From: Candidatus Latescibacterota bacterium
GTDB taxonomy: Bacteria; Latescibacterota; UBA2968; GCA-2709665
DNA length: 64,000 bases
Assembly: GCA_965219455.1 (NCBI GenBank)
Contig: OZ244744.1
Coordinates: 5,504,001-5,568,000 of the forward strand
Direction: 5' to 3'
Shown here: piece by piece, positions 1 through 64,000 of the stretch
Layout: every line of letters begins with the position of its first letter
How positions within the stretch are numbered: the first letter of the stretch is position 1
Notes under the pieces: model-generated
Told to the model about the DNA's origin: nothing
The model's database searches: none
Seen by the model: the letters and a program-made list of their open reading frames with translations, nothing else
Position numbers and translations under genes: made by a program

Positions 1-393
1 CCGACCGCTTTCGACGCGCACGCGAGTGCCCTGAATTTCTTCGGCGTGGCGGGTCTCGATAGCCATTCTGGACACCGCCGCGATACTCGGTAGCGCCTCC
101 CCGCGAAACCCCAGCGTACGCAGCGTGCACAGATCGGAGAGATCGGCGATCTTGCTCGTGGCGTGCCGTTCAAGAGCCAGCAAAGCGTCGTCACGAGACA
201 TCCCGCAGCCGTTATCGCTGACCCGTATAGTCTCTTTGCCGCCGCCGGCCACTTCAGCGACAATCCGGTCCGCACCTGCATCGATGGCGTTTTCCACCAG
301 TTCCTTCACCACGGAGCCCGGCCGCTCCACGGCTTCACCTGCAGCGATACGATTGGCGATTTCGTCGGGTAGAATGCGGATCCGGTTGGGCAT
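1..393 (-). CDS. mutL: DNA mismatch repair protein MutL, N-terminal part (runs off window start)
   Basis: Own translation from ATG at 393: [40 protein letters not shown]...DNGCGM...RHATSKI...[15 protein letters not shown] (GHKL ATPase signature); absent from the ORF track because it is truncated. Confidence 0.95.
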
Positions 394-539
394 GCCTAAA
401 CGTCTGCCTTTGCTGCGGTGCCGGTAAACAAGCGAATTAGCGGGATTCAGATTTGCCCTCGCAGCATCCCTCAGAATCGTTACGAACACGAACCCGAAAG
501 CCCCGATCCGTCTTACGAACGCGCATTTCTGCCCATGCC

Positions 540-1904
540 CTACAGGCCCTGGCGCTTCAATCGGTCCAGGGTGCGATCGAATGCGTCGACAACGTGATCC
601 AGATCTTCTTCGGTATGCACGGATGCCGTTAACCCGGCCAATCCGTTCAGATCGACGCCTTCCAGTTGCATCGTGGCACGGAATGCATCCCTCATCGCCG
701 GATCGGGCGTCTTCAGCCGGCGGTAGTCATAGGTTCCCCCGGCTATCGCTTCCAGGCTCTGTTCCATGGGTCCGCTATCGGGAAGGAATTTGATGCCGGA
801 GAAGTCACCGTAGACAACCCAGTCCACGCCGTGGTCCGAGATGACACAGTTGAGACGGTTGCGCAGGATTTCGCCGTTCCGGTTTGCGCGTGCGATGTGT
901 TTGCCGTCTTCGATAGCCTTCAGCGTGGCAATCCCGGCGGCCGCGGAAACCGGATTGGCGTTAAAGGTACCCTGGTGGGGCATTTTCCTGCACGTATCCC
1001 ACTCCCGGTCTCCCCGAAACGCCAGCAGATCCATGATATCCTGCCGACCGGTCAGACAGCCTCCGGGGAGTCCGCCCGCCAAAATCTTCGCCAACGACGT
1101 GAGATCGGGCTTGACGTTGAAGTGGGCCTGGGCGCCTCCGGGCGAGCATCGAAAGCCGGTGACCACTTCGTCGAAGATCAAAAGCACGTTGTGCCGAAGC
1201 GTTACGCGTCGCAATTCTTCCAGGAAACCCGGACGGAGGGGTGCCACGCCGAAAATGGCTCCGGTAGGCTCCAGAATGACACAGGCAATATCGTCGTCCC
1301 GGTCAAGAATAGCCTCAACCTGATCGATTTGGTTCGGCGGGCACAGGCAGACGGTATCCGCAACTTCGCGAAGAACGCCGGCGGGCACGGGTTCGTCGAA
1401 GGGCGGCAGCACGCCCACGTTGAGGTTGTCGTGCCAGCCATGAAAGTGGCCGAAAAACTTGAGCACCTTTCGCTTTCCGGTAAAGGTCCGCGCCAGCCGG
1501 AGCGCCATCAGCGTCGCCTCGGTGCCCGAGCTTGTAAATCGAACGCGTTCGGCGGAGGGGATCAACTTCATGACCCGCTCTCCCCACTCCACTTCCAACT
1601 CGTGACACGCACCATAGTGGGTACCACGCGCCACCTGTTCCGAAACGGCTGCCACCATATCCGGGTAACAATGCCCGAGCATCAGTGCCCCGTGCCCCAT
1701 CCATAGATCCACATATTCCCGGCCGTCCACGTCCCATTTACGCCCTGCCTTGGCACGACTTGCGTAAATGGGAAATGGCGTACAATAGCGAGAATCGTGG
1801 GTAACGCCGCTGGGAAAGATCCGCGACGCTTTTTCGTAGAGCGCCAGAGACCGGTTCAGCGCATCCCGGAATTCTGCATTAATTCCATTAACTAATTCTT
1901 CCAC
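540..1904 (-). CDS. Class III PLP aminotransferase, glutamate-1-semialdehyde aminomutase-like
   Basis: SGTEAT, Fx[33 protein letters not shown] motifs; true substrate not determinable. Confidence 0.85.
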
Positions 1905-2028
1905 AGTTGGTTATCCCTCTTCTTTAACGTGATCACTCAGAAGGCCCGGAAACGTTTCATGCCCGCCACGAGCCGTAAGTGGGAAAAATAACGAACAGGT
2001 AGAAAAAAGCAACCGGCAAAATGCGCTG

Positions 2029-4089
2029 TTATGCTTGTCTCGGCAGGGGGTAAGAAAACGTGCGATCAGCCTCGACGCCTGAGAAATCCGATGCATCTTC
2101 CGACATGACCCAGAGATGTTGTTCGGTCCCCGCCTGCACCCTGAATCCACCGGTCTCTCCGGGGCCGCCCGAACCGGCCGCTTCCACCCGACGGACCACG
2201 GGGACCGCGTCCCAGTGATGCGCGAGCGCGACAAAGGTTGTCTCCCGGGCAATCCTCCGGCGGATGAGCACATCGCCGGTTTCCGACGCGGGCTGAAGCG
2301 GCGCTTTTCCAATGATTATTTGCGCCCCCGTGTCTTCCGGGAGGAATGCCCCCACCCCACCCTTCGGCAAGCCCCACTGCAACGAAACCATTTCCTCCGG
2401 TACGAATTCGATCGGCTGCCGGATGTGGTCATATCCGTCGCCGGAAAGCGCAATCGACCCGCGACACGACAGACCGGTCTGCATGCAACGATCGGCCGGA
2501 TACCGGCAGACCCAATCCATCTGGCATTCCTGTGGCGCCTTAACGTGGAACACATCCCAGAAGTACGAATCCGTCCACAAAATCACCCGACGCATTTCAA
2601 CTCCCGAATAGGGGGCTTGCTCCCAGGAAACGCTGGCGTCGACCACCTCGAACCCATCCGCGCGCCGTACATCGAAATTCACCAGCCGCCCTTCCGCCGG
2701 AGGCTGGGAATGGCCGTCTACCATCACGGTGTTATGGCTGATTGTCTGCCGATACCAGGTCTCGTTCAGGTCGACGCCATACCCCGGCGTACCCAGGTCC
2801 GCAGCAACCGGGCACCCGCGCGCGTAGAACGAAATCGAGAGTTTGTCGGGATGTCCGTGCCCGCCGCCGTGCGGACCGTACTTCAGCAGCACGCAGCTTT
2901 GCCTATCCAGCGCCTCGCCCGACCTCAAGATGGCCATTCCCGACGGTTTCAGCACGGCGCTCTCCACGACGAGTCTGCCGCCGGAATCGGGCAGATCTTC
3001 ACCGTACAGAAGCGCCTCCACGGACATTCGGGGCCGGCCGGAATAGTTGCGTTCGAGTATCCGGGCGAAGACGGGATCTCTATACCACCCGTACGCCACC
3101 TCGTAAAAGGACTCCGATGGCGGCACTCCGTGGCAGACGTCGGACAACAACGAAGAAAAATACCAGCAATCGTTGGTGGCGGGCAGCCTGAAATCGGGAA
3201 ACGCCAGCGACACCGGGGCGCGGAACATCGCCCTCAACCGGTCGTTGTCATGCAGGTCCGCACCGCTGTTCTCCGACACCTGGATCTGAGCAATCAACGC
3301 GGCGAGGGTATAAAAATGGTAACTGGAAGATCCCTCCCACCACAATCCGTCGTCCAGAACACCCTCCCGCAACTGGTGGAAAAACCCGAAATTGTCCTCC
3401 AGGGCAACCTTCTGAAATTTCGCGTCGTTCAGGCAGATTCCAACGGCCGCTAAAGCAGCATTGTGCCAGCATTCGATGTTGTGTATGCGGTGGAACTTCT
3501 GGCTCTGAATGTGCTCCGCCGCCACAACGAGCAGGTTCGTTTCTATAAACGTCCGCTGGATGGGGGTGAGGGCTTCCCGGATAAGATCGTAGGCCTTTGC
3601 GATGGGGATCAACCACACCGCCTCGTCCAGTGAATGGTTTGCCACCTTGCCCCAGCCATACGGCAGTTCACGCTCGATCGGGTACCCCGGATAACGTTCT
3701 GCGTAGGCCAACAGAATCTCTCTGCATCTGGCCAGATATGCTCCGTTCGTATCCAATTGCCACATGAGCGCCAATCTGTATGCCATAGTGGACAGCCGAT
3801 TGTTGACGAACCAGCGCCATGCGGAATCGTATGGCTCGCCCGAAAAGACCCGTCCGTCCTTCGGACATCGATGGGCGTGCGGCGATCCGGCGTCGAATGC
3901 AAGCTCCACGGCGTGATCCGGGCAAAAGTAGTTGTGGTAGTACCCTGCCGGGCGGTCCTGAGGCTGCATTTCTTCGCCGAGGAAGGTCTTCGCCTCGGTC
4001 TCCAATCGACGGTAGGCATGGATGAATGCCGGATGGGTCCGCCGTTCCCTCGCCATCGCCATACGACGTTCGGTTATCAGCTTCAACAC
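2029..4089 (-). CDS. Heparinase II/III-family polysaccharide lyase (oligoalginate lyase-like)
   Basis: HNIECWHNA, WWEGSSSYHFY and HGGGHGHPDKLS...HNTVMVDG motifs; start codon uncertain. Confidence 0.8.
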   Translation of the reverse strand: MLKLITERRMAMARERRTHPAFIHAYRRLETEAKTFLGEEMQPQDRPAGYYHNYFCPDHAVELAFDAGSPHAHRCPKDGRVFSGEPYDSAWRWFVNNRLSTMAYRLALMWQLDTNGAYLARCREILLAYAERYPGYPIERELPYGWGKVANHSLDEAVWLIPIAKAYDLIREALTPIQRTFIETNLLVVAAEHIQSQKFHRIHNIECWHNAALAAVGICLNDAKFQKVALEDNFGFFHQLREGVLDDGLWWEGSSSYHFYTLAALIAQIQVSENSGADLHDNDRLRAMFRAPVSLAFPDFRLPATNDCWYFSSLLSDVCHGVPPSESFYEVAYGWYRDPVFARILERNYSGRPRMSVEALLYGEDLPDSGGRLVVESAVLKPSGMAILRSGEALDRQSCVLLKYGPHGGGHGHPDKLSISFYARGCPVAADLGTPGYGVDLNETWYRQTISHNTVMVDGHSQPPAEGRLVNFDVRRADGFEVVDASVSWEQAPYSGVEMRRVILWTDSYFWDVFHVKAPQECQMDWVCRYPADRCMQTGLSCRGSIALSGDGYDHIRQPIEFVPEEMVSLQWGLPKGGVGAFLPEDTGAQIIIGKAPLQPASETGDVLIRRRIARETTFVALAHHWDAVPVVRRVEAAGSGGPGETGGFRVQAGTEQHLWVMSEDASDFSGVEADRTFSYPLPRQA

Positions 4090-4239
4090 ACGTCCCCCAC
4101 GTTAAAAACGGCCGGTTGCCACATTACGGGTCGGACCTTATCTTGTGAGGTTCCCGAGGCTTCGCACCGCACATGGGCCGGCCAAGCCACCGGATGCGTG
4201 CCGGCCACCTTTAAAATCGCGCCTTCACGGGGTTTCCCT

Positions 4240-4884
4240 ATGCCCGACACAATATCGGAGATTCTGATACCCGCCAATGAAATTCAGGAAAGGGTTCGTC
4301 AGTTGGGCGCCCGGATATCGTCGGACTTTCACTCGGACAACGCTGCCGGTACGGATAGCCCGACAGCATGGGAGGATCGACACGCGGACGACCTGTCTGC
4401 GCCGAATATCCGGCAGGCAGGGACACTGAGACCACTCATCCTTATGGGCGTTCTCAAAGGCGCCCTCTTCTTCCTCGCCGATCTGTCCCGGGAGATTTCG
4501 GTTCCCGTGGAGATCGAATATATGTCGGTATCCAGCTATGGTAAATCGACGCGGAGTTCCGGCGTTGTAAGGATCCTGAAGGATCTCGATCGCGACATCG
4601 CCGGCGCCGACGTGCTCCTTGTGGAGGATATCGTCGATACGGGCCTCACGCTGGACTATCTTCTGCGCATCCTCGAGCCAAGGCGTCCTCGAAGCCTGAA
4701 AGTCTGCAGCCTGCTGGAGAAACCCTCCCGTCGAAGGGTGTATGTGCCAATCGACTACGTCGGCTTCTCCATCCCGAACGAATTTGTCGTAGGATATGGC
4801 CTGGACTACGACCAGCAATACCGCAATCTTCCTTACATTGCGGCATTGAAGAATTCCGATGCGCCGCGCTCGCATTGCACCTGA
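4240..4884 (+). CDS. hpt: Hypoxanthine phosphoribosyltransferase
   Basis: GVLKGA, VSSYG, LLVEDIVDTGLT, FVVGYGLDY; start moved to ATG 4240 (MPDTISEILI). Confidence 0.93.
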   Translation: MPDTISEILIPANEIQERVRQLGARISSDFHSDNAAGTDSPTAWEDRHADDLSAPNIRQAGTLRPLILMGVLKGALFFLADLSREISVPVEIEYMSVSSYGKSTRSSGVVRILKDLDRDIAGADVLLVEDIVDTGLTLDYLLRILEPRRPRSLKVCSLLEKPSRRRVYVPIDYVGFSIPNEFVVGYGLDYDQQYRNLPYIAALKNSDAPRSHCT

Positions 4885-4954
4885 GCGAGACGACCTGCGG
4901 TAGAGACATTGTCAGATGTCGTGGATAGCGGAGAGCGCGTCCTGAGTCGCCACC

Positions 4955-4980
4955 AGGGCGACCACAAGGGTCGCCCCTAC
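4955..4980. repeat. GTAG-type REP palindrome
   Basis: AGGGCGACCACAAGGGTCGCCCCTAC between convergent genes; same family as 36130, 53372 and 53671. Confidence 0.65.
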
Positions 4981-5037
4981 AAAAACAATATGGACGCGGA
5001 CATGCGGCGAATGGTGACATGTTTACGGGAAAGGGCA

Positions 5038-5781
5038 CTAAGTTCCCAGGCTCCCACCCGGTTCCGCCAACACGCGGTTCACGGTCTTGAACAGGCTCTC
5101 TACCATCTGCTCCGTGAGCGTTCCCGTATTTATATTGTAACGGCTGAAGTGATAACTGGCAACCAGAATCCGGGAATCGCGGCGGAAACGATAGGTCCTG
5201 CCGTGCACGAACCGGTAGTGCCCCACCCTTTCGATGATACCCTCCGCCCTCAAGAGGCGCAGATAGGCCTCAAACGCGTCTCTCCCCATTGACAGTACAA
5301 CCCGGATCCGCCTCAACTGCTTCGTTTCCATTCGCAGCCAGCCCAGGCAGGCGCGTTTCTCGCTACCGTTCGGCCTGTTTGCGGGCGGTACGCACTTTAC
5401 GGCGTTTGTAATGTAGACGTTATCGAGCTTCAGGCCATCGTTCGGGTGGGTGGATTTCGGTTGATTGCCGAACCCGTGACGGTATAGTGCCCCGTAGAGC
5501 ACCTGTCCGGCGTGGTCCCCGGTAAACGGCCTGCCGGTGCGGTTCGCCCCATGGGCGCCCGGTGCAAGACCGATAACGAGCAGTTCGCCGGACGCATCGC
5601 CGAAGCCCGGCACCGGTTTTGCCCAGTAGCCATCGACATTCTCCTTTTGATTGTCGGCGGAATCGAACGTGGCGCGGTAGTCAACCAGCCGCGCGCAACT
5701 GCCGCAGTCTGCAATCTGCTCAAAGAGCAGCCGTTCCGCTCCCGCCTCTTCCCACGTGACGCGCTGCGATCTGGCGCCCAT
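5038..5781 (-). CDS. Uracil-DNA glycosylase, family 5 (UdgB-like)
   Basis: GLAPGAHGANRTGRPFTGD, Fe-S Cys ligands (CxxC, KCVPP, C), SYHFSRYN. Confidence 0.88.
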   Translation of the reverse strand: MGARSQRVTWEEAGAERLLFEQIADCGSCARLVDYRATFDSADNQKENVDGYWAKPVPGFGDASGELLVIGLAPGAHGANRTGRPFTGDHAGQVLYGALYRHGFGNQPKSTHPNDGLKLDNVYITNAVKCVPPANRPNGSEKRACLGWLRMETKQLRRIRVVLSMGRDAFEAYLRLLRAEGIIERVGHYRFVHGRTYRFRRDSRILVASYHFSRYNINTGTLTEQMVESLFKTVNRVLAEPGGSLGT

Positions 5782-6047
5782 TGTGTCGGCTTCCGTTCGT
5801 TGCGTTCGCAGCCCTGAAAGGATGACGCATCAAGAAATGACAAGCAGCCGCGCTTCCTTCGGTAGATGCGCAACCCGATATCGGCACACCTGGCTGCCGT
5901 CAATGGCCGGCAGCCATCATCATCACGCCACCCGGGAATTTCCCGGGGATTCCGCATGCCTGGAAATCGTCCGTGACGCCTACGCAAAAGAGGCGGTCCC
6001 GTGGGGGCCGCCTCTTTAGAGATATCGATGTGTAACCGGATTCGCGG

Positions 6048-6410
6048 CTAGTTTCCCACCCTGTTGTTGAAAAATACCACCTGCCGCGACCGGGCCATGG
6101 CCTCGTGTTCCTCGTCGGTGCATGACCTGTCGGTGGGAACGTTGGGATCGGGACCCGCCGGCTGGTACCCGCTGCGGACCAGATAGGCTTCCAGATCCTC
6201 CCCGCTGATATCGGCCAGGATCTGCCCATCGAAATCCAGGGTCGGCTGCAGCGGCTGCCCGCTCTTGCGCACCATTTCTTCGTAATTTGCGGGATTGTTT
6301 ATGATGTCTTTGTCCTCGTATCTGAGTCCGTACTTGTCCAGCACCGCCCGTATGCCGCGGCTCCATCCACAGTGGGGTTTGAGATATGCGGTAATCGCGG
6401 GATTACCCAT
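6048..6410 (-). CDS. Glutaredoxin-like protein
   Basis: YLKPHCGWS (CxxS) and SGQPLQP, thioredoxin-fold pattern. Confidence 0.75.
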   Translation of the reverse strand: MGNPAITAYLKPHCGWSRGIRAVLDKYGLRYEDKDIINNPANYEEMVRKSGQPLQPTLDFDGQILADISGEDLEAYLVRSGYQPAGPDPNVPTDRSCTDEEHEAMARSRQVVFFNNRVGN

Positions 6411-6750
6411 CGGAGATTCTCCTTTTCCTTGAATTAACCATCGAAACGCATGATTTCATCCCTGAACTAACATAACGAACTTTTCCGAGATTTGCAAGTC
6501 CAATCGCCATTCGTACGGACCGAATGGAATCTTTCGGGAGTCCGGAGTGGGAGGAATGTGACAACGGTTTTTCAACCTGGCCCCTGGCGGCCGCGAACAC
6601 GGATGGCAATATCCGCACATGTCGGGAAACCAGAGTCTCTCTCGATATCGGTTGGGGATAAATCGCGCCCGTGCGGGCTGTCGACACACCGCGAACCTCG
6701 CGCGGGCACGTAGAGTCGGGGCAATTCGCCGTCGTTTGGTGGCTTGCGGA

Positions 6751-7053
6751 TTATGCCGCCGCATTCACCGCATTGGCAAAATCGAGGTCGGCGCGGGTGA
6801 CGGCGTTTTCACTGTGAGTCGTCACCGTAACCGTGAGGGTCTTGCTCCTGCTGTCCAGGTTGATGTCCGAGTGATGGTTGTTGCTGTCCATTACCTGAGT
6901 CAGCGTGCGTACAAAGGCCATCGTGGGGACGAATTTCTGGAACTTCCATACCCTGTGAAGCGCCCTGGTTTCCCGGTCGTATTCCCAGCCCTCCAGATCC
7001 TTCAGCGCTTCCAGTATTTCCTCCTCGGTCACCCGGGTCTTATCCTCGTGCAT
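6751..7053 (-). CDS. Pterin-4a-carbinolamine dehydratase
   Basis: NHHSDI...TTHSENAVTRADLDFA; ATG 7053 preceded by GGAGG. Confidence 0.85.
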   Translation of the reverse strand: MHEDKTRVTEEEILEALKDLEGWEYDRETRALHRVWKFQKFVPTMAFVRTLTQVMDSNNHHSDINLDSRSKTLTVTVTTHSENAVTRADLDFANAVNAAA

Positions 7054-7203
7054 AGCTACCTCCCTTGAAAACGACAATATTGAATATGTCGAACCAAAAC
7101 CGCGCTCGTAGCCCGGGTTGGCGTGACTGCGTGGCGAACGACCACCGGGCCAGTGGGCGAAAACCGCGTCCCAAAGAGAATATACCAAGAATTCACAGGC
7201 TGA

Positions 7204-7815
7204 TCAATCCCCGCGGAGGATGCCTGCCGTCGCGAGCGCGTTTTCGTACTCCTCGGGGGTGTTGATATTTCGCAGAGATTCCAATTCAGGATCCACATCC
7301 CGTAAAACGGACCCGGGCACCCGGCAACAGCCGCAACGTTCCGTCAACATTGTTAGTTTGAGGGTGCCGGAATCCAGCATTTCCGAAATCACAGGGAGTA
7401 CGGACACGCGATAAACGGCCGCAAGCGGATGCAGCCTGCCACCTACGTATGGCACTGCGATATCGGCTTCGCCAACCAGATGCGCAAGGCGGCGTACAAA
7501 TCCGGAACGCAGGAAAGGCGCATCGCAACCACATACAAACGCGGCATCGGCTTGCCGGGAAATAGCTTCAAGACCTGCCGCCAGCCCCTGTAACGGGCCC
7601 CTGCCCGACACCTGATCCCGGATAATGTCCACGTTGTCGGGAAGGCGCGGCAGTCGTTGCCGGGGTGCGGAAACCACCAGCACGGTACCCAGCGCGCCGC
7701 TGAGCACACGAACCACACGCTGCAGCAGATATTCTTCCCCAAAGCGCAACCAAGCCTTGGACGACCCCATCCGTCGGCTTCGTCCGCCGCACAACACGAT
7801 GCCCCCGATTCTCAT
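7204..7815 (-). CDS. mobA: Molybdenum cofactor guanylyltransferase
   Basis: GIVLCGGRSRRMGSSKA, GPLQGL, CDAPFL, NINTPEE. Confidence 0.88.
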   Translation of the reverse strand: MRIGGIVLCGGRSRRMGSSKAWLRFGEEYLLQRVVRVLSGALGTVLVVSAPRQRLPRLPDNVDIIRDQVSGRGPLQGLAAGLEAISRQADAAFVCGCDAPFLRSGFVRRLAHLVGEADIAVPYVGGRLHPLAAVYRVSVLPVISEMLDSGTLKLTMLTERCGCCRVPGSVLRDVDPELESLRNINTPEEYENALATAGILRGD

Positions 7816-7816
7816 T

Positions 7817-8248
7817 TCAGATATCCAGGACAACGAACGCCCGCCACCGTCCGTCGACGCGTTCCACGACAAACCGGTGGAGCGTGACGGCCTTCACGTC
7901 CACAACCAGATCGTGGCGTTCCATATCCAATTCCTCACCAACCAGTTCCCCCGACACATTGAAAGTGCCATCACGTTCTCCGGCGTGGACGTTTACCGGC
8001 CGCAGCAGAAGCCGTTCGGCATCCTTGTAAAATATTACCTCCTGCAGAAAGTCGAACAGCAGCAAGTCAAGCGCTTCCGCCTCAAGTTTCACGGATCGTC
8101 GGTCTTTTAGCGCCAGAGTATTCAGGTCGGCTACCATTACGTTCAGCGTGGCCTCGGCCGCCGCGGTAAAAAGAGCCCCAGGGTCTTCACCCCAGGCTTC
8201 GAAAGCCACGTCCGCAATGGCGATATCTTCGAGAAATCGATAGGACAA
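7817..8248 (-). CDS. Archease
   Basis: YRFLEDIAIADVAFEAWG, DVKAVTLH, C-terminal VLDI; near rtcB; TTG start inferred. Confidence 0.88.
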   Translation of the reverse strand: MSYRFLEDIAIADVAFEAWGEDPGALFTAAAEATLNVMVADLNTLALKDRRSVKLEAEALDLLLFDFLQEVIFYKDAERLLLRPVNVHAGERDGTFNVSGELVGEELDMERHDLVVDVKAVTLHRFVVERVDGRWRAFVVLDI

Positions 8249-8277
8249 TGTCGCATCCCTTTCCGGTACAAACAGTT

Positions 8278-9165
8278 CTACACCTGACACGCTGCGAGTT
8301 CCGATAGGACGCGCACGCGCGCATCCGCCGTGCCCCTGCCAATAAAGACGAGCTCTGTACGATCAGCACGGAAGGGTTCCAGCGCCCATCTTCCACCCGC
8401 GAAATTGAATAGATACGCCCCTTCGGCGCACCGCAGGAACCCCTTCGCGCGGTAGACGGCCTTCGGCATGTTTTCCGCGAGGCGTTCGAATCCTGTACGA
8501 TCCAAAAGCCTGTCGGAAACGAAATCAAAGCTGTCGATTTCCGTCCGGCCACTGTGCTCCGTTGCCGCGCGTACGGGTCGCTGCGCTCTGACTCCAAAGC
8601 CGAAAAGAAGTCCCGTGTCGACCGCGCATTTCAAGGTTCGAACGACCGAAGCGTCGGGATTCACCCGCCTCAGTTGCGCTTCTACCGCCTCAAGGTGGCA
8701 CGGTGTGACCAGATCCACTTTGTTCAACAGCAAGATATCCGCCGCTTCGAACTGAGTGGTTGTCACGTATCCCAGATCCGGAAACCGGACCATCAGGTCC
8801 GCGTCTGCGACGACGACCACGCTGTCCAGGCGAACCCCCGGCAGATTGTCCTCCACGTCGAAAATTACCGCATCCGGCTCCGCAACGCCGGTGGTCTCAA
8901 CCACAATCAGGTCCGGCCGCACCGTTTTCACGATCTCCTTTACTGCTTCCTCGAACTCCCCCGCCAGCGAACAACAGACACACCCTCCGGCCAATTCCGT
9001 CATCCGGATATGTTTACCCTCCACCACCTTGCTGTCGATGGCGATCTCTCCAAATTCGTTCATCAGAATCGCGACACGCCGGTCGGCACGCGCCACCAGG
9101 TGGCGCAACAGCGTGGTCTTGCCACTGCCCAACGAACCCGCAATCAGAATCATCGAGATCTTCAT
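8278..9165 (-). CDS. COG0523/CobW-family G3E GTPase (metallochaperone)
   Basis: GSLGSGKTT, NEFGE, GCVCC, ETTGVAEP, LNKVD, RAKG. Confidence 0.9.
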   Translation of the reverse strand: MKISMILIAGSLGSGKTTLLRHLVARADRRVAILMNEFGEIAIDSKVVEGKHIRMTELAGGCVCCSLAGEFEEAVKEIVKTVRPDLIVVETTGVAEPDAVIFDVEDNLPGVRLDSVVVVADADLMVRFPDLGYVTTTQFEAADILLLNKVDLVTPCHLEAVEAQLRRVNPDASVVRTLKCAVDTGLLFGFGVRAQRPVRAATEHSGRTEIDSFDFVSDRLLDRTGFERLAENMPKAVYRAKGFLRCAEGAYLFNFAGGRWALEPFRADRTELVFIGRGTADARVRVLSELAACQV

Positions 9166-9263
9166 CACCCGGTGTCCCCCATTCGGCCGTCCCTCGTCGG
9201 AACGGGACCAGGCGCCCGCCTGACGTTCAGAATCAGTGGTACCAGCCAGGTTTTCCGCCAGGG

Positions 9264-10724
9264 TTACCCCTTCACGTTTCCGATGGGCGAAAACCGGGCC
9301 ACCCGTCGACTCAGACCCGCCTGCTGTGTCGCTTCGATCACTTCGTCGATATCCTTGTATGCGCCTCCGGCCTCTTCGGCAAGGCCTGCAAAGGACACGG
9401 ACCGGACGTAGATTCCGCGCGCCTCCAGTTCCCTCTGAAGCCGCTTGCCGTGAAACCGTTTGCGAGCCTTCGTGCGGCTCATCGTCCGCCCGCTGCCATG
9501 GGCCGTGGAGAAAAACGCCTGGCCTCCATCTGGCGATCCCGCCAGCAGATAGGACCCGGTTTCCATGCTGCCACCAATAATCACCGGCTGCCCGTAGGGC
9601 TTGAAGCACTCCGGGACACCGTCCATACCCGGTCCGAAAGCCCGGGTTGCCCCCTTGCGGTGAACGAGTACCGTCCGTTCACGACCATCCACCGCGTGGC
9701 GTTCCAGCTTGGCGGTGTTGTGCGCCACGTCGTAGACCTGGCGCATCTCCATATCCTCCGGGCTGCGCCCCAGTACGTCGGAGAACACCTCCCGAATGCG
9801 ATGAAGAATGACCTGTCGGTTGGCAAACGACATGTTGATCGCACACTTCATCGCGGCGAAATAGTCCTGGCCCTCCCGGGAGTGAAAGGGCGCACATGCA
9901 AGTTCGCGATCGCGAATTGAGATCCCGTACTTTTTCTGCATCACCTTCAGAAACACCCGCAGATAGTCCGTAGCCACCTGGTGCCCGAAACCCCGACTTC
10001 CGCAGTGAAACATCACGACAACCTGGTTGGGAATGGTAATGCCGAACGCCGCGGCTGCCGCCTTGTCGAATACATGGTCGGGTCTTGCCACCTGAATTTC
10101 GAGATAGTGGTTTCCCGATCCCAGCGTGCCGATCTGGTTGAAGCCCCGCTCCACCGCCTTGCGGCTGATTTTCGTCGCGTCCGCGCCCGAAATGCAGCCA
10201 TCTTCTTCGGTCCGCTCCAAATCCTCCGGCCAGCCGTAATGGTTGCGCACGCACCAGCGCGCCCCCTCCTGTACGACCGTCCGAAACTCGTCGTGGGAGA
10301 TCTTCAGAAAACCCGAGCTGCCAACGCCCGCTGGCACGCGATCAAAAAGACGATCCACGAGCGTCTTCAGATGGGGCCTGACCTCGTCGTACGTCAGATT
10401 GGTGGTAACCAGGCGCATCCCGCAGTTGACGTCGAACCCGATGCCTCCTGGCGAGATCACGCCCTGTTCGGCGTCCATTGCGGCCACGCCGCCGATGGGA
10501 AACCCGTATCCCCAGTGCCCGTCGGGCATACAGAAGGCGTAGTTGAGGATGCCGGGCAGCGTGGCCACGTTGGTCACCTGCTCGATCACGCCGTGGTCCA
10601 TTTCCGACATCAGTTTTTGTGTCGCGTAAATACGCGCCGGGACGAGCATTCCTTTTTTGTACGAAGTCGGGATCTCCCAGACGGTCGGCGATACCCGGGT
10701 TGCCTCGGGCGGCGTGGCGGGCAT
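9264..10724 (-). CDS. rtcB: RNA-splicing/repair ligase RtcB
   Basis: MPDGHWGYGFPIGG, GFDVNCG, GSGNHY, HCGSRG, HRKGAT, HGSGR, AYKD. Confidence 0.95.
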   Translation of the reverse strand: MPATPPEATRVSPTVWEIPTSYKKGMLVPARIYATQKLMSEMDHGVIEQVTNVATLPGILNYAFCMPDGHWGYGFPIGGVAAMDAEQGVISPGGIGFDVNCGMRLVTTNLTYDEVRPHLKTLVDRLFDRVPAGVGSSGFLKISHDEFRTVVQEGARWCVRNHYGWPEDLERTEEDGCISGADATKISRKAVERGFNQIGTLGSGNHYLEIQVARPDHVFDKAAAAAFGITIPNQVVVMFHCGSRGFGHQVATDYLRVFLKVMQKKYGISIRDRELACAPFHSREGQDYFAAMKCAINMSFANRQVILHRIREVFSDVLGRSPEDMEMRQVYDVAHNTAKLERHAVDGRERTVLVHRKGATRAFGPGMDGVPECFKPYGQPVIIGGSMETGSYLLAGSPDGGQAFFSTAHGSGRTMSRTKARKRFHGKRLQRELEARGIYVRSVSFAGLAEEAGGAYKDIDEVIEATQQAGLSRRVARFSPIGNVKG

Positions 10725-10733
10725 GTCGTGCTC

Positions 10734-11678
10734 CTATGAATCGTGTTCGCAACTTGCATAGTGTTTCTGCAACGGATCAAGGCCGAAATCGTTCTCCAGG
10801 TCGCGCAGTACGGAGTGGATGTGGTTCGCGTCATTCTGGGTATTGTCGTATTCCACCAGATGGGTGGGGCCGTGGATCCGGTAGTAATGCTTCTCCCCCG
10901 GCCGGATCCCGCCAGCCCACGCGAAGTGGAGCCTGTCCACCCCGGCCTTTCGAATACGCTCCAGGTGCGCTTCGGCAAGGTCCGCCCGGAGGTTCGTTGC
11001 GTATAGCTCCAAAATCCGCAGCAACGCCTCCTTCTGCGACGGCGGCATTTCAGATACGGGCAGTCCCGTGGGGTCGCCGATCCGGGCGACCTTGCTGTTT
11101 CGGGTGAGGATATCGCTCGGCGCCTCCGCCTCGATCCGGACCACGGCCTGCAGATCCTCGGGCAACGCTTTCAGAAGCCCGCGCGCCATGTCCTCTTCAT
11201 TGCGCAGGACGCGCCAACCCTTGCGGTCGCCTGAAGGTACCCGCGCCGGGTTCGCACCCCAGAAGGCCGGTGTTGACGCCACCGTCTTTTCGCCGCCTGC
11301 AGAAAACGTTATCGACAGATGGTGGCCGTCGATCCGCCAGCCCCAGGTCCCCGAAGAAAGATCGCCGAAAAGTGTCAGGAAATACCCGTCGGAGTCCCTG
11401 CGGAAACGCGACGTCGTCTGAGCCTCGATCTGGCCGAGAATGCCCTCCAGGACCATGATATCCACCGCTTTCTGATATCCGGTATCGCTGAGCGCACTTT
11501 TCAATAGGACATGCGCCGCGTCCCGTTGCGCCTGCGACATTTCCCTGAAAGGCACGCCGTTTCGTTTAACGGGTACGTAGTTCCAGTTGAAACGTTCCTC
11601 GTGTTCGAACGCGTACAGAACCCGGTTCTGCTGGTCCGTACTCAGTTCGTTCATGAAATCCCGGGCTTCACGAAGCAT
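10734..11678 (-). CDS. DUF3500-like protein
   Basis: WGWRIDGHHLS, FAWAG, YYRIHGP, NHIHSVLRD pattern. Confidence 0.7.
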   Translation of the reverse strand: MLREARDFMNELSTDQQNRVLYAFEHEERFNWNYVPVKRNGVPFREMSQAQRDAAHVLLKSALSDTGYQKAVDIMVLEGILGQIEAQTTSRFRRDSDGYFLTLFGDLSSGTWGWRIDGHHLSITFSAGGEKTVASTPAFWGANPARVPSGDRKGWRVLRNEEDMARGLLKALPEDLQAVVRIEAEAPSDILTRNSKVARIGDPTGLPVSEMPPSQKEALLRILELYATNLRADLAEAHLERIRKAGVDRLHFAWAGGIRPGEKHYYRIHGPTHLVEYDNTQNDANHIHSVLRDLENDFGLDPLQKHYASCEHDS

Positions 11679-11736
11679 GGGTTTCCTCCCCGTCAGGGTA
11701 CAGGTGGGTATGTATGCCTTCTGCGATTGAAAAACT

Positions 11737-13803
11737 CTAGTCGGACGAATCGCGCACCGCCGCGCGGAATTCCGCGACCGTCCGCTGGTTGTTCGTCGGT
11801 TCGCCCGCTTTCAGCGCAACCAGGATCGGGGCCGGATGCGACTCCGAAGCAGCCGACGAATCCACGGCCGCACCCGTCGTCGCATCCACCGACACCTCGT
11901 AGACATCGTCGGGCTTCCAGAAATCCCGCGATGCGCGGCCTGCTGTCACGCGGGACATAAACGCCGTCCAGATCGGCACGGCGTCGCGGCCGCCGGTTAT
12001 CCCTCGTTGTTTGCCGGTCTTCCGGTCGAATCCTACCCAGACACTCGTGGCGAGATCCGGAGTGAAGCCGGTAAACCAGGCATCCGTATGGTCGTTTGTC
12101 GTGCCCGTCTTCCCCGCCGCGGGCCGGACGAATCCCCGGGATCGAACGCCTCGGCCGGTACCTCGCAGGATAACGTTCCGAAGCAATCGAATCATGACGT
12201 AGGCATCCGCAGCACTGATGACGGGAACGGGTTGCACCCGGTGCGCGTACAAAACCCGCCCCCCTGAATCTTCAATCTGCCGCACAAAAGTCGGCTCCAC
12301 GCGCACGCCGTAGTTGGCGATGGTGGCATAGACCGAGGCCATCTCCAACGGTGTAACCTCGCTTGCGCCCAGCGCGATGCTCGGATATGCGTCCAGCGGA
12401 CTCCGGACACCCAGACGTCGGCCCATTTCCACAACCCGTTCCGGGCCGACCCTATCCATAACCTGCACACTTGCCGCATTTGCGGAATTCACCAGAGCCC
12501 ACGCCGCCGTCGTCAGACCGAGATATCGGTCTCGGAAATTTCCGGGCGACCATGGCTTTCCGTTTACGGTATAGGTCCGGGGCTCATCCACAAACAATGA
12601 CACGGGCGATATCGCGCCCGCCGCCAGGGCCGCCAGATATACAACCGGCTTGAAACCCGAACCCGGCTGGCGCCGTGCGGTTGTTGCCCGATTGAAGTAG
12701 CTGATGAAAATATCGCGGCCGCCCACCAATGCGCGCACGTATCCCGTGGCCGGTTCCACGCTGACCAGAGCCGCCTGGATGTATTCCCGCCGACCCTCTC
12801 TGCCGGCGCTCTCGTACACGCCAAATCCAAGCCGTACATCCACATCTGCAAGTCCTACCGCCACAGCCTTTACTGCAGATTTCTGCATGTGGAAGTCCAA
12901 CGTCGTATAGATATTCAACGCTCCAAAACTGAGCGCCGACCGTCCCCAGCGCCGCACGACCTCATCCTTGATGATCTCGACAAAGTACGGCGTCCGATTC
13001 CGGTTACGGAGTTGCGGCGCCAGATCCGGCGGTGCGGCGAGGGCCTGTTTCAGCGCGTCCTTTTCCAGGAAACCCGCCGCGTACATGCGCCGCAGCACGT
13101 GTGCGGTACGCGCTTCGGCTTGCCGCCCGCCGTCACGGAACGGATTCAACGCGCCGGGCGAATTGGGCAGCCCGGCCAACATGGCCGCTTCCGTCAGACT
13201 CAGGTCCGAGGCGGCCTTTCCGAAAAACGTCTGCGACGCATCCTCCACGCCGTAGGCATTGGTACCGAAGAAACTCCCGTTGATATAAATCTCAAGCAAT
13301 CTGTCCTTGGCCGCTTTCCCGTACAACCTTGCGAACATCGCCTCCAGCTGCACGGCCAGCAGCACCTCCCTCGCCTTCCGCAGATAGGTCTTCTCGCGGG
13401 TCAAGAACAGATTCTTGACGATCTGCTGGGTAATCGTGCTTCCACCTCTGACTTTTCGGAAGTGCGTCAGGTTTGCCAGGAACGCACCTGCGATGCCCTT
13501 CAGGCTTACGCCCCCGTGGTGGTAGAACGACTCATCTTCGGTTGCAATGACCGCCTTGATAAACCAGGGACTCACCTGGTCCAGCCGCACCTGCCTGACC
13601 CGGCGGTTGAACGTAAAGAGTAACTCCCCGGTATCCGCGAAGATATTCACGCCCGCCTGGCTGCGCAACGCGTCGGGATCGGGCGGAATTCGGGGAAGGG
13701 ACGTCGCGAGCCAGACGAAGCCGATGCCCGTGAGGAGGAACACGTCGGCGCCCAGAAGTATTCCTGTCCGGATCCAGTAATTCCGAATCGAGGTTCGGCG
13801 CAT
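11737..13803 (-). CDS. Class A penicillin-binding protein (PBP1A family)
   Basis: N-terminal TM; transglycosylase EDxxFYxHxG and GGSTITQQ; transpeptidase SGFK, SAN, KTG. Confidence 0.92.
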   Translation of the reverse strand: MRRTSIRNYWIRTGILLGADVFLLTGIGFVWLATSLPRIPPDPDALRSQAGVNIFADTGELLFTFNRRVRQVRLDQVSPWFIKAVIATEDESFYHHGGVSLKGIAGAFLANLTHFRKVRGGSTITQQIVKNLFLTREKTYLRKAREVLLAVQLEAMFARLYGKAAKDRLLEIYINGSFFGTNAYGVEDASQTFFGKAASDLSLTEAAMLAGLPNSPGALNPFRDGGRQAEARTAHVLRRMYAAGFLEKDALKQALAAPPDLAPQLRNRNRTPYFVEIIKDEVVRRWGRSALSFGALNIYTTLDFHMQKSAVKAVAVGLADVDVRLGFGVYESAGREGRREYIQAALVSVEPATGYVRALVGGRDIFISYFNRATTARRQPGSGFKPVVYLAALAAGAISPVSLFVDEPRTYTVNGKPWSPGNFRDRYLGLTTAAWALVNSANAASVQVMDRVGPERVVEMGRRLGVRSPLDAYPSIALGASEVTPLEMASVYATIANYGVRVEPTFVRQIEDSGGRVLYAHRVQPVPVISAADAYVMIRLLRNVILRGTGRGVRSRGFVRPAAGKTGTTNDHTDAWFTGFTPDLATSVWVGFDRKTGKQRGITGGRDAVPIWTAFMSRVTAGRASRDFWKPDDVYEVSVDATTGAAVDSSAASESHPAPILVALKAGEPTNNQRTVAEFRAAVRDSSD

Positions 13804-14645
13804 CAGGGATGCCCTCCCTTGTCACCGAACAGGCCCTCGATTGCCCCGGGTTCCACTTCGAATTTGACCGAGGCGCGTTCCGGATCGACATAAACCAACT
13901 CACCGTGGTAAATGCCAAGTCCGCTCTGAATCAGAATCTGGCTCACAAGTCCGGATCGGTATTCTTCCAGCAAACGTTGCCGCTCATCGGACCGGAATTG
14001 TTCAATGAAACCCCTTGTCAGCCGTTCACGCACGTCCGCTCGGATCGAATCCGCAATGGCCATGGCGTCTGCTTCGGCGCGCCATTCGGACTCACCCGCT
14101 TGGCGATACAACGCGTCGACCCGCCTCCGTATCCGGGCCCGGTAACGGACGCCGGGGAGACTTGCCATCCTCAGAAGGGAAAGCCCCTTTTTGAAAGTAC
14201 TGACACTTCCAATCAGTTCCCGCGTTTCCCGGCTCGCGTTCTCCGAGAGTTCCGTACGCCAGACTGCGATAAAGGAGGGCATACCGGTCTCCGGCACGCG
14301 ATCCAGGTCGAAGCGGGCGTCCGCCACGGCCCTGGGCAGGCCTCCCGCCACGGGCGCTTCCACCGTCCGCAACGAATCCCTCATCTCTGCCCGGGCGTCC
14401 AGATGCTTCCATATGGCGCCCGTCCTGGCGCGCCTCTCGTTGTTTCTATCAAGCGCTTCCCCCACCCATCCGGCAATCCAGTTGTTCCGATATTCCAGAT
14501 ACGCCGAGAGCACGCCTGACATGGACAGCAACAGCACCACGGCGACGGGATACGCCAGGTTCCTGAATCTCAGCGGCGACCATCGTTCTTCAATCACCCT
14601 CCGGACGCGACTGGCGCCCCGGTTGATACGATGCGGGAGACTCAT
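13803..14645 (-). CDS. Hypothetical membrane-anchored protein
   Basis: 280-aa ORF with one N-terminal TM, coupled to the PBP gene by a TGATG overlap. Confidence 0.6.
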   Translation of the reverse strand: MSLPHRINRGASRVRRVIEERWSPLRFRNLAYPVAVVLLLSMSGVLSAYLEYRNNWIAGWVGEALDRNNERRARTGAIWKHLDARAEMRDSLRTVEAPVAGGLPRAVADARFDLDRVPETGMPSFIAVWRTELSENASRETRELIGSVSTFKKGLSLLRMASLPGVRYRARIRRRVDALYRQAGESEWRAEADAMAIADSIRADVRERLTRGFIEQFRSDERQRLLEEYRSGLVSQILIQSGLGIYHGELVYVDPERASVKFEVEPGAIEGLFGDKGGHP

Positions 14646-14727
14646 GGCCTTTGCATGTCGTCAAAAAAATCCCGGAACAACGCACCTGCTGCTGTTACGG
14701 GATCGGTGGGCGGAAAATTGGAGGAAA

Positions 14728-15750
14728 TCAGGCGGCAACGCCCTCCATCTCCGGAACATATCTGCCGTAGCGTGCGGCGCTGTTGCAGCTTGCCCTGTGA
14801 TAAAAAACCTTCTGCGCCGCCGCCACGTTGGCGGCCTGTCCTTTCCAGACGGCCCGGGCCGGATCCTGCAACGCCCTTCCGTACGAATAGCTGAGTTCCC
14901 ACGGGAAGCCGCCAATGCGGTTCATTGCGTTCAGGTGCAGTGTGGAAAGCTCCGGGCTCTGTCCTCCCGAAAGAAACACCACACCCGGAACCGACGCAGG
15001 AACCGTTCGCCGCAAGCACCGCACGGTCGCTTCAGCCACCTCCTGAACGCCCGCCTGTACCGGGCAACGGGCGCCGGACAGGACCATACTGGCTTTCAGC
15101 AGCGTGCCTTCCAGGATCACTCCGTGCTCTCCCAATTCCGAATACACGCTGCGCAACACCCCCTCCGTCACCGCTTCACAGCGCTCGATGGTATGATCAC
15201 CGTCCATCAGTACTTCCGGTTCCACAATGGGCACCAGCCCCACCTCCTGGCACCCGGCGGCGTAACGGGCAAGGGCGTGCGCGTTGGCATGGATGCACGC
15301 CCGTGTCGGAATCCCGTCGCCGATTGCAATGGCGGCCCGCCACTTGGCAAACCTGGCGCCTCTCCTGTAATACGCTTCCAACCGGCCCCGGAGCCCGTCC
15401 AGACCCTCGGTTACCTGTTCACCGGGAAAGCCGGCCAGTTGCACGAGCCCCGTATCCGCCTTGATGCCGGGAATCATCCCCCGGTCGGCCAACAGCCTGG
15501 GAAACGGCACGCCGCCATTCGCGGCCGTGTTCAGCGTCTCCTCGTACAGAATAACGCCGCTGACAAAGGCCGCCAGATCCGGGGTCGTGAACAACATTTC
15601 GCGATACGCACGTCGCGCTTCTGCCGTGGGTTCCGCGGCGATGTCCGCAAAACGCTTCGTGATCGTTCCCATACTCTCGTCCGCCGCCAGGATTCCTCTT
15701 CCCGCCGGTACAAGCGCGCAAGCCGTGGTCTCAAGTTCCACTCTTGACAT
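14728..15750 (-). CDS. Fructose-bisphosphate aldolase class I (eukaryote-type family)
   Basis: GILAADES, FAKWRA, VPIVEPEV, LLKASMV, FLSGGQS, YSYGRALQ. Confidence 0.92.
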   Translation of the reverse strand: MSRVELETTACALVPAGRGILAADESMGTITKRFADIAAEPTAEARRAYREMLFTTPDLAAFVSGVILYEETLNTAANGGVPFPRLLADRGMIPGIKADTGLVQLAGFPGEQVTEGLDGLRGRLEAYYRRGARFAKWRAAIAIGDGIPTRACIHANAHALARYAAGCQEVGLVPIVEPEVLMDGDHTIERCEAVTEGVLRSVYSELGEHGVILEGTLLKASMVLSGARCPVQAGVQEVAEATVRCLRRTVPASVPGVVFLSGGQSPELSTLHLNAMNRIGGFPWELSYSYGRALQDPARAVWKGQAANVAAAQKVFYHRASCNSAARYGRYVPEMEGVAA

Positions 15751-15842
15751 CTATTGCAACCTCATTTCTGGTGTCTGACGAAATACCGGTTTCAAATTAT
15801 AGAATATACGTTATAATCGGCTATTGTCCAACAGATTCCGGC

Positions 15843-17204
15843 CTATCTTCGAGGGTCACCTTCAGAATCCGCTGCCCGGATCCAGACCCGCACTTCCGCT
15901 GGTGAAGGCTTTCGTGCATCGGATTTCAACTCACTGATTCGCCCATAAAGCGCTTCTGCGTCCGCGCCAGCCAGGCCGGCAACACGATCGATGCCGGCCT
16001 TCTGAAGCAGCGTCGCCGCCCCGCAGCCCATTCCTTTATGGATAGCGAGTTCGGCGTGGCTGAAGGCGCGTTCCAGCCGCATGGCATCGACACCGGCGGC
16101 CTCGGCGAGAGTTGGGACTTCCAGAGTTCTGGCGGACTGGTAGAGTCGCTCCGGCGTGCAAATACCCGCGGCGCGGAGCCGTTGTCGATCCTGCGCTTCC
16201 AACCCGGCCAGTTCGGTCATCAGAGGTCGCCTGGACTTCAGCGTCTTCTTCTGCACCATCCGAAAAGTCCAGACGCTGAATAAAATCGCCAGGGCGACCG
16301 CAATCCAGTAGCGATATCTGCGAGCGGGCCGGGACGCGCTCCCGCCCTCCCATGTCCGCCCCTCCCTCAGGGTGTGACACAACAGCCCGTAGCAGGCAAA
16401 CCCGCTGACGGCCAGAACGGGAAACCCGAGGAATCCGGGCAGGGGCATTTCAAACAGCTTCCACGCTTCCAATCCGGGTACGGTGTAAATCCACTTGCAC
16501 CTCGCCCAGTAGTTGAATCCCTCCCAGATCACACCTGCCCATGCTCCCCCGCACAAAAGGCGCAGCAGCCGCGCCGGGCGCCCACGCTCCAGATCGCGCA
16601 ACAGCGAAGGTGCGCCCAGCCGGTAATTGACCGCCTCCGGAATCCCAAGAGTGGCTCCCCAGACCATCCAGAAGGCATACGGCGGCCAGATCAGCGGCAG
16701 AATCGCGCATGACGCACCCACACACCACAAGATCGCCTCTATCTTCCCGGTCGAGCGGAGACCACGCCATCGGATTGTGTTGAACCAGCCCTGGGCTTTC
16801 AGCCAGGCGGCGTGTGCGAAACAGGCGGGCAGCACGGTTGCAAAAGCCGCGGCCGAGAATACGAACCCCCAGGTATCGGACCGCAGCCCAAAGACGTAGT
16901 ACCAGTTTTCGATGACCAGGTTGTATGCCTCGTACACATACCAGAACGGTACCGACCAGAAAAGCAATGCGACCGTCTCTCTGCGACGGTCGCGCAAAAA
17001 CGAGTGGCCCTGAGTATGAAGCATTACCCCATCCAGAACCAGCAGATATCCATACCAGGCCGGCACGTACCAGATTGTATTCCAGATGGGGACATCGGCT
17101 GCCAACCACCACACGCCGGCCCCGAATACGCCGATGCCAACGTACACCCACCAGGGCAACGCCCGCCAGGATGAGGTATTCGATTCAGATCGGGTCAAAG
17201 CCAC
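15843..17204 (-). CDS. Polytopic membrane protein with C-terminal DUF4332/HhH-like domain
   Basis: About 9 hydrophobic segments, WEGFNYWARCKWIY..FEMP.PGFLGFP, HhH-like repeats at the C-terminus. Confidence 0.6.
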   Translation of the reverse strand: MALTRSESNTSSWRALPWWVYVGIGVFGAGVWWLAADVPIWNTIWYVPAWYGYLLVLDGVMLHTQGHSFLRDRRRETVALLFWSVPFWYVYEAYNLVIENWYYVFGLRSDTWGFVFSAAAFATVLPACFAHAAWLKAQGWFNTIRWRGLRSTGKIEAILWCVGASCAILPLIWPPYAFWMVWGATLGIPEAVNYRLGAPSLLRDLERGRPARLLRLLCGGAWAGVIWEGFNYWARCKWIYTVPGLEAWKLFEMPLPGFLGFPVLAVSGFACYGLLCHTLREGRTWEGGSASRPARRYRYWIAVALAILFSVWTFRMVQKKTLKSRRPLMTELAGLEAQDRQRLRAAGICTPERLYQSARTLEVPTLAEAAGVDAMRLERAFSHAELAIHKGMGCGAATLLQKAGIDRVAGLAGADAEALYGRISELKSDARKPSPAEVRVWIRAADSEGDPRR

Positions 17205-17215
17205 GAGAGGAAGCT

Positions 17216-18175
17216 TCAGGAGGCGTCCGCGAGGTCATCTGCGGCCACACTGGCTGGATCGGGTGTTTCAAGGGTCCAGACATCGTTGTAGACGACGCTA
17301 CCCGCGATGGATCCGCTGTACCCCCCGAGTAGCCAGATCCTCTGTCGAAAGTCGAGGCAGGGGAAGGCGTGACGCACCCCCCACGGCGCGGCGCGGTGAC
17401 AGCACTGCCACGTCCGGCCGTTGCCGGAACACCATAGGTCATTCATATTGATGGACGGTTCGATGGCCCCGCCGGCAATCCATATCCTGCCGGCGTGGAC
17501 AAAGGAACAGTGGAACCGTCGGGGGCCCCATCCGCCGTCCGACGCCACCAGTTCCCAGGTTATGCCGTCCGGTGAGCACCAGACATCGTTGTAATTGACG
17601 CCACGATCGTGGTAGTTTCCCCCTCCCAGAATCCACATCCTGTTTCTGTGTTCGACGGCGGGAAACATGGCGCGAGGCGCCCAAGGGGAGCGCTGCGCAG
17701 CCAGGTCCCACCGATGCCCGTCTTCCGAGCACCAGACGTCGCCGTAGTGCGCCTTTAGCTCCCAGTTGAGACCGCCGAGAACCCAGATCCGGTTATCGTA
17801 AACCAGGCTGCCGAAGGCGCCGCGACAACCCCAAGGGGCGCGATGCGTCACGCGGTCCCAATTTCGACCGTCGCTTGAACACCAGATGTCGCCGAGCGTA
17901 TGGACGCCGTCGAATCCGCCCATCAACCATATCCGGTCACGCAGGACCACACATCCCGCAAGATTTCGGGCGGGCCACGGCGCTTTCGGCAGCATGCATT
18001 CCCACGTCAGGCCGTCGTTAGAACACCAAACGTCGTTGAGGCGCGGGAAATTTTCCGGGCCCAGCATCTGCCAACCACCGAGCAACCAGACCTGATCCCT
18101 GAAAACCGCGGCGCCCGGCGAATCTCTGGGCGGCCAGGGCGCGCATTCGGTGATTCGGTTCCAATTCGCGGCCAT
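17216..18175 (-). CDS. Kelch-repeat beta-propeller protein
   Basis: Six repeats of APW.PR...IW..GG...NDVWCS.DG..W; start set at ATG 18175. Confidence 0.8.
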   Translation of the reverse strand: MAANWNRITECAPWPPRDSPGAAVFRDQVWLLGGWQMLGPENFPRLNDVWCSNDGLTWECMLPKAPWPARNLAGCVVLRDRIWLMGGFDGVHTLGDIWCSSDGRNWDRVTHRAPWGCRGAFGSLVYDNRIWVLGGLNWELKAHYGDVWCSEDGHRWDLAAQRSPWAPRAMFPAVEHRNRMWILGGGNYHDRGVNYNDVWCSPDGITWELVASDGGWGPRRFHCSFVHAGRIWIAGGAIEPSINMNDLWCSGNGRTWQCCHRAAPWGVRHAFPCLDFRQRIWLLGGYSGSIAGSVVYNDVWTLETPDPASVAADDLADAS

Positions 18176-18316
18176 CTTGCACATGTACGGCGGGCAAACC
18201 CTCAGGTCTGCCCGTCTTCCCTTTTTTGTTTTCCAACTTTGCGCTTTTCCGATATATTTGACAACTGTTGCCACTAAAGTCTTAAACCGGAAAACCCCAG
18301 GCGGTGTCGCGATCCT

Positions 18317-19135
18317 ATGTACCGTACGCTCGTTTACCTCGTCTTCAGCCAACTCGCCGTTGGCGGGTTGTTGTCAATGCTGGTCGTCCCACTCGAAGCC
18401 GGCAAACGCTTTTTCCGATTCTGTACACTCGCGTGCCTGGTGTTTCTCCTGGTGGCGCTGCGGGTAGGCCCGTTCCCTATTCTAACGCCATTGGCGGATG
18501 GCGCGACCGACTCCACGCTGCCGCGACGGCTATTGTTGGCCAGCGCCCTGCTCGCTTTAATCTACCTTCTTGCGGTCGTCGCCGAACGCATAAAGCCCCA
18601 AAAACCGCTGCTTGCCGCCGCGGGTCTGACCGGTGCGGCCGGCCTTCTGTCGGACGGGTATCTTGCCTGTACGGCCTGTTCCCCTTTTGCAGCCGGCGTG
18701 TTTGCCGCCGCCAGTTACCTGACTTCCGCCCTGTTCCTGGGCAGCGTAATTTTCGCGATGATCCTGGGCCATTGGTACCTCGTGGTACCTGCGCTACACA
18801 TCCGGCCCCTGCGCGCCCTCACGCAATTGATGCTTGGCGCCACGCTGGCTAAAGCGATGCTGACCGCGCTCACGCTATACGTCTTCTGGGCGGACGGCGA
18901 CATTCAGACAAGGGAAACGCTTCGATCATTTTTGGGACTGGGCGGTCTTTTTCTCTGGGTACGCGTGCTCTTTGGCCTGATCGGTCCGCTCATCGTGTGT
19001 TTTATGGTCTGGCAAACCGTCAAGATTCACTCGACCCAGTCGGCGACCGGGCTGCTTTACGTGGCCACGATTTTTGTTTTGATCGGGGAATGCGTTTCCT
19101 GCTATATTTTTTATACGACAACCATACCGGTCTAA
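18317..19135 (+). CDS. Hypothetical polytopic membrane protein
   Basis: About 8 TM helices; MILGHWYL and TQSATGLLY motifs. Confidence 0.65.
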   Translation: MYRTLVYLVFSQLAVGGLLSMLVVPLEAGKRFFRFCTLACLVFLLVALRVGPFPILTPLADGATDSTLPRRLLLASALLALIYLLAVVAERIKPQKPLLAAAGLTGAAGLLSDGYLACTACSPFAAGVFAAASYLTSALFLGSVIFAMILGHWYLVVPALHIRPLRALTQLMLGATLAKAMLTALTLYVFWADGDIQTRETLRSFLGLGGLFLWVRVLFGLIGPLIVCFMVWQTVKIHSTQSATGLLYVATIFVLIGECVSCYIFYTTTIPV

Positions 19136-19142
19136 CAGCCCA

Positions 19143-19601
19143 TTGAAAAAGTCCATGGAAATCAGTTTTCGCTGTCCCGAATGTCAGTCCGTGAACCAGT
19201 TCCAGGCTTCCCGGACCGAAACATCCTGTACGGCCTGCGGCCTGAATTTTCCAATGGCCTTCTCGGACAAAATCGTACGTAGTAACCAGGTCGACGTCTG
19301 CCCCTGCTGTGGAAAGTCCGACTTTTACGTCCAGAGAGACTTCAATGGAAGAATCGGCCTGGCAATCGCCGTCCTGTTTGCCGTCGTCGGCCTGGTTTTC
19401 GTGGCGCTGGACCGCCCGATTTACTTCTATGCCAGCCTGGGGGCAGCCGCAATTATTGATCTCGCACTGTACCTGAGTCTGCCGGAAATCACGATTTGTT
19501 ACAGTTGCAAGACTGCCTTTCGGGGCGCCCGAAAGAACCCGCAGCATCAGCCATTCGACCTGCATACGGCAGACATGTACGACAATCGCGCCAAGGGCTG
19601 A
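19143..19601 (+). CDS. Zinc-ribbon membrane protein
   Basis: Four CxxC pairs flanking two TM helices. Confidence 0.65.
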   Translation: MKKSMEISFRCPECQSVNQFQASRTETSCTACGLNFPMAFSDKIVRSNQVDVCPCCGKSDFYVQRDFNGRIGLAIAVLFAVVGLVFVALDRPIYFYASLGAAAIIDLALYLSLPEITICYSCKTAFRGARKNPQHQPFDLHTADMYDNRAKG

Positions 19602-19652
19602 CCCGCTGTCCGGAGCTGGGTTCGCCGGCGGGCATCCACGATTGTTCCGTCC

Positions 19653-20228
19653 TCAACCGACCCTTCGCCGTTGCAGCAATTCGAGAAACTCCTCGCGAGT
19701 TGTGCGGTCCTTGAAAACCCCCCGGACGGCGGAGGTGGTCGCCCAGGCACCCGGTTTTTCCACGCCTCGCATTTCCATACACAGGTGCCGGGCCTCAACC
19801 ACCACAATGGACCCTTTGGGTGCCAGTTCGCGTTCCAGATATTCTACGATCTGGTGGGTCATCCGCTCCTGAATCTGCGGCCGCCGGGCGTAATACTCCA
19901 CCATCCGCACCAATTTGCTCAACCCCACGATCTGGGCCGTTGGGATATAGCCCACGTGAACCCTGCCCAAGAAGGGCAATAAATGGTGTGCGCACATCGA
20001 GTAGAACGTGATATCGGTCATTGCCACCATATTGTCGAACCCGTCGTCATTGGGAAACATCGTGATGTCGGGTTCGTTGTCTTCGTCGAGCCCCTGAAAA
20101 ATCTCCAGGTACATCCGGGCGAAGCGTCGCGGCGTGTCCCTCAGGTTGGGATCCTTCATGTCCAGGTTGAGCACCTTCATGATTTCCGCGATATGATACC
20201 CGATCCGCTCGACTTTGTCTTCCGCCAT
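19653..20228 (-). CDS. folE: GTP cyclohydrolase I
   Basis: TPRR, SMCAHHLLPF, GLSKL, RPQIQER, HLCMEMRG; ATG 20228 preceded by AGGAG. Confidence 0.95.
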   Translation of the reverse strand: MAEDKVERIGYHIAEIMKVLNLDMKDPNLRDTPRRFARMYLEIFQGLDEDNEPDITMFPNDDGFDNMVAMTDITFYSMCAHHLLPFLGRVHVGYIPTAQIVGLSKLVRMVEYYARRPQIQERMTHQIVEYLERELAPKGSIVVVEARHLCMEMRGVEKPGAWATTSAVRGVFKDRTTREEFLELLQRRRVG

Positions 20229-20259
20229 GGCTGCTCCTCTATCTCGCGTATACACGGAC

Positions 20260-20832
20260 TCAGTCTGCAGCGCCAAAAGCCAGTCCCAGGCTGATCCGGA
20301 ACGAGGAGTCCGCTTCCTCGTCGGCGATCATCATCTTGAGTTCTCCGAACCATAGTACACCCGGGCCAACCCGTCTTCGGAATCCAAGTGGGATATTCAG
20401 GGTAACCTTCGTGTCCTCCGGGACAGCCAGGTTGATCGAGCCTCCCTGCCCACCGGGCTCGATAATGTCGAACCGCGTCAGGTGCACGCCGATTCCGCCG
20501 CCCACGTAGCCGACGGTGTTTCCCTGGCCGAAATTGAACTGCGCTTCTCCGTTCAGGGAATATATCTTCATATTGTCCTGAATAACCAGATCCACACCCG
20601 GAACGAGATGGAGACGCGGTATAAACATGGATCCGAAATCGACGTGCCCGCCAAGCGTCAGACGGACTGAGTCGAACTCGTACGCGGCGTAATAATTGTC
20701 CGACTCGCCACGGGTAAGGTCAATGCCGACCTTTACGCCAAGGCCGCGCAAGCCGAGCGCGTCGGCCCGGCAGTGACCCAGCACCAGGCAGGCCACAATC
20801 ACACCAAATGTCCAGCGTGTACATTTGCACAT
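20260..20832 (-). CDS. Exported outer-membrane beta-barrel-like protein
   Basis: Signal peptide followed by alternating amphipathic beta strands. Confidence 0.55.
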   Translation of the reverse strand: MCKCTRWTFGVIVACLVLGHCRADALGLRGLGVKVGIDLTRGESDNYYAAYEFDSVRLTLGGHVDFGSMFIPRLHLVPGVDLVIQDNMKIYSLNGEAQFNFGQGNTVGYVGGGIGVHLTRFDIIEPGGQGGSINLAVPEDTKVTLNIPLGFRRRVGPGVLWFGELKMMIADEEADSSFRISLGLAFGAAD

Positions 20833-20912
20833 AGGGTTACCCCCCAGTTTATGAGAGTGACCGGTCGTTGGCACCGTCCCGGCGATGCTTCACGCCGCCC
20901 GCCATCGTGCCA

Positions 20913-22004
20913 TCATACGTTGAAGAGGAATCGAATGACGTCGCCGTCCTGAACGGCGTAATGTCTGCCTTCCGCGCGCATCCTGCCCGTTTCACGCAAC
21001 CCTGCGATGCTGCCGGCAGCCAGGACGTCCTGGTAGGCGGCAACTTCCGCCCGGATGAACCCTCGCTCGATGTCCGAGTGAATCCTTCCCGCGGCGTCAG
21101 GAGCCCGCATTCCCTCAAGGACTTCCCAGGCCTGCAGTTTATCGTTTGCGGTGGTATAGAAAGTAATCAGCCCCAACAGGGCGTAGCCCGCACGAATCAG
21201 CAGGTTCACGCCGGGCTGTTTCAACCCCATGTCCGCAACAAAGGCCGTCCGGTCGGCGGGCGGTAACTCGGCCACCTCCGCCTCAATCTGCGCCGCCAGC
21301 GGAAGCACCCTGTCGGCGCCGACCAACGCCCGCAACCGGGCCGTTCGGACGCCCCCGTCCGGCAGGTCCGCCTCCGGAACGTTCGTTACGTACAAGACGG
21401 GTTTGGCGGTGAGAAAATTAAAGGGTCTCAGGGCCTCCAATTGCGCTTCCGGCAGGTCCTGTTCTCTTATTGGCAGAGACCGTCCCAGCCCTTCGATGGC
21501 TTTTCTCAAGGCTTCGTGTGCAAAGCGTTCCGGGGCGCGGGGATTTGAACGCAGAACTTTTTCGAGTCGGCGCGCGATCCCTTCCGCCGATTCGAGATCG
21601 GCCAATTCCAGTTCGGCTTCGACGGTTTTGACGTCCCGCACCGGATCCACGCCGCCTTCCACGTGCGGTACATTCTCGTTCTCGTAGCAGCGAACCACAT
21701 GAACCAGCGCGTCGACCTCCCGAATCCGCGCCAGAAACAGGTTGCCCAGGCCCTCGCCACGACTGGCGCCCCGAACCAGGCCGGCAATATCCACAAAGTG
21801 AACGAATGCGGGGACACAGGCCGCAGGTCCAAGCAGTTCATTCAGCCGTTGCAGGCGCTCGTCCGGTACTTCCACGACACCAACATTTGGTTCGACGGTA
21901 CAAAAGGGATAGTTCGACGCTTCGACACCGGCCAGGGTGAGCGCATTGAACAGGGTCGACTTGCCCACGTTTGGCAGGCCGATAATGCCGATATGCAGGG
22001 CCAT
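20913..22004 (-). CDS. ychF: Redox-regulated ATPase YchF
   Basis: GLPNVGKST, NYPFCT, DIAGLV, IHSDIERGFIRAE, TGS domain. Confidence 0.95.
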   Translation of the reverse strand: MALHIGIIGLPNVGKSTLFNALTLAGVEASNYPFCTVEPNVGVVEVPDERLQRLNELLGPAACVPAFVHFVDIAGLVRGASRGEGLGNLFLARIREVDALVHVVRCYENENVPHVEGGVDPVRDVKTVEAELELADLESAEGIARRLEKVLRSNPRAPERFAHEALRKAIEGLGRSLPIREQDLPEAQLEALRPFNFLTAKPVLYVTNVPEADLPDGGVRTARLRALVGADRVLPLAAQIEAEVAELPPADRTAFVADMGLKQPGVNLLIRAGYALLGLITFYTTANDKLQAWEVLEGMRAPDAAGRIHSDIERGFIRAEVAAYQDVLAAGSIAGLRETGRMRAEGRHYAVQDGDVIRFLFNV

Positions 22005-22184
22005 ACTTGCCGGCAGGTTACGTCAGACCTATGTGTGTCTGACAAAGAAACAGCCAGCGGCTCGTGTTCTGTCCCGGAAATAGACTGCCTGAATTCGGCC
22101 GACGAGTCGCCCGAATGGTGACATATTTCTGGGACGGGACACTAGAGGTAAACCGCTGGCCGACAGAGGCTTGACCAATAATAG

Positions 22185-22451
22185 TTAAAGGCCGCCGCTA
22201 ATGGCGGTGACAAAGTGGACCTCGCTCTCTCCCGCTACAAGCTGACGCATCCCGTCGTTGCTTACAACACCGTCGATGGCAACCGCCAGACCGGGCTTGA
22301 TGCGGCCTTCGTCGCAGATCCGCTCCTTGATTCCCGGAAACCTTGCCTCGAGGTTCTCGATAACCTCCCGAATCGTCTGTCCGGGTACGTGAACCTGCTC
22401 CTGACCGTTGGTCAGACGACGCATCAGCGACGGTATCCAGACCTCCGGCAT
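22185..22451 (-). CDS. MoaD/ThiS-family sulfur carrier
   Basis: Ubiquitin-like size with C-terminal AISGG(L). Confidence 0.85.
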   Translation of the reverse strand: MPEVWIPSLMRRLTNGQEQVHVPGQTIREVIENLEARFPGIKERICDEGRIKPGLAVAIDGVVSNDGMRQLVAGESEVHFVTAISGGL

Positions 22452-22454
22452 GGG

Positions 22455-24758
22455 TCACCCCCTCCCGTTGCCCCCGCCGTTGTTGTTAAAGAGTGTCTTC
22501 AGAACGCGCCCGGGAGACATGGGCAGGTCACGCAAACGCACCCCCACTGCGTGGTAGATCGCATTCGCCACAGCGGCAGGCGGCGGAACTATCGGCACCT
22601 CGCCCACACCTCGCACCCCGTACGGGTGTCCGGGGTTGGGCACCTCCACAATCAGTGTCTCGATCATCGGCAGATCCAGGCAGGTGGGCATCCGGTAGTC
22701 CAGCAGGCTGGCGTTAACCAGGTCGCCCTTGTCGTTGTAGTAGTATTCTTCGTTCAATGCCCATCCGATACCCTGCGCCACCCCTCCCTGCATCTGTCCT
22801 TCCACGTAGGCGGGATGTATGGCTTTGCCCGCATCCTGTACGATGGTGACCCTGAGAATGTCAACCTTGCCGGTTTCAGGATCGACTTCCACGTCCACGA
22901 CCATGACGGCGTAGGCCGGCCCCGCCTCCTTTCCCGACACTGCCGCACGCCCGACCACAGGACCGCCCGTCGCACCCAACTTACCCGCCAGTTCCGTGAA
23001 AGAAATTGCTTTTTCGGGGTCCGATCTGGATTTGAATTCACCGCCCTCAAAGACCACGTCGTCCTCTGATATCTCCCACAGTCTGGCCGCCCTGGCGACC
23101 ATCTGGCGTTTGGCGTCCTCCGCCGCCTCGTAACCGGCCCACCCCGTGGCAAAAGTCACGCGGCTCCCTCCGGTACCGTCCGTCTGCCCGATGGCATCGG
23201 TATCCACCACCATGGGTTTCACCTGCGCGGCGGGGATGCCAAGCACCTCGGCAACCTGCATCGCAATGGACGTCCGCGTGCCCCCGATATCGGGCGAACC
23301 CTCGACCAGACTGACCGTGCCGTCGGCATTGACGCTGACCACAACCGTGGAGGTGCCGCCCCCGTTGAACCAGAACCCGGAAGCCACACCGCGACCCCGA
23401 TTGGGCCCTTCGAGTGTGGATTGGTAATGTTCTGATGCCATAGCGGCCTTCACGCATTCATCGTGGCCGATCCTGGGAAAAACGGGACCGTCGGCCCGCC
23501 TGCTGCCTTCCATGGCGGAGTTCTTCAGGCGAAACTCGAGCGGATCCGTGTCTAGAATCTCGCAGATCTCGTCGATCACCGACTCTGCGGCGAAAGCGCC
23601 ATTGGTTGCCCCGGGGGCGCGGTATGCAGAGGTCTGTGGTTTGTTGACGACCACGTCGTACCCGTCGATGACCACGTTGGGAATGTCGTACGGAGAAAAG
23701 ATGCAGCCGGCGCCGGCGCCCACGGGTGATCCTGGATAGGCCCCGGCCTCGTAGGCCAGATACGCCTGCGCGGCAACCAGCTTGCCGTCGTTTGTGGCGC
23801 CCATCTTCACCTTCATATAGGAACCCGGAGTGGGGCCCGTCGCTTTTAAGACTTCGGTCCGGCTCATCACCATCTTTACGGGCTTGCCGGTCATTCGGGA
23901 CATCAACGCGGCCGTCGGTTCCTGGTAGACTCGGAACTTGCCCCCGAAACCACCGCCGATCTCTGCGGGTACCACCCGCACGTTCGAAGCGGGCACACCC
24001 ACCACGTCGGCAACCTGGCCGCGAACCTCGAACGTTCCCTGCGTGCTGGTCCAGATCGTGATCTGACCGTCCAGATTCCAGTGGGCGGTCACGTTGTGGG
24101 GTTCGATATAGCCCTGGTGCACCGTCTGGGTGCTGAACTCCCTCTCGACGACGACATCCGCTTCCTCGAATCCCCTATCGATGTTGCCCAGGGAATGCTG
24201 GAAATGACTGGCGATATTTCCCGGTTTATCGGTCGCTTGACCCAGGGACTTCATCTTCAACGACTCGTGCAGGAGGGGTGCGCCGGCTTCCATGGCGGGA
24301 CGGACGTCCATCACAGGATCCAAGACTTCGTATTCGACGTGGATAAGTGCGAGGGCCTCTTCGGCGATATGCGCAGACGTGGCGGCCACCGCCGCGACCG
24401 CATGGCCCTCGTAAAGTACCTTGCCGGAAGCCAATACATTTGTAACCAGGTGTGGCAGGCTAACGGACCCCTCCCCGATGTCGGCCACCTTGTCTTCGTA
24501 GTGTTGCGCGAGGTCGGCGCCCGTCATCACGGCCTTCACGCCCGCGAGGGCTTCGGCCGCGCGCGTATCGATGGACAGAATATGGGCGTGCGCGTGCGGG
24601 CTGCGGAGAGTCTTTCCGATCAACACGCCGGACGTGTGCGTATCCGCACCGTACTTCGCACGGCCCGTTACCTTATCCATGCCATCGTGGCGAATCGGTC
24701 GCGTTCCCACAACACGGTAGTTTTCAACGCCAAGATAGTCTTCGGTCTTTGTCGCCAT
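22455..24758 (-). CDS. Xanthine dehydrogenase-family Mo-binding large subunit (copy 2)
   Basis: GGGFGGK, AYRAPG, VEGQMQGG, GVRGVGE; start set at ATG 24758. Confidence 0.9.
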   Translation of the reverse strand: MATKTEDYLGVENYRVVGTRPIRHDGMDKVTGRAKYGADTHTSGVLIGKTLRSPHAHAHILSIDTRAAEALAGVKAVMTGADLAQHYEDKVADIGEGSVSLPHLVTNVLASGKVLYEGHAVAAVAATSAHIAEEALALIHVEYEVLDPVMDVRPAMEAGAPLLHESLKMKSLGQATDKPGNIASHFQHSLGNIDRGFEEADVVVEREFSTQTVHQGYIEPHNVTAHWNLDGQITIWTSTQGTFEVRGQVADVVGVPASNVRVVPAEIGGGFGGKFRVYQEPTAALMSRMTGKPVKMVMSRTEVLKATGPTPGSYMKVKMGATNDGKLVAAQAYLAYEAGAYPGSPVGAGAGCIFSPYDIPNVVIDGYDVVVNKPQTSAYRAPGATNGAFAAESVIDEICEILDTDPLEFRLKNSAMEGSRRADGPVFPRIGHDECVKAAMASEHYQSTLEGPNRGRGVASGFWFNGGGTSTVVVSVNADGTVSLVEGSPDIGGTRTSIAMQVAEVLGIPAAQVKPMVVDTDAIGQTDGTGGSRVTFATGWAGYEAAEDAKRQMVARAARLWEISEDDVVFEGGEFKSRSDPEKAISFTELAGKLGATGGPVVGRAAVSGKEAGPAYAVMVVDVEVDPETGKVDILRVTIVQDAGKAIHPAYVEGQMQGGVAQGIGWALNEEYYYNDKGDLVNASLLDYRMPTCLDLPMIETLIVEVPNPGHPYGVRGVGEVPIVPPPAAVANAIYHAVGVRLRDLPMSPGRVLKTLFNNNGGGNGRG

Positions 24759-24820
24759 TTTGATCTGATCTCCGGAAATTAACGCGCGGCGTCGCTCTTT
24801 GGGCACGCGCACGGTGTCCC

Positions 24821-27100
24821 TTATGTACCATTTTTATTCCACATTGCCTTCAGGACGTTGCCTGGAGACATCGGCAACACGTTCATCCGAACGCCCGCAG
24901 CGCGGTAGATGGCATTGGCCAGCGCCGCCGGGGGCGGCACAATGGGCACCTCTCCGACGCCGCGCACCCCGTAGGGATGGCCGGGATTGGGCACTTCCAC
25001 AATGATGGTTTCGATCATGGGAAGGTCCAGGCAGGTCGGCATCCGGTAATCGAGAAGGCTGGCATTGGTCAACTCGCCCTTCTCGTTGTACCAGTACTCT
25101 TCGTTCAGTCCCCATCCGATTCCCTGAGCCGCGCCCCCCTGCATCTGGCCCTCGACGTAAGCGGGATGAATGGCCTTGCCGGCATCCTGCACCATGGTCA
25201 CCCTCTGAATATCGACTTTGCCCGTTTCCGGGTCGGTCTCTATGTCCGCAATCATCAGCGAGAAAGCCCCCCCAACCCCTTGCGGATCCACCGTCGCACG
25301 CCCGACAACCGGCCCACCCGTCTCGTTAAGATTCCCTGCCAATTCCTTGAACATCAGTGACTTTGATGGGTCGGACCTGGACTTGAACGTGCCATCCTCA
25401 AAAGCCACGTCGTCCGGGGAGATCTCCCAGTACTTCGCTGCTCGATCGACCATTTGCGCAACGATATCCTGCGCCGCGTTGTAGGCAGCCCAGCCCGTTG
25501 CGAACGTGACCCGGCTGCCGCCGGTCACGTCGGTCTCCCCCACGCCGTCGGTATCGGCCACGACGGGATTGACGTCTTCCGCCGGAATCCCCAGTGCCTC
25601 GGCGAGTTGCATGGCGACCGAGGTTCTCGTGCCGCCGATATCCGTGGAGCCTTCCACCAGGCTTACGGTGCCGTCGGTATTCACCGACGCGCACGCGCTG
25701 GACTTGAGCCCCACGTTGAACCAGAAGCCCGAGGCCACCCCCCGGCCCCGGTTTTTGCCCTTCAGAGGCGCGTTGTAGTGGTCGCTTTCCATCGCCGCCT
25801 TCAAGACCTCTACGTGGCCAATACGGGGAAACGTGGGTCCGTCCGCACGTCGTGTACCCTCTTTTGACGTGTTTTTCATTCGGAACTCGAGGGGGTCCTC
25901 GCCCAGCCTCTCGCAAAGCTCGTCTACAATGGTCTCGGAGGCGAAGGCCGCGTTCGTGGCCCCCGGGGCCCTATAGGCCATCGTCTGCGGCTTATTCACG
26001 ACGACATTGTACCCGTCGATGGTCACGTTTTCAATGTCGTATGGTGCGAAAATACACATCGCGCCGGGTTCGGCCCACGCTCCGGCGAATCCGCCGGACT
26101 CGTAGGCCAGGTAGGCCTCGGCGGCCACGAGTTTCCCGTCGTTCGTCGCCCCCATCTTCACCCGTATGTATGACCCGGGCGTCGGCCCCGTGGCCTTGAT
26201 TACCTCGTCGCGGCTCATGACCATTTTAACGGGCAGGCCCGATTTTCTGGACAGAATCGCGGCGACGGGCTCCAGGTAAACCCTGATTTTCCCGCCAAAA
26301 CCCCCGCCGATTTCGGTGGGGACCACCCGGACGTTCACGGGCGACATCTGCAGCAGGCCCGCCAGTTGCTCGCGCACCGTGAACGATCCCTGAGTGCTGC
26401 ACCAGACGATTAACCGGCCATCCGGGTTCCAGAGCGCCGTGGCATTCTGCGGTTCGATGTAACCCTGGTGTACGGTGTCCGTGAAAAACTCCTTCTCGAT
26501 CACCAAATCCGCCTCGGCGAAGCCCTTCTCGATGTCTCCCAGTTTATGCTGAAAGTGCGTGGCGATATTGCTCGGCGTGCCCGTATCTTCGCCCAACGAT
26601 TGCGTCGTCAGTGTGTCGTGCAGACGCGGGGACTCCGGCTTCATGGCCTCCCGCACGTCCAGCAGCGGCTCCAGGACTTCGTATTCCACTTCTATAAGCC
26701 CGAGCGCCTCCTCAGCAATGTGGGGACTCGTAGCCGCCACAGCAGCCACTGCATGGCCGTCGTAGACCACCTTACCATCGGCCAGCACGTTTGCCCGCAG
26801 GTCCAGCATATTGGCAGCGCCCTCACCAAGGTCCTCGACCTTGTCTTCCGGCACGGGTATATCGGCAACCGTGGCCACTGCCTTCACTCCGTGGAACGAT
26901 TCGGCCTTGACGGTGTCGATTGAGACAATGCGCGCGTGGGCGTGCGGACTTCGTAACACCTTGCCGTAGATCATGCCGGACATTTGTACATCGGCTCCGT
27001 AAATAGCCCGTCCGGTGACCTTGTCCACCCCATCGTGTCTGATGGGCCGCGTGCCGAGCACTTTGTACTCTTTAATGCCGAGAAAATCTTCGCCTGGCAT
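24821..27100 (-). CDS. Xanthine dehydrogenase-family Mo-binding large subunit (copy 1)
   Basis: Same motifs; paralog of the downstream gene. Confidence 0.9.
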   Translation of the reverse strand: MPGEDFLGIKEYKVLGTRPIRHDGVDKVTGRAIYGADVQMSGMIYGKVLRSPHAHARIVSIDTVKAESFHGVKAVATVADIPVPEDKVEDLGEGAANMLDLRANVLADGKVVYDGHAVAAVAATSPHIAEEALGLIEVEYEVLEPLLDVREAMKPESPRLHDTLTTQSLGEDTGTPSNIATHFQHKLGDIEKGFAEADLVIEKEFFTDTVHQGYIEPQNATALWNPDGRLIVWCSTQGSFTVREQLAGLLQMSPVNVRVVPTEIGGGFGGKIRVYLEPVAAILSRKSGLPVKMVMSRDEVIKATGPTPGSYIRVKMGATNDGKLVAAEAYLAYESGGFAGAWAEPGAMCIFAPYDIENVTIDGYNVVVNKPQTMAYRAPGATNAAFASETIVDELCERLGEDPLEFRMKNTSKEGTRRADGPTFPRIGHVEVLKAAMESDHYNAPLKGKNRGRGVASGFWFNVGLKSSACASVNTDGTVSLVEGSTDIGGTRTSVAMQLAEALGIPAEDVNPVVADTDGVGETDVTGGSRVTFATGWAAYNAAQDIVAQMVDRAAKYWEISPDDVAFEDGTFKSRSDPSKSLMFKELAGNLNETGGPVVGRATVDPQGVGGAFSLMIADIETDPETGKVDIQRVTMVQDAGKAIHPAYVEGQMQGGAAQGIGWGLNEEYWYNEKGELTNASLLDYRMPTCLDLPMIETIIVEVPNPGHPYGVRGVGEVPIVPPPAALANAIYRAAGVRMNVLPMSPGNVLKAMWNKNGT

Positions 27101-27582
27101 CAGACCTTCTCCTTCAACGTCCCCGCGGTGTCCATCACCGCTCTGACGATTTTATCGTATCCCGTGCACCGGCAAAGATTCCCCGCCAGCCACAGGCGAA
27201 TCCGGTGCTCGTCGGGTTCCGGTTCCCGGTCCAGCAGCGCCTTCGCCGCCACGATGAATCCGGGCGTACAAACCCCGCACTGAAGGGCCGCATGCTCCAG
27301 GAATTTCTGCTGTAGGGGATGCAGCCCCTCCGCGGTGGCCACCCCCTCGATCGTGGTGATGCCGCATCCCTCCGCCTCAACGCCCAGCGCCAGACAGGAG
27401 TTGATTACGCGACCGTCTACGATCACGCTGCAGGCGCCACAGTTGCCGTTGCCGCAACCCTCCTTGGAGCCGGTGAGACCCAGGTTGTCGCGAAGCACCT
27501 CCAGCAACGTATCCCGGGGTTCACACAGAAATTCCGTTTCTTCTCCGTTAATTGTTGTTGTCACATGAACTTTACCAGCCAT
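27100..27582 (-). CDS. (2Fe-2S) small subunit (CoxS/XdhC-like)
   Basis: GCGNGNCGAC, QCGVCTPG, NLCRCTGY. Confidence 0.93.
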   Translation of the reverse strand: MAGKVHVTTTINGEETEFLCEPRDTLLEVLRDNLGLTGSKEGCGNGNCGACSVIVDGRVINSCLALGVEAEGCGITTIEGVATAEGLHPLQQKFLEHAALQCGVCTPGFIVAAKALLDREPEPDEHRIRLWLAGNLCRCTGYDKIVRAVMDTAGTLKEKV

Positions 27583-27634
27583 TGTATCCGGACTCCTTTT
27601 TTTCGTATGAGCAGGAGATTAAAGACCCGTAGAT

Positions 27635-28504
27635 TTATCTTGCGCGTTCAACCGCGCCGCGGACTGCACGCCGGGTCAATACCCCCGTCAGATGTTTCCG
27701 CTGCTCAATGGTCCCGCGCATATCCGTAATGGGTGTGGCGGATTGCCGAGCGATCTCGGCTGCCAATTCGATTGTTTGATCCGAGACCTCGTTACCGGCA
27801 AGGGCGGCCCCCGCGTCGGGCAGGTAAAGAGGGATGGGCGCCACCGCGCCCACGGCGATTCGGGCGGACTCGAACGCGTTCTTCTCGGCGTTCAACACCA
27901 CGGACGCCGCGGCGTTGACAACGGCGATATCCATTTCGTTCCGGGGAATGAAGCGGAGAAAATACGCCCCGGAGTTCGCTGCGGGAGGAGGAAAATGGAC
28001 GGACACCAGGAACTCGCCGTCCTGCAACACGGATTGCCCGGGAGCCGTGCAGAAGCCCTCCACATCGACCTCTCGACGACCGCCGGGTCCGGCGATTTTC
28101 GCGGTGGCCCCCAGGACGATCAGCGTGGGTATGGTGTCTGCCGCCGGGGACGCATTACACAGGTTTCCGCCGATGGTCGCCCGACCCTGGATCTGAATGG
28201 AGCCGATGAGTGCCGTCGAATCCACGAGCGCCGGGTAATTTGACGCCACATCCTCGTTTTCGTAGATGTCGCAACAGGACACCCCGGCGCCGATTGTCAA
28301 CCCGTGTTGAGAATCGAACGAGAGTTCGTTCGCCTCAAGTATTTTCTTGACGTCCACCAGCACTTTCACCTGGCGTCGTCCCTCTTTCATCTGTGCAATA
28401 ATGTCGGAACCGCCCGCCAGCATCCTGGCATGCGAGCCGTTTTCCGAAAGCACGGCGACGGCTTCGTCGACGGTTTGAGGCGCTACGTAATCGAACGCTT
28501 GCAA
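27635..28504 (-). CDS. FAD-binding medium subunit (CoxM/XdhB-like)
   Basis: AGGSD, ATIGGNLCNASPAAD; TTG 28504 preceded by AGGAGG. Confidence 0.9.
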   Translation of the reverse strand: MQAFDYVAPQTVDEAVAVLSENGSHARMLAGGSDIIAQMKEGRRQVKVLVDVKKILEANELSFDSQHGLTIGAGVSCCDIYENEDVASNYPALVDSTALIGSIQIQGRATIGGNLCNASPAADTIPTLIVLGATAKIAGPGGRREVDVEGFCTAPGQSVLQDGEFLVSVHFPPPAANSGAYFLRFIPRNEMDIAVVNAAASVVLNAEKNAFESARIAVGAVAPIPLYLPDAGAALAGNEVSDQTIELAAEIARQSATPITDMRGTIEQRKHLTGVLTRRAVRGAVERAR

Positions 28505-28582
28505 GGTTCGTTCCTCCTGTACGATGTTGGGGGATCTCCCGGCAGCAAAATACAACCTGAATAGACCTTGGGATTGGGGGTA

Positions 28583-28611
28583 AGAATACGCTTTCGTCGG
28601 CGTGTTGTCAA
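28583..28611 (-). promoter_or_regulatory. Sigma70-like promoter of the molybdenum hydroxylase operon
   Basis: TTGACA-17 nt-TATTCT on the minus strand. Confidence 0.55.
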
Positions 28612-28705
28612 GGGTTTTCGGGGTGCCTTCCGCATCCGCCTTGCCCCCCGCTTCCCCCCGCCCAAGACCCGTTTTTCGGCGCGACTCGATACGATCCGGG
28701 GCGCC

Positions 28706-29743
28706 TCAAGCCGCGGGGATATCCGCTTTCGGCCGCCTTGCGCACAGAACGGTGTATCCCTGACGGGATCCCAGCCGTTCCACCGTGCCGAACGACCGGT
28801 TCATCTGCTTACGGTACATGCCCGGACGCATGGCCACAACCACGAATCTTCCGTGGGATTCCAGATGTCGGGCGGCACCTTGAGTAAACAGCCTGGCCGT
28901 TGCGGTACCCTGATGGGTGGGCGCGTTGCACAGGATGAGATCAAAGGACCGTCCTGAAGTGGCTTCAAAACCGTCGCTGAGGGCGACCCGTGCGTTCACC
29001 AGGCGGTTGCGAGCGACGTTTCGCCTCGCGCATCGAACCGCCAGAAGGTCGGAATCCAGCAGCAGGACCGCGCGCGCGCGTTGCGCGGCCGCGATGCCGA
29101 TCGCACCGAACCCGCATCCCAGGTCGAGCACACGATCCTGCGCCTTGACGTCGGCCGTTTCAATCAGAAATCGAGTGCCGTGGTCGAGGCCACAGCTCGA
29201 GAATACGCCTGCGCACGACTCAAATGCGCCGGCGACTCCGCAAAGGTCGTTCACGACGAACGAATGCACCGGGTTTACCGGACCCGCGCCGGGTGCGGCG
29301 CACACCTTGTTCGACCGGTAGATCCGAAAACCCGATTTCGCCGTCACCTTCTCAACCCGCCCGAAAACCGCTTTCAACCGGTTCCGATAGCTCTTCACAC
29401 CGGCATCCAGCCGTCCCGCCATCAGAAACCGGCCGTGAATCGCCATTTTCTGAAACGCCGCGTCGATGAGTTGGAACACGCGTGCCTTGGCCTCCCACCG
29501 CGTGGGAGCGTAGAGCACGACGTTGACACAAGGGATGGTGACGTCTGCGGGCGAGGCCTCGAGCCAGGCGCACGCATTGCCCAACCTTCGGCGCCGGATG
29601 ATGTCCTCACATAATCTCACCGCCAGCAGATCGGAACTCACAAAGTGGATCCCGGCGGCGCTCAGGTCATGCCCTACGGGTACGCCGGCCATACCCAGGT
29701 CCAGAACACGTTCGTGTGTCCGGACCGCCGCGGCCGCCAGCAA
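28706..29743 (-). CDS. RsmC/RlmG-like SAM-dependent methyltransferase
   Basis: Duplicated MTase fold, GVFS..GLD.GT, VLDLGCGFG, NAPTH; start uncertain. Confidence 0.75.
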   Translation of the reverse strand: MLAAAAVRTHERVLDLGMAGVPVGHDLSAAGIHFVSSDLLAVRLCEDIIRRRRLGNACAWLEASPADVTIPCVNVVLYAPTRWEAKARVFQLIDAAFQKMAIHGRFLMAGRLDAGVKSYRNRLKAVFGRVEKVTAKSGFRIYRSNKVCAAPGAGPVNPVHSFVVNDLCGVAGAFESCAGVFSSCGLDHGTRFLIETADVKAQDRVLDLGCGFGAIGIAAAQRARAVLLLDSDLLAVRCARRNVARNRLVNARVALSDGFEATSGRSFDLILCNAPTHQGTATARLFTQGAARHLESHGRFVVVAMRPGMYRKQMNRSFGTVERLGSRQGYTVLCARRPKADIPAA

Positions 29744-29815
29744 CGCAGACGCTTCCCGACCATGGGGTTTGCGCGAACTTCCGATCAGTCTTTCCTTCCG
29801 AATTCGCTACACGAC

Positions 29816-29844
29816 TTGACAACAGGACGTGGGGCATTTACATT
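29816..29844 (+). promoter_or_regulatory. Sigma70-like promoter of the TA operon
   Basis: TTGACA-17 nt-TACATT about 40 bp upstream of the antitoxin start. Confidence 0.6.
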
Positions 29845-29884
29845 AAGGCTAGACCGTCCAGATTGATACAGAGGAGGAAAGCCG

Positions 29885-30136
29885 ATGAGTGCAAGTTGGG
29901 CACTGCAGGATGCCAAGAATCGATTGAGCGAAGTGGTGAACAACGCTGTCCGTGAAGGCCCGCAGACGATCACACGCAGAGGCAAAGAAACGGCCGTGGT
30001 GATCTCCATGGAAGATTTTCGGCAACTGACGACCTCTCCGGGCTCTCTGGTCTCCTTTTTCCGCAAGTCCCCCCTGGCAGGAGTGGGCCTGGACCTGGAA
30101 AGGAATCAGGATGACGGCCGGGAGGTGATTCTATGA
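29885..30136 (+). CDS. Phd/YefM-family antitoxin
   Basis: WALQDAKNRLSEVV...GPQTITRRGKETAVVIS; overlaps the toxin start. Confidence 0.9.
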   Translation: MSASWALQDAKNRLSEVVNNAVREGPQTITRRGKETAVVISMEDFRQLTTSPGSLVSFFRKSPLAGVGLDLERNQDDGREVIL

Positions 30137-30549
30137 GATATCTGCTGGACACCTGCGTCATTTCGGAACTCGTTAAAAAAAGGCCCTCCAGTAAGGTCAC
30201 GCAATGGCTGGAACAACAGGAGGAGCTTTCACTGTTTCTGAGCGCCATTTCCTTCGGCGAGTTACATAAAGGGATCGGCCGATTGCAGGCGGGGCGGAAA
30301 CAGCGAGAACTTCATGAGTGGGTCGAAGGGCACCTGGGCAGGCGATTTACAGGACGAATTCTGGACATCGATCGGGAAGTTGCCGTCCGATGGGGCGAGA
30401 TTTCGGCAGCGGCGGAAGGTGCCGGGCGGGCCGTGCCCGTCCTCGACGGCCTGCTGGCAGCAACCGCCTTGATTTCAGGTCTGACATTTGTGACGCGAAA
30501 CACGGACCACGTTCAGGCAACCGGTGTTCCTCTGTTCAATCCCTGGTAG
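30133..30549 (+). CDS. vapC: VapC PIN-domain toxin
   Basis: YLLDTCVISE, GEL, DGLLAATA, VTRN. Confidence 0.92.
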   Translation: MRYLLDTCVISELVKKRPSSKVTQWLEQQEELSLFLSAISFGELHKGIGRLQAGRKQRELHEWVEGHLGRRFTGRILDIDREVAVRWGEISAAAEGAGRAVPVLDGLLAATALISGLTFVTRNTDHVQATGVPLFNPW

Positions 30550-30586
30550 ACGAAATGCATCCATCAGTGTGGGTCGGGCGGCAAGT

Positions 30587-31405
30587 TCACCCGCTGCGTT
30601 TCAGACGACCCGTCCGCTTGGCGTAGACCTCCGCGAGGTGAAAAACCCAGAGCCCCAGGGGGACCATGATTGCGCCCGACACCACCAGAATAATGAGATC
30701 GCCCTGCACGTCGGCCACGCTGGCGTTGTTCAGCAGGGCCGCCCGGATGGACCGAAGCGCATAGGTCCCGGGCGAAAAGGTCGATAGTGGCCGCAGCCAG
30801 TCGGGCAGAACCGATACATCGTAGTACACCCCTGAAATCAGCAGCACCAGCGTGCCGAATATATCGGTGGCCCGGGCACCTTTCTCCGGCGAAAGAAGCG
30901 GAAATACGGCCGCCATGAGCCCCATTCCCAGGAATGACAGACTGGCCGTGGCCAGGACGGTAACCGCCGTCGTCAGATTCGCATCCGAAAGGCTTAGATC
31001 GAAAAAAAACACCGCTGAAACGAGAACCACACCGGATCTGAGAAACCCGTAAATGATCGCATACACGCATTGACCGGCAAGGTGTGTCAGCCTGTAGACA
31101 GGTGACATAAATGTGTATTCGATGGTCCCTTCCCAACGCTCCCATGCGACGGCGTCGGCCACTTCGAAGAAGAGCAGTCGAAGAAAGTTCCACAGCACGG
31201 CACCCACGATCAGAAAAAGCACCGCCTCGCGTACCTTTACCGGGTCGTTTCCGCCCATATACACGCCGATCAAACCGATGGTAAGCGCATGCACCACGTT
31301 CCAGACCACGAAAATCAGTTCCCAGCTTGCATACCGCCTGGCCAGGTTGAAATTCCGCTCGATAAACGCTACCGACGCTCTGATCTCCGCGATCACCGAG
31401 TTCAT
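30587..31405 (-). CDS. ABC-2 type transporter permease
   Basis: Six TMs, WERWEGTIE, SGVYY..LP; start at ATG 31405 overlapping the ATPase stop. Confidence 0.85.
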   Translation of the reverse strand: MNSVIAEIRASVAFIERNFNLARRYASWELIFVVWNVVHALTIGLIGVYMGGNDPVKVREAVLFLIVGAVLWNFLRLLFFEVADAVAWERWEGTIEYTFMSPVYRLTHLAGQCVYAIIYGFLRSGVVLVSAVFFFDLSLSDANLTTAVTVLATASLSFLGMGLMAAVFPLLSPEKGARATDIFGTLVLLISGVYYDVSVLPDWLRPLSTFSPGTYALRSIRAALLNNASVADVQGDLIILVVSGAIMVPLGLWVFHLAEVYAKRTGRLKRSG

Positions 31406-32304
31406 TCTCCGTCTCCTTCCGTTTCGTCCTCCAGATCGGCATGGGCAAGATCCATTCCCGTCATCTTGAAAAACACATCCTCCAGACTGCCCCTCACGCA
31501 GCCGGCGCGGACCTTCAGTTCGTCGACGGTGCCCATGGCGATAAACCTGCCATGGTGGATAATCGAAACCCGGTTGCACACCCGTTCCGCCTCGTCCATG
31601 TCGTGGGTCGTTAACAAAACCGTCGCTTCATGGCGTTCGCGAATCCCCATGACATAATCCTGCACCTGGCGCTTTGATACCGGGTCCAATCCCGTCGTCG
31701 GCTCGTCCATCAGCAGTAGAACGGGCGACGTAAAAAGCGCTCGGGCCACTGCCACCTTCTGTTGCATTCCGCGCGAAAGGTCCTCCATAGGCTGGTCGAT
31801 CCGGTCGTCTCCGAAACCCATTTCCGCCAGAATCGCCTCGGCCTTCCTGCGCCCCTCACGCACCGGAACTCCGTACAACCTGGCCGCGTAACTCAGGTTC
31901 TCCCACGCCGAGAGTTTCTTGAAAAAGGCCGCGTCCACGGACACCCGATTTATGAGACGCTTCACCCGCATCGCATCCCGTTCGACGTGCAGCCCAAAAA
32001 CGCGCGCCTCGCCGCTGTCGGGATAGACCAGGGTCGAGAGGATACGAATCAGTGTCGACTTTCCCGAGCCGTTCGGACCCAGAATACCGAAAATTTCCCC
32101 GCGTTGCACTTCAAACCCAACCCGGTCAACCGCTAAAATCTCTCTGCGACGGCGCCTGAAGCGTCCCAGGAATCCTTTCGTCCTGCCCGTCTCGTTGTCG
32201 GGCACCCGGAAGGCCTTGGTCAGATCCGTCGCCTGAACCGCAGGCGCGTCATAATCGATATCCAACGCGGCTAGCCCTTTCCCAGCAGCGGCCGGAGCCC
32301 ACAC
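31402..32304 (-). CDS. ABC transporter ATP-binding protein
   Basis: GPNGSGKST, LSRGMQQ, MDEPTTGLD, TTH. Confidence 0.92.
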   Translation of the reverse strand: MWAPAAAGKGLAALDIDYDAPAVQATDLTKAFRVPDNETGRTKGFLGRFRRRRREILAVDRVGFEVQRGEIFGILGPNGSGKSTLIRILSTLVYPDSGEARVFGLHVERDAMRVKRLINRVSVDAAFFKKLSAWENLSYAARLYGVPVREGRRKAEAILAEMGFGDDRIDQPMEDLSRGMQQKVAVARALFTSPVLLLMDEPTTGLDPVSKRQVQDYVMGIRERHEATVLLTTHDMDEAERVCNRVSIIHHGRFIAMGTVDELKVRAGCVRGSLEDVFFKMTGMDLAHADLEDETEGDGE

Positions 32305-32628
32305 CCCAATTCTCCAACGCCGAACGGAGTCTGAATCGGATTTCTCCGGTCTCTACGGTGTCGACAGATGAGGAACAATGCAGCCGCCGTGAATTTAAGG
32401 TTGGAAACAAATAAGGATGCGCCTTCGCGCATCCTGGTAAGTACCGGCGTTACGTCATCCGTAACATCCGAACCGCTCCATGTACGCCCTCAGAATCCCA
32501 TTTTTTTGTTGGCATCGCCTTCCCCGGCGGGGAACGCCAATTGCGCCCGGTCGACGACGCGCGGCGGACACACCGATACGCAGGTGATACACCCATCCGG
32601 ACGCCGACCCGAAAACGCACTTGCGCGC

Positions 32629-33066
32629 TCAGCGTCCTTTCTGCCCATCGTAGGAATTCTGTCCCGTGACTTCCGTTGATACCGGCAATCCCGAATCTCG
32701 CCATCCGGAAATCTCCACCATCCCTGTTCCGGGATTAACCTTACCCCCGAAGCCTCCGACAACATTTACAACATTCGTGTACCCGGCCTTATCCAGCATC
32801 TCAGCCGCGTATTGTGAACGGATACCCGACTGGCAGCCACAGTAGATTCTTGTCTCCCTGTTCAGCACGCGTTCCACCACGGCCTGAAAATCCGGGTTGG
32901 GCATCATGCCGCCGGCCGGACTTTGAAAAGCCACCGGAATATTGATTGCGCCCTCGGGGTGCCCATGGGCGAATTCCGACTCCGTCCGCACATCGAGATA
33001 AACCGCATCTGCGTCGCCGTCCATTCCCGCGTGCGCATCTGCGGGCAATAGCTGCTCAATTTGCAT
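32629..33066 (-). CDS. Rhodanese-like domain protein
   Basis: LDVRTESEF..GHPEGAINIP, CQSGIRS. Confidence 0.9.
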   Translation of the reverse strand: MQIEQLLPADAHAGMDGDADAVYLDVRTESEFAHGHPEGAINIPVAFQSPAGGMMPNPDFQAVVERVLNRETRIYCGCQSGIRSQYAAEMLDKAGYTNVVNVVGGFGGKVNPGTGMVEISGWRDSGLPVSTEVTGQNSYDGQKGR

Positions 33067-33214
33067 ATATGAACCCTCCTTTAATCCTCGTCCAGGGCCG
33101 CACCAGGGCGCCCGATCGAAGCCGTCGTGGCGCTCGGACGCGCCTCACGATCCTGTGGGTTTCGGCTACGTCAAATATAGGCCGTTCTACCCCGTACCGC
33201 AAGTATCTCCAGCC

Positions 33215-35125
33215 TTAACCGTCGAAATCCCGGAGGTCCACCTGGCAGACCTCGAATCCGGCGGCATAATACAGCGTGCGGTCCACGATGCGTAAGTATT
33301 CTCCCTCACCCTCGATCAATGGCGTGAATTCAACCTCGTGATCGAACACCTGTATCCGACCGATCTTTCCCCCGGCCGACGTCCACAGTGAACCCGTGGC
33401 CCTATCCAGCGCCACCTCCCGGCATCCGGACGGCGCCGGCCCCAGGGCGCGCAATACCCCCTCGCTGGCTTTCCAGGCGTAGAGCGTATTGCGTTGAACG
33501 GCAAGTACCTCTTCCGACGGCAGGACGGCCATTACCCTGGCGGCGCCTTCGCCTTCGTCAATGGCCTGGGTACGGATGACTTCCAGCCTGTCCATATCGA
33601 ATGCCACCAACTGGCCGGTCGTCTGAGTGGGCGGCGCGGAATTCGCATCGGCATAGATTTCCGTTGAACAGTAGACACGGCGGCGGTTCGAATCGACCAG
33701 CACGGAATTTACCTTCTGGTCCCGCACTAAATGCCGCCAGATCCGGATCTCGCCGGTCTGCGGATCGATCCGGCTGAGCGCGCCGCCGAGATGTCCGTAC
33801 TCCGGACTGGTGGACATCCAGACGTACCGCCCGTCGTGCACGAGGCCCGTGGGTCTCATCTGGCCTTCCTGTTGCGCGCTGGCCAGTACACGCGGGTTGC
33901 GGGGCCAGTCCAAAGGCGCCCCGGGATCGAACCCGGTTACCGACGACGTCGTATAGCTGCTCTGCAGAACGCGCTGCGTGATTGGCTCCCAGATGATCTG
34001 GTTGATCTGCCCCCCGCCCGGCGCCGCGCGTCCGCAGTCCATTCCTTCTCCCGTTTCCATGTCGATCATCCAGAACCGCTGGTTGATGAACGGAGCACCA
34101 AAGATCATCTTCCTGTCAGGTACGGGACACAGCGCGTGCGCGGCCATGGGACCGGTGGATTCCAGATCGATACGGTCGGTCCGCCCCGTCCGTGTGTCGT
34201 ATCGGAGCGCAATGCCGGACAGCGTCACGCCGGCCACCGCGGTTTCGGCCCACGGATGTAATGTTGTTGGTCCGCCCTCCGACCAACCCTCCGCAGCAAC
34301 CTCCCATTTTTCCGCCTCGCGGTCCAGGGCATAAAGCGTGCCGTCCGCAGCGCTGTACGCATAAAGACGGCCGTCCACGACACAGGCCTTTCCACCCAGC
34401 CCCCCGTGCTCGGGACGCTCGATCCTCTGTTTCAATTCAAAACCCGGATACGCCATGAAATGGAGTTCGCCCCGAACAAATGCCGCAAGGGTCCAGTCGT
34501 CCCAGAAAAAAGCGTCGGACGTGGAACCCACGCCCTGGATGTTTTCAGGGGTGTGGGATTCCGCGGACATGGTTTCCAGGTTCAGCAATACCAGCCGCGC
34601 CTGCGGTACGTCGATGGCGAGCAGGACCCGGCCGTCCGGCGCCTCCACGACGTTGTGGCCGTAGAGCGCGGTCGGATGTTCCGTATCGATGGGCCGAAAG
34701 ACCTTCACCAGCCGCGACTCCCGCCAGTCGTACACGCCCACGTGCCCGGGCGATGCCTCCCAGACTGCATACCGGTCGGTCACGCAGCCGCCCCACGTTA
34801 TGGACGTCAATTCGCCGGTTACCAGATTCTCAAAACTATCCGAAACCGGATCGTACCGGATCAGGTCCCCATTCCCGCAGCCCAGATAGAGGCGGCCGTC
34901 GGCAGCGGTTCTCACCATATAAGCACCGGGTATACCTCCCGGGAGTTCCCGCATCCCCCTGGATCCGGTGTCGGGATTCCAGAAATAGATCCGTCCGCCC
35001 GAACTCCCTCCCCAGATGCTGCTCACCAGATGGACGTCTCCGCGAAACTGAACTTTTGCCACCTCGGCGTTTATAAATGGCATGCGGCTGTGGGGAATAG
35101 CATAGCGTTTAATGGAAGCCATCAC
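33215..35125 (-). CDS. Hypothetical beta-propeller protein
   Basis: 636-aa ORF with repeated beta-rich blades (YDP, DG.LY patterns). Confidence 0.6.
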   Translation of the reverse strand: MMASIKRYAIPHSRMPFINAEVAKVQFRGDVHLVSSIWGGSSGGRIYFWNPDTGSRGMRELPGGIPGAYMVRTAADGRLYLGCGNGDLIRYDPVSDSFENLVTGELTSITWGGCVTDRYAVWEASPGHVGVYDWRESRLVKVFRPIDTEHPTALYGHNVVEAPDGRVLLAIDVPQARLVLLNLETMSAESHTPENIQGVGSTSDAFFWDDWTLAAFVRGELHFMAYPGFELKQRIERPEHGGLGGKACVVDGRLYAYSAADGTLYALDREAEKWEVAAEGWSEGGPTTLHPWAETAVAGVTLSGIALRYDTRTGRTDRIDLESTGPMAAHALCPVPDRKMIFGAPFINQRFWMIDMETGEGMDCGRAAPGGGQINQIIWEPITQRVLQSSYTTSSVTGFDPGAPLDWPRNPRVLASAQQEGQMRPTGLVHDGRYVWMSTSPEYGHLGGALSRIDPQTGEIRIWRHLVRDQKVNSVLVDSNRRRVYCSTEIYADANSAPPTQTTGQLVAFDMDRLEVIRTQAIDEGEGAARVMAVLPSEEVLAVQRNTLYAWKASEGVLRALGPAPSGCREVALDRATGSLWTSAGGKIGRIQVFDHEVEFTPLIEGEGEYLRIVDRTLYYAAGFEVCQVDLRDFDG

Positions 35126-35250
35126 CCCTCCGATAAATCATAAGGGTTTGGTTGTAGCCTGCGGAAAATATCCGGAGATACGAACAAAAAAAAGAGTTCG
35201 ATATCTGTAACTGACTGTGGCGTACGCTTCTAAAGGTTTTCTTTCTTGTG

Positions 35251-35868
35251 CTACTCGATATGCCTTCGCACTTCGATGACCTTTCCCAGGATGGAAAACG
35301 GCTCTCCATCCTCGCTGGGGATGATGGATTCGAAGGCTTCGTTCTCCGGGCGCAGTTCGATGCGACCGGCTTGCTCCCGGTATCTTTTAACCGTTGCTTC
35401 CTCGCCAACCATGGCGACGACAATGTCTCCCGATCTGGCAGCCTGCTGTCGACGAACAATTACGATATCGCCGTGCAGGATGCCCGCCCTGCGCATACTG
35501 TCCCCCTGTACCGTGAGGGCGAAGAGTTCGCTGCCTTCATAGCGGGATTGCTGCACGGGAAGATAGTCTTCCGGACTCTGAATGGCCGCAGTCAGGTCTC
35601 CCGCCTGGACCCGCCCCAACACGGGGATCAGATGGGAGGAACGCCCCCTCCCCATCTTCGGCAGCCGGTGTGACCTGGCCTTACCGGAATCCTTGACCAG
35701 TTTGCCCTCCAGAACCAGTGCCTCCAGATGCTGGCGAGCCGACTGAACCGCCCGGAATCCGAACGCTTTCTGCACCTCCCGCGTGCTGGGCGGGGTTCCG
35801 TTGAGAATCCTCTCCCTGACGAACTTATAGATTTTTTCCCGCGTCTGTCCGGGCGGCGTGTAAGCCAT
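35251..35868 (-). CDS. lexA: LexA repressor
   Basis: N-terminal wHTH, Ala-Gly cleavage site (VQAG), GDSM (Ser), ATVKR (Lys); ATG 35868. Confidence 0.9.
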   Translation of the reverse strand: MAYTPPGQTREKIYKFVRERILNGTPPSTREVQKAFGFRAVQSARQHLEALVLEGKLVKDSGKARSHRLPKMGRGRSSHLIPVLGRVQAGDLTAAIQSPEDYLPVQQSRYEGSELFALTVQGDSMRRAGILHGDIVIVRRQQAARSGDIVVAMVGEEATVKRYREQAGRIELRPENEAFESIIPSEDGEPFSILGKVIEVRRHIE

Positions 35869-35931
35869 GGTGCACTCTTCGAATCGGTGGACTATTGGGA
35901 AACGGGGAACAAATAAGGACCAGCAAAAAAC

Positions 35932-35953
35932 AGACAAATATCTGTCTTGTCAA
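35932..35953 (-). promoter_or_regulatory. Candidate lexA -35 box and autoregulatory operator
   Basis: TTGACA at 35953-35948 immediately followed by the palindrome AGACA-N6-TGTCT (35932-35947). Confidence 0.5.
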
Positions 35954-36039
35954 GGGTTTTTTCGCAAATTGGACTTTCCGAAAGGCATTGAATTCACATG
36001 GATAGGATGAACAGGATTCAGGGTTTTGGGGTCGTATGT

Positions 36040-36290
36040 GGGAAGGTGGGGCAGACATTCCTGTCTGCCCTTCTCATCGACCTTCTGCCGGAATGCAGAC
36101 GGAAGAAAGGATTGCGCCGCCTTTATCGCGTAGGGGCGACCGGCCGGTCGCCCCTACAACCACCGCGATTCGATCATATCAACCCCGGCACAGGATTCTG
36201 AGGTTTCGGTTTCATGGATGTGAGCAGACAGGAATGTCCGCTCCACCATCTCAAGCCTCTTCTTGATGGTTCGCTTGAGCGCATCAATAG
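36040..36290. repeat. REP/REPIN-like composite block (copy 1)
   Basis: Perfect 28-bp palindrome GTAGGGGCGACCGGCCGGTCGCCCCTAC (36130-36157) plus GGCAGACATTCCTGTCTGCC and its inverse; homologous to 53370-53700. Confidence 0.8.
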
Positions 36291-36349
36291 CCGCTCCGTG
36301 TTCCGATTCCACGGGTGACCCCTGTGCGCCAACCGGTGGTGCGCCTCGT

Positions 36350-37381
36350 TCATTTCGTTTCCGATGATTCGGTCGCGTTGTCTGAGGCTGTTGTTGGTGC
36401 GGTGGGGGCGTCCCCCTTCTCTCCCGTTGGCGATTCTTCGCTTATGCTGCCCGTGTCCACAGGCTCTGATTGCGGGGCACGTAATCGAGTGAGCTTTTCC
36501 TTAAGCGCCGACCAGAGCCCGGACAGGCCAACCTGCTGTCGCGATGCCGGGGTCTCTTCGTCCTGATCGTCTCCCTCCACATCGGTATCTTCGGTAATCG
36601 CCTCCTCGCTGCAATCGGCCTCCGGGGCGTAGAGCAACACGGTGGTATTGTCCTGGTAGGGACGTTCCGCGGCTTCCACGGCATGGATCAGCGCGCCTGC
36701 GACGTCGTCGAGTGACGCGTCGCCTTGATCGTCAAGAATTCGCTCGATCTCCTCATCCCCGAGGGTCATCAGGCCGTCGCTTGCCAGCAGGAGTCGATCT
36801 GTTTTCCGGACCGCAACCGGCTGGGACGAGACGTCAACCAGGTGGATCTCCTCGCCCATCACCGCGGACCGCAGCGCATGCCGGTTGGAATCCGTGGCCG
36901 CCTGCTCAGCGGTCATGCGACCGGCCGCCACCAGGCTGGCCAGTACCGGCGCCATGGAATGATCGGCATTGAGGCGGCGCAACCGGCCGTCTCGGAACAG
37001 CCACAGCGGGGAATCCCCCACGCTGATCCAGTCGATTCCATCGCGCGAAATCACCGCCACGACCACCGTGGACCCCATCCCCTTCATTTCGGGGTTTTCG
37101 CTCGTCGCGTCGGCGAGGGCGTCGTTGGCGGCGGCAAGGCAGGCGCGCAGACGATCCGGGATCGGTCCATCCGTGGCGGGATAGGTTTCCACGAACGTCT
37201 TGACAACGGTCCTGCTGGCCGTGTCGCCGCTCACGTGCCCCCCCATCCCGTCGGCGAGCACCAGCACCTCGCCGCCGTCCGCGTCGGATTCATCCCGCTC
37301 GATCAGGCCGTAATCGTCCTCCTGGTATTCCCGGCCGCCGGGAATCTGCCGCGCGGCGAATCGTCCTTCCAATCGGTTCAT
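36350..37381 (-). CDS. PP2C-family Ser/Thr phosphatase (copy 1)
   Basis: REYQED, LADGMGGH, VGDS, ASDGL, QDNTT; acidic disordered tail. Confidence 0.93.
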   Translation of the reverse strand: MNRLEGRFAARQIPGGREYQEDDYGLIERDESDADGGEVLVLADGMGGHVSGDTASRTVVKTFVETYPATDGPIPDRLRACLAAANDALADATSENPEMKGMGSTVVVAVISRDGIDWISVGDSPLWLFRDGRLRRLNADHSMAPVLASLVAAGRMTAEQAATDSNRHALRSAVMGEEIHLVDVSSQPVAVRKTDRLLLASDGLMTLGDEEIERILDDQGDASLDDVAGALIHAVEAAERPYQDNTTVLLYAPEADCSEEAITEDTDVEGDDQDEETPASRQQVGLSGLWSALKEKLTRLRAPQSEPVDTGSISEESPTGEKGDAPTAPTTASDNATESSETK

Positions 37382-38001
37382 GGTATTCCTCCATGCAAGC
37401 GAAATACGACGGGCATCTCATCGAGCATATCCTGTCAATATGGTGCAATGCGGTATCCGTCTTCTTGATGCTCTAGGATCTGCTCCATTTTTCTATCCAC
37501 TACCCTTTAATGCAACTCCACTACAACTTCCAGGGCCTATCACGGACGATCGAAATTTGTGCGGAAGACCAATTTGGACGGTCAGCCGAATTCTCAGGTT
37601 TCGTTCTGTAGGGGAAAAGGTTTTAAGTTTTTAGTTAAGTATTAGGCATTGTTCGGTAAAATTCATGCGTTGAATGAGCCATTTGGATGGTATGGTCCAA
37701 ATGGTGGATGTGCCATTATTCTCGTCCTGCGGACGTTGTAACACAACCAAAGTCTTGAAGCACCTCGTAAGTGTCAGCGAGGGGGTAGAGGACGTCCGCA
37801 CTATCATTGTCGCGGCAGGCTCTGCACGCAGGCTCCATATCTGGTGATCCTAACGTGTGTGGGCGGAATTGAAGGTTTTGGGGAATTATCCTGTCTACGC
37901 TGTTTATCCATTTCTATCGATTTTTCGTTGAAGTCCAGGATTTTTGGGTTTTGCACTTTGCTTCAAGCTGAATGCTGTAAGCTGTACGCTGACAGCTTTT
38001 T

Positions 38002-40626
38002 TTATGGCGTAAGCGTCCGGGCAATACGGAAACCGACGTTGTGGAGCCGCCCCCCGGTGTAGCTCCTGAAGCGATACGCGGCGCGGAGGATCCCGGGATC
38101 GACGTTGTACCACGAGCCGCCGCGCAATACCCGCTTCGCACAATCGCCCCCCTCCCAGGCTGACCCATCCGCAGGGGCGCCCGTATAGCTGTTGTTCCAG
38201 CAATCCTCAACCCACTCCCATACGTTCCCATGCACGTCATGCAGTCCCCACGCATTGGCCCAAAACGAACCCGCAGGCGCCGTCTTTTCATCGTCCCAGC
38301 GGCTACCGCAACCGTCGCAGTTGGCACGGTTGTGTCCAATCTCATCGCCCCAGTGATATCGCGTCGTTGTCCCGGCACGCGCCACGTACTCCCATTCCGC
38401 CTCACTCAACAAGCGATACGTCTTGTCCGTCCGTCGTGACAACCACCGCACATACGACTGCGCGTCATCCCAACTCACGTTGATCACGGGGCGGTTCCCG
38501 CGGCCCCATCCACTATCGTCCGGGACGTACCCGCCGCAACCTCCGGCATTCGCGCAAGCGTCCCATTCCGCAAACGTAACCTCGTACACACCCACCGCAA
38601 ACCGATAATCGATCCTTACGCGATGACGGGGTCGCTCGTCATCGAACCCCTCGCCACTATGGGACCCCATCATGAACGAGCCCGACGGCACCACCACCAT
38701 CTCCGGGCATTCTGCACAGACCATGAATTTTCCGCCTACTGTCCCGCTCAGCCGCTGGGCCTTACGCGCTGCCGACAGACGTCTTTCGAATCCGGACAAC
38801 ACTGAATCATCCACGTTAACCGCGCGTAGAGAATCCACGTAGCCATCTGCCTTGTCAAACGCCTCTTCTTCCAGGGTTTTCTCAAACATCCCTTTATACC
38901 GCTCAATCTTAGCCTGACGAAGGCGTTCCGCCTCCTCGGCGGCCAGACGCGCCCGTTCCACTTTCAGTCTTCGTGCCTCCACCTCACGCGCCGCCAACAA
39001 GCGATCTTCCAACCCCAACAACACGGGCGCAGATGCATTGACGGAACGCAGCGATTCCACGTACCTGACCGCTGTATCGAAATCCTTCCGGTCGAGCGAT
39101 TCCTCGAATTTTCGTTTGAAATCCACCACTTTGGCCAGGCGACGACGTTCCGCCTCCTCGGCGGCCAGCCGCGCATCTTGCTCCGCCTGCCGACGACGCT
39201 GTTCCGCCAGACGCGACGCCGATACGCGATCTTGCAACCCTGGCAATACGGGCGCATCTGCCCACACACCCCGTACCCGGGACACGTACTCATCCGCCTT
39301 GTCGAACTGCTTGGCGCGCAACGACGCATCAAACTTCGTCACGTAACGGCCGATTACGCTGTCCAGACCCGCGCTCGCTTCCTTATGGCCCGGCGCCAGG
39401 GCCAATACCGCCTGATACTTCTCCCACGCGTTGTTCCCCGCGGGACTCGTCAGCCGGTCCCGCGCCAGGTCTTCACCAGCGCCCGACAACAAAGCCGACA
39501 TCTGTTTAGCAGCTTCTCCTTCCAGCGCCAGGCGGAGCTGCTCCGGGCGATGGATGTTTTCATAGTAATAATAGCCCCCTCCCATCAGAAGCGCCAACAC
39601 GCACGCCACGGCGGCGAAAACCGGCCACTTGCGTTTCCCGGCCTGCCTCACGCGTGAACCATCAACCGTTGTGCGCTGCCGTGACCTCGGTGGGCGACCC
39701 TTTTCGGGCCTGACGACCGGCCGCGGTTTCTTCGCGCTGTCCGGCGTCTTTCCGGAAAGCGCAGTACGCCACGCGGCCACGCTCTGCGGGCGGTCCCCCT
39801 CATCCACCTTCAACGCCAGATCTATCGCCACAAGAAAACCGGCGCTCGCCTGACCCGCGCAACGCTCGGCCACCGGATCCAGCGGATCATTGCGCACCCG
39901 ATCCGTTGCATCGTCAGGGACGTGACCCGTCAATGCGTGGTAGCACACTGCGCCCAGCGCATAGATATCCGTCCAGGGTCCCTGGTCGCCGCGACTGGAA
40001 TACTGCTCGATGGGCGCGTAACCCGGCGTGATGATCGACGTGACAGACCGGCTGCGCGCCCCGATCGCCTGACGCGCCGCGCCGAAGTCCAGCAGCACCG
40101 GCGACCTGTCCTCGTCACGGATGATGATATTGCCAGGCTTGACGTCGCGGTGCAGAAAATTGGCCTCGTGGACCTCCTCCAGACCGTCCAGAATCGGAAA
40201 CAGAATGGCCTTAAGATCGGCTTCGCCCAACGTCTTACTGCGTTTGAGGAATTCCGACAGGGTCTCCCCCTCGGCGTATTCCATAACGATATACGCCGTG
40301 CCGTGCGCCTTAAAAAAACGAAACACTTTGATGATATGCCGGTGATCGAACCGGGCAAGGGTGCGCGCTTCGTCCAGGAATCGTTCCAGGCCCCACTCGA
40401 AGTCACCCAGAAACTGGCTCGCCTTCGGGACCACGCTGTTGTCGTCCGTGCGCGCGGCAATGTCGTCCGGCAGGAATTCCTTCACCGCGACCCCTTTGTC
40501 CAGGTTGTGGTCAAAACCCAGATACGTCATGCCGAAACCGCCGAAGCCCAGCACTCTCATCAGTTCGTATTCCTGCAGCCGATAACCCTGCGGCAGCGCG
40601 TTGAGCGGGTGTTGAGCGTCGTTCAA
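38002..40626 (-). CDS. Receptor-like Ser/Thr kinase - TM - helical stalk - FGE-sulfatase/CLec domain (K1, DGR target)
   Basis: GFGGFG, VAVKE, HRDVKPGN, DFG, YAPIE; TM WPVFAAVACVLALLMGGG; RLLSEAEWEY, GNVWEW, RGGSW...GFRIAR; TTG start. Confidence 0.93.
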   Translation of the reverse strand: MNDAQHPLNALPQGYRLQEYELMRVLGFGGFGMTYLGFDHNLDKGVAVKEFLPDDIAARTDDNSVVPKASQFLGDFEWGLERFLDEARTLARFDHRHIIKVFRFFKAHGTAYIVMEYAEGETLSEFLKRSKTLGEADLKAILFPILDGLEEVHEANFLHRDVKPGNIIIRDEDRSPVLLDFGAARQAIGARSRSVTSIITPGYAPIEQYSSRGDQGPWTDIYALGAVCYHALTGHVPDDATDRVRNDPLDPVAERCAGQASAGFLVAIDLALKVDEGDRPQSVAAWRTALSGKTPDSAKKPRPVVRPEKGRPPRSRQRTTVDGSRVRQAGKRKWPVFAAVACVLALLMGGGYYYYENIHRPEQLRLALEGEAAKQMSALLSGAGEDLARDRLTSPAGNNAWEKYQAVLALAPGHKEASAGLDSVIGRYVTKFDASLRAKQFDKADEYVSRVRGVWADAPVLPGLQDRVSASRLAEQRRRQAEQDARLAAEEAERRRLAKVVDFKRKFEESLDRKDFDTAVRYVESLRSVNASAPVLLGLEDRLLAAREVEARRLKVERARLAAEEAERLRQAKIERYKGMFEKTLEEEAFDKADGYVDSLRAVNVDDSVLSGFERRLSAARKAQRLSGTVGGKFMVCAECPEMVVVPSGSFMMGSHSGEGFDDERPRHRVRIDYRFAVGVYEVTFAEWDACANAGGCGGYVPDDSGWGRGNRPVINVSWDDAQSYVRWLSRRTDKTYRLLSEAEWEYVARAGTTTRYHWGDEIGHNRANCDGCGSRWDDEKTAPAGSFWANAWGLHDVHGNVWEWVEDCWNNSYTGAPADGSAWEGGDCAKRVLRGGSWYNVDPGILRAAYRFRSYTGGRLHNVGFRIARTLTP
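38018..38135 (-). repeat. DGR variable repeat VR1 (not cognate with the local TR)
   Basis: Homologous to the TR but with a 3-nt insertion and about 12 non-adenine differences. Confidence 0.7.
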
Positions 40627-40734
40627 GGTGGTAACCTCAATGCGTGGTCAATTGCAAAACCAATCCAGGGAGGGCAAGAGTGTCCGCCTGCATTCTTTAA
40701 CGATAGCTACAGCCACAGTTGCAACGGAAGCCGC

Positions 40735-40840
40735 GGGAGATTCTTCGACTCCGCTCAGAATGACATGCTTTGCAGTAACCATTGGTGAACTGTGTCCGTC
40801 ACGTGTCGGCACAAACTGTCAGGCTGAGGAAGCCTGCAGG
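40735..40840. repeat. CTCAGAATGACA / TGTCATGCTGAG intergenic repeat
   Basis: 40735-40810 is identical (76 bp) to 59601-59676; related pieces at about 43720-43795, 59445-59860 and 63885-64000. Confidence 0.8.
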
Positions 40841-40982
40841 GGGGAGAAATCGGGTGCGAAGGCGCTTTCTCGCGGGGTTCTCCAAGAGCGCCACAGACGC
40901 GCGGGTTTATTCGCTTTTCGGTTTTGCCGTTCGCTCTTTGCTTCAAGCTGTCTGCTGACGGCTGAACGCTGACAGCTTGTTT

Positions 40983-43607
40983 TTACGGTGTAAACGTCCG
41001 GGCAACACGAAATCCGATGATGCTGTCCCGAGTGCCGGCGGTATTCCTGTTGCGGTCCGCCGAACGCAGGAACCTCGGAGTGCTGAGCCACGAGCCGCCG
41101 CGCAACACGCGATTCGCGCAGGCGCCCCGCCCCCACGCCGATCCGTCCGCAGGCGCCCCCGCATAGCTGTCGTTCCAGCAATCTTGTGTCCACTCCCAAA
41201 CATTGCCCAACACGTCATGTAACCCAAATGCATTTGGCTCATAGTTGCCGGCTGGTGAAGTCCTGTAGTATCCATCGTCGCACGGCGCGACAGTCCAGCC
41301 ACTTTCGTGACGTCTTGCAGTCTCATCCGCTCCATTGCCATAATGACACTGTTCCCTTGACGATTCTCCCCAATAACGGGCTGCCGTCGTACCCGCACGC
41401 GACACGTACTCCCATTCCGACTCGCTCAGCAAACGATACCTTTCTCTCGTCCTTTCCGACAACCACCGCACATACCCCTGCGCGTCATTCCAACTCACGT
41501 TCATCACCGGACGGTTACCCCGGCCCCAGCCCCTATCATCCGGCCGATATCCCCCGCAACCCCCAGCGGACGCGCACGCGTCCCACTCCCCAAACGTCAC
41601 TTCATACACCCCAACCGCAAACCGATAACCGATCCGCACGCGATGCCGCGGACCCTCGTTATCATAACGCCCCGACTCCCCACCCGGAGACCCCATCATG
41701 AACGATCCCGACGGTACCACCACCATCTCCGGACAGTTCGCACAATCCCTGAATCTCCCGCCTACTGTGTGTTTACGCGCTTTTGATAATCTTACCTTCA
41801 ATTCTGACAACACTGACTCACCGACATTAAATACATTTAGAGAATCCACATACACTCCCGCCTTGTCCAAAGCCTCTTCTTCCATCGTTTCCTCAAACTT
41901 CCTCATATACAACTCGATCTTAGCCTGACGAAGGCGTTCCGCTTCCTGTTGACGCCGCGCCGCCTCTCGCGCTCCGGACAATCGACCTTCCAACTGCGAC
42001 AACACGGGAGCAGATGCATTGACGGAACGCAGCGATTCCACGTACCTGACCGCTGTATCGAAATCCTTCCGGTCGAGCGATTCCTCGAATTTTCGTTTGA
42101 AATCCACGACTTTGGCCAAGCGACGACGTTCCGCCTCCTCGGCGGCCAGCCGCTCCCTGCGCTCTTCCACCCGCCGACGCTGCTCCGCCCCGCGCGCCGT
42201 AGTAAGGCGCTCTTCCAGGCTCGACAACACCGGCGCATCGACCCACGCGCCACGTATCAGGGACACGTACTCATCCGCCTTATCGAACTCCTTGTCCACC
42301 AACGACGCATCAAACTTCGTCACGTAACGGCCGATTACGCTGTCCAGACCCGCGCTCGCTTCCTTATGGCCCGGCGCCAGGGCCAATACCGCCTGATACT
42401 TCTCCCACGCGTTGTTCCCCGCGGGACTCGTCAGCCGGTCCCGCGCCAGGTCTTCACCAGCGCCCGACAACAAAGCCGACATCTGTTTAGCAGCTTCTCC
42501 TTCCAGCGCCAGGCGGAGCTGCTCCGGGCGATGGATGTTTTCATAGTAATAATAGCCCCCTCCCATCAGAAGCGCCAACACGCACGCCACGGCGGCGAAA
42601 ACCGGCCACTTGCGTTTCCCGGCCTGCCTCACGGGTGGACCATCAACCGTTGTGCGCTGCCGTGACCTCGGTGGGCGACCCTTTTCGGGCCTGACGACGG
42701 GCCGCGGTTTCTTCGCGCTGTCCGGCGTCTTTCCGGAAAGCGCAGTACGCCACGCGGCCACGCTCTGCGGGCGGTCCCCCTCATCCACCTTCAACGCCAA
42801 ATCTATCGCCGCCAGAAATCCTCCGCTCGCCTGACCGGCGCAACGCTCGGCCACCGGAACCAGCGGATCGTTCCGCACCCGGTCCGTTGCATCGGCCGGG
42901 ACGTCGCCCGTCAACGCGTGGTAGCACACGGCGCCCAGCGCATATATATCCGTCCAAGGTCCCTGGTCGCCGCGACTGGAATACTGCTCGATGGGCGCGT
43001 AACCCGGCGTGATGATCGACGTGACAGACCGGCTGCGCGCACCGATCGCCTGACGCGCCGCGCCGAAGTCCAGCAGCACCGGCGACCTGTCCTCGTCGCG
43101 GATGATGATATTGCCAGGCTTGACGTCACGGTGCAGAAAATTGGCCTCGTGGACCTCCTCCAGACCGTCCAGAATCGGAAACAGAATGGCCTTAAGATCC
43201 GCTTCGCCCAACGTCTTTCTGCGTTTGAGGAATTCCGACAGGGTCTCCCCCTCGGCGTATTCCATCACGATATACGCCGTGCCGTGCGCCTTAAAAAAGC
43301 GAAACACTCTGATGATATGCCGGTGATCGAACCGGGCAAGGGTGCGCGCTTCGTCCAGGAATCGTTCCAGGCCCCACTCGAATTCACCCAGAAACTGGCT
43401 CGCCTTCGGGACCACGCTGTTGTCGTCCGTGCGCGCGGCAATGTCGTCCGGCAGGAATTCCTTGACCGCGACCCCTTTGTCCAGGTTGTGGTCAAAACCC
43501 AGATACGTCATGCCGAAACCGCCGAAGCCCAGCACTCTCATCAGTTCGTATTCCTGCAGCCGATAACCCTGCGGAAGCGCATTCAGCGGGTGTTGAGCAT
43601 GATTCAT
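40983..43607 (-). CDS. Receptor-like Ser/Thr kinase - TM - stalk - CLec (K2, DGR target)
   Basis: Same architecture; kinase and TM nearly identical to K1, different CLec loop. Confidence 0.93.
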   Translation of the reverse strand: MNHAQHPLNALPQGYRLQEYELMRVLGFGGFGMTYLGFDHNLDKGVAVKEFLPDDIAARTDDNSVVPKASQFLGEFEWGLERFLDEARTLARFDHRHIIRVFRFFKAHGTAYIVMEYAEGETLSEFLKRRKTLGEADLKAILFPILDGLEEVHEANFLHRDVKPGNIIIRDEDRSPVLLDFGAARQAIGARSRSVTSIITPGYAPIEQYSSRGDQGPWTDIYALGAVCYHALTGDVPADATDRVRNDPLVPVAERCAGQASGGFLAAIDLALKVDEGDRPQSVAAWRTALSGKTPDSAKKPRPVVRPEKGRPPRSRQRTTVDGPPVRQAGKRKWPVFAAVACVLALLMGGGYYYYENIHRPEQLRLALEGEAAKQMSALLSGAGEDLARDRLTSPAGNNAWEKYQAVLALAPGHKEASAGLDSVIGRYVTKFDASLVDKEFDKADEYVSLIRGAWVDAPVLSSLEERLTTARGAEQRRRVEERRERLAAEEAERRRLAKVVDFKRKFEESLDRKDFDTAVRYVESLRSVNASAPVLSQLEGRLSGAREAARRQQEAERLRQAKIELYMRKFEETMEEEALDKAGVYVDSLNVFNVGESVLSELKVRLSKARKHTVGGRFRDCANCPEMVVVPSGSFMMGSPGGESGRYDNEGPRHRVRIGYRFAVGVYEVTFGEWDACASAGGCGGYRPDDRGWGRGNRPVMNVSWNDAQGYVRWLSERTRERYRLLSESEWEYVSRAGTTAARYWGESSREQCHYGNGADETARRHESGWTVAPCDDGYYRTSPAGNYEPNAFGLHDVLGNVWEWTQDCWNDSYAGAPADGSAWGRGACANRVLRGGSWLSTPRFLRSADRNRNTAGTRDSIIGFRVARTFTP
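40999..41111 (-). repeat. DGR variable repeat VR2
   Basis: Versus TR 54931-55043: 16 substitutions at TR adenines and 2 synonymous non-A changes, no indels. Confidence 0.88.
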
Positions 43608-43836
43608 GGCGTAATCTTCAAAGGGTGTTCAATTGCAAAACCAGCAAGTCGAGGGAAGGGACCTGCCTGCCGAGCAGAACTCGGCGCAGGCAGGTGCCCA
43701 CGGTCCCGGGAGGCAGCGGTCAGAATGACAGATGTCCTGAAATCATCAGCGAATCGTGCCCGTTACACGCACGCCCGTACTGACATGCTGAGGAGGCCGC
43801 CCCTGGGTTTTATCTTGCCTATCCTGTTCATCCATG

Positions 43837-45815
<1,979 letters not shown>

Positions 45816-45833
45816 TTTCCCGGTTTCGCGCCT

Positions 45834-46577
45834 TTACGTATCCTGCCAGTCAAACGCGTCGCCGCACAGGGGTACGAATCGCAGAACCGTATCCCCGACG
45901 CCGATATGGCTATGCGCAGGTAATTCAGTTGGAACCAGTACGGGCTGATCCCCCAGGTAGGTCAAATTGGCGCCAACGCCGTGCTGCACGGTAAACTTCC
46001 TGCCGCGGGGATCGTAGTTCACGATGGCATGTCCCCCCCGGGATACCTGACTATCGCCGAAATCGAGGTTCACGCGAGCGGTCTCTCCCCGGCCAATGGT
46101 ATTTTGCCCGTAACCCAGCTGAAGGGCTTTTCCCTTACCGGGTCCCTCGACAATCGCCAACCACCCCACAACCGGATTATTCATGCCGTCGGCTTCGACG
46201 GCGGGCTTCCGCTTTTCACCCGGCGTCGGGCGCCCACCGATGTTGATGACTGTGCGTTCCTCCTCCTTTCCCGGTCCGGGCGTTGAGGCGCGCTTTTTCT
46301 TACGTCGTCCGACGGGGAAGTCGGTTGCCGGTTCCGTCTGTCCAAGCAGTTTTGTGGGCTCATCCAGGCGGCCCCCGCCAGCGACGTCGCCACCCCGCTC
46401 CGGCGCGGGTTGCCGCCCCGGCTTAGTGGGTTCATTCGAACCTCCCGCGGTCTCACGGCCACCCGGATGGGCCGGCGGCGCCAGATCTTCAATCCGATCA
46501 GTCGGCACGGTTCCGTCGTCCGTCTTTTTACTTTTCTCCTCCACGATCTTGCCATCGGGTCCGCGGTAAACGGGCAT
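45834..46577 (-). CDS. FHA-domain protein with long disordered N-terminus
   Basis: VVGWLAIVEGPGKG, IGRG, VSR..H, NLTY; Pro/Gly/Thr-rich N-terminal region. Confidence 0.85.
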   Translation of the reverse strand: MPVYRGPDGKIVEEKSKKTDDGTVPTDRIEDLAPPAHPGGRETAGGSNEPTKPGRQPAPERGGDVAGGGRLDEPTKLLGQTEPATDFPVGRRKKKRASTPGPGKEEERTVINIGGRPTPGEKRKPAVEADGMNNPVVGWLAIVEGPGKGKALQLGYGQNTIGRGETARVNLDFGDSQVSRGGHAIVNYDPRGRKFTVQHGVGANLTYLGDQPVLVPTELPAHSHIGVGDTVLRFVPLCGDAFDWQDT

Positions 46578-46689
46578 AACGACGTCCTCCTAAAGCGGTG
46601 AGCGGAAAGAGGTGAGATTCCTGTAACAAGACTTTGCACAAATCAGTGCCTGTTTATCTACGCTGTTTGCGTCGGGTGCGGGGTTGGCA

Positions 46690-46801
46690 TCCCCCCACCG
46701 CATCAGCCGTCGCCGGCCCTTCGACCCTTCGACAAGCTCAGGGACCGCAGGCTCAGGGAACCGGCTCGGCTTCTGCGACTCCGCCTCAAGGGGGGAGTGA
46801 T
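46690..46801. repeat. Nested palindromic repeat cluster
   Basis: CCCTTCGA[CCCTTCGACAAGCTCAGGGACCG]CAGGCTCAGGGAACCGG inside a CCCCCC...GGGGGGAGTGAT element. Confidence 0.55.
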
Positions 46802-46919
46802 GAAAACGAAGCGCTTGATCGGTCTGCCTGTGCGGTCAGTGTCCTTTGGTTTGTTGATGAGACGCGAGGTCTTGTGGACGCGGGGTGGTCCTCTCCCGTC
46901 TAACGTCTCACCGCTCCTG

Positions 46920-47693
46920 TCATTTTTCATACAGCCTGTTAATCAGATTATCCAGACAGTACTGGCCCGACCGGTTCAACGCCATTTCCTCTTTCTGCTG
47001 CACGACATGCAGGGCAAAGACAAGCAACGCCGATTGGAGCAGGGCAAGCAGAGTCGTGTAGAACGCAACGCCCAGCCGCCCGGTGATCTCCGGCAGCAGA
47101 TTCGGATCCTGTGGATTTTCATTGCTTCCGGCGTAATCCAGCGCCAGGGCGATCCCCACAACCGTGCCGATAAAACCCAGCGTGGGAATCAACCAGACCA
47201 GGTACCGCAGCATGTTGTATTTGAGTTCAAGCTCGTGTTGAAACAGTTCAAGGGAAGAATTCAAGAGAGAATTCGCCTGGTTGACGGATCCGCTGCCCTG
47301 GAATTGCAGGATGCAGCGCAAGGTCAGACGCTGCAGAAAATACGTCGGCTCCCCGTCCGCCGGGCGCAACCTGTTATAGAGAGGGCCCAGGTCCTGCGAT
47401 CGCAACATGCTCGTGTCGTCTTCCGGTAGATATCGCATCGAGAGTTGCGCTGTCTCCAGGTTGGATTGGTTGAACCGCCGCCACAACTCGCCGCAACTGA
47501 TGAAAAACATAATCCACATGGTATTCTGGATGGAAAACGGATAGGAATTCGCCTGCCGATCGAGCAGGAAGTCGCCAGCCATGGAATCGCCGCTCTTGAA
47601 AATGAAGCTCATTACGGCAATGAATACAACGCCGGTGACCACGCTCACGCCGAATGCGATCAGCCGTAGATTCGTCTCGGAATTCCGTTCCAT
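46920..47693 (-). CDS. MotA/TolQ/ExbB proton-channel family protein
   Basis: IPTLGFIGTVVGI and GVAFYTTLLAL TM motifs; ATG 47693 directly after the FHA gene stop. Confidence 0.88.
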   Translation of the reverse strand: MERNSETNLRLIAFGVSVVTGVVFIAVMSFIFKSGDSMAGDFLLDRQANSYPFSIQNTMWIMFFISCGELWRRFNQSNLETAQLSMRYLPEDDTSMLRSQDLGPLYNRLRPADGEPTYFLQRLTLRCILQFQGSGSVNQANSLLNSSLELFQHELELKYNMLRYLVWLIPTLGFIGTVVGIALALDYAGSNENPQDPNLLPEITGRLGVAFYTTLLALLQSALLVFALHVVQQKEEMALNRSGQYCLDNLINRLYEK

Positions 47694-47694
47694 A

Positions 47695-48081
47695 TCAGCC
47701 CTCGTCTGGAATGATTTCACCTGTATCGGGATTGCGGCGTACGTTGCCCCCGGGAAGGGCGTCCGCCTGTTTCGGGTCGGCAGCCGGGCGCCCCGGGTCC
47801 TGATCACCCCTCGCTCCGAGTTTCTGCAGTAGTCCGAGCGCAGTTGTCTGGTGACGACCGAGGAGAATTGCATCCTCTGGGGATATGAATTCCTGCCTGA
47901 TGCGGATCCACTCGCCATTCCGCGCCACGTAACTGCCGTTCCTGCTCGCACAGTCGGTCAGATAGTACGACCCTTTCGCGGTTACGACCAACTCGGCGTG
48001 GATACGTGAGACCGTGGCGTCGTCAATGCGAATATCCGCGTCCGTACCGCGACCGATTCTATACGTCGAAAAGCCGGACAT
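47695..48081 (-). CDS. Small FHA-domain protein
   Basis: IGRG, VSRIHA, SRNGSY. Confidence 0.88.
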   Translation of the reverse strand: MSGFSTYRIGRGTDADIRIDDATVSRIHAELVVTAKGSYYLTDCASRNGSYVARNGEWIRIRQEFISPEDAILLGRHQTTALGLLQKLGARGDQDPGRPAADPKQADALPGGNVRRNPDTGEIIPDEG

Positions 48082-48092
48082 TACGAGATCCT

Positions 48093-48857
48093 CTAATGGT
48101 GTGTGACGCGCATATTACCTTCGGCATCGACGGTTACCGTCGCCACCAGTTCCTTGTCACCTTCTCTTCTTAGCCGTATCTGCCGCAAAGGCGTCTGGCC
48201 GTCCGGCGTCAATACACCTCCCCGCACAAGCACACTCTCTCCCTTGTCGGTATTGAAATATTTGTAGTACACCCGATAAGTCCCTGCCTCTGCCAACGGA
48301 TGCAGCCAGATTTCATTACCTGGCCCCCTTGTATTGTCCTCTTCCAGCTTTGCCCGAGAACCCGAAAACGAACGGTTCCTGTAATAGAACTCGCGTCCGG
48401 CGGGGTCGAGAACGTGCAGGTCGATATCGTCGCCTGTATTCCAACTCATGATGATCAAGAGGAATTTCTTCCGCGCCTGCGCCTGACACGACGATAGGTC
48501 CGCCTCGAGATCCCGGTTGCGGCTTTCGCACTCGCCCAGAGCGTTCCTGGACACGGACCCCTGCTGCTGCTCTTCACACGCCGCAAGCTGTCCTTCAAGC
48601 TGCCGGTTAAGTTCCTCACAGGCGGCCAGGCCATCCGGGGATACCGACGCCTGCTGTTGGTCTTCACACGCGGCCAGGGCCGCCTGGACCTGCTCAAGCT
48701 GCGCCCTCACTTCCGCCACCCGCTCCGCAGAATCGCCGGTGTTCGGGAAGTACGGAAACAGGACAAAAGCAATGAGTATGAATGCGCCCATCGCCGAGGC
48801 GAACAGGTCCAGTGCCGACATACTGAAGATATTGAGTTCCCTGCTGCGGGATTTCAT
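48093..48857 (-). CDS. Single-TM partner of the MotA-like protein: Asp-containing TM, coiled coil, YfaP/DUF2135-like C-terminal domain
   Basis: FSMSALDLFASAMGAFILI TM; LAACE repeats; SW..DDIDLHVLDP.G...D...GPGNE. Confidence 0.65.
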   Translation of the reverse strand: MKSRSRELNIFSMSALDLFASAMGAFILIAFVLFPYFPNTGDSAERVAEVRAQLEQVQAALAACEDQQQASVSPDGLAACEELNRQLEGQLAACEEQQQGSVSRNALGECESRNRDLEADLSSCQAQARKKFLLIIMSWNTGDDIDLHVLDPAGREFYYRNRSFSGSRAKLEEDNTRGPGNEIWLHPLAEAGTYRVYYKYFNTDKGESVLVRGGVLTPDGQTPLRQIRLRREGDKELVATVTVDAEGNMRVTHH

Positions 48858-48872
48858 GACGCGGCACTCCTG

Positions 48873-50489
48873 TCAGGATTTGGAAACCATCAACTCCACG
48901 TCGCCCAGCGCAACAGTGGCGCCATAGTCCAGACGCTCCGGACGAAAGGGAGGCAGGCGACGGCGATTCAGCAACGTCACGTTGCTCGAGTTCAGATCTT
49001 CGATACGAAATCCATTGTCAGCAGCGCTGATTCTGACGTGACGCCTGGATACATTGTCGTCGTGGATGACTTCATCCACAAGGTCCGGATGCCTGCCCAG
49101 CGAAAGTCCCAGCCGTTGTCCCACGAATTTTTCCGGCGATAGCGCGATGCGAACGCGGTTGCCCCGCCCGTCGAACCCGGCCAGCACCAGACCGTGTCCC
49201 GGGCGCTGCCCTTCCGGTGGTCCTTCAACCGCCCCGTCGTGCGCTCTTCGTCTGATGGGCCGGCTCAGCTGTTCGGCAACGTGGATGATCTGCTGCCGTG
49301 GTTTCTTCAGGCCGAGCAGCAGGGCCGCGAATGTCAGGATACCAAGAAACGTCCCACCTATAAGAAAACGCCGTCGCGACGCTTCAGCATGCAGACGAGT
49401 TTCTTCAACTTCCCGCATCGCTTCTTCCACCTGGCGCGCGGCCTCACCTGCCTGGCGCTTCGCATCCTCCGCCTCCTGGCGCGTCCGTCCCGCTTCCCGG
49501 GTCGCTTCCTCCGCTCGCCGGGTCGCTTCTTCGGCCTCCTGGCGCGTCCGTCCTGCTTCCCGGGTCGCTTCCCCCGCTCGCCGGCTCGCTTCTTCGGCCT
49601 TCCGACGCGTTTTTTCTGTTTCCCGGCTTGCTTCTTCCGCCAGGCGCCTGGCCTCCCCCGCCTGGCGCCTGGCCTCCCCCGCCTGGCGCGTCGCTTCTTC
49701 CGCTTCGCGGCGTGCCTTTTCCGCCTCCTCGTATCCACCGGCGCCACCTGCCGGCGCGCACGGACTGGTTTCCGGTGTTTGGAAAGGGATTCGGTGATCG
49801 CGAAGCAGCGTTACCAATTCCTCCACGTGTGAAGACCAGTATATTCCCGCCGCGTGGGGCACGCGGGTGACTCCCTCGGATTGGCTTTCGATGACAACGA
49901 GAGACGCCTGCGTATTCACGCCAATCACCCTCCCGCAATCATCCAACAGTGGTCCCCCGCTGTTACCGGGATTCGTAGGGGCGTTGTGTTGAATAATTCT
50001 GAACGTCTGCGTGTGCCAGGCACCGGAAAAGAGCCTGCCGATGACGCCGTCCTGCACCGTCGCATCATCGGCGAAACTCTCTCTATCTGCCTCTCCAGGA
50101 TAGCCGATGGCCCACACCTTCTGTCCAGCCTTCAGTTCAGCGAGGGAAAGCCGCACGGGCGGGAGATCGAGTCTTCGCGCGTGGAGGATTGCCAGATCCA
50201 GTTCGGTGGATACGGCAATCACCTTGACGTTGTACAGGGAATTGGACTTTGCAGGGCGAACCCTGATCCGGCCGCCGCTGTCAATCACATGGAGGTTTGT
50301 GGCGACAAATCCTCGATCATTGATCACAAACCCTGTACCTGTGCCGATCCCCTGGTTCGTCTCAGTCAGAATCCGAACAACACTCCTCTTCAGCCTGTTG
50401 AAATCCGGCGTGGCCAACACGTCGTGCCCGTGTAAGAGAAACGCGATCAGGAGACAGACGGCACGCAACGATCTGACAGCTTTCCGCAT
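48873..50489 (-). CDS. Trypsin-like serine protease - heptad stalk - TM - FHA
   Basis: Signal peptide; triad TNLHV, LDLAIL, PGNSGGP; about 16 heptads; TM; FHA LGR..VSRRH..SSN. Confidence 0.88.
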   Translation of the reverse strand: MRKAVRSLRAVCLLIAFLLHGHDVLATPDFNRLKRSVVRILTETNQGIGTGTGFVINDRGFVATNLHVIDSGGRIRVRPAKSNSLYNVKVIAVSTELDLAILHARRLDLPPVRLSLAELKAGQKVWAIGYPGEADRESFADDATVQDGVIGRLFSGAWHTQTFRIIQHNAPTNPGNSGGPLLDDCGRVIGVNTQASLVVIESQSEGVTRVPHAAGIYWSSHVEELVTLLRDHRIPFQTPETSPCAPAGGAGGYEEAEKARREAEEATRQAGEARRQAGEARRLAEEASRETEKTRRKAEEASRRAGEATREAGRTRQEAEEATRRAEEATREAGRTRQEAEDAKRQAGEAARQVEEAMREVEETRLHAEASRRRFLIGGTFLGILTFAALLLGLKKPRQQIIHVAEQLSRPIRRRAHDGAVEGPPEGQRPGHGLVLAGFDGRGNRVRIALSPEKFVGQRLGLSLGRHPDLVDEVIHDDNVSRRHVRISAADNGFRIEDLNSSNVTLLNRRRLPPFRPERLDYGATVALGDVELMVSKS

Positions 50490-50492
50490 GAC

Positions 50493-52070
50493 TCACTCCG
50501 GGATCAGACGCACCTGAAACACCACGGGCCCCATCTCCAACCGATCGTTGTCCCGCAATTCCTCCGGTTCATTGGCGTTGAGCGTGCGGCCGTTTACCCT
50601 GGTTCCGTTCGTGGAGTTCAGGTCCTCCGCGTAGAGGCGTCCGCCGGCATACGAGAACCTGACGTGTTCGCGTGAGACGGCTTCGTGGGCGATGATAAAT
50701 TCCGAGTTGGCGGGGCTTCTTCCCAGCGCAACGCCGGAGGGCAGCGCCAGCGCCGGGACGCTCAACACAAAGGGCCGCCCCACGTCGTCCTGGCCTTCCA
50801 GCAGACACCTGAACGGCGCGGGTTGGGGCGCGCGCGCCGCGGCCTGCCGCGCGGCTTCTGCCTGCCGTTCCGCCTCTTTGGCGCGGGATGAACTGCTGTG
50901 CAACTGTGCTCTTTTCGCGCGTGCGAATAGCAACCAGCCGAGAAGCAATAGAACGACGACGGCAGCCCCAGCGAGAACGGTCCATTGAAACCGTTCGGAC
51001 GTCTCTTCGCGCTCCTGGTTCTGAACCGCGGCCAGGCTATCCCGTGTTGTCCGGAGTCGATCTGCCGCCGACATTCTTATGGAATCCGCACGCGTGCGGG
51101 CCAGGGAATCCGCCCATGCATGCGCCCGTGTCAAACTGTCTTCCCGCGCCTGTTTCAAGGAATCGGTCCGGGCCTGCGCGCGTTCGAGGCGTCTTCTTTC
51201 TGCCCTCAGGCGTTCGTCCGCCGCCGACTTTATGGAGTCCTCCCGCGTCTGCCGCAGGGAATCTGTCCTTGCCCGTTCCCGTCTCAGACTGTCTTCCCGT
51301 GCCCGGGTCAGGGAATCTTTCCGCGCCTGCGCCCGTCTCAAGCTGTCTTCCCGCGCCTCCGCGCGTTCAATAGCAGTCAGGCATGCGTCGTCAACGAAGG
51401 TATGGGCAATTTCCGCATCATTGAGCACGTTCACGATATCGCCGCTGCGCAACGCGAAGACGGTTCCCCTGGGATCCTTGTCGTTCCGGAACGGCCAGCG
51501 CCCGCTCTCCGGGTCGGGCAGGTTGATGCCAACCACGTCCCCACATTCATTGAACACGGGCATACCGAACGCCCTTGACGTCACAATGGCGTTGTGCTGC
51601 AGCAGATGTACGACGGAATCGGCAGGGGTCCTGCCCGGGACGTCCTGGTGGGCGCCGATGGTACCGCGGGCAACCCGGACGCTGTCACCAGCGGCGAACG
51701 TGAGGGTCTCCACCACCCGCCCCACGCCGGCCCCCTGCTCCGACAGGCTCAGGGGCGGGGATCCCAGGCCCTGCACGCGCAACAGAGCGAGGTTCATCTC
51801 CCTGCTGGCGAATACCTCCCGGGATAAAATCTCCGCACCAGTCTTCAGGGACAACACGGTCACCCGGTCCGCATTCGCCAGGAGGTGCGCGTTGGTCAGC
51901 ACGTCTCCGTTTCCATTCACGACAAAGCCGCACCCTTCGGCCGCGACCCTGTTATATCTGTGCGCACGCACCCGGACGATGCTCTCCGATACGACGTCGA
52001 CGTCGATTTGCCCGAACGCCGGGCCGGCCAACGAGAACACAGCGATCTGCACAAGCAACGAGACTCGCAT
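50493..52070 (-). CDS. Inactive trypsin-like domain - DSL-repeat stalk - TM - FHA
   Basis: Signal peptide from ATG 52070 (preceded by AGGAG); TNAH kept but MNLALL and SRAFGMP replace the Asp and GNSGG; intact FHA LGR..VSREH..STNGT. Confidence 0.85.
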   Translation of the reverse strand: MRVSLLVQIAVFSLAGPAFGQIDVDVVSESIVRVRAHRYNRVAAEGCGFVVNGNGDVLTNAHLLANADRVTVLSLKTGAEILSREVFASREMNLALLRVQGLGSPPLSLSEQGAGVGRVVETLTFAAGDSVRVARGTIGAHQDVPGRTPADSVVHLLQHNAIVTSRAFGMPVFNECGDVVGINLPDPESGRWPFRNDKDPRGTVFALRSGDIVNVLNDAEIAHTFVDDACLTAIERAEAREDSLRRAQARKDSLTRAREDSLRRERARTDSLRQTREDSIKSAADERLRAERRRLERAQARTDSLKQAREDSLTRAHAWADSLARTRADSIRMSAADRLRTTRDSLAAVQNQEREETSERFQWTVLAGAAVVVLLLLGWLLFARAKRAQLHSSSSRAKEAERQAEAARQAAARAPQPAPFRCLLEGQDDVGRPFVLSVPALALPSGVALGRSPANSEFIIAHEAVSREHVRFSYAGGRLYAEDLNSTNGTRVNGRTLNANEPEELRDNDRLEMGPVVFQVRLIPE

Positions 52071-52554
52071 AAAGAGACTCTCCTGGAGGAAAGTGAAAGG
52101 TCTCACAGTATGGACAGGATTCCGGTCTTTGGTTTTATCCTGTTCATCCATGTTCCTCGATTTCGTGAATTGAAGCCATACTCGCCACGTGTTGCGAAAC
52201 GCAACAGATGGCGCATATTGCGACAGTCTGGCGCGCACGATGCCGGACACGTCCGACGTTTCAGTCCGGTCTCTTCTCTTTCGAGTATTGCCCGGACAAC
52301 GCATTGCGCGGAACATCCGCCAACCTGAATCGTTACCGAACCGACAATATATAGTCTACTATTCTTAATGCAACCATTAGATATTTTACGTATTTATATA
52401 TACTTTACATTTTTATATACACGTTCGGTACTATTTTCCGCGAGTTTACCCATCGTCGTGGCTGATTGTTCTCATCGGCGTTGACTTTAGACGCATTTAA
52501 ACGTGCGCCACGGATACAGGCCGGGCGCGACCGCGGAATACAGGTAAACAGGGA

Positions 52555-52596
52555 CAGAACAAAACAAGGGGCTACGTCGGCGGACGTAGCCCCTTG
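52555..52596 (-). terminator. Intrinsic terminator-like hairpin
   Basis: Perfect 14-bp stem CAAGGGGCTACGTC/GACGTAGCCCCTTG, 4-nt loop, followed by TTTTGTT on the minus strand. Confidence 0.6.
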
Positions 52597-53369
52597 CATT
52601 CAAATATTCGCGGGCGCCCGGATTAGAACCGGGGCCCCGTTCGCAAAACCACAACACAAACTTACAGTTTGTGTAACGATTGTACGGTAGTCTGACAGTT
52701 TGTGTTACGACCGTACTGCAATCTGCCGGTTGTGTAGCGGCCCCTATACCGGTTGTATAGCGTCCCCTGTTCTGGTTATGCAAGGGGCGACGGAGACACG
52801 TTCACCGATGGACGGATCCCCTTATACAAAGAGGCATATGGCGATAAACACCGAAAAAAAACTCCAAATACTAACGATTCTGTTTGATCCGGTGTCATGA
52901 ATCACCACTCTTGTGCGACATCCCAGATTTTCTTGGTCGACTCCCAGCTGCCATAATTCCTGACCGATTTTAGAACGGCGTCACAATTCCGAATAACCCA
53001 GCCGTACGCGACTTTAGCCCACGCCCAATCTAAAGCTAACCTCAATTCGAAAAAACAGCAACGCGGCGCCGCGACGAAAACTTCCGAAACGGGGCATAAA
53101 GGTCGTCCAAAAGGATGTTTTTTCCGTTCACGTCCAGTGACCCTATGTATCCTGGAAATCCGACGTCAAATCGCCTTTGTTCTTCTGTGTATATTCGACT
53201 TAAGGTCCCCAAAAAACGACGAATCAAGGTTAACAGTTGTAATGCAAAACACTGCCCTCTTCCAGGAAGCCTCCCGGTCTCCGTGCAAAATCGGCCGCCA
53301 CGTGCGACGATCGGCGCGCCACCGACGTGGCGTTCGCCCGGGTCGCAAGGCCGGAAAGGTTGCAGCCAG

Positions 53370-53700
53370 CCGCAGGGGCGACCGGCCGGTCGCCCCTACA
53401 AATAACGCGAATCGATCATCTCCACTCCGACACGGGACTCTGAGGTCTCGGTTTCATGGACGTGAGCAGACAGGAATGTCCGCTCCACCCTCTCAAGCCT
53501 CTTCTCGATGTTCGCTCGAGCGCATCAACCATCATCTCCACGCCCGTACAATGGCTTGTCGAGCCCGTGAAGAATCGCGTGTGAAGGTGGGGCAGACATT
53601 CCTGTCTGCCTTTTTCAGTGTTCTTCTGCCGGAATGCAGATAGAAGAAAGGCGCCCACGGCCTTCTTATCGCAGGGCGACCAGCCGGTCGCCCCTACAAA
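53370..53700. repeat. REP/REPIN-like composite block (copy 2)
   Basis: REP palindromes at 53372-53399 and 53671-53697; segments homologous to 36040-36290 in permuted order. Confidence 0.8.
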
Positions 53701-53704
53701 TACC

Positions 53705-54736
53705 TCATCTCGTTTCCCCGGACTCGGTGGCGCTGTCCGCGGCTGCCGAGGGCCTCTCGGGGGTGTCCCCCTTCTCTTCCACTGTCGAATCCTGGATTTT
53801 GCTGCAGGTGTCCTTTTGCTCCGATTGCGGGGCAGGCAATCGAGTGAGCTTTTCCTTAAGCGCCGACCAGAGCCCTGACAGGCCACCCTCCTGTCGCGAT
53901 GCCGGGATCTCTTCGTCCTGATCGGCGTTTTGCGCGGCGCTGTCTTCGGAAATCGTCTCCTCGCCGCAATCAGCCTCCGGCGAGTAGAGCAACACGGTCG
54001 TGTTGTCCTGGTAGGGACGTTCCGCGGCTTCCACGGCATGGATCAGCGCGCCGGCGTCGTCGTCGAGTGACGCGTCGCGATTATCGCAAAGGATTCGCTC
54101 GATCTCCTCATCCTCGAGGGTCAACAGGCCGTCGCTTGCCAGCAAAAGTCGATCTGTTTTCCGGACCGCAACCGGCTGGGACGAGACGTCAACCAGGTGG
54201 ATCTCATCGCCCATCACCGCGGAGCGCAGCGCGTGCCGCTTGGAATCCGTGGCCGCCTGTTCTGCGGTCATGCGCCCGGCCGCTACCAGGCTGGCGAGTA
54301 CCGGCGCCATGGAGTGATCCGCATTCAGGCGGCGCAACCGGCCGTCGCGGAACAGCCAGAGCGGGGAATCCCCCACGCTGATCCAGTCGATTCCGTCGCG
54401 CGAAATCACCGCAGCGACCACCGTGGACCCCATGCCCTTCATTTGGGGATTTTCGCTCGTCGCGTCGGCAAGCGCATCGTTGGCGGCGGCAAGGCAGGCG
54501 CGCAGACGGTCGGTGATCGGACCGTCGGTGCCGGGATAGGTCTCCACGAACGTCTTGACAACCGCCCTGCTGGCCGTATCGCCGCTCACGTGCCCCCCCA
54601 TCCCGTCGGCCAGCACCAGCACCTCGCCGCCGTCCTCGTCGGCGTCACCCCGCTCGATCAGGCCGTAATCGTCCTCCTGGTATTCCCGGCCGCCGGGAAT
54701 CTGCCCCGCGGCGAATCGTCCTTCCAATCGGTTCAT
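53705..54736 (-). CDS. PP2C-family Ser/Thr phosphatase (copy 2)
   Basis: Same length (343 aa) and near-identical catalytic domain to copy 1. Confidence 0.93.
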   Translation of the reverse strand: MNRLEGRFAAGQIPGGREYQEDDYGLIERGDADEDGGEVLVLADGMGGHVSGDTASRAVVKTFVETYPGTDGPITDRLRACLAAANDALADATSENPQMKGMGSTVVAAVISRDGIDWISVGDSPLWLFRDGRLRRLNADHSMAPVLASLVAAGRMTAEQAATDSKRHALRSAVMGDEIHLVDVSSQPVAVRKTDRLLLASDGLLTLEDEEIERILCDNRDASLDDDAGALIHAVEAAERPYQDNTTVLLYSPEADCGEETISEDSAAQNADQDEEIPASRQEGGLSGLWSALKEKLTRLPAPQSEQKDTCSKIQDSTVEEKGDTPERPSAAADSATESGETR

Positions 54737-54930
54737 GGCATTCCTCCATTACGGCGCAGGACCGATGCCGTCCCATCAGTCTTGCATTCCATCACGGATC
54801 GTTGCGGCGCCCCTCCCCCACGTTCGCGGGGCAAGAGGGACACCGCACCCACCTCATCATGACCGTCCCTGGACGCTCCGTTGCATACCCGGCACCCCCT
54901 TGGGGACACCGGCTCCAGCCGTCGAGCGTG

Positions 54931-55045
54931 CGGGCAATACGAAACCCGTTGTTGTTGTTCCGTTTGCCGGTGGTATTCCTGTTGCGGTTCGCCGAGCGCA
55001 GGTTCCTCGGTTTGTTGTTCCACGAGCCGCCGCGCAACACGCGCT
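54931..55045 (-). ncRNA. DGR template repeat (TR)
   Basis: Begins at the RT stop codon; reads TGG AAC AAC AAA CCG AGG AAC CTG CGC TCG GCG AAC CGC AAC AGG AAT ACC ACC GGC AAA CGG AAC AAC AAC AAC GGG; 30 adenines in 16 codons. Confidence 0.95.
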
Positions 55046-56130
55046 CAGGAGGGACGATCAGGCTTCCAAAGCGGATCGAACCACCCGCCTCGAAAGATCG
55101 CATGGCGCAAACGCCATGTATTGGCATGCTCTGCATGCGCGATCCACGCGTGCACCCGCGCGTCCACTTCCTCGCGTGTGATATGTGCATGACGCCAGCG
55201 GTCGCGCATACTCCGCAACCGGTTGCGAAAGCGGCGCACATTGGCTTCAGGCAACCGCCGGTATCCGCCCGGCAGGAGCACAAAACCCAAGAAAGTGGTC
55301 GGTGCTAATGTCTCGTCAATCATCGTTTTTTCCGGGTGCAGAGACAGCCGGCGGCGCTGCAAAAAATCCGCGATGCCATCCCGCCAGGCAGCGAGTTGTT
55401 CCGGGTCGTCGTGAAAAAGCGCAAAGTCGTCGACGTAGCGGACGTAGCCGCTGGCTCGCAACATTTCCTTGCAGAAGTGATCCAGGCCGTCCAGGTATAA
55501 ATTGGCGAAAAACTGGCTGGTCAGATTGCCAATGGGTAACCCGCGCCGGCGTTCGATAGGCGTGAACAGATCGTCCCCAGGATAGTAAATATTCACCGGC
55601 TCCTGCGGATTGGAACCATCAATGATGCGGTCGGCCAGCGCCAGCGTGCGCTCACAGGCGATTCGACGGCGTAGATCCGCCTTGAGAATCTCGTGATCGA
55701 TGGCTGGAAAGTAACGGTAAAGGTCGCACCTCAACACGTGGCGAAAACGGTCGCGGAACCGTTCGTAACGCACGATCGCCCGGTGGGTTCCCTTGCCCTG
55801 ACGATTCGCATAGCTGTCGAAAATGAAACCGCGCTCGAAGAGCGGCTCAACGACACCGCAAAAGGCGTGATGGACGACACGGTCCCGAAACGGCGCCGCG
55901 GACACGGTGCGTCGTTTGGGTTCGCGGATCTCGATCGTCTTGTAACGGCCCGGACGATAGCGCCCGCTTTGGAGTTCCCGCTCAAGGCGCAGGACCTTGG
56001 GCTCCAGGTTCGCCAGGAACCCAGCCGCGACGGGTTTGGACCGTTTTCCCCGTGCCGCTTTTCGGGCCGCCACCATCAGGGCCGGGAAGGAAACGATCTC
56101 TCCGAAAATATCACGTGCTCTTGTGGGCAC
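55045..56130 (-). CDS. DGR reverse transcriptase
   Basis: PKRR.VSAAPFRDRVVHHA, GLPIGNLTSQFFANLYL, YVRYVDDF; GTG start at 56130 overlapping avd. Confidence 0.95.
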   Translation of the reverse strand: MPTRARDIFGEIVSFPALMVAARKAARGKRSKPVAAGFLANLEPKVLRLERELQSGRYRPGRYKTIEIREPKRRTVSAAPFRDRVVHHAFCGVVEPLFERGFIFDSYANRQGKGTHRAIVRYERFRDRFRHVLRCDLYRYFPAIDHEILKADLRRRIACERTLALADRIIDGSNPQEPVNIYYPGDDLFTPIERRRGLPIGNLTSQFFANLYLDGLDHFCKEMLRASGYVRYVDDFALFHDDPEQLAAWRDGIADFLQRRRLSLHPEKTMIDETLAPTTFLGFVLLPGGYRRLPEANVRRFRNRLRSMRDRWRHAHITREEVDARVHAWIAHAEHANTWRLRHAIFRGGWFDPLWKPDRPS

Positions 56131-56509
56131 GATGCACCTTTTGCCAGCCGCCGACAAGGCGTCCGGTTTCGTCGAGGGTCCTGGCGGCATGTTCGTAGCG
56201 ACGGAGATCAAGATAATGCAAATCACGGGCGAGCCGGCACAGAAATCTTAGCTTCTCGATGCCCAGGTTGGCGAGCGCAAGCGCATCACCCCGGCGCCTG
56301 GTGTAAGTCGCCTCGATCAGACGCTCCAGAACGTCCAATGCCGACGTCTGAATCCTATCTCCCAGAAGAAACTTCTGGCTGCGCGGGAAACGCTCGACGG
56401 TGGGGACCAACCAGACCAGAAAACGAAAGTGGGACTCCAGCGCCGGGCCAATCTCGCGCGAGCGGTCACCCCGGCCAGGAACTGGCTGTTGGCCGTCCCT
56501 TGCGTTCAA
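56111..56509 (-). CDS. avd: DGR accessory variability determinant Avd
   Basis: Basic four-helix-bundle pattern FPRSQKFLLGDRI...LRFLCRLA...GRLVGGW between target gene and RT. Confidence 0.92.
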   Translation of the reverse strand: MNARDGQQPVPGRGDRSREIGPALESHFRFLVWLVPTVERFPRSQKFLLGDRIQTSALDVLERLIEATYTRRRGDALALANLGIEKLRFLCRLARDLHYLDLRRYEHAARTLDETGRLVGGWQKVHRAHKST

Positions 56510-56635
56510 AACCGCCCTCCATTTTTCAGTATGTCGACATGCCTTGGCATACGTGCCTTTCCACCAGAGCCGGTCCTACCAAGATCGCACCTACTGGCAA
56601 CGACCGGGTCTTTAGCATGCCCAGACCGAAAATTC

Positions 56636-56658
56636 CCAGGGGGGCTGTGCCCCCCTGG
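56636..56658. promoter_or_regulatory. DGR target-recognition hairpin/cruciform downstream of VR3
   Basis: CCAGGGGGGC-TGT-GCCCCCCTGG, perfect 10-bp stem about 30 bp after the stop codon. Confidence 0.8.
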
Positions 56659-56688
56659 ACCCCCCATAAGACGTAAAGAGGTAAAGAT

Positions 56689-59334
56689 TCAAGGCGTAAG
56701 CGTCCGGGCAATACGAAACCCGATGACGATGACCCGTCTGCCGGCGGTATTCCTGAAGCGGAACGCCGAGCGCAGGAACCCCGGTATGATGCCCCACGAG
56801 CCGCCGCGCAACACGCGCTGCGCGCAGGCACCCCGCCCCCACGCCGTTCCGTCCGCAGGCGCTCCTGTATAGCTGTCGTTCCAGCAATCCCCAACCCACT
56901 CCCATACGTTGCCGTGCACGTCATACAAACCCCACGCATTGGCGCTGAAACTTCCCACAGATACCGTCTTTTCCCTATTCCGACCCTTCCGACCACTGCC
57001 ATACGTATAATTCCCGTTGTAATTCGCCTGGGCCGTCGTAATCGTCGATCCAAAATGAAATGGCGTCGTCGTACCCGCACGAGCCACGTACTCCCATTCC
57101 GACTCGCTCAACAATCGATACCTTTCACCAGTCCTTCGCGACAACCACCGCACGTACGACTGCGCGTCATCCCAACTCACATTCATCACCGGGCGGTTCC
57201 CACGGCCCCAGCCCCTGTCGTTGGGACGATATCCACCGCAACCTCCGGCATTCGCGCACGCGTCCCATTCCGCAAACGTGACTTCATATACACCCACCGC
57301 GAACCGATAATCGATACTCACGCGATGGCGCGGACCCTCATCGTCATCACGTCCCGACTCCCCACCGGGAGACCCCATCATAAACTAGCCCGACGGCACC
57401 ACCACCATCTCCGGACATTCTGCACAGTCCCTGAATTTTCCGCCTACCGTCCTGCGCAGCCGCTGGGTTTCTCGCGCTGCCGACAGACGGCCTTCCTTCC
57501 CGGACAACGTTGACGTTTCCGCATCGACTGCGCGTAATGAATCCACATACCCTCCCGCCTTGTCAAACGCCTCTTCTTCCAGGGTTTTCTCAAACATCCC
57601 TTTATACCGCTCGATTTTGGCTTGGCGAAGACGTTCTGTTTCCTCTGCAGCAATCCGTGCACTCTCGGCTTCCTGGCGACTTCGCTCCGCCTCGCGCGCA
57701 GACGACAGACGACCTCCCAACTCTGACAACAAGCGAGCAGATGCGTTTACAGCACGCAATGAATCCACGTAACTGCCCGCACGATCGAACGCCTTCCCGC
57801 CCAGGGATTCCTCGAACTTCCGCTTATGTTCCGCGATTTTAGCCTGACGAAGACGTTCTGCCTCCTCCGCTGCCAAACGCTCCCTGCGCTCCTCCTGGCG
57901 ACGACGCTGTTGCACCGCGCGCGCCGCAGACAGGCGCTCTTTCAGACTCGACAACACCGGCGCATCGGCCCAGACACCCCGTATCCGGGACATATTCTTA
58001 TCCGCCTTATCGAAATCCTTGTCCTCCAAAGCTCCGTCAAATTTGGATACGTAACGACCGATCACGCTATCCAGACCGGCGCTCGCTTCCTTATGGCCCG
58101 GCGCCAGAACCAATACCGCCTGATATTTCTCCCAGGCGTTGTTCCCCGCGGGACTCGTCAGCCGGTCCCGCGCCAGGTCTTCCACAGCACCGCCCAATAA
58201 TGCGGAGACCTGCGCATCCTGTTCCGCTTCCATCGCACGGCGAAGCTGATCCGGGCGATGGATGTGTTCATAGTAATAGTAGCCCCCTCCGATCAGAAGC
58301 GCCAACACACATACGAGCATGGCGAACAACGGTCCTTTGCGCTTCCCGGGCTGCCTGACGGGTGGATCATCGACGGTCTCGCGCTGCCGTGATCTCGGTG
58401 GGCGACCCTTCGCGGGCTTGACGACCGGCCGCGGTTTCTTCGCGGTGCCCGGCGTCTCCCCGGAAAGCGCAGTACGCCACGCGGCCACGCTCTGCGGGCG
58501 GTCGCCCTCATCCACCTTCAACGCCAAATCTATCGCCGCCAGAAATCCTCCGCTCGCCTGCCCGACGCTACGCTCGGCCACCGGCGTCAATGGATCGTTC
58601 CGCACCCTATCCGTGGCATCGTCAGGCACTCCACCCGTCAACGCGTGGTAGCACACGGCGCCCAGCGCATACACGTCCGTCCAGGGACCCTGGTCGCCGC
58701 GACTGGAATACTGCTCGATGGGCGCGTAACCCGGCGTGATGATCGACGTAACCGAGCGGCTGCGCGCCCCGATCGCCTGCCGAGCAGCCCCGAAGTCCAG
58801 CAACACCGGCGAATCGTCCGCGTCACGGATGATGATATTTCTCGGCTTGATGTCACGGTGCAGAAAGTCAGCCCCGTGAACCACCTCAAGACCGTCCAGG
58901 ATCGGATATAGGATCGCCTTCAGTTCCGCTTCGTCCAACGTCTTTCTGCGTTTGAGGAATTCCGACAGCGTGTCCCCCTCGGCATATTCCATCACGATAT
59001 ACGCCGTGCCGTGCGCCTCAAAAAAGCGAAACACTTTGATGATATGCCGGTGGTCGAAGCGGGCGAGGGTGCGCGCTTCGTCCAGGAATCGTTCCAGGCC
59101 CCACTCGAAGTCGCCGCGAAAGTGACTCGCCTGCGGCGCCACGCTATTATCGGCCGTACGGGTGGCGATATCGGCGGGAAGGTATTCCTTGACCGCGACC
59201 CCTTTGTCCAGGTTGTGGTCAAAGCCCAGATACGTCATCCCGAAGCCGCCGAAGCCCAGCACTCTCACCAGTTCGTACTCCTGCAGCCGATGCCCCTGGG
59301 GCAGGGCGTTGAGCGGGTGTTGCGCGTCGTTCAT
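56689..59334 (-). pseudogene. Receptor-like kinase - TM - stalk - CLec (K3, cognate DGR target) split by an in-frame TAG
   Basis: ORFs 57385-59334 and 56689-57381 are in the same frame; TAG at 57385-57387 where paralogs have TCG/TCA (Ser). Confidence 0.85.
56705..56819 (-). repeat. DGR variable repeat VR3 (cognate)
   Basis: 115 bp colinear with the TR; all 19 mismatches fall on TR adenines. Confidence 0.95.
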
Positions 59335-59444
59335 GGTGGTAACCTCACAGTTTGTGCAACTCCCCGCAAACTATCAGTTTGCGGTACGGATTGAGTTCAC
59401 AAGACGTATTTTGCTACAGTTTTAGTTGCGCGGCGCACATGCTT

Positions 59445-59860
59445 CGGTTCAGAATGACAGGTCGGTCGATCACCATTGGCGAATCGTGTCCCACACACCT
59501 GCGCCCTAACTGTCATGCTGAGGAAGCCGCCAGGCTGACGATGCGTCCGCGTCAATGTTCGTCGATCAACAGCACGCGCTCATGGGTCAATCGCACGTAC
59601 GGGAGATTCTTCGACTCCGCTCAGAATGACATGCTTTGCAGTAACCATTGGTGAACTGTGTCCGTCACGTGTCGGCCCTAACTGTCATGCTGAGGAAGCC
59701 TACAAGGCCGACGAAGCATCTACTGCGGCATGGGATCATGCCCGGGCGTCTGGCATTCGATCCGAACTAAAATGCGGCACAACCGCTCCCGCTTCGACTC
59801 CGCGCAGAATGACAGATGCCCTGAAATCATCAGCGAAACGTGTCCGTCACACGCACGCCA
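59445..59860. repeat. Array of CTCAGAATGACA / TGTCATGCTGAGGAAGCC inverted repeat units
   Basis: Three AGAATGACA and two TGTCATGCTGAGGAAGCC units alternate; homologous to the blocks upstream of K1, K2 and K4. Confidence 0.75.
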
Positions 59861-60119
59861 GCTTATCCGGCCGGCACGGCGGAAGCTGGGCGGAGCATCG
59901 CGAAGCCGCGTCAGGTTTTCATCACATTCATACTGCCCATTCTGACAGCCCTGATCATCCTGTCCATCCTGTTTATCCATGTTTCTCATTTCTGCATCCT
60001 CATCTCACGTGGCCTCATAGCGCTGCCACATGATTCCGTTTGTGTCGAAGCAACTCTTGACGTTGGAGATGAAACGGGCTATTATTTGATGTGGGCATTG
60101 TAGTAAGTCCCCTGCAAAT

Positions 60120-60519
60120 GTGAAGGAAACAAAAGTGCCGGACGACACCAGGCCAATCTCAGGGTACAAGGGGATTCTGGGACAGGTCAACACACCGCTG
60201 GTGTTTTTTGCGCTGGCACTTTTGGTCATTGAAGGTATCATTGGATTTACTCTCGTCAATTCCAGACTCGACGCTGTACAACAATTCAACGTGATCTTGA
60301 TCAAGGCCGCGTTGTTTATGGCCGTTATCCTTAGTTGTTGCGTATATTACGGTGAAATATCCCCTGAATTTAATGGATAAAGTGAACGAGAGCCTGGGAC
60401 GCAATGAACTAATGGAAAAATACCTTGAAAGTGACGCGTTTAGAGACACTGTCGCAGATATCGTAGATGACATAGTCAAAAGGTCGCAGCCCGCGGAGGA
60501 GAAAAATGGATCTGAATGA
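60120..60519 (+). pseudogene. Small membrane protein, apparently frameshifted at about 60330
   Basis: Removing one C at ATCCTTA joins MKETKV...MAVI to LVVAYITVKYPLNLMDKV...NGSE*; lower GC than flanks. Confidence 0.5.
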
Positions 60520-60775
60520 ACGGGAGACAATAAAGGAAATCGTCAGAGTCATCTATCACTCGAACGGTGACTGGCGCACACCCGGGGGTATAGCGCGAGA
60601 CCTTGGAATCTCGTCTGAAACGGTGACCCACGTTGTCAAAAGCCATCCCGATTTCTTCATTATGGCGAGTGACGGACGGGTGAAATATGCGCTTCGACCC
60701 GCTGGTCTCGATCCGGTATCGCTTACTGAAAGCGCACGAAGACAATATACCCAGGGGATGACGCCGACCTGCTGA
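60506..60775 (+). CDS. Small hypothetical protein, winged-HTH-like
   Basis: WRTPGGIARDLGISSETV HTH-like segment; GGAG upstream. Confidence 0.5.
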   Translation: MDLNERETIKEIVRVIYHSNGDWRTPGGIARDLGISSETVTHVVKSHPDFFIMASDGRVKYALRPAGLDPVSLTESARRQYTQGMTPTC

Positions 60776-61078
60776 CGATAGACGCTGAATTCCTCCCACT
60801 CCCCGGTGTATTCTTGCCATTTCTCGCTCTTCACGTCCACCCTTCGCCTATTGCTGTTTTTGCGAGTACGTGTTGGATTATTAAATTTCGGATTTTGCTG
60901 TTCGCTCTTTGCTTCAAGCTGAATGCTGTACGCTGACAGCTTCTTTTATGGCGTAAACGTCCGGGCGGCATCCAGGATATCCGTCGGTTTGGCCTCGGGA
61001 AGGGATCTGAACCATGTCTATCGAGTTCGTTTACACCCGAACGAGACACGTAGTCAACCGGTCGATCCCGGAAAAATC

Positions 61079-61103
61079 TCCAGGGGGGCGCAGCCCCCCT
61101 GGA
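61079..61103. promoter_or_regulatory. DGR-type hairpin downstream of VR4
   Basis: TCCAGGGGGGC-GCA-GCCCCCCTGGA, 11-bp stem. Confidence 0.8.
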
Positions 61104-61131
61104 CCCCCATAAGACGTAAAGAGGTAAAGAT

Positions 61132-63777
61132 TCAAGGGGTAAGCGTCCGGGCAATACGGAAACCGATGACGTCGTTCCGTTTGCCGGCGGTGTTCCCGTC
61201 GCGGTCCGCGGCGCGGAGGTTCCCCGGGTAGACGTACCACGAGCCGCCGCGCAACACGCGCTTCGAACAATCGCCCCGCTCCCACGCTGATCCTTCCGCA
61301 GGCGCACCCGTATAGCTGTCGTTCCCGCAATCCTCAACCCACTCCCATACGTTCCCGTGCACGTCATACAAGCCCCACCCATTGGCGCTGAAACTGCCCA
61401 CAGATACCGTCTTTTCCCGATACAAACCCTTGCGACCGCCGCCGTACGTATGTTTGCCATTATAATTCGCCTGATCCGTCGATATTGTCGATCCAAAATG
61501 AAACGGGGTCGTTGTTTCCGCACGAGCAACGTACTCCCATTCCGACTCACTCAACAAGCGATACCTTGCACCCGTCTTTTCCGACAACCACTGAACGTAC
61601 AACTGCGCGTCATCCCAACTCACGTTGATCACCGGGCGATTCCCGCGCCCCCAGCCCCTGTCGCTGGGACGATATCCCCCGCAACCCCCAGCGGACGCGC
61701 ACGCGTCCCACTGTGCAAACGTCACTTCATACACTCCAACCGCAAACCGATAACCGATCACCACGCGATGGCGCGGACCCTCGTTATCGTAACGTCCCTC
61801 CTCGCCGCCGGGAGACCCCATCATGAATGAGCCCGACGGTACCACCACCATCTCCGGACAATCCGCGCAGTCCCTGAATTTTCCGCCTACAGTCCCACGC
61901 AGCCGCTGGGCCTCACGCCCTGCCGACAGACCACGCACCAATCCGGACAACGTTGACGCTTCCGCATCGACTGCGCGTAATGAATCCACATAGCCATCGG
62001 CCCTGTCAAATGCCTCATCTTCCAGGGCTTCCTCAAACTTGCCCTTATACCGCTCGATCTTAGCCTGGCGAAGACGTTCTGCTTCCTCTGCAGCCCTGCG
62101 TGCACGCTCGGCTTCCTGACGACTTCGCTCCGCCGCGCGTGCAGACGACAGACGATCTCCCAACTGTGACAACAAGCGAGCAGATGCATTGACAGAGCGC
62201 AGCGATTCCACGTACCTGCCCGCTGCATCGAAATCCTTTCGGCCGAGCGATTCCTCGAATTTTCGTTTGAAATCCGCCACTTTGGCCTGATGAAGGCGTT
62301 CCGCCTCTTCCGCTGCCAGCCGCTCCCTTCGCGCTTCCCGCTGACGACGCTGTTCCGCACCGCGCGCAGCAGACAGACGGTCTGTCAGGCTCGACAATAC
62401 GGGCGCATCGACCCACGCGCCCCGTATGCGAGACACATATTCTTCCGCCTTGTCGAACTCCTTGGTACGCAATGACGCATCAAACTTCGTCACGTAGCGG
62501 CCGATTACGCTGTCCAGTCCCGCGCTCGCCTCCTTCTGACCGGGCGCCAGGGCCAATACCTCCTGGTATTTCTCCCAGGCATTATTGCCCGCGGGACTCG
62601 TCAGCCGGTCCCGCGCCAGGTCTTCCGCAGCACCGGACAATAGCGCGGAGATCTTCGCTGTTTGTTCCCCTTCCTGCGCCTGCCGGCGCTGCGCCGGCAG
62701 ATGGATGTTCTCATAGTAGTAATAGCCCCCGCCGATCAGAAGCGCCAACACACATACGAGAACGGCGGCGAACAACGGTCCTTTGCGCTTCCCGGGCTGC
62801 CTGACGGGTGAATCATTGACGATCTCGCGCTGCCGTGATCTCGGTGGGCGACCCTTTGCGGGCTTGACGACCGGCCGCGGTTTCTTCGCGGTGCCCGGCG
62901 TCTTTCCGGAAAGCGTAGTACGCCACGCGCCCACGCTCTGCGGGCGGTCCCTTTCATCCACCTTTAATGCCCAATCTATCGCCGCCAGAAATCCGGCGCT
63001 CGCCTGACCCGCGCAACGCTCGGCCACCGGCGTCAGCGGATCATTGCGTACCCGATCGGTCGCATCGTCCGGGACGTCACCCGTCAGCGCGTGGTAGCAG
63101 ACAGCGCCCAGCGCATACACGTCCGTCCAGGGCCCCTGGTCGCCGCGACTGGAATACTGCTCGATGGGCGCGTAACCCGGTGTGATGATCGACGTAACCG
63201 AGCGGCTGCGCGCCCCGATCGCCTGCCGCGCCGCGCCGAAGTCCAGCAGTACCGGCGAATTGTCCTCGTCACGGATGATGATATTGCCGGGTTTGACGTC
63301 ACGGTGCAGAAAATCAGCCCCGTGAACCACTTCCAGACCATCCAGGATCGGATATAGGATCGCCTTCAGTTCCTCTTCGTCCAACGTCTTTCTGCTTCTC
63401 AGGACCTGGGAAAGCGTCTCCCCCTCGGCGTATTCCATCACGATATATGCCGTGCTGTGCGCTTCGAAAAAGTGATGCACGCGCACGATATTGGCATGCT
63501 GGAAACGCGCCAGTATCCGCGCTTCATCCAGGAACCGGTCCAGGCCCCATTTGAAATCCGCGGACGCTTCCGACGACTGCGGGACCACCGACATGTCGTT
63601 TTCCCGCGTCGCGAGATCGGATGGCAGATACTCTTTGATCGCCACGGGGATATCCAGCGCGATATTCCACCCCAGATAGGTGATCCCGAATCCGCCCTGG
63701 CCCAATACACGGTGAAACTCGAAGTCCTGTATTCGCGTGCCCTGTGGAAGCGCCAACCGGTGGTGCGCGTCGTTCAT
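61132..63777 (-). CDS. Receptor-like Ser/Thr kinase - TM - stalk - CLec (K4, DGR target)
   Basis: Intact kinase motifs with a divergent N-lobe; TM; CLec ending RGGSW...GFRIARTLTP. Confidence 0.93.
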   Translation of the reverse strand: MNDAHHRLALPQGTRIQDFEFHRVLGQGGFGITYLGWNIALDIPVAIKEYLPSDLATRENDMSVVPQSSEASADFKWGLDRFLDEARILARFQHANIVRVHHFFEAHSTAYIVMEYAEGETLSQVLRSRKTLDEEELKAILYPILDGLEVVHGADFLHRDVKPGNIIIRDEDNSPVLLDFGAARQAIGARSRSVTSIITPGYAPIEQYSSRGDQGPWTDVYALGAVCYHALTGDVPDDATDRVRNDPLTPVAERCAGQASAGFLAAIDWALKVDERDRPQSVGAWRTTLSGKTPGTAKKPRPVVKPAKGRPPRSRQREIVNDSPVRQPGKRKGPLFAAVLVCVLALLIGGGYYYYENIHLPAQRRQAQEGEQTAKISALLSGAAEDLARDRLTSPAGNNAWEKYQEVLALAPGQKEASAGLDSVIGRYVTKFDASLRTKEFDKAEEYVSRIRGAWVDAPVLSSLTDRLSAARGAEQRRQREARRERLAAEEAERLHQAKVADFKRKFEESLGRKDFDAAGRYVESLRSVNASARLLSQLGDRLSSARAAERSRQEAERARRAAEEAERLRQAKIERYKGKFEEALEDEAFDRADGYVDSLRAVDAEASTLSGLVRGLSAGREAQRLRGTVGGKFRDCADCPEMVVVPSGSFMMGSPGGEEGRYDNEGPRHRVVIGYRFAVGVYEVTFAQWDACASAGGCGGYRPSDRGWGRGNRPVINVSWDDAQLYVQWLSEKTGARYRLLSESEWEYVARAETTTPFHFGSTISTDQANYNGKHTYGGGRKGLYREKTVSVGSFSANGWGLYDVHGNVWEWVEDCGNDSYTGAPAEGSAWERGDCSKRVLRGGSWYVYPGNLRAADRDGNTAGKRNDVIGFRIARTLTP
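61148..61262 (-). repeat. DGR variable repeat VR4
   Basis: Versus the local TR: 14 changes at adenines and 6 at non-adenines, all six shared with VR1. Confidence 0.8.
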
Positions 63778-64000
63778 GGTGATATCCTCACGGTTTGTGC
63801 AACTCCCCGCAAACTACGAGTTTGCGGCACGCATTGAGTTCACGTGGCGCTTTTTGCTACAGTTTTAGTTGCGCGGCGCCCGCGCTTCGGTTCAGAATGA
63901 CAGGCCGGTCGATCACCATCCGCGTATCGTGTGCCACACACCTGCGCCCGGATTGCCATGCTGAGGAAGCCTACAAGGCCGACGATGCGTCCGCGTCAAT

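Follow-up and report, generated by a model that had tools for sequence, protein, structure and literature searches.

Closest described systems

In the threonine-phosphorylation pathway of type VI secretion, comprising PpkA, PppA and Fha1 with TagQRST, a membrane Hanks-type kinase with a periplasmic sensor (a vWA domain in PpkA) is reset by a PP2C phosphatase, and an FHA scaffold reads phospho-Thr and activates a membrane machine. The Tol-Pal and TonB-ExbBD systems (PDB 8vlw, 9ddm, 9ddo, 5sv0) and Zorya ZorAB (PDB 8qyh, 8vvn) are further points of comparison. DGR-diversified Ser/Thr kinase-CLec variable proteins have been described in cyanobacteria (PMC7517822) and in a MAG survey (PMC11661182). 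In the accessible portions of two papers on DGR-linked conflict systems (PMC7159879, PMC10907252), CLec sensors are proposed to be joined via adaptor domains to trypsin-like effectors; such systems occur preferentially in accessory islands and use STAND or MoxR-vWA NTPases and cytoplasmic effector-associated adaptor domains.

The region described here is read, with a probability of roughly 0.55, as one of two tandem copies of a membrane signalling cassette, spread by horizontal transfer and not yet described, into which a DGR has inserted. With the type VI pathway it shares membrane Hanks-type kinases with a periplasmic sensor, PP2C and FHA, and a periplasmic vWA domain, as in PpkA, is carried by some relatives of the protein p254. 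It differs in its FHA modules, which number four and include two that belong to periplasmic trypsin-fold proteins, and in that its machine is a TolQ-like channel; those ORFs of the island that have domain annotation include no type VI genes. The DGR kinases of cyanobacteria and MAGs resemble those described here in joining an N-terminal Hanks-type kinase to a C-terminal CLec/FGE domain with a VR, and in their Avd, RT, TR and adenine-specific TR/VR pattern. However, the present kinases carry a TM helix and a stalk of ~270 aa, whereas most cyanobacterial variable proteins are predicted to be cytosolic according to the main text of PMC7517822; the main texts of that paper and of PMC11661182 contain neither FHA nor MotA, and that of the former also lacks 'trypsin'. 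The DGR-linked conflict systems, as the accessible text presents them, share the logic of a hypervariable CLec sensor joined by adaptors to a trypsin-like peptidase; in contrast, the present system uses FHA/phospho-Thr adaptors, anchors all its parts in the membrane and includes a TolQ-like channel. 'MotA' and 'ExbB' do not occur in PMC7159879, nor 'MotA' and 'FHA' in PMC10907252.

Receptor kinases, phosphatases and FHA adaptors

All components named by the earlier note sit on the minus strand of positions 36350-63777 of the window (the whole stretch of DNA analysed, 64,000 nucleotides), and its inventory is borne out: four kinases, two PP2Cs, FHA proteins of two kinds (two soluble, two of trypsin-TM-FHA build), a MotA_ExbB protein with a single-TM partner, and a full DGR. 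The kinases, phosphatases and soluble FHA proteins are the following.

38002-40626, minus strand: K1, Ser/Thr kinase-TM-helical stalk-CLec, 874 aa, TTG start (Pfam Pkinase 5.4e-36, FGE-sulfatase/CLec 4.9e-54)
40983-43607, minus strand: K2, kinase-TM-stalk-CLec, 874 aa (Pkinase 2.1e-36, FGE-sulfatase 1e-55)
56689-59334, minus strand: K3, kinase-TM-stalk-CLec, cognate DGR target (Pkinase 1.4e-36 in the N part, FGE-sulfatase 6e-49 in the C part)
61132-63777, minus strand: K4, kinase-TM-stalk-CLec, 881 aa (Pkinase 3.6e-38, FGE-sulfatase 4.2e-51)
36350-37381, minus strand: PP2C a, 343 aa (Pfam PP2C_2 2.8e-12; NCBIfam Stp1-type 2.8e-41, below cut-off)
53705-54736, minus strand: PP2C b, 343 aa, 85% identical to PP2C a (PP2C_2 2.2e-12)
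45834-46577, minus strand: FHA-l (FHA247), soluble, 247 aa (Pfam FHA 4.4e-4, 21.1 bits, cut-off 20.7)
47695-48081, minus strand: FHA-s (FHA128), small and soluble, 128 aa (Pfam FHA 1.3e-14)

In the translations of K1-K4 a single hydrophobic helix follows a Lys/Arg-rich linker at about residue 334-352, which fits a kinase domain inside the cell with the stalk and CLec domain across the membrane. As the cell presumably has two membranes, the CLec domains would lie in the periplasm and not outside, where they had previously been placed. Catalytic motifs are intact in the translated kinases and PP2Cs, and the metal-binding motifs of PP2C a are visible. K3 is interrupted by an in-frame TAG at 57385-57387, where K1, K2 and K4 have Ser. 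Because of this premature stop the CLec domain of K3, the one target with a clean VR, would not reach the periplasm, and the earlier reading of the cognate DGR target as an uninterrupted receptor is not supported. The long N-terminal region of FHA-l gave no match in the domain search, and FHA-s has its stop 1 nt before the start of the TolQ-like gene, a tight spacing that speaks for a single unit.

The TolQ-like protein, p254 and the trypsin-fold proteins

46920-47693, minus strand: TolQ/ExbB-type three-TM protein, 257 aa from Met-87 of a long ORF (Pfam MotA_ExbB 1.2e-9)
48093-48857, minus strand: p254, with N-terminal TM helix, coiled coil and periplasmic beta-sandwich (from translation and AF2)
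48873-50489, minus strand: Tryp-FHA538 (Trypsin_2 8.7e-29, FHA 4.5e-13)
50493-52316, minus strand: Tryp-FHA607, built like Tryp-FHA538, true start probably near 52070 (Trypsin_2 6.4e-14, FHA 1.5e-15)

The AF2 model of the TolQ-like protein (pLDDT 82.7) finds TolQ and ExbB as its best folds (probability 1.00, TM-score up to 0.59/0.68), and the motifs of TM2 and TM3 are invariant in 19 of 19 sequences. Its partner p254 has an Asp-17 in the TM helix that is invariant in all 40 aligned sequences, gives no match in Pfam, NCBIfam or PADLOC, and is modelled mostly at pLDDT >90 over residues 133-253, with 2qng, a protein whose function is unknown, as best fold (E 3.3e-4). The cassette shares with Tol-Pal and TonB-ExbBD a three-TM protein of ~250 aa with the TolQ/ExbB fold and a single-TM partner with a membrane Asp, and single-TM proteins whose long Ala/Glu/Arg-rich periplasmic stalks end in a binding domain are common to both. 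Unlike in those systems, the periplasmic domain of p254 is a beta-sandwich or vWA that matches neither TolR nor ExbD in sequence or fold; TolA, TolB, Pal and TonB are not encoded in the cassette region, and the kinase TM helices, compared across loci, show neither conservation between distant loci nor a conserved polar motif. What is shared with Zorya is a non-flagellar MotA/ExbB-family protein in an accessory island, and the matches are weak (PADLOC ZorA 7.6e-6, PDB sequence E 0.52, Foldseek rank 49). The TolQ-like protein ends ~25 residues past TM3 and so lacks the long ZorA tail, p254 does not match ZorB, and ZorC and ZorD are absent among the eight island proteins scanned with PADLOC.

Tryp-FHA538 consists of a signal peptide, a trypsin-like protease, an Ala/Glu/Arg-rich stalk, a TM helix at 376-394 and a cytoplasmic FHA domain. 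Alignment indicates an intact His/Asp/Ser triad in this protein and a pseudo-protease in Tryp-FHA607, where the catalytic Asp is replaced by Asn and the Ser by Phe. Among 32 related loci, 17 have a catalytically intact protease (13 of serine type, 4 of M4 type) and some have pseudo-proteases only. Proteolysis may therefore not be a core function, and the proposal that FHA-tailed extracellular proteases are recruited is weakened.

Conservation and spread of the cassette

The 32 loci were gathered as 16 through the TolQ-like protein and 16 through p254, the latter in genomes of the window's phylum. They share a conserved syntenic block in a fixed order: one or two trypsin-fold proteins with FHA tails, p254, the small FHA, the TolQ/ExbB-fold protein, the larger FHA, PP2C and one to several Hanks-type kinases. 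FHA-l is present in 31 of the 32, beside the TolQ-like gene, a kinase in 30, PP2C in 29, an FHA-tailed membrane protein in 25 and FHA-s in 24; p254 is found in 27, although its presence, like that of the TolQ-like protein, is by construction because the loci were selected by one or the other. Gene order is identical across three bacterial classes. The earlier view of these genes as one unit is therefore upheld, the protease/MotA/FHA block being kept next to the kinases. In four loci (L013-L016) one fused protein runs from PP2C through a TM helix to an M4 peptidase (HExxH), and from there through another TM helix to FHA, which ties phosphatase, periplasmic protease and FHA together. The C-terminal kinase sensors vary by locus (CLec, ankyrin, Sel1, PEGA, TerB-DnaJ, DUF4328). 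No description of the cassette was found in the literature searched, in agreement with the suggestion that the combination is uncharacterised.

Hosts include the window's phylum (nearest named relative labelled Latescibacterota), Gammaproteobacteria and the alphaproteobacterium Litorimonas. The distribution is patchy: none of the other 14 species in the window's genus has p254 or the cassette, and p254 occurs in 34 of 168 genomes of its phylum, the window's own counted. An even sample of one gammaproteobacterial class gave matches in 12 of 400 genomes, a count that takes in the starting genome and an unpublished genome (G211) and leaves G420 unscored. At E <= 1e-10, p254 matched 1082 cluster representatives.

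The island runs on past the end of the window, where a second cassette and a further four kinases lie; the cassette is duplicated in tandem, with eight kinase paralogs in total. Mobile DNA is scattered over the island in the form of short dispersed repeats and a group II intron, of which no fewer than 6 further copies, >=99.6% identical, occur in the genome:

~43809-45817, plus strand: group II intron between K2 and the FHA gene (Rfam group-II-D1D4-4 at 43863-44000, Intron_gpII at 45669-45815), with a maturase/RT ORF at 44288-45658 (RVT_1 1.9e-36, GIIM 1.5e-13)

The genes flanking the island are of housekeeping kind, and none of the neighbours examined is a known defence or secretion gene. RNA-library support for expression consists of four short contigs, which may be DNA carry-over.

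The DGR as an addition to the cassette

A complete DGR (Avd, RT, TR) is placed between K3 and PP2C.

56111-56509, minus strand: Avd accessory protein, 132 aa (Pfam bAvd PF22296 4.9e-17, 62.8 bits, cut-off 40)
55045-56226, minus strand: RT, likely start Met-51 at position 56076 (RVT_1 1e-14; PADLOC generic RT 1.4e-46)
54925-55045, minus strand: TR, with 33 adenines; read in the frame of the target it has 9 AAC codons (TR/VR comparison)
38012-38132, minus strand: VR1, orphan-like (18 A and 13 non-A mismatches to TR, 3-nt indel)
40993-41113, minus strand: VR2 (16 A and 3 non-A mismatches over 117 nt)
56699-56819, minus strand: VR3 (20 mismatches to TR, 19 of them A; the remaining one is the C/G at the 3' end)
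61142-61262, minus strand: VR4, orphan-like (14 A and 7 non-A mismatches)

The RT, with IGNLTSQ and YVDD motifs in translation, is the single DGR-type RT of the 5.84-Mb genome, and the TR is likewise its sole copy. VR3 bears the adenine-specific signature of the present TR, 19 of its 20 mismatches falling at TR adenines (P = 2e-12 for random placement), and VR2 bears it less cleanly. VR1 and VR4 differ from the present TR in their backbone and have non-adenine differences in common with VR8, outside the window; these shared differences suggest that the TR has not recently been rewriting the three. The four receptors with VRs that had been reported are all there, but a clean match to the present TR is limited to VR3 and VR2. 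Contigs from two other samples differ from VR2 at 0 and 1 positions and give no sign of its turnover, although contigs are prone to drop rare variants.

The DGR is absent from 29 of the 32 cassette loci, and none of 80 RT relatives carries the cassette (TolQ-like, p254, FHA or PP2C genes). One further locus (L016) has an intact DGR arranged likewise, with 12 A and 1 C mismatches between TR and VR, and another (L001) has a decayed DGR in the corresponding position, flanked by kinase and PP2C. The DGR is therefore a rare add-on, inserted in this lineage, and lies outside the conserved circuit, although it had been counted as part of the circuit.

Proposed function and alternatives

We lean towards the cassette being one phospho-signalling unit that receives its input through the kinases. 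The CLec tips would bind periplasmic ligands and the kinases would autophosphorylate on Thr; the four FHA modules would read phospho-Thr and couple the kinases both to the trypsin-fold membrane proteins and to the TolQ-like/p254 complex. This complex may be a 5:2-type unit, driven by protons, that either acts mechanically on a periplasmic partner or serves as a gated ion leak. PP2C would reset the phosphorylation state and the DGR could supply new ligand specificities. Within this single-unit reading, signal flow out of the kinases and into the TolQ-like complex and the protease is given less than even odds, and the opposite direction lower odds still.

That two independent modules, a DGR/kinase array and a protease/TolQ-like/FHA block, lie side by side by chance is a very remote prospect. 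The DGR is indeed separable, as its distribution shows, and the intron and repeats scattered in the island would suit such an assembly; however, 30 of 32 loci have kinases with the block, in fixed order and across three classes, a synteny that largely refutes this explanation for the kinases. An abortive-type defence, in which kinases detecting an invader in the periplasm would act through FHA adaptors to unplug TolQ-like/p254 and collapse the membrane potential, is unlikely. It draws on the weak ZorA match, on matches of the kinase domain to the defence kinases mad6 (2.6e-48) and PD-T4-6 in PADLOC, on the accessory, patchy and paralog-rich nature of the cassette, and on diversified CLec sensors with trypsin-like effectors proposed at other DGR loci in the accessible parts of PMC10907252 and PMC7159879. 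Yet the similarity to ZorA and to the defence kinases is of a generic domain kind, p254 matches nothing in PADLOC, and the neighbours examined include no known defence genes.

Quite unlikely, too, is a housekeeping envelope machine, in which TolQ-like/p254 would energise envelope upkeep or division in the manner of Tol or Exb under ordinary regulation by the kinases, PP2C and FHA proteins, as in the actinobacterial PknB-PstP-FhaA/FhaB cluster, and the DGR would be a passenger. The TolQ/ExbB top folds, the housekeeping flanks and partial, below-cut-off NCBIfam matches to FhaB/FipA, Stp1-type PP2C and the MarP and HtrA proteases speak for it. Against it stand the absence from the 14 sister species and patchiness elsewhere, the tandem duplication with its eight kinase paralogs, the sensor domains swapped between loci and the twofold recruitment of a DGR, all of which are traits of an accessory, fast-changing system. 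Surveillance of the envelope or of invaders, or host interaction, seems a more likely role for the cassette than housekeeping.

Gene content of the island

The linkage of the genes between 36350 and 63777 is real and is the interesting part of this island. The large genes all lie on the minus strand, and the component list that the earlier note had drawn up from the bare sequence proved right, every listed element having been found by Pfam searches or translation.

Features of the island (coordinates in the window, strand, description)
36350-37381, minus, PP2C gene a
38002-40626, minus, K1, Pfam N-terminal kinase and C-terminal FGE-sulfatase/CLec
40983-43607, minus, K2, Pfam N-terminal kinase and C-terminal FGE-sulfatase/CLec
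about 43809-45817, plus, group II intron with an intact maturase/RT, between K2 and FHA247 (Rfam, Pfam)
45834-46577, minus, FHA247, soluble, 247 aa, marginal FHA match (4.4e-4)
46920-47693, minus, TolQ-like MotA_ExbB protein, Pfam 38.5 bits against a cut-off of 22.9
47695-48081, minus, FHA128, soluble, 128 aa, FHA 1.3e-14, masked by a longer overlapping ORF
48093-48857, minus, p254, 254 aa, one N-terminal TM helix
48873-50489, minus, Tryp-FHA538, signal peptide, Trypsin_2, Ala/Glu/Arg-rich stalk, TM, C-terminal FHA (4.5e-13)
50493-52316, minus, Tryp-FHA607, signal peptide, Trypsin_2, Ala/Glu/Arg-rich stalk, TM, C-terminal FHA (1.5e-15)
53705-54736, minus, PP2C gene b, 85% identical to a
54925-55045, minus, template repeat (TR), 121 nt, directly after the RT, with 33 adenines and 9 AAC codons in the target's frame
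55045-56226, minus, RT of the diversity-generating retroelement (DGR), RVT_1 1e-14, IGNLTSQ and YVDD motifs in translation
56111-56509, minus, Avd, bAvd PF22296 4.9e-17, above the cut-off
56689-59334, minus, K3, Pfam N-terminal kinase and C-terminal FGE-sulfatase/CLec
61132-63777, minus, K4, Pfam N-terminal kinase and C-terminal FGE-sulfatase/CLec

The four receptor genes encode Hanks-type kinases, with Pkinase E-values of 1e-36 to 4e-38 and the beta-3 Lys, HRD...N and DFG motifs in each of K1-K4. Each protein has a single hydrophobic helix near residues 334-352, preceded by a Lys/Arg-rich linker and followed by about 270 residues of repeated helical sequence, a layout consistent with a kinase in the cytoplasm whose stalk and CLec domain lie in the periplasm. 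The FHA profile is matched by four modules in the cassette, for which phospho-Thr binding is predicted. The initial description of these components stands with corrections: K3 is cut by an in-frame TAG, the variable regions (VRs) of K1, K4 and, outside the window, K8 fit the DGR pattern loosely, and the 607-aa trypsin-fold protein has lost its catalytic Asp and Ser.

Conservation of the cassette

The cassette was traced through 32 loci, of which 16 came from a scan for the TolQ-like protein in one genome per species and 16 were taken from matching places in a p254 search of the window's phylum. The TolQ-like set comprises three loci in Latescibacterota, 12 in Gammaproteobacteria (including Azotimanducaceae, Azophilus and Rariloculaceae) and one in the alphaproteobacterium Litorimonas. 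Because the two halves were picked by the TolQ-like protein and by p254, respectively, the presence of these two proteins is by construction; that of the other components is not. The tally, which takes in two contigs of less than 6 kb and rests on tblastn thresholds that miss diverged members, gives FHA247 in 31 loci, a kinase in 30, PP2C in 29, p254 in 27, an FHA-tailed membrane protein in 25, FHA128 in 24, a CLec domain in 13 and a DGR RT in 2. Gene order is likewise conserved. Loci of the phylum read Tryp-FHA607, Tryp-FHA538, p254, FHA128, TolQ-like, FHA247, PP2C and kinase(s), and proteobacterial loci read TolQ-like, FHA, PP2C, Tryp-FHA, p254 and kinase. The expectation that the cassette genes are linked as one unit is thus borne out by the kinase (30/32), PP2C (29/32) and FHA247 (31/32) counts together with this order.

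The distribution of the cassette is patchy. In the window's phylum p254 occurs in 34 of 168 genomes, the window's own counted, in none of 14 other species of the same genus and in 1 of 21 in the family. Its profile was found in 12 of 400 genomes sampled evenly from the class to which one gammaproteobacterial host belongs, a count that includes the starting genome and the unpublished genome G211 and leaves G420 unscored. The sensor ends of the kinases differ among loci, being CLec, ankyrin after the TM helix (L011), Sel1 with no TM helix (L013), PEGA plus CLec (L014), TerB plus DnaJ (L005) or DUF4328 (L009). A compact version of the cassette in L003 spans about 7.4 kb.

The TolQ-like protein and p254

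The protein encoded at 46920-47693 belongs to the MotA/TolQ/ExbB family both by its profile match and by a three-TM TolQ/ExbB fold. It has three hydrophobic helices, and its model (pLDDT 82.7) gave Foldseek top matches that were all ExbB/TolQ chains (probability 1.00, TM-score up to 0.59/0.68), with MotA/PomA and ZorA ranked below them. Searched against the PDB by sequence, it matched ZorA at a non-significant E of 0.52. Pro/Thr/Gly positions in TM2 and TM3 are invariant in 19 of 19 sequences.

What typifies MotB, TolR and ExbD is an Asp within the membrane, carried by a partner protein that has one TM helix. Such a partner is p254, present in 27 of the 32 loci, whose Asp-17 is invariant in 40 of 40 sequences, within an invariant TM motif of a nearly invariant N-terminal helix. 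The protein carries no TolR/ExbD or OmpA-like periplasmic domain. Its periplasmic end is a confidently modelled beta-sandwich with no informative match, the nearest fold being 2qng, a protein of unknown function, and in other loci this end is instead a vWA domain with a metal-site motif. Because the periplasmic domain of the partner differs, the cassette is not a Tol or Ton system. Prediction of a complex between four copies of the TolQ-like protein (residues 8-245) and p254 residues 5-48 scored 0.01, at a non-native stoichiometry used because 5:2 was too large; the score speaks neither for nor against the pairing. A TolA/TonB-like docking motif was also sought in the TM helices of the kinases and Tryp-FHA proteins, and no polar motif is conserved there between distant loci.

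By sequence, p254 has no Pfam match, only coiled-coil noise in the PDB and only unnamed clusters in the ESM Atlas. It has 940 relatives at E <= 0.001 in a 90%-identity collection, and among the 120 of these listed a single one carries a source name, 'hypothetical protein'; at E <= 1e-10 it matches 1082 cluster representatives among 1.84 billion. Two tandem p254 paralogs with vWA periplasmic domains were seen at L002:7671-9602 and L006:7671-9602, beside a truncated Tryp-FHA gene reduced to its FHA tail.

Proteases and fusion proteins

The S1 His/Asp/Ser triad is kept in Tryp-FHA538 (538 aa). In Tryp-FHA607 (607 aa) the catalytic Asp is replaced by Asn and the Ser by Phe, and the single trypsin-fold copy of L012-L016 lacks both His and Ser. 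Four of these loci, L013-L016, instead encode proteins of 690-1160 aa that start with a PP2C and end in an FHA domain, and in which an M4 (thermolysin-type) peptidase bearing HExxH is set between two TM helices. Their genes are transcribed divergently from the cassette.

Giant PP2C-M4-FHA genes
L013:5951-9364, minus
L014:6081-9560, minus
L015:1-2474, minus
L016:1-4369, minus

In total, a catalytically intact protease is encoded in 17 of the 32 loci, of the serine type in 13 and of the M4 type in 4.

The diversity-generating retroelement

The retroelement between K3 and PP2C b has a DGR-type RT, with the IGNLTSQ motif that marks this class, an Avd and a TR/VR pair whose differences lie almost exclusively at adenines of the TR. 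Met-51 is the probable start of the RT, since the Avd gene extends into the upstream part of its long frame. The genome, a single contig of 5,844,228 bases, contains one DGR-type RT and one TR; the other 14 RT matches reach no more than 44% identity, and those whose loci were checked are group II intron copies.

Mismatches of the variable regions to the TR
VR3 (K3): 19 at adenines, 1 other (the C/G change commonly seen at the 3' end)
VR2 (K2): 16 at adenines, 3 others
VR4 (K4): 14 at adenines, 7 others
VR8 (K8, outside the window): 13 at adenines, 8 others
VR1 (K1): 18 at adenines, 13 others, plus a 3-nt indel

Adenine enrichment is found in all five VRs, with P from 2e-12 to 3e-4 (VR3 2e-12, VR2 3e-7). 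VR4, VR1 and VR8 conform to the adenine-only pattern loosely, and because the same non-adenine differences are common to all three, they have not been rewritten by the present TR in recent times; they look like remnants of a different TR that has since been lost. K3, the target adjoining Avd and the RT, has an in-frame TAG where its three paralogs have a Ser codon, so that in the assembled sequence its CLec domain is cut off from the membrane anchor.

Among the matches listed from publicly available assembled contigs, VR2 showed 0 differences in sequencing run X1, possibly the source sample, and a single one in run X6. A scan of metagenome contigs for VR-like stretches by flank pattern gave 0 matches. 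One contig each in runs X5 and X6 has a joint between 53400 and 56686 that skips PP2C b, the TR, the RT and Avd, with a shorter side of 26 nt; this might reflect a haplotype that lacks the DGR, or else an artefact caused by repeats.

The phylogenetic spread of the retroelement is that of an add-on to the cassette. A DGR RT is matched in 2 of the 32 loci and is intact only in L016 (Azophilus), where it is 70% identical and the TR/VR mismatches are 12 at A and 1 at C. The closest relative, L001, retains an Avd match, the last 28 RT residues and a TR in the same place as in the window, between a kinase and PP2C, and its VR departs from the TR at 17 A and 4 non-A positions. Relatives of the RT at 40-78% identity were found at 80 metagenome loci. 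Avd accompanies the RT in 71 of them and a CLec target in 48; a kinase and a trypsin-FHA match turn up in one locus each, and the TolQ-like protein, p254, soluble FHA and PP2C are in 0 of the 80, of which 28 are at least 5 kb long. The link between DGR and cassette that had been proposed is real, but lineage-specific and partly decayed.

Extent of the island, mobile DNA and neighbours

The window corresponds to G000:C1:5504001-5568000 of the genome, and tblastn searches with the island proteins show the array extending past its end as far as about 5590661. The added stretch (G000:C1:5568000-5590661) holds a PP2C fragment, three further kinase-CLec genes, another cassette and an eighth kinase-CLec gene. 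This second gene set matches the first at 78% identity for FHA247, 94% for the TolQ-like protein, 85% for p254, 78% for Tryp-FHA538 and 83% for Tryp-FHA607, and thus makes two cassettes in tandem. One kinase beyond the window end was matched as two overlapping pieces and may be frameshifted.

The group II intron is probably still mobile, since at least six further genomic copies exist at >= 99.6% identity. Several intergenic gaps of the island hold short dispersed repeats, each roughly 100 nt long and present 26-43 times in the genome (about 46700-46780, 40726-40841, 53420-53650 and 59570-59750), one of which widens the gap between the TolQ-like and FHA247 genes to 342 nt, compared with about 15 nt in relatives. 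Length variants at 46714-46762 were seen in public contigs. The segments 52317-53704 and 59335-61131 (1.4 and 1.8 kb) are lower in G+C (0.54) and contain neither a convincing ORF nor an Rfam match, and parts of them recur beside other kinase genes of the island.

Defence or secretion genes were sought beside the cassette in L002 and the window and none were seen; the neighbours are housekeeping genes, namely Mrp antiporter, Nqr-like, ApbE and M48 peptidase genes in L002, and xanthine-dehydrogenase-like, ABC transporter, PBP and LexA genes in the window. The LexA gene (35251-35937, minus) lies directly downstream of the island, and two beta-propeller proteins are encoded farther on (33215-35125, minus, PQQ_2/Kelch-like, 636 aa; 17216-18352, minus, Kelch-repeat, 378 aa), with no cassette link seen for any of the three. 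In X11, an RNA library labelled sponge metagenome, four short contigs with 0-1 mismatch fall on the two Tryp-FHA genes (49645-51727) at a depth of 2.5-2.9, a weak hint at most of their expression.

Proposed mechanism and alternatives

The circuit sketched in the earlier note is partly supported: the gene linkage stands, and the mechanism is inferred. The sequence analysis establishes the protein topology, intact motifs in the kinases, PP2C and one protease, the four FHA modules, the TolQ fold with its partner Asp, the conserved gene order, the PP2C-protease-FHA fusions and the DGR signature on VR3 and VR2. In the inferred circuit the kinases would sense periplasmic ligands and autophosphorylate; FHA modules would read phospho-Thr and connect the kinases with two partners, the trypsin-fold proteins and the TolQ-like/p254 unit, of which the latter would use or dissipate the ion gradient; PP2C would reset the state, and the DGR would renew the sensor tips. 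That the cassette forms a single phospho-signalling unit of this kind is the favoured reading, with a probability of roughly 0.55.

The same genes might instead form a housekeeping envelope machine under ordinary Ser/Thr regulation, which is unlikely given how unevenly the cassette is spread, its arrays of paralogs and the exchange of sensor domains. An abortive-type defence acting by channel opening, a special case of the phospho-signalling unit, is possible, if on the improbable side, and finds no support in the neighbouring genes. Mere chance adjacency of the modules is very improbable in the face of the synteny observed in both phylum and proteobacterial loci.

A more elaborate version of the signalling unit, doubtful at present, takes its cue from TolA and TonB, which the kinase-TM-stalk-CLec proteins resemble in having the N end in the cytoplasm, a single TM helix, an extended stalk across the periplasm and a binding domain at the C terminus. 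By this analogy the kinases would dock on a TolQ-like/p254 motor that pulls on ligand-bound sensors, and binding tested by force would lead to Thr phosphorylation, to be read by FHA adaptors and membrane proteases. If true, such an energised receptor combined with a DGR would give cells a programmable and horizontally mobile means of monitoring the periplasm, the bacterial equivalent of receptor-kinase immunity in plants; identical contigs in libraries labelled sponge metagenome suggest that sponge symbionts may use it.

Relation to known systems and significance

In the type VI phosphorylation pathway a membrane kinase, a PP2C and an FHA scaffold switch on a membrane machine. The cassette would work most like this pathway, with a TolQ/ExbB family member at its core. 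No type VI core genes were found among the neighbours examined, and there are none among the island ORFs with a domain match (kinases, PP2C, FHA, protease, TolQ-like, DGR, intron). Zorya was considered as well and rejected: the TolQ-like protein, at 257 aa, ends shortly after TM3 with no ZorA tail and gives a partial PADLOC match to ZorA, p254 has no ZorB match, and PADLOC found no Zor match in the other island proteins scanned.

Kinase-CLec DGR targets have already been published (PMC7517822, PMC11661182), and diversified CLec sensors with adaptor domains and trypsin-like effectors have been proposed (PMC7159879, PMC10907252). In the main text of PMC7159879 neither MotA nor ExbB occurs and FHA is named as a sporadic effector domain only; the main text of PMC10907252 has no occurrence of MotA or FHA. 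No description of a cassette of MotA/ExbB, FHA, PP2C, kinase and trypsin was found in the literature, subscription journals and supplements aside.

The downstream partners of the kinase-CLec targets of DGRs were previously unclear, and here such targets lie within a conserved eight-gene cassette that, judging from its domains, would couple receptor kinases to four readers of phospho-Thr, to membrane proteases and to an ion-driven unit of the TolQ/ExbB type. The cassette thereby offers clonable candidates for the pathway downstream of diversified bacterial receptors. For the 5:2 ion-driven motors it may represent a fifth setting, beside flagella, Tol/Ton, gliding and Zorya, and p254 defines a protein family of more than 1000 cluster representatives that is without annotation. 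The sensor swaps between loci (CLec, ankyrin, Sel1, PEGA, vWA), together with the repeated capture and loss of the DGR, show how receptors gain variability.

Follow-up and report, generated by a model that had tools for sequence, protein, structure and literature searches.

The window, by which we mean the whole 64,000-nt stretch of DNA that was analysed, carries a cassette that runs on the minus strand throughout in the order target, avd, reverse transcriptase (RT) and template repeat (TR), the target being an FGE-sulfatase ORF with a VR (Table 1). The coordinates bear out the order given in an initial annotation made from the sequence. That annotation took a TR lying 3' of the RT to be unusual, whereas Wu et al. 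(2018, PMC5758913) describe this order as architecture B2 (avd-RT-TR), and most relatives have it: 80 related loci were fetched, a TR was detectable in 58, and in 49 of these it lies 3' of the RT. As in B2, the locus has avd, RT and TR on one strand and no further accessory gene.

Avd scores 100.8 bits against NCBIfam model NF033474 (DGR protein Avd; cut-off 80), and a comparison with solved structures gave no match at E <= 0.01. The RT has more than 8000 homologues, the best 120 of which are 72-90% identical. Its best solved-structure match is 8ub7_A (E = 2.9e-42), which we take to be the Bordetella phage bRT and with which it shares IG.LTSQ and Y.DD; group II intron RTs score less well, at 4e-20. 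NCBIfam holds no DGR-RT model, and the RT's matches to the group II, Drt and retron models all fall far below their cut-offs. The match to 8ub7_A, together with A-biased TR/VR pairs at 58 of the 80 loci of the RT family, places the enzyme in the DGR lineage.

Table 1. Features of the locus and of the paralogous target genes (window positions)
Feature	Position	Strand	Remarks
T1, 874 aa	38002..40626	-	Pfam domains; VR1 at 38012-38135
T2, 874 aa	40983..43607	-	Pfam domains; VR2 at 40993-41113
PP2C Ser/Thr phosphatase	53705..54736	-	directly 3' of spacer; Pfam PP2C_2; NCBIfam Stp1/IreP-type match below cut-off
Spacer RNA scaffold	54804..54924	-	RNAalifold, pair counts with controls, covariance model R1, fold
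Long stem, UCUUG interior loop	54846-54804	-	last spacer element
Conserved UGAUGA	54859-54854	-	spacer
Bracketing duplex, 3' strand	54869-54860	-	pairs with 55060-55051
Invariant A	54870	-	between the two 3' strands
TR:spacer duplex, 3' strand	54879-54871	-	pairs with 54931-54923
Tetraloop stem-loop	54912-54889	-	first spacer element
TR	54925..55045	-	121 nt, 33 A; repeat family D12 and alignments
DGR reverse transcriptase	55045..56130	-	Pfam RVT_1; GTG start 56130 overlaps avd end by 20 nt; frame open back to 56226
Bracketing duplex, 5' strand UGAUCGUCCC	55051..55060	-	within last RT codons; pairs with 54869-54860
avd	56111..56509	-	Pfam bAvd 4.9e-17; start uncertain, TTG at 56509, no ATG
GC-rich hairpin, 10-11 bp, 3-nt loop	56635..56659	-	about 30 nt past target stop; perfect inverted repeat
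T3 downstream piece, 230 aa	56689..57381	-	FGE-sulfatase / C-type-lectin-like, ending in VR; Pfam 6e-49, profile 15-255 of 255
IMH-like VR3 3' end GCCCGGACGCTT	56698..56709	-	against TR end: G for C matching 54930, plus last base
VR3, in step with TR	56699-56819	-	19/20 differences on TR adenines; remaining one is the IMH C>G
In-frame TAG splitting T3	57385..57387	-	paralogues: TCG (Ser); both ORFs in same frame; repeat family D17 shows base differences
T3 upstream piece, 649 aa	57388..59334	-	Ser/Thr kinase, basic linker, one hydrophobic helix, repeat-rich region; Pfam Pkinase 1.4e-36
T4, 881 aa	61132..63777	-	Pfam Pkinase and FGE-sulfatase; VR4 at 61142-61262

Template repeat and the four VRs

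The TR abuts the RT stop, as had been noted: the TGA occupies 55047-55045, and homology between TR and VR3 starts at 55045, the A of that stop. The earlier figure of 30 adenines in 16 codons agrees with our count in the VR frame (4^30 = 1.15e18), in which the codons between TGG and GGG are nine AAC, two AAA, one AAT, two AGG and two ACC. The two AAA codons, which had been singled out as unusual, are present but ordinary for the RT clade: AAA occurs in 7 of 48 related TRs.

VR3 differs from the TR at 20 positions, 19 of them TR adenines (12 A>T, 7 A>G and 0 A>C) and the 20th a C>G in the IMH-like end; the annotated 19 of 19 mismatches at A holds outside the IMH. The probability that all 19 would fall on 33 A among 120 sites is 1.4e-13, and the 88 non-A sites outside the IMH position carry no difference at all. 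The 3' ends diverge as described before (GCCCGCACGCTC in the TR, 54935-54924, against GCCCGGACGCTT in VR3) and are unrelated further on, and the G at the IMH position matching 54930 is common to all four VRs. Adenine bias persists in VR2 (16 of 21 differences on A, P = 3e-7; 5 non-adenine) and VR4 (14 of 21, P = 3e-5; 7 non-adenine), while VR1 has many non-A differences and a 3-nt insertion. These three drift at non-adenine sites near the 3' end and have therefore gone long without rewriting by the TR. By sequence comparison, VR3 is the sole VR of the four in step with the TR and appears to be the only one rewritten since the paralogues diverged. Recent activity is plausible, being consistent with a VR3, read from one assembled sequence, that lacks non-adenine differences outside the IMH.

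VR3 lies in a C-type lectin / FGE-sulfatase fold, has an IMH at its 3' end and is followed by a GC hairpin. The hairpin is terminator-like, with tail AATTTTCGGT; it may serve target recognition by the DGR or act as an intrinsic terminator. It recurs after VR4 at 61079-61103, and T4 shares the IMH too.

Receptor kinases as targets and the split of T3

Four paralogous transmembrane Ser/Thr-kinase/FGE-sulfatase targets lie in the window. The alignment of T3 with its three paralogues reveals kinase motifs, among them HRD, DFG and the VAxK lysine, as well as a hydrophobic segment at about aa 335-356. A kinase domain and a C-terminal FGE-sulfatase domain stand in one protein in T1, T2 and T4, whereas T3 is two ORFs; among the best 120 relatives listed, 90 carry both Pfam domains. 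To judge from these domains, all four targets are receptor Ser/Thr kinases that span the membrane with one helix and carry an FGE-sulfatase (C-type-lectin-like) sensor at the C-terminus. Because the VR sits in that sensor, the element would vary what the kinases sense. No kinase domain was found in 48 scanned targets of related RTs. The target genes sit among PP2C and FHA genes, which could be signalling partners of the kinases. The PP2C next to the spacer, which has a paralogue after T1 (36350-37381), is likely a partner of this kind, outside the retroelement. We read the locus, with a probability of about 0.88, as a chromosomal DGR of the common avd-RT-TR layout that varies the sensors of receptor Ser/Thr kinases.

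The initial annotation called this DGR intact, and for the machinery (Avd, RT, TR, spacer RNA, IMH and target hairpin), which looks whole, the description stands. It fails for T3, where the one stop inside the frame, at residue 650 of 882, leaves 649 and 230 codons in place of an open frame running through to the in-step VR; T1, T2 and T4 are whole. The span annotated earlier (54750..56819) omits most of T3, including this in-frame stop. Both the family of four target paralogues and the TAG in the VR3 gene were absent from that annotation.

Since the only in-step target is the one with a broken frame, the present benefit of the DGR to the cell is doubtful, and decay of the system is possible. 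The cassette might even be a fossil, with dead machinery or expression, VR3 a record of past homing and the TAG the start of decay. The TAG in the VR3 gene, the long absence of rewriting in VR1, VR2 and VR4, and the failure to find an intact T3 allele of >85% identity in the protein collection all fit this account. We nevertheless consider it rather unlikely, because the RT aligns end to end and unbroken with homologues of up to 90% identity, Avd scores above its curated cut-off, the spacer RNA ranks third among 54 matches to the covariance model described below, VR3 has no non-adenine difference outside the IMH position and T3 has one lesion only. The split T3 could instead be a working two-part variant, a sensor-less kinase plus a free C-type-lectin-like domain, rather than a product of decay, and the element may have kept rewriting VR3 although its gene is split.

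The TAG might also be no product of decay: had it arisen through faulty assembly or consensus calling, or from a minority allele that became fixed in the assembly, the real T3 would be a whole 881-aa receptor kinase like T4. The codon is one base away from the paralogues' TCG, and the rest of the T3 frame is clean and well conserved (880 residues align with T4, at 80% identity). On the other hand, TAG ends 8 of the 41 long frames in the window and is thus an ordinary stop here, and the protein collection also holds the truncated 649-aa T3 protein (P0123, from a 5.8-Mb contig), which is weak evidence because it possibly comes from the same assembly. On balance we think either origin of the TAG improbable.

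The drifted VRs might also be served from elsewhere, by a second DGR in the genome whose own TR acts on VR1 and VR4. These two share six non-adenine differences from the TR (positions 46, 50, 52, 70, 100 and 103), though T1 is otherwise closest to T2, and the protein collection contains a further kinase/FGE protein (P0161), on a contig equal in length to the one that carries the proteins of the window. The shared bases could also be an ancestral state or the outcome of gene conversion, and the window yielded only one copy each of TR, spacer, avd and DGR-type RT; we give a second element little credence.

The spacer RNA

The GC stems reported 3' of the TR are confirmed by folding: the 194-nt region reaches -101.3 kcal/mol against -81.7 +/- 5.1 kcal/mol for shuffled sequences (z = -3.9), and 1 of 200 shuffles was as good. 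The structure had been presented as unusual. It corresponds, in contrast, to the conserved RNA scaffold of DGRs that Handa et al. (bioRxiv 10.1101/2023.10.23.563531) describe for the element of the Bordetella phage and predict for 207 of 278 others.

Helices were predicted by RNAalifold on a plain, unfitted MAFFT alignment of 18 loci. Among its 606 cells, 89.8% are paired, compared with 35-44% once the partners are shifted by 1-3 columns; both members change in 28 of 34 pairs, and none of 500 shuffles reaches any of five measures. Across the 18 loci the bracketing duplex shows compensatory changes at nine of its ten pairs. A covariance model (R1) built from the 85-nt core has one match in the window, at 54855-54939 with 86.8 bits. 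It matches 52 of the 80 loci, 35 of them outside the model-building set, and the element is still found 3' of the TR at loci where the TR lies upstream of the RT; in the R1-fitted alignment 95.8% of cells are paired. At the more distant loci, mainly cyanobacterial ones, many bracketing duplexes formed only 7-8 of 10 pairs when tested without gaps, and their register there is provisional. The spacer has no Rfam family, so that the RNA match depends on our own alignment and the preprint. Covariation places a primer duplex, a bracketing duplex and stems next to the TR, the stems being predicted to bind Avd and the RT. That the stems are a mere terminator or a PP2C regulatory structure unrelated to reverse transcription is highly improbable, for while they are GC-rich, so that some folding is expected, and lie between RT/TR and the PP2C start (54736), compensatory changes keep the helices at loci with unrelated downstream genes, the element stays 3' of the TR even where the TR lies upstream of the RT, one helix strand is 190 nt away within the RT gene and no T-run follows.

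The compensatory changes in the bracketing duplex alter RT residues (DRP, EQP, ERV, DGS), and the constraint therefore acts on the RNA. The RT stop touches the TR only because the stretch is constrained as RNA rather than as protein; in relatives its place ranges from 283 nt within the repeat to hundreds of nt short of it. Clade-wide, the last RT 'codons' may be the 5' strand of this duplex, which would explain why the RT stop wanders, and the RT tails annotated through the TR may be artefacts. Among 47 related loci with a usable RT stop, the RT frame enters the repeat in 15, the repeat begins 1-24 nt past the stop's first base in 21, and it begins further on in 11. One position may also separate TR from VR across the clade, with a pyrimidine in the TR (C at 54930) and a purine in the VR; it is the single unpaired position in the TR:spacer priming duplex, and it may mark the first uncopied base and guard the TR against becoming a target. 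Taken jointly, RT-tail codons that are an RNA element clade-wide, one position that separates donor from recipient, and a split but working T3 whose VR is still rewritten make up a proposal that we put forward tentatively, as it is unlikely to hold in every part.

By analogy with the phage system, the avd-RT transcript would extend across the TR into the spacer, of which it would include about 120 nt. Pairing of the last RT codons with the spacer (55060-55051 with 54869-54860) would bracket the TR, and the TR 3' end would pair with the spacer as well (54931-54923 with 54879-54871), setting a spacer nucleotide as primer, for which the invariant A 54870 or its neighbours are candidates. The tetraloop stem-loop would bind Avd and the long stem with its interior loop the RT, which would copy the TR with errors at adenines; the cDNA would then replace a VR that has a matching IMH and hairpin.

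Relation to known DGRs

Like the BPP-1 DGR (mtd-avd-TR-brt), the locus combines Avd with an RT bearing IG.LTSQ and Y.DD, adenine-specific TR/VR differences, a C-type-lectin-like fold whose C-terminus holds the VR, an IMH/IMH* pair and, past the VR, a GC hairpin. It differs from BPP-1 in being chromosomal rather than phage-borne, in having a kinase rather than a tail fibre as target, in an IMH and IMH* that differ at one or two bases only, and in a TR and spacer that lie 3' rather than 5' of the RT. Because they follow the RT, the upstream strand of the bracketing duplex falls in the last codons of the RT and not in those of avd. The RNA elements come in the same order as Handa et al. (bioRxiv 10.1101/2023.10.23.563531) set out for the Bordetella phage, namely an upstream:spacer duplex, a TR:spacer primer duplex, a tetraloop stem-loop just past the TR, a single-stranded stretch and a long stem with interior loops.

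B2 DGRs with C-type-lectin-like/FGE-sulfatase targets (PMC5758913) share with the locus the gene order, Avd as sole accessory gene and a VR at the C-terminus; they too have multiple target genes, which vary in A-to-N purity, and as described there they show no difference in kind. Cyanobacterial kinase DGRs, as described by Vallota-Eastman et al. (2020, PMC7517822), likewise join an N-terminal Hanks-type kinase to a C-terminal C-type-lectin-like domain with the VR, and have several paralogues per genome with graded TR homology, some out of step. Their RT clade is related to the RT of the locus (47-51% identity). Most of the cyanobacterial variable proteins in that study are predicted to be cytosolic (PMC7517822), whereas the four targets here have one hydrophobic helix between kinase and C-type-lectin-like domain, so that the sensor would be outside the cytoplasm; the PP2C and FHA genes around them are a further difference.

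The layout has been published before, as have the RNA scaffold, the target fold and the kinase fusion, and as a discovery the DGR is small. Its value lies in a clean natural case in which each RNA element solved for the Bordetella phage DGR has its counterpart in an avd-RT-TR cassette, backed by strong covariation, and in a family of membrane receptor kinases with diversified outer sensors, which makes hypervariable signal sensing in a bacterium testable. The split T3 warns against calling a DGR 'intact' on its RT-TR-VR core alone. The same two domains occur in a protein named by NCBI 'bifunctional serine/threonine-protein kinase/formylglycine-generating enzyme family protein' (P0173); the name implies an enzyme, whereas the FGE-sulfatase domain at this locus is a DGR-varied binding domain.

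The DGR core and its place in a large family

The locus is a real and complete diversity-generating retroelement (DGR) core of a known, common kind, and both the position of its template repeat (TR) and the structure of its spacer are usual for the clade and have a mechanistic explanation. That there are four target genes was missed in the initial annotation; only one of them is in step with the TR, and that one is split by a TAG codon. The DGR, including targets, avd, reverse transcriptase (RT) and TR, lies entirely on the minus strand. Avd scores 100.8 bits against the NCBI curated DGR-Avd model (cut-off 80), and a search of solved structures returned no match for it at E ≤ 0.01. The best solved relative of the RT is chain 8ub7_A (E = 2.9e-42), with group II intron RTs far behind; IG.LTSQ and Y.DD stretches are common to the window RT and 8ub7_A in the alignment, the former presumably being the RT signature motif named IGxxxSQ. 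PDB codes are absent from the available text of the preprint by Handa et al. (bioRxiv 10.1101/2023.10.23.563531). Searches of the window for a second TR (26-mers) returned only the TR and the four variable repeats (VR1–VR4), those for a second avd or DGR RT (blastn and tblastn) only the group II intron RT, and no tRNA or tmRNA was found in the window. In a promoter and terminator scan, sites were no more numerous than in shuffles, the sole exception being the strong hairpin after VR3.

Features of the DGR, its spacer RNA and its targets T1–T4 (the genes carrying VR1–VR4)
Feature	Position	Strand	Remark
T1 (VR1 gene)	38002-40626	-	
T2 (VR2 gene)	40983-43607	-	
T4 (VR4 gene)	61132-63777	-	
T3 (VR3 gene)	56689-59334	-	
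Kinase-domain ORF	59334..57388	-	T3 upstream piece, 649 codons
In-frame TAG	57387-57385	-	Between the two T3 ORFs
FGE-sulfatase ORF	57381..56689	-	T3 downstream piece, 230 codons, near-whole domain
Perfect GC hairpin	56659-56635	-	10–11 bp, inside the 180-nt gap from T3 to avd
avd	56509..56111	-	NCBI curated DGR-Avd model
Reverse transcriptase	56130..55045	-	Overlaps avd end; frame open back to 56226
Template repeat	55045..54925	-	Followed by ~190 nt non-coding
Bracketing long-range duplex, 10 bp	55060-55051 : 54869-54860	-	Last RT codons with spacer; RNAalifold
TR:spacer duplex	54931-54923 : 54879-54871	-	TR 3′ end with spacer; RNAalifold
Tetraloop stem-loop	54912-54889	-	Between duplex strands; RNAalifold
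Invariant A	54870	-	Between the two duplexes; alignment
Conserved UGAUGA	54859-54854	-	3′ of bracketing duplex strand; alignment
Long stem	54846-54804	-	Conserved UCUUG interior loop; fold, recovered in part by RNAalifold
PP2C phosphatase gene	54736..53705	-	3′ of the non-coding stretch

Every statement that the initial annotation made about the sequence holds. The TR/VR3 homology runs from the final A of the RT's TGA stop (55045) to 54925, i.e. the TR abuts the stop codon, and in the VR frame between the conserved TGG and GGG there are 30 adenines in 16 codons (9 AAC, 2 AAA, 1 AAT, 2 AGG and 2 ACC), the whole repeat having 33. The reported 19 of 19 VR3 mismatches at adenines were recovered as 12 changes to T, 7 to G and 0 to C (chance of all 19 falling on adenines, 1.4e-13). 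The quoted diversity of 4^30 DNA variants equals 1.15e18, and genetic-code arithmetic on the same codons gives about 3.3e16 variants at the protein level.

The RT family is very large and tightly conserved, with at least 8000 matches at E ≤ 1e-20 and 72–90% identity to the window RT in the best 120 of these. Many annotated relatives are ~60 residues longer than the window RT, and the consensus of their shared tail reads like a translated TR. A-biased repeats were sought in each of 80 related loci (L001–L080) fetched via RT homologues; a TR was detected in 58 and none was detectable in 22. The TR lies 3′ of the RT in 49 of the 58 and 5′ of it in nine. A usable stop was available in 47 of the downstream-TR loci: in 15 the RT frame enters the repeat, in 21 the distance from the first stop-codon base to the repeat start is 1–24 nt, and in 11 it is larger; the offset in the window is +2. 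The TR-after-RT layout that had been singled out as noteworthy is therefore the family norm, and according to the available text of Wu et al. (PMC5758913) the avd–RT–TR core order has already been named architecture B2.

The two AAA codons of the window TR had likewise been contrasted with the usual AAY. Adenine changes alone can produce stops from AAA, AAG and AGA codons. Codons were counted in the 48 of 58 related TRs that could be framed, after dropping nine gapped TR/VR pairs and one without a frame; three of the 48 (L006, L017 and L041) are apparently mis-framed. At least one AAA occurs in 7/48 TRs, three in 2/48 and some stop-capable codon in 12/48, with totals of 11 AAA versus 411 AAC and 92 AAT. 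AAA codons are a minority trait but a recurrent one, and a minor variant. In the phage element one event replaces half of the adenines, according to the available text of PMC6182149; at that rate, and assuming the three wrong bases to be equally likely, a stop in the VR is expected in about 13% of homing events.

A conserved spacer RNA

The structure proposed 3′ of the TR was borne out, the post-TR sequence folding better than shuffles (z = -3.9). Rfam searches returned only a chance sRNA match inside the RT gene at E ≤ 1 (52000-58000) and only the group II intron at the gathering threshold over the whole window, so that the spacer falls in no curated family. The post-TR sequences of relatives are visibly similar, and RNAalifold was run on the window and 17 close loci, aligned with MAFFT alone. 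In this alignment 89.8% of 606 cells pair, compared with 35–44% when partners are slid by 1–3 columns; both sides change in 28/34 pairs, and 0/500 shuffles reach any of five pairing measures. The bracketing duplex, which shows covariation in 9/10 pairs, extends into the RT gene, and its compensatory changes alter encoded RT residues between loci. The RNA is therefore what selection acts on, and this accounts for the unconserved place of the RT stop codon.

Searched as a covariance model, the 85-nt core has a single match in the window (54855-54939, 86.8 bits), i.e. no second spacer, and matches 52/80 loci, 35 of which lie outside the model-building set. Where matched loci carry the TR upstream of the RT, the spacer element is still 3′ of the TR. 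Pairing reaches 95.8% of cells in the alignment fitted to the model, with covariation at 16/18 pairs. Tested without gaps, the bracketing duplex has at least 9/10 pairs in 25/39 loci versus 235/1482 cross-locus comparisons, a weak control because relatives share sequence; many cyanobacterial loci have 7–8 of the 10 pairs. One related locus (L019) has two spacer RNA copies, at 3104-3189 and 3784-3869, 680 nt apart.

Element for element and in the same order, the window spacer matches the Bordetella phage DGR RNA, as described in the available text of Handa et al. (bioRxiv 10.1101/2023.10.23.563531). In the phage RNA, a tetraloop stem-loop just 3′ of the TR binds Avd; next comes a TR:spacer template-primer duplex that ends at the priming adenosine, which two nucleotides follow; then a duplex of the spacer with a segment 5′ of the TR ('cPRT Stop'), a single-stranded 'Thumb Ring' and a long stem, containing interior loops, that binds the RT. 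The same source reports like elements in 207/278 other DGRs. By analogy with the phage DGR, the priming nucleotide and the protein partners of each helix in the window would be the corresponding ones. The spacer, which had been regarded as noteworthy for its structure, is a conserved DGR RNA typical of the clade.

The sole non-adenine difference between TR and VR3 is a C-to-G inside the IMH-like end of homology, with C at 54930 (-) in the TR versus G in all four VRs, and in the RNAalifold structure this C is the only base left unpaired within the TR:spacer duplex. Within the last 12 nt of homology, a pyrimidine in the TR stands against a purine in the VR in 49/65 ungapped TR/VR pairs from the related loci. 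IMH/IMH* differences are noted in general by Wu et al. (PMC5758913); this position was not found singled out in the available text of the cited papers, nor among listed literature titles.

Four targets, one of them in step and split

The TR core occurs five times in the window: once in the TR and once in each of the four VRs. Four paralogous genes of ~875 codons each end in one of the VRs. The products start with a Hanks-type kinase that carries its catalytic motifs, followed by a basic linker, one hydrophobic helix, a repeat-rich region and an FGE-sulfatase domain, a make-up that reads as that of membrane receptor kinases with an outside sensor. In all four VRs, most differences from the TR fall on its adenines. 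Non-adenine differences number five in VR2, seven in VR4 and many in VR1, and some lie beside the IMH and would not survive a homing event; judged by its sequence, VR3 only is in step with the window TR. VR1 (38012-38135, -) and VR4 (61142-61262, -) have six non-adenine changes relative to the TR in common, and for most of their length T1 and T4 are not mutual closest paralogues; a second TR elsewhere, gene conversion or an ancestral state could account for the shared bases. Next to the AAC run, VR1 also carries an insertion of 3 nt. A ~108-nt repeat lies upstream of targets (40734-40841, 59428-59535, 59600-59707 and 63871-63978), twice before T3, and is a candidate for a common promoter or leader.

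The one internal stop of T3 falls on residue 650, just where the sensor domain begins, and there TAG replaces the TCG of its paralogues. Candidate readings of this stop are that it is real, fixed, or an assembly error. The 649-residue protein also occurs in the public protein collection, and no whole T3 allele above 85% identity was found there. TAG is an ordinary stop in the window, ending 8/41 long frames, so nothing suggests readthrough. An ATG ATG follows one codon after the TAG, and a translation restart is conceivable. Because the in-step target is split, the descriptions of the DGR as 'intact' and 'active' are only partly supported.

Kinase and FGE-sulfatase domains are both present in 90/120 best relatives of the T3 kinase piece, one of which NCBI names 'bifunctional serine/threonine-protein kinase/formylglycine-generating enzyme family protein'. 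In cyanobacteria, kinase–CLec targets have been described with multiple paralogues in one genome, not all of them in step with the TR, according to the available text of PMC7517822. Targets next to related RTs were scanned for domains in 48 of 73 VR-bearing frames, mostly one per locus; the other 25 are mostly shorter frames of represented loci plus the sole frames of about seven loci (loci outside the scan include L006, L033, L035, L041, L058, L070, L071 and L074). The FGE-sulfatase domain was found in 48/48 scanned targets and a kinase domain in 0/48, with TIR, NACHT, caspase and other domains in its place.

Neighbouring genes

A group II intron (43863-45815, +) sits between the T2 start and an FHA-domain gene, with Rfam matches to D1–D4 (43863-44000, 104 bits) and domain V/VI (45669-45815, 45 bits); its RT/maturase (44288-45658; NCBIfam 356.8 bits, cut-off 300) is the sole other RT in the window. 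Of two paralogous PP2C genes (36350-37381 and 53705-54736, -), the first follows T1 and the second comes directly after the DGR spacer; they are about 85% identical across 300 nt and 96% identical across their first 50 nt. Between the kinase genes on the minus strand lie an FHA-domain gene (45834-46577) and two trypsin-like peptidase/FHA fusions (48873-50489 and 50493-52316), the first of which contains tandem repeats of 63 nt and 21 nt (49441-49734). A MotA/ExbB-like gene lies at 46920-47951. Two adjacent paralogous genes of ~770 codons (22455-24812 and 24821-27100, -) share stretches of 72–76% identity (repeat families D15 and D20), and a LexA-like repressor gene with Peptidase_S24 and LexA DNA-binding domains (35251-35937, -) lies downstream of the first PP2C gene.
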